A stretch of 64,000 bases of DNA from Catajapyx aquilonaris. Lineage: Eukaryota. The notes below the pieces were generated by a model that had not been told where the DNA came from, did not search any database, and saw only the letters and a program-made list of their open reading frames with translations. The stretch lies in NCBI GenBank assembly GCA_000934665.2, contig KZ538248.1:1-64000 (forward strand). The letters are read 5' to 3'. Every line of letters begins with the position of its first letter. The stretch's first letter is position 1. Shown here in pieces: positions 1 to 64,000 of this stretch. Position numbers and translations under genes: made by a program.

Positions 1-65
1 CAACCAATGTGAGTGCAAAGACACTGGCAAAGTACAGCCACCACGTAGAGATGTAATGACACTCA

Positions 66-150
66 GGGGCTGGAGGAGGAGGTGGCAGTTGGGGGGGAGG
101 AGGGAAGGGGAGGTAAGGGAGAGAGGGGAGGGGGAGGGAGGGAGGGAGGG
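66..150. repeat. Polypurine GGGA/GGA tract
   Basis: Many G3+ runs with short A spacers. Confidence 0.7.
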
Positions 151-3100
151 ATATGGTTTCCAGGGCAACTGAACAGCATTATTAGAACACAGGGGGCCAA
201 CATCCAAAGTCCTTTTCGGCTCCAGTGGTCAAGGATGACCTCGGAGGTCAATTCCAATGTGCTTATGACATTCCCAGTAAAAAACTACCCCTAGTGAAAC
301 CCTTGGGGCATATGTCGGGGCCTCCGTACGGATTTGCATAGCGAATAAGTGGAAAGACATAGGTCTTGAAATATGTATTAGATACAGCTGTAAAAAAAAT
401 CACACTCGCTGTAAAATGGAGGACTATCTCTCAATATACCATGTGATTGAACTCTGTAGTAGTCCGGTTCTTGCTTAGAAAATGAATTTACTAGTAGACA
501 ATGAAATGCTGCAATGTAATAATCTATAATTATGTAACTATAGTTGTCTTGGACGAGGTTTTGGATTACGACAATTACTTTTTTTTTAAATTCTCAAATA
601 AGATACATTAAAATTACTGTACATATATGACAAAGCATCTGCATTTGGTTCTGAGGGGGTATTGAAAAAAGATAGTGAGGATAAGCGACACCATATGACA
701 TGTACTGTACAAAGTACCTACAATGTAACGCACCGTGCAATAAGTGTCATTATCATACAAAGTAATAATATTTGAAATGATTGTAACATATTTAGTGTCA
801 CTCATTTCTGGAAGTTACGAGCTATTCCGACAGTAATTAATTCTGAAAAGGCCGGGGAGTTATTTTATTCAGTTGCTAATTTGAGCTAAGGTGAATGAAT
901 TATGCACCTTTTCATGGCGCAACGGCCACTTGGGCTACACTACACTAGCAGAAGCGATATTATAATGCAAAAAGGTGTGCCAGTTGGGAATGCAAATTTT
1001 ATGTGGGTGAATTTATAGTGCACGTGAATGATATATGATTCATTATTCTGCGGTCACAGTAGTGTTATTTACAGTAGTTATGCTAACTGGGGCAGATATG
1101 ATAAGTAAACGTGGCACTTGTAGTTTATACAGAAATAGTGAAATTCCTTTTTGCAAAAAATATATGGCACGGACTTATTTCTTCCACATTTAAAAGTGAC
1201 GCCTCCAAGAATCGTTTCCCAAGACAGTAGACCGTGCTATCTCATAATAATGCACATCCATTGGTCCTTATTAATTATTATTATAATCCTGCGAAGATAC
1301 TGTAGTGTATATGTCATAGACCGGTTTTGGGCGTCTCTCACGGAATCAACGTACCGTATGACTCACTTCGTGATCATCACATTCAGTATGCAAGGGCCCG
1401 AACCCCATTTCACAATATTTACTGACTCATTTTCATATCATTTAATTTTTCTAACATTTTAAATATACTCGTGCAATCCAACATAGTAGATTTTCTCAGA
1501 TTCATGTCAGTTGTTACAATCAGCCCGTATAGGCTGGAGAAGAGCTATAGGCTTGTGGCAAAAATCGTAATACGAGTACTGTATAATTCCAATTATTTTT
1601 TCTAGTAGGGCCATTCTTTCCGGTAAATCCAGTTACACATGTCGCGTGATGTGTGATGGTGTGTTACGACTAGGCCTACTTTACTACCAATGCGCACTGT
1701 AGACAACATGTGTGCGTAATTATGCGCACGTCCTTGTTGTTATTACGAAGAATTGTTGCGGTATTTTGCCACTGAGACGTCACTTGAAGCATGACTAGAA
1801 GTTTTTGTGTGAGTGTATGTGTGATTATCTTTTTGTGTTTTTCTATTGTTTATGGGTTATTTATCACACCGTATTCAGTTATGGGCGTCCGCACACATTT
1901 CTTTTGGTGGGAAATATTGTGTAGCAGAGTATATACCAAGAGCTGTGATCGTCTCTTCACACTGCACAATTCGCACAATAGCTGCATCATTATGGGTTAG
2001 TTAGCTAAATTTGGTAGAACAGGAAAAACAATCGGCTGCAGATTCAATGTTTACGAATTACAGTATATCGTCAATAATGGTTAATAACTGAACGGGCTGG
2101 GTGTTTCCAATCAAATTCACTGCAATTAAGCATGTAATATGATTTAGTTCATAAAACCAATAACACATTCTGGTTTTCTGCTCTTAAAGTACTCCTCTCT
2201 ATAATACGTAGTGGGATGTAGATTGTGACCCACCACCAGCCATTTTACCACTTTATCGGACTTTTATTGGCGTCAAAGTTCAGACTCCAGTCATAACTGA
2301 GGAACGCACTTGGTCACGTCGGCTATGCACCCCATTATTCAACCTACACCAGCATGCCCATAATCAACCACAAGTGGGTTGCGTAACTCCCGGAGTTGCA
2401 TGGCTGTAAGTATACGCATGCAACAAATAGAATGCACAAATTTGGGATATGCAATGTAAGCGTGAGAATGTTTAAAAAATTCTTGGGTAGGCTGTTGAAT
2501 AGAAGGGAAGTAGGGGTCGTTGGCAGGAACGTTGAGTTCTTGGCCGACATTCCTTCCTGAAGTGGTTCCCCTCCGGATTTCTGCTACCCATACCACGAAG
2601 GCCAAGGGGTTGCACCCGTGCATGACGGTACACCCACCTAAAACTGGAGGGGGTGCCTCGCTTTTTGAAGCGCCTATTTTTGAAGCACTTACCTAGCAGG
2701 TGGGTGATTAGCGGAACTGGTAATTTGAAGGTTCAATTTGGGAGATGGCCTCCCCGATTAGAAAGCATGGATCAGGCGACTAATTTGTATAATTTTCATT
2801 AGCTTTTATTTACTTTTTGAGGACGCACTCCAAAAGGTTGAGCCTGGAATTTTGTGTATGCTATGTCGAGGAGCCTTAATTAGCTGATATTGTGTGCCGT
2901 GTTGACTATTACTGCCAATTCAAGAGAGGAATTCAGGAGTCCTTGATTATAGATGTTGATGGCGTTCAACGGCGTCGCATGTTTTGAGCTCTGGTCCGCT
3001 TGATTCAAAATTCATGCCCTGGAATGTTGGAAGGCTAATTTCATCCTGGCCAGGGGTGAAACCTACAGTAGTATTAAATAATGATGTGTATCCGTGTGAA

Positions 3101-3743
3101 CTTGTTGCTATACTTCAGTGAGCAAGGCGTGTCACTGGTACTGGTTGCTGCAATGAGCAAACTTGTTTTATATGAATTAATAAACGTTGCATAAATATCG
3201 GGGACTAATGAAGACAGATCGTTTTAATTGAACCAGCAGTAGTTGTCATAACTGGATCAAGAGGGTTAACGTTACGTAAGGTCAGCCTTCCACCGTCGAA
3301 ATATCCATCACCGGTAGGAAAAGTCGGGGGATTCTTCGAGTAAATATTTAGACACAAGTGACCGAAGAAGGCAGTTTCAGTAAACGGAAAGTATTGATGG
3401 GATACACGCGCCGAGAGGTTTATTTTTCTTCCAGGGTCCCCACCTATATACCACCAGACATTTTCAACCAGAAGTGGTCTTCCAACCGTCCAAAGTAGTG
3501 CATCGTGATATCAGTTCCAAAAGTGAATTTTTAGTCTGCGTCGGTTCAATTTTCAAGTGCGCCAGCAGGCCACAGGGCGCTGGGTAATGTCACTCCAGAG
3601 TGGAAGTCGTGTGCTATCAGTCAGCTCCACTCAGAACTAAAACCCCCCTACCCCCACGTCATATATCGAGGATCCACACAGAGTTCAATTGAGCATTTGC
3701 GAGTGTGCGGTACAATAAGCAGGAAGGAATCGGAGCACGAGAA

Positions 3744-3836
3744 ATGGCCGTCGACAGCAAGGAGGCCCAGAGCATCCTGGTCAACTACCTTATACTCATA
3801 GTGCTGCTGGTCATACTCTGGGTCCTTTACTTCGGG
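3744..3836 (+). CDS. scl: Sarcolamban-like micropeptide, copy 1 (first coding exon)
   Basis: ATG at 3744 encodes MAVDSKEAQSILVNYLILIVLLVILWVLYFG, followed by a phase-0 donor GGG|GTAAGT at 3837. Short polar N-terminus plus one TM helix with EAxS-L/I-x-x-N-Y, matching sarcolamban (EAKSLF) and the phospholamban/sarcolipin LFxNF core. Confidence 0.85.
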
Positions 3837-3928
3837 GTAAGTGGGTCCCCTGGGTCATGCAGTCATGCTTTTGGGGTAGGTGTCACGGGGCCGTGAAGGA
3901 AACGGTATGGTGCGACAGATCTGCGGGA

Positions 3929-4093
3929 GAAACACTTTATATCCAAAATTAGTAAGGGTGAAAGTCGCATGCATGCCCTGCACTAATCCCTCCTGAGTCA
4001 GGGGGGATTAGTACAGGGCATGCATGCGACTTTCACCCTTACTAGTTTTGGAGGTATGGTGTTTCGCCATGGGATGGCAGAGATGTATAGGTG
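3929..4093. mobile_element. Palindromic MITE family B, left end eroded
   Basis: Fold-back AGTAAGGGTGAAAGTCGCATGCATGCCCTG ... CAGGGCATGCATGCGACTTTCACCCTTACT, homologous to 12403-12576. Lies in the intron of sarcolamban copy 1. Confidence 0.8.
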
Positions 4094-7059
4094 TATTGAT
4101 AGGTTGCGTAATGTGGTGCACATAGGCCGGTAGATTTTTTTAAAAAAAATGCGAACTGGGAGTGTACCTGATTTACTTACCGAAATCGGCAAATTTGATA
4201 CGTACATTGTGCGTTAGAGTTAGTTGCGGTATAGGGCGGAGTGGGAATGAGATTTAATCAAAACTGTACATCTCACGTGACTGGTAGTGCTTTAATTTAC
4301 CGCAGAGATTACGTTCAATCTGTCAGTCTCCTTCCAACCCGTGGTTTTGAGAATTTGGCCCTTACTCCGCCCTTTCCAAAATTCCGCTTAAATTGCCAAG
4401 AATGTTCTCATGGTCACCAGAAGGGAACATTGAGCTGTTATTATGGCGTATGATTTAATAAGCTCCTTTCTGAGCACTGAGGCAGTAATTAATCCGGTTT
4501 GCTGCTGGATTTGTAGGACGGAATATCGCCCCGAAGTAAAATTTAAATTAGCATCGATTTTAATAGGCGATGACAGCCTTGGCGCAGTGTCCCAGTCCAA
4601 AACGTGTGCTGCTGCTGGTTAATTACTTACGGCGGATCTGAAAGATTGCACAGGCGCAAATGCGATGTCAGTATTGAACACCCAGTTTGCAGTTTTCATC
4701 TTTTTAAACTGGTCCGATATGTAGACAGTAACAAACCGCAAAATTATATACGAACTGTGCACCATTATTGTGATTGATTATTGATAATTCATATTGAACG
4801 TCCCCAGGCAATCAAGCTAAATAGGTCCCGTTGCAAGCAGTTCTGACCAGTAAACTGGTAAAAAAAATTTCAATATCCACATCTTGAATAGTCGTAAATG
4901 CAGCAAGTTCAATAAGGGGCGGTCGAATGATTGTATGCTAGTTGTCACAGATTGAATCGACCTTGCTTTCGCAATCTTTGGTGCCAGCTGACGTGCACTT
5001 GAGTACTCTTCAGATCGCGACATATTGCCACCTGCATCGATACAGCCAGAAGTGGCTTATGGATCTTAAAAATGGCGTACCCCATCAAAGCTTTTTTTGC
5101 TTCCCTTCCCCCTACCATCAGAGACATTTGCATGCAGTTTGGGATATGGAATTGAAAGATGGTTGCCCTTGCAGGTGTGGTAGCCTGATTGCAACAGGCG
5201 GTTTTTTGAGACACCCGGTTGTTTCTTCCTACTGGTGATGGGTCCTAGTTTGGGTTGCATTCGCTAGATGGGAGGCCCCGGCGTTTTGCGTCGATGCGGC
5301 CGTGGTGAAGATGGGATCGGATGGAGGCCTTTACGCAGAGATGTCGCCACGTGCAGCTTGGTCGGTTGTGATGCTGGGACCAAAGACTTGAGATCGGTTT
5401 TTAGTTTGTAAGATGATAATGTCGCGGGTGAACAAATTCATGCCAATATTTAGATTAATGAAATCAGCATTTGTTTGAATAGTAGTGCATATTTCTGGTG
5501 AGGAATTGTTTCCAATAATTGCAGGCTATGGTGTAAAATAATGTATTGATCACTCATTGTAATATTTTCCCACAGCAGATATATATGGCGGTTGTACTCT
5601 ATGTTGTGTGTTATTGACGACGATTTGAAAACAATTTTTGCGGATGAACCAGTTCCCCCCCCCCCCCNCCCCTCAGAGGGCACGAAAATAGATTATCCGC
5701 ATCAATGGACCACAAGGAAGGCTTCTGGGTGCGGTTCTGGAGATGAGTGGGGGTGTTGGAAACGCAGGCGAACTGGCGCCTGCTCATGTTTTCTTAACGC
5801 TATTTCTGGCAGGGGACGACGAGCCCTTTGGAGGTCATGTGAAATATTTCCTATTCAAAATTATAAGTAGGGGGCGGATGTGCGTGTTAGCTGGAAGACA
5901 TTGGTGTTGAAGCTTCTGGAGGAGGATGAGGTGTTACCAAGGGATACCATTAGTGGACGGTGGTCGTGGACAAATCAAATTCCGATCTAAACCTGGAGTC
6001 GACCTGGACCGATGCCACGTTTTAGGGCCTGGTGATTGATGAAGTTGGTGCTGAAAAGCGAATTTTTGTGGGGGACTCCTGCAGCTCAATCATGGACGAT
6101 GCTTCCTGGTCTAGGGCAATTTTGTGGGTTTACTGACGGACAGAAGAGGTCGAGCCAGGAATGGGCTGGAGTTGGAATAATTGGGGGAAAAAACTTATGT
6201 GGAACGAGAGTCCGTAAGATGCGTCAAGAACTTTGCGCAGTTACTGCCAGCAACCAATAGGAATCCCTGGGCACGTCGTTCAAGGACAAGTGATTAAATC
6301 ACGAATGTTCGCTACATTTCACATTTGCAAATACAGTGCAGCTAACAGTTCATGGCTTGGAACTTGAACTCTCATGGTTGCACCACTCACATGGCCACAT
6401 AAATGAGATATGGAACGTGCTTAATTGACCTCCCTCCCAGAAGTGATAGGGATTAACATGGCGGATAATCCCACTGGCTGACTTTCTGCGCCACGTGAAG
6501 CCTCATGTGTGCTCGTCGAAAACACGTTATATAATTAATGCAAATGACTTGGGATGCAATTAATGAGGGTGGAAATAATGGGCGTATATATAGCCAGCAC
6601 TTATCCAAGGCTTGCACCGTGTGTGCATATATGGAACGGGGGAGTTTGGGGATTCTGAATGACCGCTCCGGTTATTGCGACTAGAGATATGCTGGGTGGG
6701 ATTGTTGCTGGTGCGCCGCTTGGGAGTTTCAGCCAGCAGTGTTTTGAAAGCGTAATGTAATGCTGGACATGTCTTACATTTTTATAGGCTGGCTGGTAAT
6801 CAGCGGAGAGGGTATTGTGAGAGGAAAATTCATGCGAAGTAATTTGGGCACGCGGGCTATGCGAACATTTTGTTTAACTGTATCCTGTCTCGTGCTGCTT
6901 GAAAAATTGATGGTAGTTGAAAAAAAAGAGAGGTGTGGAGAATTACCACCATACCTACTTTATTATTCCGTATTTTGTGGGATGATAAACGTGCTTGTCA
7001 ATCAAAACTCTTAGTACTTTGCAAATTGCATTAATAGTCTACTAGGTTTTGTGTTTCAG

Positions 7060-7125
7060 AGTTCTGGATGTCGAATTTCGAAGTTTCATGTCACAGTTGA
7101 CGTAGACATGGATAGACTTTTATAG
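7060..7125 (+). CDS. Candidate second coding exon of sarcolamban copy 1 (SSGCRISKFHVTVDVDMDRLL*)
   Basis: Acceptor TTTTGTGTTTCAG|AGT followed by UTR-like AT-rich sequence. The same TGTTTCAG|AGT junction occurs downstream of copy 3. The splice pairing is inferred, not shown. Confidence 0.35.
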   Translation, partial: SSGCRISKFHVTVDVDMDRLL

Positions 7126-10100
7126 ACATTTATAGACCCACGAAATGTCAAGTAGTCGTTAAATCAAATAACCGTTTCTAAAAAGTGGGGGAAAATTTGG
7201 ACTCAAATTACAACTTTTGTGGCGAGAAGTTTTGCTTTATACTGTATATTGAAAGTGCTAGTTGTATGAGTGCGTTACAGGCTGGTTTCACTGGTTTTCA
7301 CAGCTGCATCATACACTCTTGAAGTTTATTACTGTAACCGGTAGCCTATGCGTATAGAAGAGAATTATGAACATATGGTATTTCCACCAGATTACAGTTT
7401 ATTCATAGTTACCACTTGAAACTTTCTTTTGATAAATTGGTATAGGCTGAATCGACCACTTTCAGAACTGGCCAAGCACTTGATCTAATTTGGTGGGTAT
7501 ACGCCTCCAGCACATACTTCACCACATATAACTGGGCTGAGATTTTCCCTTACTGGGTTACCGCACCAGTGTGCTTTTGGATGATTTCTCTGTAGACACA
7601 ACTATATGGGTGGGGCGAGTTATTAATTAGCCAGTAGGTGGATAATAGCACACCTGAACCCTACGGGAATATAAAGAGAAATATTATTGAGCAGCCTGCC
7701 GCATTAATATCCCTGGCGAAGAGGATATTTTGCAGGAAGGGAGGGGGGGCCTATTCATCTTCCTTTCAGCACCTTCCCACCCGCACCACCCCCTTAGGAC
7801 TTTCCGGATACCTCATCACTCACTTCACAGCAGTTGGGTATAGTTACATCACGGTAGACTAAGCTGGGAGTGTGTTCATGGACATGAAGAACCCCCTTGT
7901 ATACAATGGTCTTGCTCATCCCCCACACCCTGGACTCGGAGGATCATTGATTACTCAGCTATTCAGAGGGTAATTAGGGCAGATCCATTCAACACCATGG
8001 CATCAACATGCCAATTAGAGTTCCGGAAGGAGTCCAATCAGGTTGCCTCAAAAAAGAGCTTTTCGTGTTCATTCGAGCAGTGGTAATTTTTGGCGTATGT
8101 CAGCACGTCGACCCAAGATTTGTTCTCAGTCAAATGATGTTTTTAATGAGCATGGAACTATGCAGTTTTTGTTTTTTTTGTAATGGAGTGACACGTTATG
8201 ACAAATTGAAATGCAGGGGAGGTTTCTACTAATCGATAGCCATTTTTATAGCGTGTCGTTGAACCGGTGATTTCAAAGGCCTACATTTTTTTAAAAGCCA
8301 TCGTGTTAGCGCACAGTAGTACGCTGGGCGAAGGTTCAATGATGTTGGGTACAAAATGCCATTGTCCATTGACATGGAAGGGAGCCGTCATTATGAGATT
8401 GTGTTTTTGTCTGATAAGGTTATTTCCAACATTAACTGCAGGCATCGCGTGTAGTTTTTAGTCAGAAATTGGTATGCTTCTTTCTAGCCTTTGGGGGAAT
8501 ATAATCAAAGGTAATTCTATATGGATGTTGACTCTTTGTTTTATAAAATAATTTTAAATATGCTCTCCTGTGTGCACCCAGGAACAGCCCGAGGCTTTTC
8601 AGACGAGCGTAACAGAGTTCTGCATCCGATTTGTAATTGGAGTATTGTGTAATCTCTCTGTGCATTAGGGATATCTGAGCAGTACAAAGAGTCTTCCGTC
8701 TTGTATTTTTCTAAGAAGCTGCATATATGACAAGAAGCATTATGTTGGTTATTAGCGAGAGATAATTGGAATAAGCCGATTGCTTCGTTTGCTAGTTTTG
8801 CAGTATAAGTCTCGTTAAAGGGATTTACGTTAGAGAGTACCAATCCAATAATGAGACAGACGTCGCTTTGTAATACAGTAGGTCTACTGAAAGAAATGCT
8901 AATATGATACAACGAAAATACTGTTCGTATGGATGTTGAACTAACCCTTAGAAGAATCAGTTGAAAGCAACAGTAGCAATATATTCATTTGTGAGTGACA
9001 TTTCCGTTCTAATCAAGCTGAGCCGCTGCTTATTTTTAACTGATGGAACAATCCGGCACAATATTTTTGTGCCATTCTTCTGATGCATCAACGATCCGAT
9101 TAGCCCCCCCCCCCCCCCATAAAACTAAAACACACCCAGTAAATGCAGGGGGGGGGGTACGAATGCGGCACAAATATTAATGTTAATTAGAGAGACTTTG
9201 GGTAAACCATTGAACTTGACGCTACTAATGCCACCCCCTCTCTGATTGCTCATAATGAAACACATGACACGGTGCTTATTAAGCACGTCAACGAGTCGGG
9301 CTTCACCTAATAAATCACGTGGGATAGACCCTGTCATTAATTTGGCTGCGCGCACATGAGTGTATGTAGGCATGCTTTTGATAGATCGCCTACCGGACCC
9401 TCGATTTTAATAGGGCTTGACGCCACCCCGGTGGGAATGAAGATGACCAGGGTGTGGTATGGGAACTAAAATGACATGGGCGGAAGTCCTATCGTCGTAT
9501 CGGTCAGGTTGTGACAAACTGGAGTTGCTCGAGGTGTATACCACTCAGGCTCCGAACAGAAAATAAACAGCCTTGGCTCACATTTACATCATCCTGTCTG
9601 CTCCACATCTCAACGCCGGACACCATACTCAAGCACTTTCCAGCACATATGCAAAGCATGAAGCGCGCACATTTGGCTAGGCGTCAGAATCTGCCGAAGC
9701 CCTCTCAACCGCGCGGAATGCGTCGAAAAGTGCTACTAATTTTAGACCCCCGGCAAGTCTTTTTGATCCGCAGCAAAAACAGAACAGGCCGCTTATTAAA
9801 ATCTCGACGAGTGACGCTGGCGAAAACGTCCGTACAGTGCGCACTTGCCAACACCGGTTTCCAATTATGTGGTCAGCTAGGGCTTTTTGGGACTCCGAAG
9901 GATATGGAAATGTGCAAAATCCGTGACCGGTCGACCATATAAATATGTAGTCGGGGCAACCATCCTCGTGGGAATCCTGGTTTTTTTGGGACGAATTCGC
10001 GTAACAAAGAGCTGGTCTGCGCCATATTTGATTAGTCTGTTGTATGCGGTGGTGTCCTACGGGGAATAGTGGCTTGCATATGGGGTACCAGCGCAATTAT

Positions 10101-12402
10101 AATGCGATCTGTACACGCTGCATTAATATTGACGGTCCGGGTGTATGTTTTTTTGGGGGTTGTCAGGAGTAGGTTATTTCCAGAGAAAGACACCGGCGTA
10201 TCTGTTGGAATATTTAAATTAGATTGCGCAGATTAGCATGATGCAAGTGGATTAAAGGTCATTTCCGTAATTGTGTTTGTTTTTATGGTGCGTTCGGAAA
10301 ATGCTTAATGAGGGTAATTATTCGTGCAGGTAAAAAGCCGGGCTGCTGTACGGCGGTGCACATTAGTATTCAGGGTACCGGTTGTCCATTGTGTCAGGCA
10401 TGGGGGTAGGAACTGTATAGATTTTTTTTGGGAGGCTTATTGCAAATATGTCAACATGACTTCCACGCTATGCGGTACATAATGGGGAAATTGCTAGTGT
10501 TCAGTATATCAACTAGTGCGTTTACATACAAAGCGCATGCTTGCCTGGCATATAGAGTAACTTTTCCGATAGTGATTTTTAAAATTACCAAATGTGAATT
10601 ATGCGGTGGTGTAAAATGCATTTTATATCATCATTCTCAATATTTCACCTAATACTGTCCACGATGTTTGTTTGCGCTGAAAGTTATCTCTGCCCACTGG
10701 GTGCGCCATCTCCCTGCTTACCCCCCCTACCACACCTTCCATCACCTTCCGCTAGAGGGTGCTCCACACCCTGTCAGGTGGCGCTCATGTACAGTTGGGA
10801 TCCGGACTTTTCGCCCCCGCCGTTTCGTCCCCGGATACCCTTCCTGCGTGCCCCGAAGGTCGGTGTTCAGCTAGGAATAAGGCAGATCGAACACAGTTTG
10901 TTTCACAACATCTACTTGCCATTTTGCCTGCATTGGAAGAACATCGCTTGGGATTGGATTGGCAAATCTCATTTTGAAGGATGCATCGGCGAATTGGAGC
11001 TGTCAGATTGTCCTCTTGTTTCCGGCACGTACGTAGATGCTCCGATGTTTTCTTGGAGAAAGCGTGGTCCAGCCGCACCCTCAGGAAGCACCCCCCCCCN
11101 NNNNNNNNCCCCCCCTCCCCTCCATCTGCTCTTTATCACCCCTGAGGGAGAGCTGAAACCGAGAGCAGACTCGGGTTCCATTGCGGCTTGCGAGCCTGTG
11201 TCGTGCGGATTTTCTTGGTTGGAAACACCGCAATTTATGCTCCTGGTCGTTGCATGCGCTGCTGCTTTCTGGCTTCTGTTGGGGACGTGGATCACAGATG
11301 TGAAATGCCAATTTCGAGAGAGGGACCAGTGTATATGCCAGGTATATTGGGATTTGAAAATTTTTGTAAACAAATCTGTGCATTATGTAAACAGGAAACT
11401 ATCGAATGCTTGAAACACATTCCCAGTTGGGAACTCTGCATCGCATTACGGTATAATCGAATCCTGATTACAATAATCTTCATCCCGACGCCAGCATCCC
11501 TACTGTCCTCAGAATCAATGCATAAACTTAACCTCGCCTTTTTCAAAAACCCCGAACAGTGTAGTCCCCGCAGCGCTTGATGAAGTGTAACGCGCCCATG
11601 TTTTTGACAGCGCGTCCCAGCGATGACGCAAAGTCGTCAAGCAAAATGCACATTGACGCGCGGGAAATGATGGCAGTGATGGAAGCCCGTGCGGACCGCC
11701 GAGGACATTATCAGTAATTCATAGACATAGCTTTATTTTATGCTTCGTCAGGTTTTATTGGGCTCGCCCGTATTTTCCTCAGCGGAAAAAACCTTCAGCG
11801 CCACCAAGCCTGAGGTGGGTTTTATTCTCTGCAGTTACTACGTACGGGATGGATCTATAAAGCAGCATTTCTACTACATGTATTTGTTTCACCTACGAGT
11901 TACGACTCGTATATGCACATATTGAGCGTATGCATGATTATTTTTTATTTTGCAGCGGATTACTTGGAAACATGACGACCGTGACCCCTGGTCGTTGATG
12001 GGAACGCCTAGCCCGCGAAGTGCGCAAATAAAAATCGTAAAACATGGAAACACTCTCCCGTTCCGTAGAGCCACGGATCTAAATGGCCCACTAGGCTCCT
12101 GCTGCACTCTTTTTTCTCTCCGTTCATATATTGCTTCCCTCTGCACTTGCAATTTAGGAACAACGGTGCGGCTTTATGCGGAAACAAGTGTACTGGGCGA
12201 AAGGTTTTTTCGCCCCACCTGTTTAACCCTCCTGCGTGTGACATGTATATGCTCCAGAATTTTTTTTGTGGGGGTTGCGAACAGCATGTCTTGTACGGAT
12301 GCCAACCGCTGGACTTGGCACCGCTACGGATACTGGTTTTTATTTATTTTTTTCATTTAAAAATATGGCGGAACGTGATAGTCATGCACAGTGCTTCGAA
12401 TG

Positions 12403-12576
12403 CACCCCAATACTGCCTTCCCATGGAGAAACGCCGTATCTCCAAAACCAGTAAGGGTGAAAGTCGCATGCATCCCGCCTGACTCAGGCGGGATTAGTGC
12501 AGGGCATGCATGCGACTTTCACTCTTACTGGTTTTGGAGATATGGTGTTTCTCCATGGGACGGCAGAATATCGGTA
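12403..12576. mobile_element. Palindromic MITE family B
   Basis: Long inverted arms CTGCC.TCCCATGGAGAAAC.CC.TATCTCCAAAACCAGTAAG.GTGAAAGTCGCATGCAT and reverse complement. Boundaries are approximate. Confidence 0.82.
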
Positions 12577-15500
12577 TATCCCGCGTGTGAATTGGATCTC
12601 GCCTCACGCACCTCGGGGCGATTAAATTAACTTGAGGGTCCCCCCTCTCTTACCACCCGGGTCCTAAGCAAGACGCTGTCCGGAATTAATTCGGTGGCAA
12701 GTTGGGAGAGGGGGGGCAGGTGGAGATTCCGGAGGCAAGTGGCTGGTCCATACAGTTCGGAGGGGTCATCTGGGGAAGGGGAGCGAAAGTGTCGCCTCCC
12801 ACAGGATTCGTGTGGGACATTGGAATGGGGCCTAAACGGAATCCGCGGATCGTTCCGGTTGATTAGGTCCAGCAAGCATTCCTGTCGCGCAGGTGAGGCT
12901 CGTAGGTGTTGCATTGGATAGAATGCTGAGCAGGCGTGGGGAAGAGAGGGGCATAAAGAAGGAATTCTATGAGGAATTCTATATTGGGGGGGAATTTTTG
13001 GCTCGTCTCTAATGTCTGGCAGTTGAAACTGGTTGAGGTAAACATCTTGAGTGAGGCAGAAAGTTGAGATTGGGGAGTAGAAAATTAGAGGTACATGGTA
13101 GTTGAATTTACATGCACGAGGCACAGTCTGGGGCTGGTGGAAAATCGGATTTTCTTTCTGAACTACTTATAAATGATTTGGGTTCTTCTGGGAGTTGTGC
13201 ATTCAGGTCGGTACTGTACAGTTTGGGGGGTAGTAACGGTGCTGAATATTGATAAGCGTAGTATGTACTGCAAGCAAACATGCCATAACGTAACTCTCGG
13301 GAGTGTTAACGGGGTCAAAGGATGCATATACGGCTTTCTTTGTTTCATGGTCTGCATGCGATATGTTTTGTACAATAGGCGGGTCCGGAGCTACCGAGTG
13401 CGAAATTTTGGCCCAAGTTGCAACGAAGAGTAATTCAGGCGGCCAGGTGTTTCGCGCATATATCATATATGCAAGCCAAAAGTTTTCCAGATGGAGTTGC
13501 AAAAGCGAGGGAGGGAAGAATTCATGCTAATGCAAACATCTGGTCCGAATTTGTGCTGCGGTATGGTAATTGGGCCGTTTGAAAAATTAACATACTGTGC
13601 GCTGCTGCTAACAAATTTGGCATAATACAGTGGTTATTGCCAGTTTCTGCTGGGCGAATATGGAAGCCCGTGGTTTCGGAGACAGCATTATGGGTAAATG
13701 GAATCGAGGTACGGACAGGCCTAATTTTATATGGTTTAGAGCCAGGCGATATCCAGGAATAATTATCCGGCGGGTTTCCTTTCGGGTGGAAAACCTTTTG
13801 CTAACCTCAGCACCGCTTTTCACGCCGGCTCGTATTGGCTGCAATTAGCTTCAAAGTCACCGCAATTTCCATGGCGACCCGCCCCGTTTAAGATTAGTGG
13901 CAATTGTCGTCGGCGACTTTTGGTAGGGCGGTAGGGAGGGAGGGGGGGATGGCCACTTTATTCCGACGTCGTCTGCTCCATTTGTCTCGTGGTAAAGCAT
14001 TGTCGTTCGTTCTGCAGGGCTGACTTCTGCGGAAACGGAGTTTCACGGCCTTTGTTACGAGATGAGGTAGTGTGTGTTGCGGGCGTTGCAGGATGAGCCG
14101 GTACGAAAAGCCGTGTGTGTATTTTTTACGTGTTTATGTTGCACGCAGGAATGCTTCGAGCTTGCTAACAATAACAGGTGTACGTGTCTGTGCACACTGT
14201 TCCGGTTGATGAATTGCGTATGAATATGCTACCCGCTGCACTACTGTACCGTATATGAAATGTAGGATTTATTTTTATAATTGTTCTGAAACAACAGGTT
14301 AATGTTGCTTTTATTACGTTATTTCATCGAATGTAATGCTGCCCACGCGTAAGTTATATAGAGTCCAGCCTGGTATTCATACTTTGCAGATTACGTTTCA
14401 CATTGTAATTAAGTGTCACAGTGCACGATTCATCCGTGTAATGAATTCGGGCAGAATGACGGACTTTACATGTAATTATACTCGACGTATTATAATTGCG
14501 GAATAGGATTGTTGCGAGTTATAATTGAAAAGGTTCCTTTGACTGACATGGCAGCTTACAAGGAACTGTAACTGTCCAAAGTTTAAGCCTGCTTGACTTT
14601 TGTAGTTAGCTCGTCGCCTGCGGGCTTTCACCGTACAGTACATCGCCAGCAAAGTGGTCACACGTTGCGAACAGTTGTAATCCATCTTGAAAAGCAGCAT
14701 GGGCCGTCGATTCCGACATCATTGAAGGCAGACGTGAAAAATTGAGATGAAGCAGTTCAAATCATCCATCACTTCTCATGCGTGACGAAGTTGCTGGGAG
14801 ACTCCCACGCGACATTCTCAGACCAGGTTTGGAATTACAGGAATTCCTCAGCACCGGCGCTCGGAGGAAATTCCATGCACATTACGTGGGAAAACAGAAG
14901 ACCTGAGGTGTACACCTTGGGTACGACTGGTGCGTGTCATTTACCCATCAACAATTTGGAATTGATGAACATGAGCCTACAATGTGTCTGTTCAATTCGG
15001 AGATTTATTTGTTTGTTTACATATTATTTGATTACTGCTGGGTGACTTGCCAGCATAATGTCAGTGGGTGTGTGCTTCAGTAGTGGGTGTGGTTATGGCT
15101 TGGCTTAACCTTCGCATTTTAATGTTAATATAAAAATGCGCGTTTTATGAGCAGTGGGACACGTCATATACCCTGATGCCAAAGATATCAAAAGAGGGAT
15201 GCTCATTAGGTATGAACTCTATTTGAGGCTTGCCCAGGAAGGAGACGCTGATGAAATGACAGGGGTTAGGTACCGAAATAAGTTCGTCTGGGATTTGGAC
15301 TCGATTCCGAACCAATGGGAGGTCAATAAGAGATGGAAGACAAGTAGACAACGCCATGACAGGCGGTGCCAACCATCACTCTTTTTTTTTCTTCTTAAGC
15401 CGTCCATTGTGTGGCAGGTGATGCTTTGCTTTTTGACACTGACGTCACAAATTGGCTGCAAGTACTGGTCGTCACCTATAGAGTTCGAACCAGTCTGGTC

Positions 15501-15582
15501 GTTGAAGAGATCTGAACCTCACTTATTTGTTTTGGGTGGTATAACTCAGGTGTTTTTTTTTGTTGGTCAATTGTCTGCAATC

Positions 15583-15678
15583 ATGCCGGCGCAGGAACCT
15601 CAGCACGCTTTGGTGATGAATTACCTGGTGATCATCCTACTGTTGATTGTGCTTTACCTCTTGTGGATTTCCCTGTAG
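15583..15678 (+). CDS. scl: Sarcolamban-like micropeptide, copy 2 (complete, 31 aa)
   Basis: MPAQEPQHALVMNYLVIILLLIVLYLLWISL* aligns without gaps to copies 1 and 3 from NYL onward. A donor GG|GTAAGC lies at 15712, 33 nt after the stop. Confidence 0.8.
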   Translation: MPAQEPQHALVMNYLVIILLLIVLYLLWISL

Positions 15679-18421
15679 GAGGTCATGCCACAAGAGGAGC
15701 TTGTTATGCGGGTAAGCTCTATGTTTGAATAGTTACAGTGTCGACCAGGAGTTGATCGGATTAACAGTAACCGATTCATTTCCAGTGCTAATACCTGATT
15801 CATTATGGAGTCAGCAAGTTTTTGTTCTTCGTGACCTATAACCGCCACATTTAAAGGAAAAAAGGGGACGATTGATCTTTGTGACGATAGCGGTGGCTTT
15901 GCAGAATAATGGTGGGCCAATACCACTGGTACCATGGTTTTACGACCGCACATTTTATGCAAGGTGTGATTAGGCTGACTTTTTTTTGGGCAGTGATCGA
16001 ACATTTGTGTGCTCATGACCGATAAATGGCCGATCGATTTTTGGCTGTAAAATTGAACAGGTCGAAATAGAGGTCGGATAGAGACATTGCAATTTTTACT
16101 GGTTTAAATTATCTACATGACAGTTCAGTGTTGTAAAGGGAGGTTACTTTTGGAAAGCTTGCAATTCTCTGGCTATGGCTGCAGGGAAATGAGGGGACAT
16201 ATGCCTGCATAATGGTGACAGACCATTTGGAGAGAGAGAGAAAAAAAACGGTGTGCTCAGCAGGTTTATTGGCTGGTTGGGCAACCCAGGTCAAAATGTC
16301 GTCCGACATTGTAGAAAAGGTCATAGCAATTGCCCCACTTTTCCAGCAGGGGGACCTTCCCGGATTGGATCCGGCGTCTCAATTATGCGCCTAAGTACAC
16401 GTAATTAAGTTAATTGAACCGCCAGGGGTAATGGAGGGTTGGTCCATTGGGGTGAAAAAATGGCAAGGAGTCTTTGGTTAGCGTTTCCTTGGCGTTGGTC
16501 CGGACACCATTTTGGCTGGCAGGCCGAATTTGAAGAAAAAAAAAAGTATGGATACGTATAACTTGGCTTGACATACTTGATTAATGAGTTTAGGCTGGCT
16601 GTTCCGCCTAAAATTAGCTGTTTGGCAAGGGGTTTGACGCGTGGAGTTACCGTGATTGCCAAGTGTAGAATTATCTGATAGTGTTAATTTGCATTAATTT
16701 TGGAAGCCAGGTATATATTTTTTGGGCAAAAAAAAAGAGACTTGGGCTTATCTGTGTGGACATGCGAAACGAGGGGTTTGGTGTGATTCGGATGTGGATA
16801 AGCAGGCAGGGAATAAATTCAACGGGACGTTAATGATTCTTTTATGCTGGGTGCTGGAGAGATTGGCTTTACCTTTCCTGGAGATATGTTCTCGTCAGTA
16901 ATTTGGGTTACGGTTGTAAATGCAGCTGGTGCACTGAATTTATTTTTATGAATGGTCGGAGTAGAAAATGGATGGCGATAAAACCGTGCCATTATGCCGT
17001 TCTGAACTGGGTACTTTCGATATGCTCTATGCATTGGGGGGGGAGGGGGGGGAGCTAATTATTTAAGAAAGGGGGGGTTTTGAAAATGTGTCACGGTTTA
17101 AGGGAAATCGATAGCTGGATGTTTACTGTCTGGGGTAATACGGGGGGGCGAATTATAAATTTTGCCTGGAAGCATCGGTGCCATTTTTTGGCGTGTATAT
17201 TACTACAGTAATTTTATGGCCTACAGCGGACAAGGGGGGGGGGGGGGCAAAATTAGTTTCGTAGGGTACTGTTCGTAGGCTGTAAATATTGCATTAGGAT
17301 TGTGCGCTGGGTAAGGCAACAGTGCTTAATTGATGAAATGGATGATCAAATTTGAAATGGTTACAATCCCCGAGGCGTTTTCTAACGCCTCTTCAACTGG
17401 TGTAGGATAACATGGAGTCAGTCAGTTGACCTAATTATTGTAAAGGTCACTTTTATCGATAACTACCTAACTAGCCTCTTCGACCTCATTACCTGTGGTC
17501 GCTCTTAATGGGATTTGTGTTAGGTACTTGGGTCAAGGCAAGGTATAAATCAATTTGGTTGACTTGTTTGCCAAGCAGTGTGTACAGGGGCTCCTGTAAC
17601 GGAGGTTAGGATCAATAGATCTTCCTCATCGCAGCCAACAGAGACAAAGGCCTAAAATGGCCCCGGGGCGATTTTTAATCAGGCCTCAGCGTCTAAAACC
17701 ATTGTCGTAAACTTTGGGAGAATCTATTCCTGGATGAGTTGGCACAAGCCGATTTCGCGAAAGCATTGCTCCAGATGTCGGTCCCCAGAATGGACGCCAC
17801 CCACTTTGGCACAACCCATTCGAAAGATCCATTTTTTATTTTAGCAATGCAAATTTCCAGATGGTAGTAAAGGGAAGGATTTTTTTTTTTTACAGTGTAG
17901 ATAGACCGCGATTACGGACAAAATTCGCATAAAACTTCATCACCTCTCCAAAAAACTGCATGGGTTGAAAAATGGGGAGAGCCATGTTGAGTTTTGAACC
18001 TTAGGGATTCGAACCATATTTTCAGGGGAAATCAGGTAAAGTACGCCAATTTAGACGATCAGGCGCTAGGCGCGACGGATTTACTGCGTAATCTGGGGAC
18101 GGGATTTGATGCATGATCGTATTTTTTCTTCTCTTCAGGCCCTTTTTTTCCACCCCTCGCGATTGATTGGACGAGACGCTGTAAATCTTGAAGACATTGT
18201 TCGTTACTGGTGCACCTGCTTCCAAGGAGGAGAAGGAAATGCATGAGTCTGCGATTTTGAATGCTGATAGACTCAATCACGAGGTAGTAGGATTATGAAT
18301 GTATACAGATGATGGATCTGATGAATATTGGCAATTTACCGCAACTTGGGTGACATATTGGGAAACGTGCATCGGTTGGCAATGTCGCTGTTTTTTTCAT
18401 GTGAATAGCAGTTATTCTGTA

Positions 18422-18858
18422 CAGTGTTGGATATTAATCGAGTCATACTGCTTGCGACATTTTGTGATGCGGCAGAACTGCCGTCAGATATGAGAAGACC
18501 GTAACTCAATGTCCACTTCCCCTTGCGGCGAGAAAAAAGCAGTGGTACCAAAAGCACCCGACAGGTGCAGTTGGGATGCCGTTCCTTTTTTCCCCCTTCC
18601 CTCAACGCCACCTCTTGGCTGCTTTCGGTAACACTTGCTTTCTTTTCTCGCCGCAAGGGAAGTGGATAATGAGTTACGGTCCTCTCACATCTGACGGCAG
18701 AGAAGTGCATCGAAGCCGTTCGAGTAAGCGTAAGTAGGCCTTGGGTGACGTCACCCAAGGGCTACCATTTCTTACTCGCACGGCTGGCACTTCAGTTTGC
18801 ACGTCTGCCGCATCGGAAAATGTCGCTAGCAGTATTACGGAATCAATGTCCACCACTG
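18422..18858. mobile_element. MITE family A (Tc1/mariner-like, TA TSD), interrupted by a nested element
   Basis: TA|CAGTGTTGGATATTAATCG ... CAATGTCCACCACTG|TA, homologous to the copies at 30272, 43191 and 44832. Confidence 0.85.
18478..18700. mobile_element. Nested non-autonomous DNA transposon with a 4-bp TSD (AGAA)
   Basis: Inverted arms of about 58 bp, CTGCCGTCAGAT.TGAGA.GACCGTAACTCA ... TGAGTTACGGTC.TCTCA.ATCTGACGGCAG. AGAA occurs at 18474-18477 and 18701-18704. Removing the insert restores the family A sequence. Confidence 0.85.
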
Positions 18859-19421
18859 TACCAATAGGGCACAGTCATTCCACAACAGTTGAAACAATTT
18901 GGTTTAATCGGAGCTTGCAATCATATCGGTCCCATGTCGAAAATAATTCCCAAGCCCCCCAGGGTAGCAAGCGTCTCCAATGGTCACTTTATCCTTGACA
19001 TGCTTTTAAATTATCCAATAACATCGGAGGGGGGGTGGAAATGATATGAAAGATTAATGGCATATTCCGAGGGATTAAACTGCTGGCCAGTGTGATACCA
19101 ACCCTGGAGTACCGCCAGTAAATTTGCTTTCGGATCACATTAATCCTTCTGCAGGAGTGATTCTTAATTAATGAACTCCTCTTGGATTTAGATCTGCAAG
19201 TTTTTTCCCTCCCATGAACCCAGGTCACATAGTATCCCGGGTCCAGGGTTTATCGTCAGCCATCATTATTATTTTGGCAGGATCCACTCGAATCATTGGC
19301 CAGGGATTATCTGACGTGTGACTTGAAATAGTGCTGGGCAAAAGTTAAGGCACCACTTAACGGCCCTCCTTGAATGGTTTATAGCTCGGCGGGGAAGAAA
19401 CTAGGGGGAAGCTTTATTTCC

Positions 19422-19532
19422 TATATAAAGCAGGCGGAATGCGGTCATAGACGTCTCTAGCGACGCTGTCAGACGCGATTAACACGACGACGCAGCGTTC
19501 GGGAGGAGCAGAACCCCCCCATTTCGAGTAGG
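19422..19532 (+). promoter_or_regulatory. Candidate TATA promoter and non-coding first exon, possibly of sarcolamban copy 3
   Basis: TATATAAAG at 19422-19430, then about 80 nt of CpG-rich ATG-free sequence ending in the donor-like AGG|GTGAGA at 19533. Confidence 0.35.
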
Positions 19533-22500
19533 GTGAGATACGTGGGTTTTCCATCCTCTTGGCTGTTCGATAATAAATTATGGAGTCCGCATCTTGTGCT
19601 ATACGGGGCTATCTTGCCAAATCCTCTTCACCTCGGACCCCAATCAGTGTAATGGAGCTTGAAAAAACCGGGTTGAAACCCGCCTTTTCTTATAGGTACA
19701 CAAAGGAGCGCGCGTTTTATGAAGGGTTGTAAAGAAGTTGGTTTACGAGGCGGACAGAGTTTGCGGGTTTAAAAGATTCGGTTGGTCTCTTTGGAGGGTT
19801 AATTGGGCTTAATGTGGCACCGCAATAATGGTGATTGCTGGTGGGCAAAAAAAAATTATTTTGCTGTGCAGAACAGTTATTGACAAAGTTGTATACGTGC
19901 AAAGTGGGGGATTATCCTGTGTGAAATGCTGTGTATAATTGGGGATTTTTCAGTAATTTTTGTTGTTGATAAAACTGAGTTGATTTCTTCGCGGGGAGGT
20001 CGTTAGGTTAATTGCATTTAACGTGCCTGCACAATAATGGCTGATTACGGCAACAACAAATATTGAACTCGCTTGTTTGCGCCATTACTTTGCCGCACCA
20101 TTGCGATGGGTTCCAAAATTTTGATCGTAGATTTTTGACTGTGGAAGTATCAGAGGTATTCAGGGAGCGGTCATATTCACACAGGCCAACATATTAGACA
20201 TAATTGCATCACATCTGTTGGCGCAAAAAAAAGTGCCCGGTATAGGCAGAGGGCGAAATTGGCCAAAATCGGAACCGTTTATGCCGACCACATGTGAAAG
20301 CGGCTTGCTGTAGTTGATTAACATTGACAACACTACCTGCAAATTATATGGCGGCGGGAGTGATTTTACATGCTGGTAAATCGCATCTCCAAAGTGACGT
20401 ACCCCTCATAATTACCGTGGCTTACATTAGCAATGTCTTTATTGCGTTATAATGTCCACAGATGCTGTTTCATGGGAGGATCATTAATGGCATATTCCGA
20501 ATGTGCTAACTGGTTTATAAGCAGTGAGTGGAGCGAGTGATGGGGGTGTTGTAATTATGGAGAGATATGTTGGGTTATCATTATGGAGGTTTATTTACTT
20601 GGAAATGAATGGTTGTATTATTTGGGATGGCGATGAAATTGATTGTTAACAATGTATGGTCTCATGCTTGATTAAATTTGGTTATGTTCGGTGTTGAAAC
20701 TGCAAATTTCATTTTGATGTAGGACTGTACGGCATGGTGTTTATTACAGTGCTGATTAACTTGCGTCTTCCTTCATCTCTGACTACCCCTTATAGGGAAA
20801 TGTCGTGATGGTATTGTTGTTGTTTACAGTGCTGGTTCATGGACATTATGAAACTGTGGATAAGAGTTTTACCCTAGAAATACAGTTCTGGCCGTATCTT
20901 CTAGGCAGGGATATGTGTAGTACAGACTCGAGTGCATTTGGTGATTGGATGGTCCCTCATAAATAGAGTTTAAACATCCAAATCCTTCCGTCGAAGCCCT
21001 GCCACGAGGGTAACGCAAAGCCACAATGTTGTACGACCTTTGTAAACATTGACAATGCGACGGATTTAACGAGTCGGACACAAACCTGTAATCAAATCAT
21101 TCGAATGGGGTCGTCGATTTGGAAAATGTTAAGTGCACTTGAGCGCCAAGCGGTGACATCCCCCCTACCCGCACTCAACGCCCTCTAGGCATTGTTTTGG
21201 CACTGCGAATGTCGTCTTGAAACATCGCCTAATTGGCTGACGGTCCACTCAAATGGCGGTGAACATGTCATAGGGTAGGGACCCAAGATCAATTCGTTCA
21301 ATTTGTTGTGTAAACAGTGTGTATGTACAGTATAGCCCAAATTATATCGACAAATCTTTCAATTTATGAGGAGACTAGTTCCTCCTCCCATCCACCAGAG
21401 GCGCTGCCTGTGCCCATTGCGCAGTCGCAGAAGGGGGCCGATCCTTGGTCATACAAAGAACTCGTAATTTGGATCAGCTTACGTTCAGCCTATTCAAGAC
21501 TGTCCTTAGGTCCAGTTTCTCCTTCGCTCTTGTATATATAATGGGGAAGTGGACCGAGCTTTGCATCTTTGTCTCCAAGATCTCATCGTAGCCGGACCAC
21601 TTGGCATCAGATTGTTAATACCGTCTTCCTAATGAGTGCCACTACAATGCAATTACCTTCTCAGATTGCTCCCACTCGAAATGCTGCGAACAAAGGCCCC
21701 CTTGGTGTTCTACGTGGAAGCTGACTATAGGAAAATCACACAATTGAGCTGGACGAGAGTTGATTAGACGCGGCGCAAGCAAAGGGGAGGATGAGTTTCC
21801 TCCAAAGTCCTGCTTCTGGTGTTGCCTAAAAGCCAAGAGATTTCTCCTTCCTGGCGCTTCCGTCATGCATGGGAATGAAGGATGCTTTCCGGGGCTGGAG
21901 CACCCTCAAAATGCGACGTGGAGGAATTGACAACAGAGGATCCTCCCGCGGGAATGTCAACAAGATGTGCACTGCCTGCCTTCTACAATGCGTAAGCCGG
22001 ATCGTAGTCTCATTTTGCGAGACTATTTCTGGCCGTGTCCTAGCACACCGTATGGGCTTTTTTGTATGGAGCATATCCTCCGATGTGAGTTTGTGTTGGA
22101 GGTTTTCCAACCGGAGCGTATTTATACAGCGTTTCCTTAGGAGTCTGTGAATATGGGCACTATGCAGATCCCAAATATCGTGCTGTAAAAAAAAATATCT
22201 TCGTAGACTCACCTAAATATGTCCCATTCCAAACAAAACTGGAAGACACTGAAGCCGCTAATAATTGGCCAATCTTTTACGACTTCAGCAAATGAACGAA
22301 CGTGGTGGCTGCAGTTTGAGTTCGTGGCTGAAAATCAGGATTACATGCTCTTCATGTATATAAGCAGATTTGTAGGCATTAGCATGCTTTTAATGTTTTG
22401 CACGTCCGCTCACGTTCCTTTGTGGAGGGTATTCGCGAGGTTTCAGCAGAAGCAGTTCTAGAGTGACAAGTAATGTTCCGATTCGTGCAGTGAACCACGA

Positions 22501-25500
22501 ATATGCCTAGTCCACATGAAAGGAGGCTTATAGCTCATTTACAGGATCAAGCTAGGAACTCCAATATTGAGGTGATGTAACGTCACAAATGTGGCGAGTG
22601 ACGCGAATGCTGATACTCGATCTGGGTACAAGATTATGAAAGGGATGGGACCGTAATTGTCAAGGGAATTGTGTCAGTAATGCTTTTGGTGGTCGTGTTA
22701 AATAATGCCCATGTCACCCAGAGCAAAAAAGCAGACCAAAATTTGCACAAATCCAGTTTCGATATGTTGACGTTACGTCCAATGACAGCATCATTACTGT
22801 GACATTGGATTTGTGCAGTTTGGCATACGTGGGGGCTTGGATGTGTTCCAATTTGATACGACTGGTTATTGCATTGTCGATGACCATACCACATGATAGT
22901 TGCAAATGATTAGGAATTTTGACAATTTGCTGAATTTCATTTAAGAAACCGCCAAAAATACCTGGCCATAAACAAGAAGGGCGGTAAAATTAGCAGGTTG
23001 TTGTTCATATCTTGAGACCTTGACTAGTGTGGAAAGGTCCTTGTCGGGTTTGGCAAACCCCAAGAGCTGACGATTTGTCTTAAAAAGTTTTCTGCTGCGT
23101 GGGTTTCTGGTTCAACGTGTGGGTGGACATACGCCCGGCGGAATCAAAAGCATAGTCGTCGGAATTATTGCGTTTAGCCCTGCTCCATAATGCATGATTC
23201 CTGTCTAGGGAAATCGGGGCGTTTGACGAGCGTCCTGAAATTGAGTTTGAAGCTTTTATGTGGACTGATTCGCATTTTGGACGGGGGTGGCATGGGAGTA
23301 AGCTCCCTATAGAAACTTTTAGAGGGAAAGTAGTTGCGCCGAGAGTTCGTAGTTGTATGAAATAAAAGGATACGTTTATAGCCATGTGATAAAGTGGGTT
23401 GTACAGTGTATGGGTTTGTGAGACATGCCCCTGGTTGAGGCTAAACCTCATGTCTTTTTGAGTGGGAGTCAGATCTAAGGAGGATATCCATTACAATGTT
23501 AAGTAACTGGAACATGGACCTAATTCAGGCGCGGATCTGAGCTCAATCGATTGGTTGCAGTCGATATGGACGATGATGAGAGGCGTGGGTTTGACGGGTG
23601 TGAGGCATTAAACTATGTAATTAGACCGCTGGATCCGCCTAATTATGTGGGAATTTGTATGGGTCAGCCATTTTGGGCCACCGGGGAACGGGTGACCGCA
23701 TAACAGTGCGCAGTTTGAGCGAAATTAATTATCATTGGGATTTGGCCATTTACATCAGTGCATTTTTTTTTTTTGAATGGGCCAGTCAAAATGAACGTCT
23801 GCTTGAGCAATCATGCGGTAGATATTTCGTAGGAATGGAACCTATTTGCGGGTTTACGTTGCGAAATGAGGGAATGCCATTGGCTTGCTTGCTGCAACTG
23901 AAAGGGAATAATAATAGGACGGCACCTGTGTGTGATTGCTTCATGGCATGTCAAAGTACATGCTGTACGCAGTTGGCTATTTCTGATGCTCTACAGAAAG
24001 TCACCGCTGCTAATTTGCAGTGAAAGATTGTTATTGCTGCAAGATATATGAACAGGTTCACATTAGTGTTGATCGTGCAGAGACATCTTGAGCTGACCCA
24101 TTTCATTCAGTAATTTATAGGCTAACTTTAGCAATGTCGACTAATGCTTGGCCACCGAGTTTGCCCACGCGACAAACTCGTAGAGAAAGCGTAATCTCAT
24201 TATAGTACTGTCACAAGGGAATGTTCGTGCATGCTAAGTACTTGGTTTCATGCCGTAATTTGTCATCATGCCCTGGGATAATTGTAGCAGTCAACTTCAT
24301 TTCGGTCAGTCAAGATTTTTGTACGTTAATGAGCTTACATGCCCAATCCTCCTACAATAATATGCATTATGAATTATTATTCCGATACCTACGTATGATT
24401 TGTTAAAATGTAAGTTATTTAAAAATGGCGGATAATCACTGCTCCTGCTTGATTTTGCATCTCTGGACTGAAAATGATATCTCGACATCTTGCGCTTGGT
24501 CTGTTGAAACCCTCAATCTTCATAAACGCTGGATGCAACCCGATGCAACTTGTGCTGGCTAAAATTTCTGGAGGTACACGACACTCGAGAACAGAAGCCT
24601 GTAATTACCTTTCATTTCAGGCATAATTATGAGGGTGACACATTTAAGGCGTCTCTTTAATTATTCATAGTCAACCATTAAAAAGGGACGCAAGGGAAGG
24701 TTGGTTTTCCGGCAAGATTGTGCGCTTAATTAGTCAGCGGATGGACCTGCTGTTACTGCATTAGTTTTCCCTAAGACTGAGAAAAGGTATGGGAAACAAC
24801 AAGGTAACGTAGTACCGCATGCGCACTGGGTACTCATTTTCAAGGTGATTTATTGCAAGCAACGCTTGTACTTAACTCGAAGCCGAGCCCTGTAATGAGA
24901 AATGCAGAATTAATGCTTATGGAATTGGACCATTTGCGCCGCGTAAATATTGCGGGGGTTTGCGGAGAAAAACTAATTAGAGCGAATGTTGCCCAGTACA
25001 GAACATGTGTGTTCCAACTGGAGCATACACATTGTACCTCGAGCTGGATTTTTGTGCATATAGCCATATTATTAGCGACATTTTGTTCCAAGTCTAGCAC
25101 TTTGTCGTCACCAGTTAGTATTAATAGAGCTATTTGGCTTCAGGGCACAACCAGGAATACACTGTAGCTTGCGAAGAATGCAAACAAGACATTAAAATGC
25201 GGGTTTCTTGAGAAAGGGGACGTCCCTAGAGGAATTCTTGGCTGGGGAAGAATGAATGGAGGTGGTGTCCGAGAAACACTTAGACACGTTACCGGACCTT
25301 TTAGCTGCCGGGTAATCGATGGCACAAAGGCAAGGTTAGTTCTGCGGGGCAACTAGTCACACCAGCCAAGAACAATGGGTTACAAGGCCGCCCTTAATTA
25401 ATCAAGCGACACAGACACTGATTTACGGGCGGGAGACTTGCCCGCTGCTTCTGTGTAATTAATTCCACAGTTCGTAGTTTACGTTTACGAGCCGTATTTT

Positions 25501-27226
25501 TCATCCGTGGATGAAGAATGGGGTAATTACAGTTTTTTTTTTTTTTGCATATTTGCTCCTGATTGTTGTTTTTTGGAGTAGGGCGCGATACAGCGAAAGG
25601 GAACGTATGCAATGGCACGTTTTGTGAAAATTATAAGGTCTTTGGGTTTGAAACATGATTTATAATACCCCCTGGAGGGTATGATGTGAATTGGGCACCT
25701 CTAGCACCGTATACGTTTTCATAACTCATCACGAAAGCATGGATGCATGAAAAACGATTGGAGGAAACGATCCGAACTCGGCCAGTCCACCCTTCCCCCC
25801 CAAAAAAATTATTCATGGAGAAAATGGCATGTTTAAAAAAAGTTGGGGGATACTTCACCGTGAATAGGAAGAAGTTTTCTGCTGGCCCAAGCCCCCCACA
25901 TAAATCGAACTGTTGGGTGGGCTACGGCAGATGCACACCTTCAAAGTTGAGGTCCTCTTTGCTGAAACATTAGAAGGGGGGCAAGGCCTTTATTAGCGTT
26001 TGGCCCCTATCCAGGCACTTCCCATCCGGATTCTGGCAGGACTGTTGCCAAACCGGCACCTTTTCCCCACTAGCTTAATTAGACACGAGTGTACAGTACC
26101 CTCCTTTTCCGCTGCCGATCCGATTATTTGGCGGAACACTTGGACACTGATTAGTGACGTCCGTATAGGGGTCATCCTGCAGTTGGTGCGTTATATGTTG
26201 CGGATGGGGATTAAGCTTGGTTGACGGTATAATCGGAGGTGTCAGGATGCTGATGAGGATTTGCAATGTTGTAATTATAGGGTTCCGATGACTGTGCTGG
26301 AGCCAAACTTGGTAGCGAAAAAAATTTATTCGCCATAATGTGCAAAAGTGACATTAAATGCGTATGATTGCACTCTCTGGTGCGTGTAATGGCTGCCTAG
26401 CTGCATTATATTATTTACGCACCAAAAGAACAATAAACAACAAGTTTTAGAGGTTGCTACAATTTAAAGTGGGAAATATGTTTGTTTATTATATCTGCGC
26501 ATTGCTGAGATAGCCAGATAGCATGATAATGGATTCTGTTTGTGCAAAACAATAATGCATGTTGATTTAGCTATAGGCTTGCAGAGCAGTGCATTGCCCG
26601 CTTGTGCAAGCAGAAGCACTCTATACATAATAAACCGTATCTATGACTTGATCAGCATGTCAGTGCACCACATTAACGAAGCGTACAGGGGAAGTGGTGG
26701 CTACACCAAAAGCAATTGCAAGTCATATTAAATATTCAGGCATCTTGCAGTATTTAATTCTGTGCATAATTTATTGCAGACCAACAACATGCTCTGATTG
26801 CTTCAGTATATATAGGTGTGTGATTGCACTGCTGCGACACCAACATACGGTGACGTTCAGAGGTTAAAGACCAGAGTGTTTTTCACATCAAATATGACGA
26901 ACGATCGTGGCGTGTCGTCCTTAAGAGCGCCTTTTTATACATAGATATATGGGCGTAGTTTATGTTGGATGCAGTTATAGCATAGGCGTGGGTGTCCATG
27001 AGGATCCATGGCGAAGAGGGACGAGTAAACTCTTGGGGTGCGGATTTATCCAAGTGAAAACATTCACCATATGCTTGAGGTTTACGTAGGCGGGCTGTTA
27101 AATTATCAAGGGATCGGCCCAGGGTTTCTTTTGAGCCGCCATCGTCAGTGAATGTCAGGGCGGTTCACCGGACGGAAGGTGTCCGATGTGTGACGGTGCG
27201 TAGTATCGGAGAAAATTTAGTACACG

Positions 27227-27319
27227 ATGAGCGATCTGAACCGAGAAGCCAAGTCCTTGTTCATTAACTACCTGATTTTGGTGGTTTTGCTCGCCATTCT
27301 CTGGCTGCTGTACATGGGG
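27227..27319 (+). CDS. scl: Sarcolamban-like micropeptide, copy 3 (first coding exon)
   Basis: MSDLNREAKSLFINYLILVVLLAILWLLYMG, then a phase-0 donor GGG|GTAAGT at 27320, the same codon position as in copy 1. EAKSLF matches insect sarcolamban and LFIN matches phospholamban. Confidence 0.88.
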
Positions 27320-30271
27320 GTAAGTCCAGCTGATGAACTATTGATGATCAGCCCCGTTAATATACTGATTACTTCACTTTGGAAGCGCTCAACCAGGGGC
27401 TCATCGCTGAGGGGGGGAACGAATTTGCATACACACATGTTTAGCAGGGGGTGATTATCTCCAAATTAAACGCGCCTCCCTCGCAATTTATTCGGCAGTC
27501 AAATAACCTTTTTGCATTCGCGTCACGAGTGGAACGCAATATTTATGAACCGATTGTTCCATTGGGTACATGTATATACACCGAATCGGTATTGGCTCCC
27601 CCGACCACAATGGTGTCGCATATTGATGCTGGGGGAAAAAAACTGCATACTCCAGCAGTATACAACCTGGTCAAAACTTTTTTTATGTCAATTTTTTGGC
27701 AGCAGAATTGTGCTGGGGCTGGTTCTCAACTCGGGGAACTCGCGTCCTATTTCCGTATTTTTGTGGCCGTATATTCAGTTGTACCGTGCGAGTGCAGTTG
27801 TGAATCGGCAATTTCGAGATGAAAGGAGTGCCACCTACCACCCACCCCCCAGCAAAGAAAAGGTGCTGCAACGGCGGAAAAAAAAAAGTTGAAAACTCAA
27901 GGAGGAGGAACGTTCGTGACTTCCGAAAGAATTCTCGAAAAAGACCGACCGTTGAACGCCCTCGAATTGATTCCACTTTTTTGGAGGAAACTTCGGCAGG
28001 ACTGTGGCGTAGAACCCGTTTTTTTTCCGTTGGAGGGAATCCCCTGGGGTGATGGAGACATCGCATGGGATATCCGCAGACCCTCATGCAATTTCAAGTC
28101 GTAGTCCAAAAGCTGCAGCGATTAAAGTTGTACCTCCTGCTTCACAGGTTTTCTTTCCGATTGCATATTGTATGACGTGTCGTCGCGTTGTGGAATGGCA
28201 TTCTCGAAAAGTGTCGCATTCTAGGGGGGGGGGGCGTTGTCAATTTTTTAAGGGTGTTTTATAATGCAGGATGGGCAGGAGGGGCGACTAGAGAGGGTTT
28301 TTCATATTTTAGCGATTTTTGCGCCCCCCCCCTTTTTTTTGCTGATAGGCACGAAATCATTGTAGTCAGGAACGACGAAATTTTGTAGCAGGCGATGCGC
28401 GAGTAAGAGTTAATTTTGTGAAAGTGGCGGGCATTGTTAAGTGTAATGGGTGGGCCATAGGGGAGTCAATATAGTAGAATGTGGACATTAACATTGGACG
28501 TTTCCGGGACTATTGAATCGCAAAAACAATGTCAATAAAGTTGAGAGTCTAATGTACTGTAACTAACCAAACGTAATTTACGTAACCGAGCTGGCGGCCG
28601 TACTGATAAATTACACTTATGGTCCTGCCCTTTGTTGAGTGTTATGCATGGGGCTGCCTGATTTATGTGCAGGAGTATCCATGCCATTAAACGTTTTATT
28701 CAATTTTATTCAAATATTTGCTACGACAGTGTTTTCTACAAGAATTTATAGTGTCTGTCCTGACCAACATCGAGGTATAGCCAGTTGGAGCTAATTATAT
28801 ATGCCCAAGTGCTTTACCTGGGAAAAGTTTGGAGCTAAGTACAGCCTGGAGTGATATGAAATCTGCGAAGTGAGTGTTGCACGGCACATAAAACGAGAAC
28901 ACTTGAGGGATTGTGATGATGCTCACCCTCATTCCCCTCTGGTAAAAGTTGGTGGTGCTTTGACGTCAGGAGCGTGGAAGCTGGGAAATACATAATTCCC
29001 GCAAGGAAGACGCTGCTAAAATTAAACGCGAAGCATCTTTCCTTATGAGATACCCGGTTTAATGGCGCTGGGGAAAATATATGTCGTTTGGAAGTTGTTA
29101 TTTTTTTGCTGGGTTCTTGCTTGTGGAGCAGGCATAAGCATATTCCATACAATTTTTTTTTTGGAATACTGAATCGAATTGTTATGGACAAATATGGTTG
29201 GATTTTTTGATTGACATACTACAGATCGTGTGGTCTCCTGAAGAGTTAGCCAATTAGAATGTGTCGTGGTTCAGAAACCGCAAGTAGCTTTTGTGGCGGG
29301 GAATTCGAAGTGTACGTGGAAACTTGTTACTCGTGATGCATTTTATGTGCTCGGGAACCATGCCACTGTAGTGGGCCTTACCTTTGAAGCAGTTTTTGAT
29401 GCAGGGTACGTGCTGAAGTTGGTTCTTTGAACTTTTTTTTTCTCCCGTCCTTTTTGGCGAGGGGGAAGGGGGGGGGGTTAGAGACGAGCATATTTGCCGT
29501 TTTTGCAGTGTTGTTGCTTTGGTAAAGCCTGCGTAGAAACCCGATGACGATTACATTTTGGCAGAAAAAGTCCCTCTTTGATAATGTAATTTTTTGGTTG
29601 GTCCGATTTGTCTTTGGTTTTTAAGTTAGAAGCTGCATGTGTAGCCGTATAGGAAAATTTTAGTATTAAATAAAAAGAGAGTGGATCTTTGTATGCCCTC
29701 CAGAGTGCTTTTAGTGAGTCAGAACTTGCGACTTTTAAGCAGGATCCTTTTTCTGCCACACCCCAAGCAAAAAGGCAATATAGAAGTTTAAGTGTAGCCG
29801 ACAATAATGGAATTCATCCCATCTGGCAGACACTCCCAGGACCGAAAAAAAAGGTAGCACCGGTGTTCTACCAAGTTGAACTTTGAGCGGAAGAGCAGAA
29901 TTTATGGAGTTGCTTTGGCCGTTTGGCATGCAGTGCGGTTGATCCAATGCCAGAAAGTTCCATCCTTTTTGGTGGGCTCTGAGGGCAGCGAAAGTGCAGC
30001 GTCCGTTGCAGAGGTCGCGACGCCTATTCATTTGGGGACATAGAAGGGACAAGTGCACTTGCGTCCCCAATGAGAGACAAAAAGGAGAGTGGATGCCCTT
30101 GTCTGGGGGCCAACGTCCACATTGCCCCCTGAGAGAGTGGGGGTGATTTTTTGAGGGAGAAAGGACCAGGGGCCAATGTTTTCGGAGTGTATTGATCATG
30201 TGTCTGGTGTGAACGAAAATGAGACTGTCAAGAAACATTTAAATATATTTTAGTTGACATTGAAAGCAGTA

Positions 30272-30530
30272 CAGTGTTGGACATTAATCGCGTCGTACTG
30301 CTAGAGACAGTTTTCGATGCGGCAGACATGCAAATCGAAGTGATAAGAGTGCGAGCCGTGCGAGTAAGAAATGGTAGCCCTTGGGTGACGTCACTGGCTG
30401 GGGGGACAAGCAGGTGACGTCACTCAAGGCCTACCTCTTCTTACTCGCACGGCTCACACTTCGACTTTGCACTTCTGCCGCATCATAAAATGCCGCTATA
30501 GCAGTATGACGCGATTAATGTCCAACACTG
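30272..30530. mobile_element. MITE family A, full length
   Basis: TA|CAGTGTTGGACATTAATCGCGTC ... GACGCGATTAATGTCCAACACTG|TA. Confidence 0.9.
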
Positions 30531-32651
30531 TACCGTTTGGTCAGGACAAGAGTGAAGTGCTAATCAACCATTTGTTACTGGCTCTGCATAATGATTCTGT
30601 TTCATTTATTTGTTCATGATACTCGCACCATTGAGTTTTAACGAACATTTTAATGATTTATTTGTGTACGGGAGTACAAATAGGTGGCTTCATTAGTTAA
30701 ATAATTGGCAAATCGTCCAAAATGCGAACAATTTTTGTCTTTTTTTAAAAAGCATAAAAAACATGAAACACTGGATAGTTTTTACTGAAAGATTGAATTA
30801 GTATCAACATTCCGCGATTAATGGGAGAGCTAATTTGCCACCAAAAAATGTATTATGGTTTGCATGTTTTACTGTGCTGACCACAAAATTGTGTATTGAT
30901 TAACATAAACTATCGCGCTCTCTGTATTTAGGTGCACATTTATTACGCGGGACAGCCTGTGTCCAGTACAAAAAAATGTAATATGGCACATACATACTGC
31001 AGCCAGCGCAATAATTTAATAATTTGGGTATTAACTTCAACTGATGAAAAGATTTGCTGGCAAGCCGAATACCCATACCACGCCAGACTTGTGGAGGAAA
31101 TCCGGTACTACAGGGTTGTGCCAAGTGGCATCCACCAGGTTTTACTACACTGAAAGCATCGTGCAAATAGGATGCGATGGTGTTTATCAGGAGTGAAAAG
31201 CCATGCCCGGTCGAGTGAAGAGGACGTTCTAAAGGGCTTGATCCTTAGCTGCCTAATTACAGGCTGTCCTGTCCACGATCAAGAGTGTCTCAATGGACCG
31301 GGGTAGGTAGCAAAAGCCTCTGGGGGAAGTTGCAGAAAGCCGGGGAATTACTCAGCCGATCCCCCATCAACTCAGCTCCAAGTTGGCTACCATTGCTTAT
31401 TAATAGAAAAGCTGGATTCATTGGGGACGGGCGACTTTCCAGCGGACTGAGGGATGCGAACTTTATCGCGACCCCTGTTGGCACCTTCTGGAATATTTCG
31501 GTGCAAATGACACCATCAGCGCTTCCGGCGACATGCCCGGAATAGGAGGAGAATGGCAGTTGAAAGTGACCTCGGAGTCAGGAAGTGAATATCTGAAGTT
31601 AGATGTAGTGATATGTCTATAAGCCTGAGTGACTTGGCCGAGTCTAATCAAGGCATCCCCCCCATTTTTAAATTATATGTAAATAAAAACCTTGTGACAT
31701 TACGTTCGGTAGAAAATAGCATAGTCGTCATGCCAAATGTCGTTAGCCTAAAGGGTTAGAGGCGAATGTTCCTCATCAAACGGCGTAGTTGGCACCAAGT
31801 AGGCGATTGGGCGCCATCTACGAAGAAGAACCTAGGAGGTTGCTGGCCAGGTCACTCAGTTTGGTGTGGAGGACTCAAGGAGGTGGTACAGCATTTTTAG
31901 TTCTGTTGGTACTTAACACTTATCAACATGCCACCCAGAGAAGAGAGAAGGGGTTCTATGATTCCCCCTAGCGAAACTGGGAATATCTTCGTCACTTATG
32001 GCATTCTCATCTTTCTGCTCCTTGCACTGTGGCTGGTGTACAGCACTCTGACATAAAGGTTGGTATAGCTTACGACTCTTAGGGCGTGACAAGTGTTGGC
32101 TTTTGACATTAGGAAGTGCGCGGGCCTCTATTGTTGGAACGATATGAAAAAAAAAGATGGCACTTAACCAGGGGGGGCTTTCTCTGTAAGTGAAAAGGGA
32201 GAGTGGGAAGTTGGGGAGTGTTTGGAGGAAGAGGGGAATGGAGACGGGGAGAATCTTTTTTAACAAGAGTGATTAATTTTCTTGGAGCCCCATTTCCTTA
32301 AGTGCGGATGCAGGCGTCTGGGATTTTCCCGCTTGCTCTCTCCGCTTGTCTTTTTGCACTATCCTTTCCGTCGGTTGAAAAAGGTGAATATTTCACTCGA
32401 AACATCGCCGGGGTGAAATATTATCTTTATGGAAGAGAGTAGGCGGGTTAAACGAACGGCGTCCTTTAGGTTTGGATTCCGAGATTGGGGCTTATTAAGT
32501 GATTGCTTAAAGCTGAGGTCTAATTTCGAGTAATGTAGTTGCATTAATGTAATTATTTAATATACTGTGCATGGCATATAGGTGCCATACATGTAATAAA
32601 TAATTATTTCATTGCATATTTGTGTAATGGTAGGGCAAGTAGATAACATAT

Positions 32652-32947
32652 ATTTATTTCAAATTATTTGTTAAAACATTTATTTATACCCCATTGAGAG
32701 AATCGGCGCTCCATTAGGGGGGTGGAATACCCCCCCCCCCCATCCAATGGTGGTACTCCACCCCCCTAATGGAGCGCCGAAGGATAGGGAAGGAAGCGGC
32801 TGTGGCCTATTTTTACGGAAACTACCCCGGAATTATCCTGGGGGGGACCGTGGAAAACCATGGTCAGTGTCGCCGGCCCCGGTTTCGAACCCAGGACCTC
32901 CCGATTAGCAGTCGGGCTCCTTAACTACCACACCAACCTGCTTCGGT
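32652..32947 (-). mobile_element. tRNA-derived SINE with a 14-bp target-site duplication
   Basis: On the minus strand the head reads ACCGAAGCAGGTTGGTGTGGTAGTTAAGG...GGGTTCGAAACC (A box and B box), followed by a body, an internal GC hairpin (about 32704-32780) and an A-rich tail. AGTAGATAACATAT is duplicated at 32638-32651 and 32948-32961. Confidence 0.85.
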
Positions 32948-33040
32948 AGTAGATAACATATTTGACAATGCTTCAGAATAGTTGTAATTTTACTGGATCA
33001 CTGGTGTTTGGTAGTTTGAGCACATAATATTATGTTTCAG

Positions 33041-33067
33041 AGTCGGTGGAAGAGACAGTGTATATAG
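33041..33067 (+). CDS. Candidate second coding exon of sarcolamban copy 3 (SRWKRQCI*)
   Basis: Acceptor TATTATGTTTCAG|AGT, the same junction as at 7059/7060. The splice pairing is inferred. Confidence 0.35.
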   Translation, partial: SRWKRQCI

Positions 33068-36000
33068 CATACCTCATACATAATTATTATCACGCAGAGT
33101 TTCATTACGAGTATGTGTGCACATGCTGGATTGTTTTGCGCGGGTCATGAATCTGGAGTGTTAGTACGGTGCAGTATGAGGCACCACCTGCAAAACAATG
33201 TAAAGCTCATTAATCTGAATTACATGCACCAGTGCTGTGGGGGCAGGTATGCCGATGAAATAATACCGAGGGTTTTTGAAATTTCAAATGGCTGCTTGCC
33301 ATTCAGAATATTTTTTTTTGTGACAGATGTCACTGCAGCCACAAAAGAGAAGCAAATTCGTCCCGTGTACTTTATCGACTCTGGCTGTACAGTACCGTGC
33401 GAAACAATGCAGCTTAACCCAACACGTATATATGCCACAATTCACCGAATTACACGCACTGGTACGGCACAGGCGGGGTATGGAAATATTTGGTTTTCAG
33501 GGAAACATTCACCGAGTGCGAGCATTAATTAAACCTGATGGACATTTGAGGCGGATGACAATACACCGTAATGGCAACATGTTTCCTCTTTGATAAGCTT
33601 CATTCACCCCGGGGAAATTCATAAGCTTCGCACGCCCTTGCGCTAATGAATTCTGAGGAGGGTGTACCCAACTCTCATTTTCCTAGGAAGTTAAAAAAAA
33701 CCCAAATTTCATTATGATGAAGGCCATTTTAGAGACCGTGACATATTCGCAGTGTGTGTGTGTTTTTTTTTGCGTGTCACTACTGGATTATCATTGGGAG
33801 CATGTGCGTTGTTTCATTACACGTGGAAATTGACGCAGCTTAATTTGGTGCAGGGGACAAAAATAGTGGTAACGGAGCGTGGATTTTCGCTTGGGTGCGT
33901 CAGGATAACGGGCAGATGAGAGTGTGAGGGCGTAATGAATGCGGCCTTTTAAAGGTAGGTCATTAGCAGCGTTATGCTTCAGTCGGTGTGCATATTCTTT
34001 GGGCCGTCTTTCCACCCCACCCCATCAGATTTTCAGAAATTCGGGGGAGCATCTAGCAAATTTTCATTGGGTGGCCATGCGTAGGTACCGCTCATTTCCT
34101 GCGGATTAATCGACTTTGAGCCTGTTGCAAACGCCAAGAAAATTGGGGGAATGACGGATTTCACATGCCAGTGGAGCTATGTGATTGATTGGATCACGAC
34201 TGAAAGGTTTTCGCTTATTAAGACCCTGGAGGGTCGAATTTTGGGTACCAGTGCACCTTTATTGCAGAGGTGTTGAGGCGTCATATCCGGAATTCAAAGG
34301 TTGGAGCTGGCAGCGACTCTAAATTAATTCGACGCAAAATGTTGCTTATACGAAGTATTATAATTCAGGAAACGCGAGATGACCTAACAACAATGGTGGC
34401 GACATGAAGGAAGCGAGTAACAGTGGCTGAGTATGCATCAGTGCGGAATTTGATTACTAATATCCGATCCACCTTATGATTGATCGCCTATGCTGGGGGG
34501 GGGGGGGGGGGTGGGATGGGTTGTCTGATGCAGTGTATGTTGGTGAAATGTGCACAAAAGCCGGTTGCAACATCCCGCCTTGTTGCGGGCCCGCCAAAAT
34601 TATTAATGACATAAATGACGAGGAAATTTCAAACTAGGGATGCTGCGGTGCAACATTGTAACATGGGAGGAGTCTTCGTGTTGCACCCTGTATATTTAAT
34701 CTGTATGTCAGTGTGGTTTTGAAGCTTCAATGGTCAAATTGCATTAAAAAGTGCGTCTGTTGGGAGGGATGTTCACAAGACTAATTGCTAGGGTAATTTC
34801 ATCAATAAAACGAACAGTAGGCTGTTAAGCTTGGCGGCCCAGTGAACGATTTCAAGTGCAAATGTTATTAGTATTGATTAACGCTACAATTATGTCATTC
34901 ACAACATGGGCAGCTGCATGTAATATAGGTAATTGAGCAAATTTGTCAGTTTATGTAGGACCTAACAAGCGATGTGTTGTTCACTAGAAAAATACTGATG
35001 TTACAGTGTGTTTGAAAACAGGGTGGATCCGAAAGTCTTCAGATTTTGTTTGTTGTTGTTTTTTTTTCTTCAAGTGCATCTTTACAGGTTAGAAGTTTTC
35101 TCTTGGCAGCCATCTTCTAGGTATTCCCATCGGCCTCGTAGGTTGTAACACTAATTGACTTCTTGGGAAAACACAATCGGAGAAGGTACTTGACTCACCC
35201 CCTTTTCCTCGACCCTAGGGAAATAATGGCAAGGGTCGTGTAGAATTCGGGGCAGCCGCCAGATTTACTCTCTTGCTTATCTTTTAATGGTGTTTGCCGA
35301 CAGTTGGCGAATGTCGGAGACTGGGAGGCCAGAAGAGCTTTCCATTCCTCGGCGTCAAAGCCACACGGAAGTGGATTGATTTATCCGTTTACCCTAGAAG
35401 TGGTGGTATCGCAGTACCCGTTTTTCAGTACAGTGCTCTTGGAAAAAACCTGTAGTGTGATGCATGGAGTTTTGGATGAAAGGTGTCGTCTCCTAAGTTG
35501 TATCAATGGATGGTTATGCAACCCAAGAGAGTACTCTGAAAATCGGTTTTTAGGTGTCATTTTGTGATGGGAATGAAAAATGATAGCGCTTTACAAGCTG
35601 GTTATTGGATACGCATTTGTGGTGAAAGGGCGGACAATTTTGTTTTATGTGTTACTAAAACAATGTAGGTCATGCTCTGGTTGGCCCTGATTGGCTTTAT
35701 TATCTATAGCCATAGTAATTTTGTTTAGCCTATAGCAACCTGCTGCAAATGACGTCATTTTTTGTAATTTTAATAGCCATGAAATAACTTATGATGTGTC
35801 AGTGCTAATTTTTCCGAAATTGACTGGTGTTTCGCTCTTCATACATCATACCCCAAGTGTAGGAAGTAATCCGACCCGATATAACCAGTAGTGCAGCTTA
35901 GGAGTCACACCGTCACCATGATCTCAGCTTTCCAAATGAGATCCCATCGCCGTGAACTTGAGTGACGCCAGCCATTTCGAAACCTTTCGAACCATCTCTT

Positions 36001-36581
36001 CAACGAAGCCTCTTCCTAGGCTCACTTTGCCCCGCTTTATTGGCCGTCACGAGTTGTGGTCCATTTCTCCAGCGGCGCCGAATACGTAATCGGTGTTTGC
36101 AGAATGGAGGTTTGGTATATAGGATGGGAAGGGGGGGTTGCTGTTTTTTTCTTTCTTTCTAGAGACCCCCTTCGACCTCACGAGATGAAACTTTTAAAAT
36201 GGGATCGTTAGGTGGAAGATGGGAGCGTTGCTATGACCCATAACGGCCAAGATTACATGCGGCCGTCTTGTTGATTCCAGCTACAGGCCTCAATATCGTG
36301 TTTTCGTGCTGGGGGGCGAAACACCCCGGGATGGGATAGTAACGAGATCTGCCGAGGGGAGGACGGTAGGAAATTATTTCTGAGAAACACCCCACTCGAG
36401 GGGGCCTTCCAAAACGCCAATCGTCCGAAAGTCCTACTCGTAGGAGCTCTCTAATGACGTCTGTTGTCTGGTGGATGGGGAAAAATGGAGGGTAAATGAG
36501 GGCTATGAAAGGTGGCTTCGTTATACGTTACGGAGTTTTTCATTTCGAGTTGGGCAATATGTACCCCCATCATCTGGAGTA

Positions 36582-36800
36582 CATTGCTAGCGACATTTTC
36601 CGATGCGGCAGACGTGATAATCTAAGTAGAGTGCGAGTCGTGCGAGTAGGAAATGGTAGCCCTTGGGTGACGTCACTTGCTGGGAACAAGCCTTGTCTCC
36701 CCAGCCGGTGACGTCACTCAAGGCCTCCCTCTTCTTACACGCACGGCTCACACTCTACATGCTTCGATTTGCACTTTTGCCGCTTCTGAAAATGTCGCTG
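36582..36800. mobile_element. MITE family A, both outer TIR ends shortened
   Basis: GCGACATTTTCCGATGCGGCAGA ... GGGTGACGTCAC ... GAAAATGTCGC, with internal sequence matching the other copies. Confidence 0.8.
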
Positions 36801-37181
36801 TATATAAATTTAATCGACGGTTATTCACATAGATTAATAACTTGTTCTGGATTTACTATGTCCTTAGTGCCAATGCGCTGAGCTGCCTCCACTAAAAGTC
36901 TGCCATTTTTTTTTGAGTGGGATGATATTTCAGGACGAAGAATCTGGAGCCGTGCAGCCGCGGCGGCCCGTGTCGCTTTTCCCAGAGCAATGTCATTTGG
37001 TTAACCTTTGCAAAATGTCCCCCTCCCGCTTTTCCCGCTCTCTCAGACCATGCGGTAACAAACCGCGGATGAAAGCGGCTACCCCAAAAACCCCGGGCCC
37101 AAGTGGTATCAGCTGGTGCTATGCAAGCTACTTTAGCTAGCGGCCGAACATTACATCGTAGGAGGAGGAAAAGGGGGGGGG

Positions 37182-37183
<2 letters not shown>

Positions 37184-37233
<50 letters not shown>
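37184..37233. repeat. (GA)n microsatellite abutting an assembly gap
   Basis: Pure GA run followed by Ns at 37234-37243, about 350 nt upstream of the first LNX coding exon. Confidence 0.95.
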
Positions 37234-37612
37234 NNNNNNNNNNGGCGCAGACTTAATTTCATTCTGTCTTCCGGAAGAACTTTTCATGGAGCCAAACGAG
37301 GAACAAGGCGTGCTGGATTGAGGAGGGGGGGGGGGGAGGGGGGAAGAGAAAAGATTTTGGGGGGAAGACAAATGAAGATGGAGCGTCAGTTCTGCGGACG
37401 TGCAAAGTACATCGAAGGATTCGCGGGCTCATGCTAATTCCTGTGGATGTGCCAGGAGGAATGCCAATGACCTGCTGGCAGCCACAATATTTGCTATGAA
37501 ACACTTTTGGGGGAAATTTATTCATTATAGATTGTACAGTACATATTGGTAACAACTTCTTTTATTTATATTTGCAGGCATAATGGCGTAAAAAATAGCT
37601 AGTAGTACCACA

Positions 37613-38007
37613 ATGGAGCGGGGGCGGCGATCCGGGGGCGTCCCCGGGGCTGGCTGTGGGTCCCCTGGCTTGGCACCGGTAGCGGTGCCAGTGGCGGGTG
37701 CCACTTCCTCGCCCTCCGCCAGCAGCGGGCCGGGGCGGGCATCACGGGTGAGCAAGATCTGTCGTAGCTGCGGCCAGACCCATGGCGCCCATGAGCCCCA
37801 CCTGTATGACTACGCCCAAGAGGTGGACGAGGACCTGACCTGCCACATTTGCCTCCAGCCCTTCGTCGACCCCGTGGACACCCCCTGCGGTCACACCTTC
37901 TGCCACGTGTGCCTCAGCGCCTTTCTCCGTCTTCAGAAACTCTGCCCCATCGACCGGAAACCTCTGGCCGACCATCTCTGCACGTCCTCCAGTCTCGTCC
38001 TTCGAAA
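37613..38007 (+). CDS. LNX: LNX1/LNX2-like (ligand of Numb protein X) RING E3 ligase, coding exon 1
   Basis: Acceptor TTTGCAG at 37577 and ATG at 37613. Contains the CxxCGQxH...HLYDY zinc motif and the C3HC4 RING VDEDLTCHICLQPFVDPVDTPCGHTFCHVCL...CPIDR, typical of LNX1/2. GC3-rich codons. Phase-2 donor AA|GTAAGT at 38008. Confidence 0.92.
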
Positions 38008-40338
38008 GTAAGTAGCCTACATGCACAGTACTGTATAGTAGTGTCATCGCTATAGTCATGATCATGTACAGCTCATACCCAGATCAATTGATAGGTTTGG
38101 GTCTGTGGTGGAACCGTGATTGTTATTAACGATATGTGACATGTGCGCATCACTTGCCACAAAATTGGTCATCCATGGAGTCAGATGAATTGATAAAAAC
38201 TGATAGTGCCAGATTTGCTGGCTGAAAATTACGTTGAAAATGGGGCTGATTTGTAAAAACTTCTGATTAACTCGCTTTTAAAGTAATCAAATTTCTGATA
38301 TAAAAATCCCTGCTATTGATGAAGACAAATATTTGTGCATTAATAATGTGCAATTACCTGGTGCTGTTCTGCCGCTAGGTTTAAACGTGACCTATGCACT
38401 AGGAAGAAATAGGCTTTTCCTATATTCGCTCGAATTGGAACCTCATGGAGGACGGATAAATGTCAATATATTACATGGTTGCGACACGTTTTGTTGACTT
38501 TTGGTTATTCTTGCCGTCTTGTGTTTGAGAGAGCTCTCGCGGGGCAGCCAAGATTGATGCGAGGCTTTGGATTAAGTCCGGGTATACATCAATATTGGTC
38601 CAGCAACCAGTGTTTGAACAGGAAAGAAGGGTCTTGTTACTCGGAAGGCCTCATTTCTTAATATTGCGTCAATTTTCTGATGCTATTTTTGCATAGATTG
38701 GTCTAAGGTTATTTTCGTTCCAACTTGGCCTCAAATTATTGTATCTGACTTGCCAGGGTCACGTGTAGGGATTGCGAACAGAAAGTTTATTCCGGCTAGC
38801 TTCCACCGAGGCTTCCATAGAATTTAAACAAGCAGCGTAGTGTCCCAACAGGCCCTCTGCGTCCATGATTCAGTGACTCACCCTGTATACGTAAGACTAC
38901 AAGTAGTTAATGATTCATCATTGCCAGTTCGTAGATTTCCCTGGACAGTAAAACCATCATTAGGAAAACCTTCAAGTGTAAAGTTTACAATTGCTCCCGA
39001 CTTTTAATCTTTAGATCCTAATCTTATTGTCATAATCACACAATATGACTGGCATAAACCATGATTAATTAGCAAGGCGCAAGATTTTCTTCCTCCTGGA
39101 GAGTTCGAGTCAACAGCAAAGTTTGCCCATTAACCGAGGAAGGAAAAAGCTGGTATATGTGAATGATTTTAAATGGAGGAGATTATTTCCCATTTCGTTT
39201 TTCGAGAATTACTCATTTCGAACACTACGTCATTGTCTCCCCCTGCATTCATTAAATGGGGGCCGTGTCAAGCAGGATCGATTTCAGCCCGTGTTGGTCA
39301 GGTTTATTGTTAACGAGGTGTTCATTAAGAGTCCCTTTTGAGTGCAACATTGTGAAGAGAAAGAGTCGTAATGCTATTGAACTCTTTCATGTGGAAATGA
39401 CTATTTCGGCGAAGTGTTTCATATTCCGGTAGCAGTCCCCAGCAAAAAGGGACTTACATCCATCGTGTATTATGTAAAACGGAGATTGCTTGAATGTCTT
39501 TTTTTTTGTTTAATTTTTAGCACGTTGAACCGCAAACCCCCGCGAAACAAAGTGTTAAAAATTCAAGCACGCCGTAAGCGACAAGCATGACTTTGATAAG
39601 CCCGTAAGCTGCTGCTGGGAATTAATTATTACTCAAGTACTTGGAGGTTAAACCGGGGCCAAGCATTCACATTGTAAATCCCAGGGATTGCAACTTTCAT
39701 GCTGGGTTGCCCCAGCAGGCACAATATCAGGTCGAGGAGTATCTCAAATAGATCATTAAGCCAAACGGCGACCGGTCCCAAAGCTTAATGGTTCATTCAT
39801 TCCTAGCTAATGTGATTGGCCACCATTGCACGTGATGATGTAATCGAGAATTATCCATCCCTGCATGCGCTCCCCCAACTGGCGATGATCCAAAACATTA
39901 ACATCCATAGACCTCCGACCATATTTTGCAGGATTTATCAGTCATGGGCGTTGCAAAAAAGTGGGAGTGGTGGTTAGAGGGGGAGAGGGGTTTATAGCTG
40001 GTGGGGTAGTTTGTAAATATATGACGTTGAGATTTCGAGCTGGGGGGGAAAAAATGGCGTGACGTGAATTTGCGAGCAGAATCCGCGCGAGAGAAAAATC
40101 GGCCAGATCAGAGGGCTGCCATATGACGTCACTGAAATAGGAGATGATGTGATCTTGTGATGTCACGTGACAAATTTACTCTACCTCAGTGAAAGTGACA
40201 TACGCAATCGATCTGGTGTTTATATTTTCTGAAAAGAATGTTTTCCCTATTTTCATCCAACATTTATATCATATAAAACTCATTTTATTTGCGACACAAT
40301 ATTCAATCGAGGGTTATTACATGCCATGCCACATTCGA

Positions 40339-40485
40339 ACATTTACACCACCACCATTACTTTTGCAGTATTAAATTTTTTACGTTTAATACTGCAAAAG
40401 TGATGGTGGTGGTGTAAATGTACAATCCAATATATACCGTTCAAAATAGTCTATTTTGAACGGTATATATTGGATTGTACATTTA
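40339..40485. repeat. Two overlapping long palindromes
   Basis: 40339-40421 has 37-bp arms, one mismatch and a 9-nt loop. 40415-40485 has perfect 35-bp arms and a 1-nt spacer. Confidence 0.9.
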
Positions 40486-40487
40486 TC

Positions 40488-40493
40488 TTTATT
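40488..40493 (-). promoter_or_regulatory. Candidate polyadenylation signal (AATAAA) of the Aurora gene
   Basis: TTTATT on the + strand, about 155 nt downstream of the Aurora stop codon. Confidence 0.55.
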
Positions 40494-40648
40494 CTTTACA
40501 TTGGACTGTATTGATGATACAATCACTGGATATTAACTAGGTACTAAGACGAACGTATAACTTAGGATGTAAAGGTTCATTTCAAATATAATTAATGCCT
40601 CGCTGCATTATCTAGCGAGACATGAATGTTTTTCAATTTCCATGGTCT

Positions 40649-42500
40649 TTACTCCTCAGAACTAACGACAATTTGGAAAGTCGAATTGAACTTGACCCAA
40701 GGGTGGGCCTGAACATCAGCCAGTGACATACGCTTTTCAGGATCAATCTGAAGCAGCTGCAAAGAAGCGCAGTTATTAATTCGCTCTGTCTCAGATTCGG
40801 TGGCAATTAATAAGTAATAAGTCAATGCAGATTATCCCTGATCAAGAGCTGTCCCTATATATAGACAATGGTCATGATGCGACTCATTATGAACCATCCT
40901 GTATAACCTACCTTACTAATTAGGTCCTTGGCACCATCGGTTAAGTGCCTCGGAAACTTATAGTCCAGATTCACAATCTTCTTGAAGGTAGCGGTTTGCT
41001 CTTTTGTCTCAAATGGTGTGTACCCAACTAGCATCTCGTAGCAAAGCACTCCAAGACACCACAAGTCCACCCGATATGTGTATGTTCCCTGCTTGATCAT
41101 TTCTGGCGGTATGTAGTCCTGTGTCCCACATATTGTATCTCGCCTGAAAATCGTGATAGTCAAATCATGTTGTGTTTTTAATGTGCCACATTATATTCAC
41201 CTGGACGTAGGAGCATGGATTGAAGAACCAAAATCAGCTATCTTCACCTCGCCTCTCAGTCCAATCAAAAGATTTTCAGGCTTGATGTCCCGATGAATAA
41301 CACCCTTCGAGTGGCAGTACTCTAGAGCACTTGCCACTTGAGACATGTACGTTGCCGCCCTGAAACATATATACATGTTAAGAAGGTTCACAATATTAAT
41401 AATGCTGGGTGTCACCTTTTCTCGTCGAAACGTTTCAATTGACGCAATTCCGTAAATATTTCGCCCCCGGCAGCATACTCCAACACCAGGAAGACTCTCT
41501 TCTCATCGTGAAACATGGTATGCATTTTCAAAATATTGGGATGTCTGTAATTAGATTGTCATTAATATTTGGTTATGTTTTAGTCGCGACCAATAAATAA
41601 ATTAGCATCATTTCCCATCCAGCCAATTTCAACAGGGATATGGATCAGCTATTTGACGACAGCATGTAGGGTAATTGGCAGAATACATATCGTGAGCATA
41701 CAAGTGAAATCCATTGTCCAAAAAAAAAAGTTACAGTATAATCGAATGCAAAAAATTTGACCTTGCACTTGCTTAAATATAAAATATAGACAAAATCATG
41801 TCTTGCAGGCTCATTATTAATATTCTGGACTCCATATCGCCAGAGCAAAATGCTACCTATTGGTGAAAACCGCCAAATTGGGACATTACATGGATTTCAC
41901 TTGTATGGCCACGATTTCATCACGTGCAAGAAAAAGCAAACCTTAAACTTACTGCAAACCTCCCTGGATTTCGACTTCACGTAGCAGTTGATGTTCAACA
42001 CCATTCTTGATCATCTGACTCTTGAACATAATTTTGAGAGCACATACGTATTGGGTTTTCTTCTCCCTGGCCAGGTACACTCGGCCGAACTTTCCTCGGC
42101 CAAGGGGTTTTCCAATCTCGAAGTCTGACAACTTCCAATCACGCCTGAAAGGACAAGACTCGATTGACTTCATGTATAGCAATGAAATTCTCTCTATGCT
42201 GTCATGACAAGTACCGGTACATTGTGACTTGCCTAATAGTGGACAATTAGACCATTTTGCATGCAGTACTGTACAAGTGTCCAAAAATGCGATAAAAAAG
42301 GTTCATGCTCGTTACCATGTTTTCGTCTGCTTCTTCGCCGATTCACACTTTTTGAAGCTGGCGCTGGCGGTAGCAACGGGCTGTTGAGGTAGTGCGGTTT
42401 GATCGTTGTCGCTGGTCGTGTCCTTTTTGATAGAAATGGGCGGTGGCTGGATACCTTTCAATGGGACCCTCTTGTTTCGGATCCTCCGGGAAGGCTCCAT
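40649..42500 (-). CDS. aurB: Aurora kinase (Aurora B/C-like), 6 coding exons, 334 aa, nested antisense in the LNX intron
   Basis: Exons 42500-42316, 42144-41953, 41544-41416, 41359-41201, 41143-40912 and 40756-40649 total 1005 nt, with all GT-AG introns and a continuous frame. Motifs: [80 protein letters not shown]. In-frame TAG upstream of the ATG. The B-type call rests on DLWC and on a Thr at the Aurora A G198/Aurora B N142 position. Confidence 0.93.
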
Positions 42501-43190
42501 CCTGGTAACGACCTAACCTCCAACTGAAAGGTATTGCAACTGACCTGTTCTCAGGAAAAAAAATATCTATACATGCCTGTATTTGTATGCAGTACTTGGC
42601 AAATGGGGCACTGCAAGTTACCTTCATGTATCTAGGGGAAAATAGGCGAGGTCATTGGAAGTCAGATTTTACCTCAATTGTCCCATTTCTGTGTGTAAGC
42701 CCAGTCGAGGAGTGTTTGTATAGTACAGACTATTGAGTATAGGGGACTCTCGGCATACCTGGGTTAAAATGGATCGTTTCCGGTACGACTTCCCTTGCTC
42801 GCATGTATTTATAATAGTTCATCACAGTTCGCATCTGATAATTTGCTTAGTGTGGGGGACTAGGGGATGGGCCAGAATAGAGGGGGTATAACGTATCCTC
42901 CCCGTTACTCTCCCGATTGCAATTATGCGTGATGTGCTGTTGGAGCAGTATTTCATGGGACATTTACATTCTGCGCAATTTATGATGGAACGCTCGCATA
43001 GGTTCGTACACGTTGTAAATTGCATCAGGAGTGGAGTTGCCTGCACGAGTTGAATAAAGGGCTGAGGAGAAGGAGGGACTGGGGATGAATAATCCGGTGC
43101 AGACGGGTATGTTTTCGCTAGTAACATCTAAGTGTAGGGTTTTGAATTGCAAATAAGGAGTCGTTTGGAAACTTTAAAGTGCGGCTCGTA

Positions 43191-43468
43191 CAGTGTTGGA
43201 CATTAATCGCGTCATACTGCTCGCGACATATTCTGATGCGGCAGAAGTTAACATCGAAGTGACTCATAGAGTGTGAGCTGTGCGAGTATGAAGAGGTAGG
43301 CCTTGAGTGACGTCAAAGGCTGTCGGCTGAGGGGCAATGGAGAGCCAGTGACGTCACCCAAGGGCTACCATTTCTTACTCGAACGGCTCGCATTCTATCA
43401 CTTCGATTTGCAGGGCTGCCGCACCGGAAAATGTCGTTAGCATTATGACGGAATTAATGTCAGCACTG
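43191..43468. mobile_element. MITE family A, full length, opposite internal orientation
   Basis: TA|CAGTGTTGGACATTAATCGCGTC ... ATTAATGTCAGCACTG|TA. Confidence 0.88.
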
Positions 43469-44831
43469 TACTGTACACACTGTGTACACATTTACGTATT
43501 TTAGTGCTATGTAACCATCATGAACACACTATATGGAAAAATTCGAAACTTGTAAAAATCCGAGTATACTTAGCTAGTGTACCGTCTGCATTTGCCCTAT
43601 AGAATGTTTTTGACATATAGCGCCAGTTGAACTTTAATGACTGCATTTCGGTGCCGTTGGGTATTGCTGGCGGGCAATTTTTTTCCCCGAGCTTTGTATA
43701 CGCTCAATTGCGAATGCTTTCAGTGTAGTGTAAAGCTTACTCCCGAATGGATTCTATGAACTCTATGCTCTGCGGGGAAGCTAGAGTAATTGGGGGAGCT
43801 CGTGATTAATATCTTTCCGTACACCATTTCACGCGCTGGGACCGACTCCAAGTCGACAAGAAACGAGAGAAATGTCAGCCCAGGTCCCACAGCCCATTTC
43901 TTTCGGGTTTGTTCGCCATTAAGAGGAAAAGGAACCAATCCAAGGCCCCGAGATGAAGAGGCCTCAGTCTCAGATGAGGCCTTCCCGAGTGGATTGCTGG
44001 CTCCTTTCCGACAGAGATCCTCTTGACACACCTAATCTACTCCCAGGTTCCTACAAACTTTGCCCTCGCACCTTTCAGCAATAACGAAGCAACCCGAACC
44101 CCGATGGACTGGAGGTGGTTTATTTCACACTAGGAGGCGGGTGTGATGTGGAGCCATCTGTGATTTTTTCTTTAAGTGAAGATGTTGCTAAGGCGAGCTA
44201 TGTTGGAATTGTTCAGATTGCACGGCTAACGTCTAGCCTTTATGTAACTCCTCCAGTGCCATTAGCACTGTACGGTCAGCAGCGGCATCCAGGCAATTCG
44301 AGACCTTCAGAGACGTCCAGCAAAATCCGCTGTTCTCATCTCAAACTTCCATTCCGGAATACTTCAGGGGGCGCCGAGCTGTCAGCCCGCAGCCTCCAAC
44401 TGCCCAGAAAATTGCGAATCCTCCCATCCACCACCTCCAACTCCGACCTCTCAGCTCTCTCATTTCACTGTCAGCCATTTAATTAATATATAAGCCTATA
44501 AAGCAAGGCTGTCGCCGCCTGTTTCTCTTTCTGTAGTTCGCGGGCAAAATTCGCGTTCAGGATGAATCCAGGAGAAGGTGAAGATCTTAGACATGAGCTG
44601 GGGAGAATGGATGAGGTGAGAATGGGGACGAAATGCAGTCGTTGTAATTAAGTCTGACGGATGCTAGAGGGTGGGCTTAAAGAAGGCACTTATCTGGATT
44701 TACCAGAGCTGAGTTTAGGCCTGAGAGTCGCCTGGGTTATGAAGAAATGAGCCTACTTGTGACATAATTGCAGGGTCACTGGGCTCACAATTGTCTCATC
44801 TCTAGAATTCTATATCGTAACATGTACTGTA

Positions 44832-45096
44832 CAGTATTGGACATTAATCGCGTCGTACTGCTAGCGATATTTTTCGATGCGGCAGACGTGCAAATCGAAG
44901 TGCGAGTCGTGCGAGTAAGAAATGGTAGCCCTTGGGTGACGTCACTGGCTGGGGACAAGCCTTGTCTCCATTGCCCCCCAGCCGGTGACGTCACTCAAGG
45001 CCTACTTCTTCTTACTCGCACGGATCACTTCGATTTGCACGTCTGCCGCATCGGAAAATGTCGCTAGCAATATAACGCGATTAATGTCCAACACTG
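44832..45096. mobile_element. MITE family A, full length
   Basis: TA|CAGTATTGGACATTAATCGCGT ... ACGCGATTAATGTCCAACACTG|TA. Confidence 0.9.
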
Positions 45097-48000
45097 TACG
45101 TCATTAGGAACTCGTAAAATCACTTGTCTGGTTATCACACCAGCCAGCCGATTACGTTGAAAAATTATGCTGTAGTTGTTTTAAGCACATGGACAAGTTA
45201 AATATTTCGGGGTTTTTGGACCGATGGTCCGCAGGCGAGAGATTTTAGCAAATGCCCTAGCCCTTTTTGCCACATGGCGATGTAGGGGTTGATTGTTACT
45301 CATGCAGCTGTAAACACGTTGAATTATTGCTTGGATTTAACGTGCGAGGCAGGTTTTCATGGCTGGAGGTTTTATATATACGCCGGGTCCCAAATTAGTA
45401 CACCGACGCTAGTGGATGTCACGAAAATGGCGCTGGGGAAGCGCGGAAGAGAAAAGCGGGAGGGCGGAAAAGTTTGATAAAAAATTAATCCCGAGCCATT
45501 ATAGTTACACCTCTACCCGACCCCATGAACCCTCGGCGCATCCCGGACTGTCAAGCGAGCGGCATAAAACTTCATTAGGCGAGGTAAAATTTCGGAAATT
45601 TCAGACTATACGGGAGAAAAGGTTGTGTGTGTGCTGGGCAAAAGCAAGGAAATGGCTGCGAGCGAAACTACGGTATTGCATTTCTCTCGGTTTTTCGAGG
45701 GTTGAAGGTCCACTTCGGAGACCCCCGGGGTGGTCCATTAGCAAGGCTGGCGAGTTGTACCTTTCTGATGTCTCCAGTTTTTTTTTTTTTTTGTGGAGCA
45801 TTGTCTCTGATGGGACACATGATATTTTATAACCTATATGGCTTCATTTTCGGTAGATATTGCGATAGTCTGTCAGAACCATATGGTCATGATAGCTGGA
45901 AAGTTCTGAGAACGAACACTTCTAATTTCTTTCCAGTCGGCAATCAAGAATAACTGCTGGGTGATTGTTACAAAGGGCTCCTTATTACATATAGGATGTT
46001 GGAATCCTGTCATAATGAATTGCGCACCGGATGATCCTAATGCTCAGGGGAAGAGGGGTGCAGAAAGCTAAGGGAAAGCTGGCAGGACTATATGCACGTT
46101 TAAAGTTCAACGGGCTCCTAATCCTTTCCTGGAATGATTTATTTTTCAGCGATATATTGCAAATGTGCACTCAGCTGTAATTGCCGCCTTTGGACGGACT
46201 TACTACTGTGTAACCTATATTTTGGAGGATATGATGCAATTCCAGGAGCTTGCCAAATTAGACCATAACCAACAGCTCACTGATTACTCTAGTACAACTT
46301 TTCCCCTAATTATGCCATTATTCCCCTCCTCCTTTCTCCGGATCTCTCTGGTCCAGGCTGGGAATTGCTTGGACTAGTTCCTTGTCAGCCGTCATTACAG
46401 TTCCGGGCAAGTCCTCCGCATTTGACACGAGAGGTGGTGAAGTAACCAAAGGACCCCGTCCTTATACCCCTCTCTAGGAACACAGGACGTCGCATAACCC
46501 CCGCGTCATTACGGTTATCACTTTGTAATTTGCATATTTTGCGTTAGGGGTTGGGAAAGAGGGTACAATTTGTTCCAAAGTACTCCTCCTCAGGGGGGGA
46601 GGCTTTATCCGGGTTCTGACAAGACCCGGAGATAAGCTGGAGGGCCCTGGGGCTATGCGGCGCGGAGATTGAGCCAGACCTTCGCAACTGTTCCGAGTGC
46701 ACAATTGAGTTAAGTTTGGAGGTCCTTTGGAACAACAGTGGGATACAAAATAAAGGGGGTGTAAATGGCCAGGTATAGTTTTTTTCAGTATATAGGGATT
46801 TTTGAGTTATTGGAGCAGTTTTGTGCAGGGGTTTGGTGATGTATGTGCGCATGAATTGGGTGTCGCGGGATGTTTTGTAAGGGGTGAAATATTTTGCGAC
46901 GCTTCTGGTATCGGACATGTTTATGCGGGATATTTATGGGGAGAATGGGGAAAAATGGATTTTTCTGGGCAAGCGAATATCCAATGTGGAAAACTGGATC
47001 AAGCTTGTCGTTTTACAATAGGGTATTGTATGTATTTGGTAGGTGCTGGCCGGTATACACGTCACAGAATTTTGACGGTAGTCTTTGAGATGACTGTTCC
47101 ATCTACGCCTTTAATCACCTGAGCTTCTGAAAGGGTAAGTTGGTGGATCAGGACAGCCACTCCGGAGGGCCTTCTCCGAAGCGCGAAGAGCAGGGGATGG
47201 CAGACAGCAATAAATCGGCATGGCTTCATAAACATATCAAACAATGTCAGGAAGAGGCGAGAAGGGGTTTTTTGGGAGGAAGGCGGGAAGAGATTATGAT
47301 GATGACGGATGTCTCCACCATTCGTTGGCTGTCTGCTTCGGCGGACTCGGCCGCCTTTTCTCCCCGGATTTACTTCGCGAGAGAGTGTCTGTCCCATTCC
47401 GGGGCCATTGATATTCACTCCCGTGTGACTGCATGGCTAATGCCGCTTGAATGGTAGAGTTTTGCTGCGACGTTTTGTCGTAACGTTTTGCAGTCACGAG
47501 AGAGATGACTTTGAAGCGACCGTGACATGTTTCTTGGATTTGGGCGACCCGGTTGTTATATGGGTGTGATGGTGACGCATGTAATGGCCGTTGCGAATTC
47601 GTGGCCAAGCAGCTGTTTAGTAGTAGGGGGACTAATTTGGTATAGTTAAATTATGATGCTGTTATTTTCAAACCCGAAAAATTTAGCTGTGTTGAAATTG
47701 TGGAATTTTCATGCGAATATAATTGGGCCTCTGCTTGGATCAAGAGATGGTAACACAGGCAGCAGTATTGTTGCGGAATGAAAGGCATTTTTGCAACTAA
47801 TTTCATGTCTTTTCACATGAGCTCACATAATTGGCTGGAGAGTACGTGTTCAACTTTGAAGCAAGTTAAGAGGATCTTGGGTTAACGAGGCTGTGCAATA
47901 GTATCCCACGAATTGTGAAGAACAGAAAATGTTGAGGGAAACTACGACCCATTCATAGCAAAACTTGAATTTTTTTTTTGCCCTTCAGGAGAAGGATTGA

Positions 48001-50287
48001 GCCATCCATCGTTCCATTGTGTTACCGAAGAATACAGAATGGAACAAAAGGGATCCACGGCCCTTATTTCACCAGAGTGATGCATTACTGACGTGCATTC
48101 ATTGCACCGGTCTCTCCCGGGGTTGCGGTTACGGGAAGCCATCACGCAAAAGGTCACGCATATCCGGAGTGCCCTGGCCCTGATACCCAATATGTGAAGA
48201 TATTCGGGGATGGCACATCCATGAAAATGAGTAGGCAGAAAGCCATTGTGCTTGTGTCAACAGGCTGCCAACAGCGTAACGGGTGCATCGCACAGGCTAT
48301 TTAACTTTGAGCCCGTAAAAAAAAAGTATATCCGGGGTGGGATCCGTCGATTTGTCAAGAGACCAGATGGCTTGGCGGAAAAATTGTTGCGGAGGACATA
48401 ACGTGGAATGGATAGCAAAACGACAGGGGATCCTTGAAGCTGAGCCTTCTTTGTCCCCGGCTAGTCCGCCGAAATTTATTAGTCGGCTTATGAAGTTTTC
48501 CTTCCGCTCAACCTGTCATTTGTCTGGAGCCTGTTGCCAGCTGCCGGCTTCATTGAATCGTTGAACGTGATAAATTAGGGCCGCGGGAGGTGTCCACAGC
48601 GGTGAGGTAGGGCGACAAAAATATAGGAAAATATCCACCCCCTTCTGATACGCAATCTGCAGTGGAAACAGCCTTTGTGGAATCGCATCATGTCCGCAGG
48701 CTGGCCAGACCCAGGTTCTTGGAGCAAAAGGGACAAAGGAAAACTACCCTGAAGGCATTCATCACTTTATGCGTCAATAGGTGGCGCCTCTGGAGGAGTG
48801 CTGACATCTACTGGTGGAGGAAGATTTTCTTGCTGATTCTAAAGCTACTTTTGCCACCCCCGCTGCTCATAATCACCAGTAATTACACTGAAATCGACTG
48901 AGAAGTTTGGGAGGACCATGCAATTTCCTGGCGATTACAGTACTCTTGAGCTTTTCCAGCGCAAAGTGTTTTCCTGGCTCCCTCTTAGTGATAAACCGGG
49001 GGGCATTAGGACAAATTTGCGCTGGCGAAGCAGATCCAGAAAAAGAGGGAGGGGGAAGGCGTGGGGAAAGAGGGAGAGGCGAGGGTGGTGAAAGCCCCTC
49101 CCCCGCCTGGTAGCATTAGGAAGCTTTCTTCATTAGGCCTCGTTTGCTGGGCAAATCCATCCAGTGCACGCACTAACCAAAAGCCATTTGCTCTTCTACT
49201 TTACGCCAGGACCGTCATTTACCAAGTCCGCTTGCTCCGGGAAACTGGTAGTAAGTAATTAACTTGTACTGCAGGCATGTGACACTGATTGAATATTTAA
49301 GGGATTTTGAGATGGTGCGTTCTGTTGGCTGGAGTCAGTGCAGCGGCGAGTTCCGTTGGCTGCAACCTGCCGGATTAAGCGCGCATGGTTTGATTTATAT
49401 TCGGATTCACCACATTTGCAATTTGCATGTCTGAATTGAACCGCAGTGCGAAATTTTGACTGGCCATTTTTTTTATGTTCGTAAAGCGAGAATCAAATGG
49501 AGCTTGAATCTGGAGGCAGCAATTATTGGAGACGAATCATCCACTCAACTGGCTGGATTGGAACGTATGATCGGAACCCCCCACCAACCAATTCTCTAGG
49601 GAATGAGAGCACGTCATTATCGGAGGTTGCTGGGGGTAGAGAGATGCAGTTTCCCCAGCCCTGCCACATGGCAGCAGCCATTTCGAATCACTGGATGCTT
49701 TATTACCCCAGGCTCCAGGCTTTAATATCACGCTTCGGCGCAACTTACAGACTCAGCTGATCTCAGCAATTCGCACCACCCTTTTTCTAATATTTTTTGG
49801 GGGTCCATTTTTTAACCGGTGGGCGAAAAAAGGAGGGGGGCTGAGTGGCGTAATAATGGGAGAAATATTTGGGCAGCTGGACATAATATTTTAGTTCGGC
49901 TTTGCGCTGAAGCGCCTGGTTTTTGCTCAAATGGAACGATGGGTGAAGCTACGTAAACTGCGAAGTCTGTTTGCATTGCATTTAAATGCCGTTATACGAT
50001 TTGCATGCAGGATGAGATGAAGGCAGCTGGGCGGCTATTTTTTTGCAGAAGTCGGCAGCCTACTTTACGACGTACTTTGCAGCACATGTGGATTTAAGCG
50101 CTGGTAGTCGCCATGATTTAATCCTTTAAGGCCGGCGGTTCCGATTTTATGTCATCTTTTTTTGCTTATATAATCGGAAAAGAGGTTATAATTTTAGGTT
50201 CAGTGTAACGTCCTGGTCCGTTAAATCACTTAAACCCCATCTACCAGCTCGCGGCTTGGAATAACTTATGGTCCTTTTCCGTTACAG

Positions 50288-50380
50288 GTTGTTAGAAAAA
50301 CTGACCGTCAGCTGCCCCAACGTTGAAGTCTGCAACGCTGTGATTCCTCGAGGAGACCTAGGAGATCACTTGGAATACAG
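50288..50380 (+). CDS. LNX: LNX-like coding exon 2 (post-RING zinc finger); absent from the ORF track
   Basis: Acceptor CCTTTTCCGTTACAG|G, phase 2, reads (K)LLEKLTVSCPNVEVCNAVIPRGDLGDHLEY(R). This matches the LNX pattern LLDKL.V.CP....C.....R.DL..HL..RCP. Donor AG|GTAAGC. Confidence 0.9.
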
Positions 50381-51057
50381 GTAAGCACGATACTGCGCCA
50401 AACTCTAACCTTAACCTACATCTGCCTAATTCCGGTAATAGTCTGGGATTAGCTTTCCCTTCTTTGTGCCTCATTGTAACGATCCAAGAAACCGAGTTGC
50501 AGGGTATATAGGTCCTAGACCCCTGAGGAAGGCTCCTAAATTAATTACCATCACTTGGATCATTATCATTAACGTAAAGGAGGTCTATAGGCTTAGCCTG
50601 GGGGTGCTTAAATGGATTAAGATATAAAATGAGCACGTGTACGGGGGATTTTGAAGGCTTGCCTCTAGGATAATGAACTAGAATTTATACCTCCGAGTGC
50701 GCTTTTGTTCCCGGTCTTATCCACGTTTTATGAGTTTGTTTTTTTGGGAAGTCAAGCACTTGTGCGGTTTGCACATTAGTGCTTGTTTGTTTTTATCCTG
50801 TTGTTGCTGAGTTTGTTGGTATTCTAGAATCGTAATCTTCCGTCCACATTTAATTAGCAAAAAGTTGGCGTTGTGCATTTTCGAGGCAGTTTCGCGCTGG
50901 TTTTATTGTTCCAGAACGAGCTGTGTTAGTTGAAGATAACCCACATGCTGCCATGCTACCATTGTCAGATGCAAGGCGCGTTTTAAAAATTCAGCACTTA
51001 ATGCGCGACCCGTGACACTTTTGCGAATTAATTCTCCCGATTCATGTGGGTAGCGAC

Positions 51058-51161
51058 ATACGTATATATCTGATATTGTACGTATATGTACATATGTACG
51101 TTATAATTATGTATAGCTGATATACGTATACGTATAGCTGATATTACGTATACGTACAGCT
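51058..51161. repeat. Low-complexity TA/TACGTA degenerate repeat
   Basis: Repeated ATACGTAT and ATAGCTGATAT units. Confidence 0.7.
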
Positions 51162-52779
51162 CATTAGTCTTTGGGAAGATAAATTACACCTCCAGAAAAG
51201 CTGCTTAGGATATTTACTTTATTATGTTCGCAAACTTTTCTTCTCACGATCTGTGGTGGTGTGAGAGGACTCCATTTAGGAAGTTTTGGAGGGGAATATA
51301 TAGGCAGGCACGGAGGTAGATCTGTTCCTTTCTCATCATTCCGGGCCGGCGATAATGGCTCATAATCGCAGGATGGACAAGCCGAGCGTGGCAGACAGAA
51401 GGCGGCTTTCATTTCCAGACAGTTGATCGATCACGAGACACCTCCCCCTTGAAGAGAAGGGAGTTAAGATGGAACTGGCTGGAAAATGCGAAATACGCGG
51501 CAGGAATGAGTCCTTTGGAATCGGCTTGGAAGGAGGTAGGCTACTTGTACGAAGCGCGGTCGGTTTAACGGGCGTTGAACCTGAGGAGGCCGATAAGTTG
51601 TCTTGACGTTTGGAGTTGCATAGCGAACATGCTAGTATCTGGAAGGAGTTTTGATCGCCAGTGTCGTCATGGGAAGAATTAGGTTGCTAGATGGCTGAAG
51701 GGAGGCTACCATATTTGTTATTAGTCCTAGGACGAGGCTAGCTGGAATACGAGTTTTCTTGTATGATACCACGACCACGGACTAGATATCTAAGGACTGT
51801 CCAGTGCAGCCCCCGGACACTTATACTATACATTCTGATGTTATCGCCTGCCGAGGCATTTTGCAGGGGGTGGGTGGGAGTGACCAGACCTTACTTTCTA
51901 TGACCATGGTCCAGTGTCCACTCCCCGTTTTATCGCGTTGGGTGGGAAACAGGGACGTTACGCACTCCGAAACCACAGGCGGCGCGCAGATCAGGAGCCA
52001 GACCGAAGAGGAACGCGATACGAGAGGGAGGGGCCAGTCCTGAGATACCTAGTCCGTGACCACGACACGACCCACAGCTGCAGAGTTCTGGCAAATGCAT
52101 TAAAATGGGCATTGTTGCTACCCCGAACTTTCGTGGAATGCCCTCAAAATTTTTGCCTTGTTTTCTCGATTTGCATTTTGTATAGCAAGTATTACCTCCG
52201 TGGATTCCTAATTTTTCCCCATGTTCCCGCAGTACCTTTAATTGTGCCTCGCCGCCAGCCTTTTGAACGCAGTACCTCATCCGAGACCCCCCCCACCCCC
52301 CCTGCTCGTATCAGCTAATTTTTGGGGGGACGAAAATGGGTGCAGTCCCCATGATGAATGCAGGGTCCCGCATTTTTTTCCCCCGGATGGGGTTGCATTT
52401 TGCCGGAGAAAGTGCTGGGGCAAAAAGCCTACCAAAAAAAAGGGGGAGGGGGCAATGCGAGTCCATTTCGGAGCCGTCACCCGGAGCAAGAGCGAGTGAG
52501 GTAATAGTGCGGGCGGGTTACGGCACTTGTTTCGACATATAGCCCTCCCCTACCCTACTCTTCCAACACTAAAACCCGAGGCGAGCTTGGGACATTAGGA
52601 GCCAGGCAGGCGGAACCGATGCTGGAGCCGGGCTTAACAGTCGGTAATCGGAGGGTTTCGTGGAGAAATGGGCGGGCAGAAGTGGGTCGGTTTAAGAAAA
52701 TCACCGCTATTTTAGGCGCTTCTTTTCCGATAGTAGTAAAGGCTAAGTTTTTTTTTTCGAAATTGTCTTTTTTTCGCAG

Positions 52780-52889
52780 GTGCCCGGCTACTCAGACTGG
52801 GTGCCAGTTTTCTGGAGCTGGATGTCCCTTTCGAGGCCCACAACGATCGGTGCTGAAACATCAGGAAGAGTGCACCTTCCGGGATGCAG
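52780..52889 (+). CDS. LNX: LNX-like coding exon 3 (TRAF/SIAH-type zinc finger); gene continues outside the window
   Basis: Acceptor TCTTTTTTTCGCAG|G, phase compatible with exon 2, reads (R)CPATQTGCQFSGAGCPFRGPQRSVLKHQEECTFRDA (C-x6-C-x11-H-x3-C). Donor CAG|GTACAG. Confidence 0.85.
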
Positions 52890-55800
52890 GTACAGTGTCC
52901 TTTTTTTGTGTGTGTGTGTATTCTTCAGCGTAAGGAGGCTTGTTCCAAGTACAATGTTGCTATTCAGCACAAGTCGCGTTTGTTGTAAAACGTGCGTTTC
53001 CCATTATGAAGCTGAATTGAGGGGAGAGTCTAGTTTTTGATATCAATATGATGCACCATAAAAATTTTGCGGCTTAAAATGGAATTGAAATAGTGACTGG
53101 GGGGCGCTCGTAAAATGCAGCGATTAGGGGATTATATGATCAATTACTCTCCAGTCACGTAGGGGGGCTTCCGTTTTTTAAAAAAATCATCCTGCCACCC
53201 GGTATGGAGCAAAAGAATATTTGGAAAAAAAAAGAAGGGTACAATGACCGCTGCACAATTTTGAGCCGAAAAGTTGAAAATGTGGGCGAGCATGAGAGCG
53301 ATAAAATTGGCTCCGAATTTATCTCCTTTGCCGTAAAATTGATTTCCGTTATCTCACTTTCCGATGGAGTACCAGTACGGTGTGAAAACGTCGACCGAAT
53401 GTCAGTTGGCAAAGTTCGGTTTCATCCTGCGTTGGAGGTGACCCATGCGCCTTAGTTGTGTATCACGCAGCCTAAAAGTTAGGGGCACAAGTACAGGTGG
53501 AATCCTCCAGGGGGCAGGCTAATGGATTCTGAGATGGTTCCATGTTTACTGGCAAGCTCAACAACACATTGTGGGCTAATGGTTTGCCTGTTAATAGACT
53601 TGGAAGGTAAATGTTATTGTAAGCGCATTGGCAGCAACAAAAAAACAGGTTCTTGGCAATAAAGGCTGACATTGGCTAATGCTAGTTTAATTATGTAAAC
53701 TGCGTGAGCCAGCCACATAAGAGAGATTAAGTTATTTAATGCCCTGGAGGATCCTAGGATTTATTGTGGGCTTGCAAGATCAAAGTAAACAAAAATAATC
53801 CAGCTGCACAATTATGCATGGTTGAGTAATTAATACGAAAGGCGCCTGCGCCAGGTACTGTGTTTATCTGGGCCTAAATGGAGACGTGTTGTGTCGGACT
53901 GATCCAGTGTTTTCGGTTTACTGAATATCAGGAGCTTATCTTGGGGCATTACCCCTGTTAATTCGCTGATAAATAACCGGGGCGCTCCCGTATATATTCA
54001 CCGGATTTGGCCATTACTGTAATGTGACTGTCAGAGGACCTAATTTTGACGCGCCGAAATAATATTGCGCCCGCGCTGGGAGACTCCTGGTGTTGCGCGA
54101 TACATGGGGGGTGATCATGTTGCAAAATGTAGCTTCGGGGAAATGGCGTGGTTACTCTTTATTCGCAGTATGAGTTAGCAAAGTGTTTGAACGGAAACGT
54201 TAAAAATGGCTAATTTATTTTCCAAATCTTTTCAGAGCGATAGCAATTAAACTTTGAAGTTGCAAAACAATCGCTTTAGGTGATGGGCTTTACGTAACGG
54301 TCCCGCTTTTTTTCAGAGCGGAACTATAGGGATACAAGGGAATTGGGATTTTCCTCTCCAGTCGACGTTTGTCTCCAGGAAATAAATGGGGGGAAGGAAT
54401 TCCTGATGAACCCGACTTAGCCTCTCCTGCGAATTCTTTAATCACGTTAGTAATTAAAGTGGAAAGTGGGATTGGAAGTTGGCCGTCCCTCCGGCTGAAT
54501 GGGGAATGAGACTAAGAGCCGAATGGAGTTTGGTCGAAGAGTGTGTTTCACCGAACTTTTAATGCCAAACGAATTTTGGTCAGTGCCGGCCAATATTTTA
54601 TACACGGTTCGGCGGAACAGGGTGATGTCCTTCCTCCAGCTTAAGTTTGAATCAATGGGCTTGCAGATTCGTACAAATGGGTTATCTTTGTTCCTGAGAG
54701 TTTTCCCCTACTTGCGGTTGTGCGCCTGAGCGGGAGCGCAATTAATGTCGGGCGATGATGAGCAGCGAACGGCGGGGTAATTAGCAAAGTTTGCAGCGGC
54801 CAAATTGCATTTCCTTACATATCTGTTGCCATTCCGGCCAAGTAGGAACATCGCTCATGGGGAGGGGAGGGGGGGGATGAAAAAAAATCGCTTCTTTTGT
54901 TTCCTAAGATCTTTTTCGTCGGTGGGCGAGAAAAGCCTAATGGAGGGCCCCGGAAAGGAACGGGAACAACTTAGGCCTAAGTGATCGGGAAGCTTCGTTA
55001 ATCCCGGCCGTTGCTTCTCGCCCTTAATAGGATCCGAGTTACTAATTCGGTTCTTTGCCCGACGCCAAAGACGGCGGACAATGCATCTTGGAGCTTGGGT
55101 CCATCCGGTTCCTTTTTCCTGAAGGAGAATGGACCAAGTTTGGCTGGGGTTTACGGGCAGGATGGAAGCTTTGGAGAGTCGATTTGTCTGGAGGGAGGAA
55201 ACTACATAGGCAATTGAAACAGAAAGGGGTGGGGGTGGGGGGTTCAGTTCCAATTAATTGCCATTTCCTGGAGAGCGATTGAGGCGAATGTGGGATGTTC
55301 ACTGGATAACTTGGGCCGTGAAGGTTGCGCGAAAGGGCTTCCAAATATTTTGTTACGGCGGGTTCATTGTATTTTGGACAAAATTGGGTGCTTTCATGCT
55401 ACAGCCATGTCGACTACAAATGACTCTATTTATTTGCTGGAAAAGTGCCGTTGTAGGGGGAAGCACGCACCGAGTTATGGCTCTCTGTATATATAGCGAG
55501 TGTGAAAAAAGACTGCCCAGCGTTTGATATAACCCTCCTTTCTTTTTTTTATGATCAGTTATCACGGTAGAGTGGCCTCCATTTTGTGATACTGTAGCCG
55601 TTGCTCTCGCTTCCATGACGTTGGTAACCAATCAACACAACTGGATTCTCCTGTAGGGCTGGGTAGTTTTTCTCTTTAGAGTAGGAGATGTATCAGGCAT
55701 GTCTGAGGCGCCATGCTATATTTTATGTGAAGACCTAGTTTTAGGTTTTTGAAATCATACCAGAACTATATGTACAGTAAAAGAGAAGCGAGCTTGCCAA

Positions 55801-58261
55801 GGAGTGCGACATGTTTTATTTTCATTTGTTTCACAGTGGGCCCTTGACCAGCATGTCGCCCAGCCCCCCTTTTATCGAAATGAAATAATAAAGTTTGTCT
55901 GGGAACTATTGTGTCTCCGGGTTTGGTGTCATCCATCCCGAGAGAATTGCCATCTATACGAAAGCCTCCCTCGGTTTTCTCGATAAAAGTGTGAGTCGAT
56001 ATGAACTTCTGTCATTTACTTTCCCTTCCTCTTTTTACCCCCCACCTTCCACTTTTCTCCAAAAGAGGAGGCGTTTCTGCCATTTCCTTTGTCGTGTGAT
56101 CGAAGCGCATGTACAGTACAAGGAGGTTCAAAAGAAGGAGGAGTTTGCCTAGTTTGGAATGAAAATTTCATACCTTTACATACTTTTGTTCCCTTAGAAA
56201 AATATTAGTAGTTGGGGGACAGGTTGAAATTGAGTTGCCTGCCGGTATAAAGCAGCTTCTTTGTGGGCTCCTGTTCCTTTTGTGCTGATATCCTCCAGGG
56301 GGAGAGGGGGGGGGAGCTTATTTTTGGACGTAAGTGTAGTCCCAGGCTATATCGGAAAAAATAGCTTGGGTGTAGTTGCGTTCATCGAGTTATTGATTTC
56401 GAGCTTTTAGAAAAAAAAATTTAGCGGTGGGTTGGGACAGGAGAATGAAAAGACGTTTAGGTAGAGAGGGCTTGGTTTATTTACTTGCCCAGGATGTGAA
56501 CTCTGGAGACAATTTTTAGGGTCCTTTGGTGCTGGTTAAACATTCCAAAATAGTACAGGCTGCAGATATAAGTAGGCTGGATAATTTTTGAGTAAAATTA
56601 ATCACGTTGATGTTCACAGTTGGGATTACAGGTACGTGCGGATCATGTTATGAACTGCGCATCAGGTCTTTGGGAAATCTGACACACTAGGAGTTATATG
56701 TAGGCGCAAGAGCTCAAAGGAGATTACCCTGGTGAAAACGTGCCATGGGCTTATACAGTAAAACGCGGCTACATTTTTGAAATAAACCTCTAGCATTCCT
56801 CAAGGTGCAGGCTTTTGAGGACCCGAGCAGGACACATACTTGCATCTCATTTTGTAGCTATGCTTTGGGCTCCTGAATTCCTCTTCGTATCTGCTATACG
56901 TGAGACGGAAAGATATTTGTGATTGGCCTTTGTTACTGCTTTGTTAGAAGCATGTCTGATATGGTCGTTACTAAAATGTCGGGGCAGATGGTGGTGTAGA
57001 CAGAAGGAAGTAGGGAAAATGTAAGAAGGGTATAGGAGTAAAATTGTCAAATCAGATTTTCCAACTTTCTCGCTTCAGAAGCGGCAACCGCGAGAAGATT
57101 CTCCGATATTCCATGTCGGATGCAGGCCAAAAAAATAGGAGGAAAAGGCAGTGCATTAATGTCCTGGCGACGCCTAGAAAGAGGAAAACGTGCGGATAAT
57201 TCCAAAGGCTTTTAATCTCTGGGATGCGGCAGGCACATCCCAGCAGGCTGCAATATTAGCTGGGGATTGTTCCCTATCGCATTATCCCGCTCACTAACTC
57301 TGACGCCTGTAAATACCAAGCTATTCCCCCATTAATGAAAGTTAAATAAGCGGACGGAGATATCGGCGGCGGGGACTTAGGGAGCAGATGCAATATTAAT
57401 GAGCGCAGATTCTATCTTTAGACACAGTAGAAGGAATGCCATAGTCGTCATCCACAACGGCGGTCAATTTGTACCGGCCCATGTACCAGTTTGTTAAGCA
57501 GCTTTTTCAAGCGTAACTAACACTAATTATTTTGTACGGCATACAAGTCTTTGTGTGTCGAAGTGGCACTCGTTGCACCTGACTGCAAATCGCTTTTGTG
57601 TAGGTCCATCCTTACAGACGTAATTGGACGTAATTGCACTAATTAACCCGGCATCACATGGGTTGTTTAGCACTGTGCGGTGAATTGCCCTTTGTTGCGA
57701 CATATACGGTACAGAATTCCTAGAATTGAACTGTAGCTTCTACTCTTGAGTTTCATTAGTCGGGGGCAAAGAAGGAAGGTTCAGTGTCGAAATGGCGCGG
57801 AAAGATTGCCTGGGGGCTCATGTATCGCTTTCAGTCCGCTGTAATTGGCCTAGTCTCGCAAGGTGGAAGGCTCACGGAAATATTATAGGAACCTTTGAGA
57901 TGGCACCGACCAAAAAGGAGTCCTGTAATGAGGCGCCAAGGCTTCCAGAGATCGGCTTATCACTCATCAGCCGCCTTTTCCCGCCCGATAGTGATCCAAT
58001 ATTCCTCTAGAGGCCGCTCTCTTTACAAAAGAGTATTTTCTTGCCGTTCTATACCTTCCCCCCCCCCTCCCCCCCTCTCCCTTGCCCTGTGGACTTGTTA
58101 GCGTTGGTTCGATCCCGGGTTGGAAATTTGATCGCGTCGTACCCGGACACAAAAGTTGCCTCTGGGGAGTCGTCCATGGTGTTCATTATGAGAGTGTATT
58201 GCTCGATACTGCGAACAACTGGTAATATTTTCGAGAGTAATATTTCCATTGCTCTTCTTAA

Positions 58262-58681
58262 AGGGACACTCCTCTCAAAAAAACAAGGTTGGCTCTAAAA
58301 ATCGGGCAAAAAATTTGGAATCCGAAGGTGCAATGCGTTTTTCACTACGCGGAATGGTAATCCCAGGGCGAGGGGTCAAAGTGGGGTAATTCAAATAGGG
58401 CGCTAGAAGCTGGCCGTCCGCCAGCGACGCCCTCGGGACCTTGGGAACTGGAGGGCTGCTTCCGCCTGCCCCCGCGCTTATGCCCATTCCAGAGCGGTGC
58501 AGCCCTCCAGTTCCCCTGTTCCCCGCGTGGCGACGCGACGCCGCTCATTAGCAGACGACACACTTTGACACCTCGCCCTGGGATTACCGTTCCGCGTAGC
58601 GAAAAACGGATTGCACCTCGGGATTCAGGTTTTTTTGCCCGATTTTTAGAGCCAAGCGTGTTTTTTGAGTGGAGTGTCCCT
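58262..58681. mobile_element. Non-autonomous Kolobok-like DNA transposon (TTAA TSD, AG...CT termini)
   Basis: TTAA|AGGGACACTCC.CTCAAAAAA ... TTTTTTGAGTGGAGTGTCCCT|TTAA, with imperfect TIRs of about 120 bp. Confidence 0.82.
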
Positions 58682-59856
58682 TTAAGGTCTGTGGTTAATT
58701 TATTACTGCGCACTTTGATTATTCGATTACAGTCGAGTGGACGTGCGCTTTGTCGAGTTAAGCTGCTCTCTCCTATCCGAATTATTTGCCGAGCAGGTTC
58801 TTCATTAAAACACGGCATCGCAGAAGCGACAAGTAGGCTTCGAAGGGAATTAGGTCCTTTAGTTCGGACAGACGGCGACAGTTTGGGGGAGGCGGGCATC
58901 AAGTCGGTGGATCCAGCATCGGAAATGAGATGTCGGATAGAATCTCCCCCTTCTGTGAAAGCGGATTTGCAGATAGTTTGCAGTTCATTTTGTGCGTAGG
59001 GTGGGGTGAACTTGAGAATTTTTTTCCCCCTGTTTTCTCATTCCGAGCATGCGAAGGTTGTCGCCATCGGTCATGAGGGGAGTAACTCCGCCCAGGTCAT
59101 CCTTTTTACTCTGGAAGATCAGGAGAACGAACAGTTGTGTTTGTCACACGCGATCTGTTCGGTCAAGAGGTTATATGTGGATAAAGCCGGTTTGACAAGA
59201 GCCGTTTTAGTACAGTTAAGTATGGAACGTCACGAAATAATGATCTTTGGACACGTATTGTTGGTGACAGTTTTCCTTTCAGAGTGACGCGATTCTTTGT
59301 GTCCTCGAGCAATAATTGGTTCCAGTTTTTGACGCGTATCACGTACCAGGATTGCCAGAGATAGCGTGACGGTGTCATCACTGATTCGTCCGACATTATT
59401 CTTCGTAACACGTGCAGGAGACTGCTTCTCGTGAATAGGGTGGCCGGGACAAAAAAATATATTGTCAGCCAGAAGCGCTTCTTGCACCCCGTCGAGCATT
59501 TTCTAGTTGCGGAAAAAACCTAGCGAAGTATCAGCTGTCAGAAACAGGTTGCCGCATGTTATGTTATCTATCCGGTCGCTCCATCAGGAAGGCACAGAGG
59601 AACCATGATTTGCATGGATAGTTCCGGAGGTTTATACGAAGTGTTTATTATCCGTGACTTGTCCTGCAGGCTCGTAAATTCGTTAGCTTTTAAAAGGGAT
59701 GGCGATGCTCTTAGCGGATAAATGCAAGCTGGAAGTAAGGAGCTTTAATTTATTCTGGGTTCTGCAGTCGGTTTTATAGCATGGTATCCTAAGTAAGCCC
59801 GAAGTTTTAGAACAGATACTGGACTTACTTTTCTCTGCATTGCCAGCGAGATTTAA

Positions 59857-60038
59857 CCCAGATATTTTTTAACATATTTTTCACGAGCAGATAATTTGAA
59901 CAATATTGTAGCTCACACGTCAGGATGAACGGAACGGGTTCCGTTCATCCTGAAGTGTGGGCTACCCGCTCGACGGGACAGTTCTTTTTGAAATGTTGAT
60001 ACAAGTGTCCTATATATAGGACGCCAGGCATATCTGGG
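59857..60038. mobile_element. Small piggyBac-like non-autonomous element
   Basis: TTAA|CCCAGATAT ... ATATCTGGG|TTAG, with an internal 58-nt hairpin (59908-59965) and the subterminal palindrome GTCCTATATATAGGAC. Confidence 0.6.
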
Positions 60039-63000
60039 TTAGGTACTAGAAAACTGCATCTTGATTTATTAGAAATTAAGGCCGATTCGAACTTGCTGGG
60101 CAGTAACTCCCTATACTAATGGTTGTGCACACGCATTAAATATTAGTGGCGCTATATGCAAACGACTTAACGACAGCGGAAACTTTCCATGCCGTTTATT
60201 CACGTTGCAGTGTGGGGCCCCCTTTTTCTGGCCGGTCGATTTCCCCGGGTTACTTTTGCATAGCAATCAACCTCTCTCACTTGCTGCATATTTCACCCTC
60301 TGTTTATGCATCAGTCATTAAGCACGACGGAGGTTCCTGATTCATGCAGGACTATAATCGGGAATTGCCATTTGTTTTGGAGACGTGGAAAAGCGAATAC
60401 CTCTCCGCACCTTATACAAGTCTAAATAGCTTGGGTTTTTAAAAAAAATCTGATTCGCCTTAATGTCGGCTGAGAGAGAAAATTTCGGGGCTTCTTGCTT
60501 GGGAAGGGATTTTCAGGGGGTGAAATACTGTGTCATCTTGTGCGTGCCGTGTTCCTCACGAGCTTCCAGGCTGCATAATAATATTCGATCAGGCAGGCCG
60601 GAATTCCCATCGGGGCCGATAAAAAATTCCGGTCGACACCTCCAAATTCTGGGATTTTGTCGGGGATACGCGACAGGGGGATTTAATTTTCATAGGTCTT
60701 TTAGAAGAAAGGGGTATCTTTTTAATCTGTGTTTTTTTTTTGTGTGACTTATATGACTGTTCGGGTAATGGAATTAACAGGAATTGTTCCGGAACTGTGG
60801 GAGTTTTGACTGCTCCAGTAACTTTGGTTGGGTTATTTCCAATATCAGTCGCCTTCAGAAAAAGGGGTACCGTCCTTTTAACGGGCGTAGATATAACTTT
60901 TGCCCAGGGTGGATATTGGTTTTCATCTCAACACAGCCTATCAGCGTGAATAAGCAGGCGGTTGGGGAACGTATCGGAACGGACTTCCTAACTGCGGTAT
61001 CTCTGTTCCGGGCTTCGCCGACGGAACATTCTGTACCCACGTCTCTGGGTACCATTTGCTCCCCAAAAATATAGCCCTAGCGAGTAACGTTCGATATATT
61101 TTTACTATGCCCTCCTGAACGGGAGGCAGTACATTTACGTCGTTCGTCGAATTGATCATCCCTCCCCCGGTTCTTGAACGGAAGTTAGATGAAGCGAAGA
61201 GGGTCGGACGCCTGGGATTTCTAGTGGTCGTTGTCACAGGCTGTCATTGTTCAGCCCTGGGGGGGGTCTGGGCGATTGGGAGGCCGAAGCAGATCGCCAG
61301 CTATATCAAAGGGAGAAAGGATGCTTCGATAATGGACGCTGAGTCGGGACAGATAAAAATTGTGGGGGTTTTCGAAGAGGATTTTCAGAGGAGCTTTTTT
61401 TGAGGGGGATGGAATCGACCTTCACCCACAATGGATGCTGGGGGTATTTGGAAAAGGGGATTACCAGAGGCAGACCCGGGCCCAAAGTGGGGTTAAGACT
61501 TTAATTCGTTTTGAGAAATTAGTTTTGGTCGGGTGACCTGGTTTTTTTTTCTTGATTGTTATTGCCATTGTGGGTAAGATGGTCGGAATTTTTGTTGTGA
61601 CGGGAAAAGTGGTCCGCTTTAAATAGCGCCTTTAATATTGGGTTGGAAGTCCTTTTTTTTTTTTGCAGAAACATGAGCAGGTGCAGGTAACAGATCCGAC
61701 GTGGTGTTGAGCATGTGCGGCTCACAAAACTCAACACTTTGTCAGTTAAAGCAAGGGGAATTAAAATGCACTGTCAGTCCATAAAGGCCCATGCATACCT
61801 GCTTGTTACTGTGATATCCCCTCGTCACAAAAGAACCAGGAGGGAAACAACGAGAACTTCATGAAAGGGCCACTTAGGCGGCTTCTGATTTGTCAAAAGC
61901 TACAAAGGTCCTTCATCGTAGAGACATCCTCCGTTTCATGTTGACAAAAAGTTGAATGGTAGCCCAGATTCTCTTGGTGTTGATGTGGTCCCACGACTTG
62001 TTTAGCTGTTTGTGCTTGTCCGGACAATAACGGATTGCCTGCTGGCGCGAATCGCACTTTTTTTAATTAACATTCCACTGTAAACTGGTGGCGCCAGATA
62101 CAAATCTGCTGGCGAATGAACTCTCGGGAAATAAAAATAGCTGTGGAGCATTGTACCGCACTGTATCCCCGGTAGTCGTACAGTATTCCTGCTTTTGGAA
62201 CCACGTATTCACCGCCATGTTATTTTATTACACGGTGTTACGCATATTAGACTGCTGGCTTGTTTTTTCATGCACATCAGGCAGCCATATGTGTTTAAAA
62301 CGGGGCGAAATAAACGTCGTTATATTCAGGGACTGGAAATGCGGAGGAATGTGTGCAATTGTGACATTGTTCCTTATGTTAATTACGGAGACAGTCTGCT
62401 GTCGTAGACAAGCGTTATCCGTCCATGTTCACGGTGCTATTAGCAGTAAGCCTCTCCAGAAGGCTATTGGGACGCAAGTCCCATTGAGCAAGGCTTTCAG
62501 AATAATCTAGAAGCTTTGCGCCTTCCGGGACGCGGATGATAGGCTTGGCCATTCCCAGAAGCACTGTATATATAGTTGACTGCTATACACCCGCCAACCA
62601 CGAATTATATCCCGCTCGGCAGGATGCGAATGCAATTTTCTGCTCGCCGTGTGTGTATCCTGCCCTGAGCGGAGTTGTGCACTGTATATATTGTAAATAA
62701 TAGCAAGAATGATAGTTGAGGGTTTTTTTTTGTGGACATACAGGACAGTGTCCGGTTTATATGCGTGCCACGAGTTACAAAGGCAGAGAGGCTGAATAGT
62801 CGAGAGTCGAGATTGAAAAAGCTGGGGGTGTATTGGGGGCAGAGGCTCGTGTGATTGCAGAACAAAAAAGCCTTTACCGTAGCCAATTGCACTGCCGCGC
62901 GCCCATGACACGAGCATTTCTAATTGTCCATCCCGGTGGACTGGGTCAATAGTCATCTTGGATGTGATGGAAACAGGCAGTCCATGGTAGCATATATACC

Positions 63001-64000
63001 TGCCGCCAAAAGTTGGGGGGGCTTCATTTGAACTAGGGGAGAGGTAAATTCAGTAGTTTGTCGCCCGCATGGATCCGGTCCACTCATCTGGAGCGGGGTT
63101 CAATCCAGTCGGGTATGGGTATTTCATGTGGCTTGCACCACACCCCTCCCCTTCCATACCGTACCGCCGGATATTGCACCCGGAGCCGCCTCAATCTGAC
63201 TCTGATTGCTTTAAAATGTAATGCCGGAGCTGGGGAAAATTACAAAAAGGCGTTGCTGCATTCCCGAGTTTTAAAATATTTTTTGGGGGGAAACATGGGT
63301 ATGAATTGGAAATGTTTGCTGCTCATAATATTGAACTTGGTGCGGACCGCTGCCTGGCGCAGCGATTGGCTTTGTGTGTAATGCGTATTGTTGGATGGCA
63401 GATGCCAGAGAATGTTTCGGCTTGTCAATTCAGTGCCGGCCGAATAGTTGTCACCGGCACGTGCAGTGTGCGGTGAACTCAGTTACCCCCCGAAAATAAA
63501 GTTTGCCTTATTAAATCAATATGAATATTGCAGCGATAATTTTGTTCTTGGTTTTTGCCCGGCAGTGCTAGTTCGGTTATTATTCATAACGAAAGTGCGG
63601 TGTGTGTTTACGACATTGCCGGATTTTTCCCCCCTTCATTACAGCACCCTTTTTTTCCCCCTTCTTCTGGGAGAAGAGAATAGGGCCTATCGCATTCCTA
63701 TATCTGGCTTAGACAGTAGATTCATCAACTCCGGGCTTTACTTTGACACGTGGAAAATTGCTTTTGCTTTTCCTCCCTATTCTTTTCAAGTTACAAATAA
63801 CCAGGAATGTAAAGAGACAAATTTATGGCTCTAGCTTGGGCTGAGAGTGCAGTTGGTGGGGTTATAGTATCTCTGGATATTTTCCCGAGCACTAATTCTG
63901 ATTTATCAAAGAGTCTTCGCGTTGGCAGAAGCCAGCCTTTAACCGCATGGGCAAACACATCAGGATGTTGGATACCGAGTGGAAAAAACACTTGTATTTA

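Follow-up and report, generated by a model that had tools for sequence, protein, structure and literature searches.

In flies and vertebrates, the muscle calcium pump SERCA is braked by small single-helix peptides, sarcolamban in invertebrates and its counterparts sarcolipin and phospholamban in vertebrates. Sarcolamban is an inhibitor that binds SERCA (Ca-P60A), and heart as well as somatic muscle express it. How fast muscle and heart relax, and how much calcium they load, is set by such SERCA-regulating micropeptides, those of vertebrates being disease genes. Among invertebrates, members are known chiefly from Drosophila, where sarcolamban consists of two ORFs on one transcript, and from three tested arthropod peptides. 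The Drosophila peptides are described as 28 amino acids long. Their luminal ends are YLIYAVL in SCLA and YAFYEAAF in SCLB (excerpt of PMC9338278). The tested sarcolambans (SLBs) span 33–45 amino acids, and that of the bumble-bee carries Lys9 and the stretch Trp26-Leu27-Leu28-Tyr29 (excerpt of the Bak et al. preprint). Among the sarcolamban papers listed by a literature search, no title or abstract opening reports multi-copy clusters or members from outside the arthropods.

The window, by which we mean the whole 64-kb stretch of Catajapyx aquilonaris DNA that was analysed, carries four separate copies, all on the forward strand and spread over 28 kb, unlike the Drosophila arrangement. Copy c1 (3744–3836, MAVDSKEAQSILVNYLILIVLLVILWVLYFG) is a first coding exon of 31 codons, from the ATG that starts at 3744 to a GGG that ends at 3836. 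With no stop at its 3′ end, it runs on across an intron, whose phase-0 splice donor GTAAGT (3837–3842) abuts the Gly codon. Copy c3 (27227–27319, MSDLNREAKSLFINYLILVVLLAILWLLYMG) is likewise a first coding exon of 31 codons, running from ATG 27227 to GGG 27319 and continuing across an intron, and its phase-0 GTAAGT donor (27320–27325) again abuts the Gly codon, at the equivalent, conserved position. Copies c2 and c4 are complete ORFs. The former (15583–15678, MPAQEPQHALVMNYLVIILLLIVLYLLWISL) has 31 codons from ATG 15583 to the CTG ending at 15675, followed by TAG at 15676–15678, and the latter (31928–32056, MPPREERRGSMIPPSETGNIFVTYGILIFLLLALWLVYSTLT) has 42 codons, starting with the ATG at 31928 and closed by TAA at 32054–32056, with a longer N-terminus that contains RRGS and with Thr in place of Asn. 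Every start ATG has a purine at −3. Spacing from ATG to ATG is 11,839 bases between c1 and c2 and 11,644 bases between c2 and c3, and the ATG of c4 lies 4,701 bases beyond that of c3.

An earlier note on this DNA had described c1, c2 and c3, and these ORFs are present at the same positions with peptides that agree letter for letter; the GTAAGT that it had placed after the same Gly codon in c1 and c3 can be read directly in both. Its count of three genes, however, has to be raised to four. The overlooked c4 was found by tblastn, and had escaped the NYL pattern and the motif scan because Thr replaces the Asn of the other copies. No SERCA gene lies within the 64-kb window, Rfam and tRNA scans of the window returned no matches, and the MEF2-type motif YTAWWWWTAR is not enriched in it (8 matches against 7.3 expected). 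The CpG observed/expected ratio of the window is 0.83, a value that speaks only against a vertebrate source. The window also carries an Aurora-kinase gene, one exon of which matched, at about 65–78% identity, 565 longer proteins belonging to plants, protists and three arthropods.

Self-blastn and self-tblastx connect the units solely via the ORF (c1–c3, 65.5% over 29 amino acids) and via MITE-like repeats; apart from these repeats, likeness between copies is limited to the ORF and its donor, and the flanks are unrelated, as had been claimed. In 30-base bins, c1 and c3 agree at 20/30 and 24/30 positions within the ORF plus donor and at 4–13/30 outside, and their identity falls to background exactly at the ATG and directly past GTAAGT. 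Differences between the two are distributed 10/3/14 over the three codon positions, with a pS of 0.77 (saturated) and a pN of 0.24. The 19-residue cores of the four peptides have a hydropathy of 2.5–2.9, among the highest in the window, and a comparably hydrophobic core occurs in just five other non-overlapping open segments of 31 amino acids. A profile built from 50 database cores and zero window sequences was scored against 2243 six-frame ORFs of the window. It recovered c1 (E = 1.3e-15), c3 (E = 2.6e-15), c4 (E = 1.1e-10) and, with the weakest score of the four, c2 (E = 3.8e-6), the next-best ORF having an E-value of 0.86. Copy c4 was recovered even though it was absent from the query that had gathered the relatives in the profile.

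An exhaustive search of 1,835,955,588 representative proteins yielded 49 relatives at E ≤ 1e-3, the level at which relatives were counted, including six at E ≤ 1e-10. A word-index protein search with c3 as a 40-codon reference and with c4 returned no candidate. The ORFs are very short, and hydrophobic stretches without function might arise by chance at such lengths; this reading has practically no standing here, contradicted as it is by the recovery with an outside profile, the 49 significant relatives, the conservation confined to the ORF and the clean controls given below. We regard the four ORFs as genuine genes that add new members to a known family. Core identity to the nearest database kin is 0.96 for c1, 0.62 for c2, 0.77 for c3 and 0.62 for c4, with a best within-window pair (c1–c3) of 0.65. 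The closest relatives of c1 (P0001–P0006) have 92–96% core identity, yet diverge upstream of the Met and past ‘GVS’. Because each paralog has closer kin in the database than among its neighbours in the window, the expansion is old and has been maintained. The earlier description of an old, selectively maintained expansion holds on this ground and on that of saturated synonymous sites combined with a low pN.

Sarcolamban is the top Pfam family for three of the four copies, each scoring below the gathering threshold of that model (PF21898, 27 bits). The values are 26.6 bits for c3 (E = 5.2e-6), 23.4 bits for c4 (E = 5e-5, profile positions 2–27 of 28) and 18.5 bits for c1 (E = 0.0017), while c2 has no Pfam match. 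None of 40 hydrophobic control segments matched the Sarcolamban, Sarcolipin or Phospholamban models at E ≤ 0.1. The Sarcolamban model was matched by 19 of the 53 sequences of alignment A2 (E ≤ 0.01), and two of the relatives recovered with the window-derived profile exceed its cut-off of 27 bits, namely P0040 (27.7 bits) and P0016 (27.5 bits); 10 of 24 singly scanned relatives had no Pfam match at E ≤ 0.05. The assignment to the sarcolamban family made in the earlier note is borne out by the ranking of the models, by the controls and by these two relatives, although the window peptides themselves stay under the cut-off.

Residue by residue, c3 shares K9, W26, L27, L28 and Y29 with the bumble-bee SLB in the same numbering, whereas c1 has Q9 and W26-V-L-Y29; the WLLY stretch corresponds to W-L-V-Y in c4 and to Y-L-L-W in c2. 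An aromatic-x-x-aromatic pattern is common to the window peptides and the Drosophila SCLA and SCLB ends, and a Lys stands at the cytosolic edge of the helix in sarcolambans and in c3. Both the sarcolambans and the window peptides fall in a class of 28–45 amino acids with a tail-anchored single helix and a polar N-terminus (31+, 31, 31+ and 42 codons for the window ORFs). In both, as far as the excerpts on sarcolambans go, long and short forms occur side by side, and it is the long forms that bear candidate phosphorylation sites. That all four peptides score under the Pfam cut-offs and that 10 of the 24 relatives go unmatched would also suit genuine, conserved single-helix micropeptides whose partner is not SERCA but another P-type ATPase or a membrane complex, the likeness being one of shared helix composition. 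We consider this unlikely, given that equally hydrophobic controls match none of the three families, that two relatives pass the Sarcolamban cut-off, and that individual positions correspond, N to N and W to W, with K9 and W26-L27-L28-Y29 as in a SERCA-inhibiting sarcolamban.

The family could also be real while at least one window copy, most likely c2 or c4, is a decaying duplicate that is no longer expressed or functional. The missing Pfam match and weakest profile score of c2 point this way, as does c4, which has Thr for Asn and is without the Gly and the in-ORF donor found in most relatives. Both ORFs, however, are intact from ATG to stop, and with synonymous sites saturated the frame of a dead copy would be expected to be broken by now. 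Moreover, the unusual Y…W order of c2 and its LYLLW-x-SL end recur in P0009, P0025 and P0044, and the T-Y form of c4 recurs in six relatives. Decay is, on balance, very improbable.

Sarcolipin is represented in the PDB by 1jdm and 3w5a, and phospholamban by 1n7l, 1fjk and 1zll. The earlier note had proposed a profile search, and, besides the ranking in Pfam, the family profile reaches phospholamban in the PDB. With the untrimmed alignment A2, phospholamban came out on top at E = 0.25–1.1. The trimmed profile A3, which superseded it, found phospholamban at E = 0.0038 as six of the eight PDB sequences listed, tied with two designed repeat proteins, and the Asn of the phospholamban LFINF aligns to the family Asn. 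Sarcolipin was not in the PDB match list of this profile. No window peptide matches the Pfam Phospholamban model (PF04272, cut-off 25 bits) at E ≤ 10. The best relative is P0043 (20 bits, E = 4.6e-4, positions 13–46 of 52), one of five among the 49 relatives that contain RRRSS. Among the window peptides, a site of the R-R-x-S type is found only in c4 (RRGS, residues 7–10). In c4 and five relatives the RR(R)S(S) lies 13–20 residues ahead of N/T-Y, much like the phospholamban kinase site ahead of its Asn. Unlike phospholamban, c4 has Thr and not Asn, has no Cys-rich zipper, and has a shorter N-terminus that is modelled as coil and not as helix; AlphaFold2 places its helix at residues 16–41, with pLDDT values of 94–97 for the residue blocks 21–40.

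The likeness to sarcolipin is clearest for c3. It scores 14.3 bits (E = 0.035) with the Pfam Sarcolipin model (PF05366, cut-off 26.4 bits) and, on its own, finds sarcolipin in the PDB as a weak match (E = 0.12). In the HMMER alignment, the Asn of the sarcolipin LFLNF and its Trp23-Leu-Leu lie on N14 and W26-L-L of c3. Sarcolipin and c1–c3 all belong to the 31-residue class. The luminal RSYQY tail of sarcolipin, integral to its inhibition (Bak et al. preprint, excerpt), is lacking in all window peptides. Myoregulin, endoregulin, another-regulin and DWORF, the other regulins named in the excerpt of PMC9338278, are likewise single-helix products of small ORFs that partner with SERCA, a likeness by description only, and the searches of the protein library, Pfam and the PDB returned none of them.

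In c1 and c3, the intron interrupts the ORF two codons beyond the last aromatic residue. At this donor position, 31 of the 49 relatives have V[SRKN], as expected from read-through of a GT(A/N)(A/C)G-type donor; many gene predictions in the library evidently run through into the intron, and the locus helps to annotate such genes. The conserved intron position marks where the luminal tail begins, the tails being FG.. in c1, ISL in c2, MG.. in c3 and STLT in c4. Two acceptor scans of the window for exon 2 of c1 and c3 gave weak candidates only, such as 8804 (tail YKSR) and 35429 (tail YSALGKNL). Two further donor-like sites can be read directly from the forward strand, GTAAGC (15712–15717), 33 bases past the c2 stop, and GTTGGT (32059–32064), 2 bases past the c4 stop. 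The former may represent the family intron, now in the 3′ UTR, if it serves as a donor, and the latter would be a putative donor of the same kind.

Acceptor-like AGs at 15548–15549 and 31899–31900 could join the c1 donor to c2 and the c3 donor to c4, both in frame and stop-free. The locus would then hold two genes, c1+c2 and c3+c4, each encoding some 80 residues with two helices, and P0016 does have two family helices in one predicted protein. We judge this arrangement to be highly improbable. Two helices are found in none of the other 48 relatives, and 12 of the 49 end one to six residues past the Gly, that is, within six residues of the donor position. Each of c2 and c4 begins with an ATG of its own that has a purine at −3, followed by a separate polar N-terminus, as in the free-standing relatives, which are 32–53 amino acids long. 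The acceptors, moreover, were chosen post hoc, and stronger pyrimidine tracts are present at three of the window's four acceptors in the Aurora gene.

The locus is, in our view, quite probably a cluster of four separate genes, in tandem and in the same orientation, for tail-anchored, single-helix sarcolamban (SCL/SLB) micropeptides. We infer transcription, translation, SERCA binding, phosphorylation and tissue use of the four peptides. Each would start with a short polar N-terminus in the cytosol, followed by the helix and by a tail of a few residues in the lumen. In the predicted helix, S-L-x-x-[N/T]-Y lies towards the cytosolic end and aromatic-x-x-aromatic (WLLY, WVLY, WLVY or YLLW) towards the luminal end. 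A second exon would complete c1 and c3 with a final one to about six residues, while c2 and c4 would stop just ahead of the donor-like site. Judging from tested sarcolambans, from sarcolipin and from phospholamban, the helix may dock in the groove that M2, M6 and M9 of SERCA form and lower the apparent Ca2+ affinity of the pump, with the Asn and the W-L-L-Y stretch as the likely key contacts. The groove also accommodates non-specific peptides, according to the excerpt of a published paper. Short hydrophobic helices can resemble each other through convergence. Copy c4, which has the longer N-terminus, would be the phospholamban-like member, its inhibition perhaps lifted when a basophilic kinase, for instance PKA, acts on RRGS.

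More tentatively, and with considerable doubt, the short, sarcolipin-like c1, c2 and c3 beside the long, phospholamban-like c4 could reflect a division into constitutive and phospho-switchable forms that arose by tandem duplication in invertebrates. On this reading the phase-0 intron, one to six codons before the stop, could also make the luminal tail exchangeable by alternative splicing; in flies, the luminal end is the part cleaved by neprilysin (PMC9338278, excerpt). If true, the split between a constitutive and a phospho-switchable SERCA brake predates, or is independent of, the vertebrate sarcolipin/phospholamban pair. A single genome here supplies four naturally diverged variants, one of them with a phospholamban-like kinase site, and the family alignment comprises about 50 representatives. 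Together with the intron position, these variants and the alignment constitute a natural mutagenesis series for asking which residues of the helix and the tail set the strength of inhibition.

The three ORFs described in the earlier note were found on the plus strand at 3744-3836 (c1), 15583-15675 (c2) and 27227-27319 (c3), with translations identical letter for letter to those listed there, and the reported GTAAGT follows directly after c1 and c3; c2 ends in a TAG stop. All three have a purine at position -3 of the ATG, and the ATG-to-ATG distances are 11,839 bases (c1-c2) and 11,644 bases (c2-c3). When c1 or c3 was compared with the window by tblastn, a further match, as strong as that of c2 (E = 1e-4 to 2e-4), appeared at 31961-32041 (+), and everything beyond it had an E-value of at least 0.05. 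This match lies in a fourth, complete ORF, c4, which starts with an ATG at 31928 on the plus strand, runs for 42 codons to a TAA at 32054-32056, and is translated as MPPREERRGSMIPPSETGNIFVTYGILIFLLLALWLVYSTLT. Its distance from c3 is 4,701 bases. The cluster of three thus stands as far as its members are concerned, but its count has to be raised to four. The fourth copy had been overlooked by the NYL pattern and motif scan because Thr replaces the Asn of the other copies. A fifth was not found with an HMM of the four copies among 2243 six-frame ORFs (next best 8 bits, E = 0.29).

The four copies are more than a product of chance, and controls based on hydrophobicity, an outside profile and the codon pattern agree in this. 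The 19-residue cores of c1-c4 have a hydropathy of 2.5-2.9, and just five further non-overlapping open segments of 31 aa exceed 2.2 in all six frames of the window (45.2% G+C, 20 N). A profile built from 50 cores of database relatives, without any window sequence, returned c1 (E = 1.3e-15), c3 (2.6e-15), c4 (1.1e-10) and c2 (3.8e-6), with the rest at 0.86 or worse; the recovery of c4 is independent, since c4 was absent from the query that gathered these relatives. Over 24 aligned codons, c1 and c3 differ at 10, 3 and 14 first, second and third positions, although low second-position change is partly expected between any two Leu/Ile/Val-rich helices; pS is 0.77 (saturated) and pN is 0.24. For c2 and c4, pN is about equal to pS, and for both these reasons the codon pattern is strong for c1, c3 and c4 only. 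Ungapped identity between c1 and c3 is 20/30 and 24/30 in the helix and donor bins, compared to 4-13/30 in all bins outside. The flanks are unrelated, as had been claimed: self-tblastx joins the units solely through the c1-c3 ORF (65.5% over 29 aa) and yielded no other stop-free paralogous exon in the window, and among 30 repeat pairs detected by self-blastn only MITE-like elements connect them.

Profiles, motifs and controls support assignment to the sarcolamban family, proposed earlier from the sequence pattern, though the window peptides sit just under the cut-off of the Pfam Sarcolamban model (PF21898; 27 bits, 28 profile positions). The closest is c3 (26.6 bits, E = 5.2e-6), which also matches Sarcolipin (E = 0.035), followed by c4, aligned over 26 of the 28 positions (23.4 bits, E = 5e-5), and c1 (18.5 bits, E = 0.0017); c2 has no Pfam match. 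As a control, the remaining open segments of 31 aa in the window were ranked by hydrophobicity, and the top 40 matched neither Sarcolamban nor Sarcolipin nor Phospholamban (E<=0.1), yielding just two weak matches, both to unrelated families. In an alignment of the four peptides with their database relatives (53 sequences, E<=0.01), Sarcolamban was matched by 19, Phospholamban by three, and Sarcolipin and ROH1-like by one each. Scanned singly (24 relatives, E<=0.05), 12 matched Sarcolamban, with P0040 (27.7 bits) and P0016 (27.5 bits) above the cut-off, five Phospholamban (most strongly P0043, over positions 13-46 of 52 with 20 bits and E = 4.6e-4) and two Sarcolipin, while 10 matched no family at all. 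A PDB search with c3 alone returned sarcolipin first (E = 0.12 and 0.45), in an alignment that pairs their Asn residues and likewise their Trp residues. With a trimmed 18-sequence family profile (E<=10), eight PDB sequences were obtained, of which six are phospholamban, at E-values between 0.0038 and 0.31 and with the family Asn aligned to the Asn of LFINF; the other two are designed repeat proteins, for which E = 0.0038 is reached only by summing four weak repeats. The cluster is therefore best regarded, on the available sequence evidence, as probable sarcolamban-family genes that add members to a known family.

An exhaustive profile search of 1,835,955,588 representatives yielded 49 relatives (P0001-P0049) at E<=1e-3; six of them reach E<=1e-10, and none reaches E<=1e-30. 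The pattern [NT]-Y, ten residues, [WYC]-x-x-[YWFT] fits 48 of them, P0048 being the exception to the pattern as first written. Within this span the alignments show a nearly invariant Leu-Leu and Leu-Trp, with mostly E-x-x-S-L-x-x upstream and x-[G/N/S] downstream. Core identities link c1 to P0001-P0006 (92-96%), c3 to P0005 (77%), c2 to P0009, P0025 and P0044 (58-62%), which have its unusual Y...W order and W-x-S-L end, and c4 to a T-Y group of P0039, P0040 and P0049 (62%). As each window paralog has its own outside kin and the closest pair inside the window, c1-c3, reaches 65%, the four types are older than the split between the organisms represented in the library, and each has been retained. 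An old, maintained expansion, as suggested previously, accords with this kinship and with the saturated pS and low pN of c1 and c3. The predicted proteins of the c1 kin are entirely unlike before the Met and after 'G-V-S', so that conservation is again bounded at the ORF. P0016 (214 aa) contains a pair of family helices of the T-Y type, separated by about 45 residues and both with a Met of their own in front, a layout that suggests two such small ORFs within about 200 bases and in one frame in some organism.

After the conserved x-[G/N/S] position, 31 of the 49 relatives continue with V[SRKN], which reads as the expected translation through a GTAAGT-type donor located exactly at the GTAAGT of c1 and c3. 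Twelve stop within six residues (tails such as FD, YTG, YLI, F, FW, LL and MF) and look like spliced messages; three are of the c2 type and three run on otherwise. The read-through and short-tailed relatives together show that the family has a conserved phase-0 intron, placed a few codons ahead of the stop. Donor-like sites downstream of the stops of c2 (GTAAGC, 33 bases) and c4 (GTTGGT, 2 bases) may represent the same intron shifted into the 3' UTR. Exon 2 of c1 and c3 was not identified, as two acceptor scans of the window gave weak candidates only. Acceptor-like AGs do lie closely upstream of c2 (15548-15549) and c4 (31899-31900), and if the c1 and c3 donors, both in phase 0, were joined to them, translation could continue in frame into c2 and c4, so that two-helix proteins could be spliced from c1+c2 and c3+c4. 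We give this reading a low probability: c2 and c4 each possess a start and a polar N-terminus of their own, the family includes free-standing relatives 32-53 aa long, and P0016 alone among the 49 relatives has two helices. Beside the four separate ORFs, a second ATG stands 6 bases past the c2 stop (15685-15717), encoding MPQEELVMR and then GTAAGC. Its start loosely resembles the c2 N-terminus (MPAQEPQHALVM), and it could be a partial-duplication remnant or a coincidence.

Farther along the window, the first coding exon of a RING-finger gene, rich in G+C, is located at 37592-38011 (+; several Pfam RING models, E of about 1e-8), presumably of a ligase resembling the LNX/PDZRN type. Closely upstream is a (GA)n/(CT)n microsatellite (37170-37243) containing an N run (37234-37243), and closely downstream on the opposite strand is an Aurora-type Ser/Thr kinase gene (40855-42146, minus strand) with short introns between at least four exons (named Aurora matches; Pkinase E = 1e-16 to 1e-18). 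The introns are of the spliceosomal type, beginning with GTAAGT-like donors and ending in (T)nCAG acceptors. The CpG o/e of the window is 0.83, a value that suits an invertebrate animal and speaks against a vertebrate. An ORF at 52508-52933 had no Pfam match at E<=0.001. Repeats of about 270-290 bases, 72-92% identical by self-blastn, are scattered between the genes in both orientations (30269-30533, 43188-43477, 44829-45099, 36585-36799, 18745-18861, 18419-18477) and look like MITE-type foldback elements. A second, palindromic family of about 155 bases (82% identity, both orientations) occurs at 3926-4081 and 12413-12567, one of the copies 90 bases past the c1 donor. Two inverted arms of about 125 bases (58258-58383 / 58561-58686) form a further repeat; in translation they share 74% identity over 42 aa.

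According to the preprint by Bak et al. (10.1101/2020.07.19.211243), tested sarcolamban peptides inhibit SERCA1a in proteoliposomes, have in common a helix-edge Lys (Lys9 in the bee) and Trp26-Leu27-Leu28-Tyr29, and were modelled in the groove of M2, M6 and M9. Set against the bee peptide as given there, c3, which would measure 33 aa with two added residues, has K9, W26, L27, L28 and Y29 at exactly the same numbers. PMC9338278 describes the Drosophila luminal ends YLIYAVL (SCLA) and YAFYEAAF (SCLB), which show the aromatic-x-x-aromatic pattern of the window peptides and then a short tail, and reports that neprilysin cleaves the luminal tail. In the part of the sarcolamban literature surveyed by title and abstract opening, neither multi-copy clusters nor non-arthropod members are described. 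In an arthropod the cluster would be an ordinary addition to the family, and in any other animal it would widen the range known for the family.

The four ORFs of the window are intact, belong to a conserved family and encode a single confident helix, which AlphaFold2 places at residues 16-41 of c4 (pLDDT 94-97 over residue blocks 21-40), with residues 1-15 as coil. By analogy with the tested family members, each peptide would be tail-anchored in the ER/SR membrane, would dock with SERCA in its M2/M6/M9 groove and would lower the apparent Ca2+ affinity of the pump. The longer N-terminus of c4 contains RRGS, and in five of the 49 relatives RRRSS stands about as far from the helix. Three of these (P0024, P0031, P0043) match Pfam Phospholamban at whole-sequence E<=0.05 with one stretch passing alone, P0049 matches as a whole only (E = 0.034), and P0022 has no such match at E<=0.05. 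From the RRGS of c4 and these Phospholamban matches we propose c4 as a putative kinase-switchable member of the cluster. It is plausible that the four copies are used in different tissues, and the main interest lies in a four-paralog cluster with a phospholamban-like c4 and a conserved intron ahead of the luminal tail.
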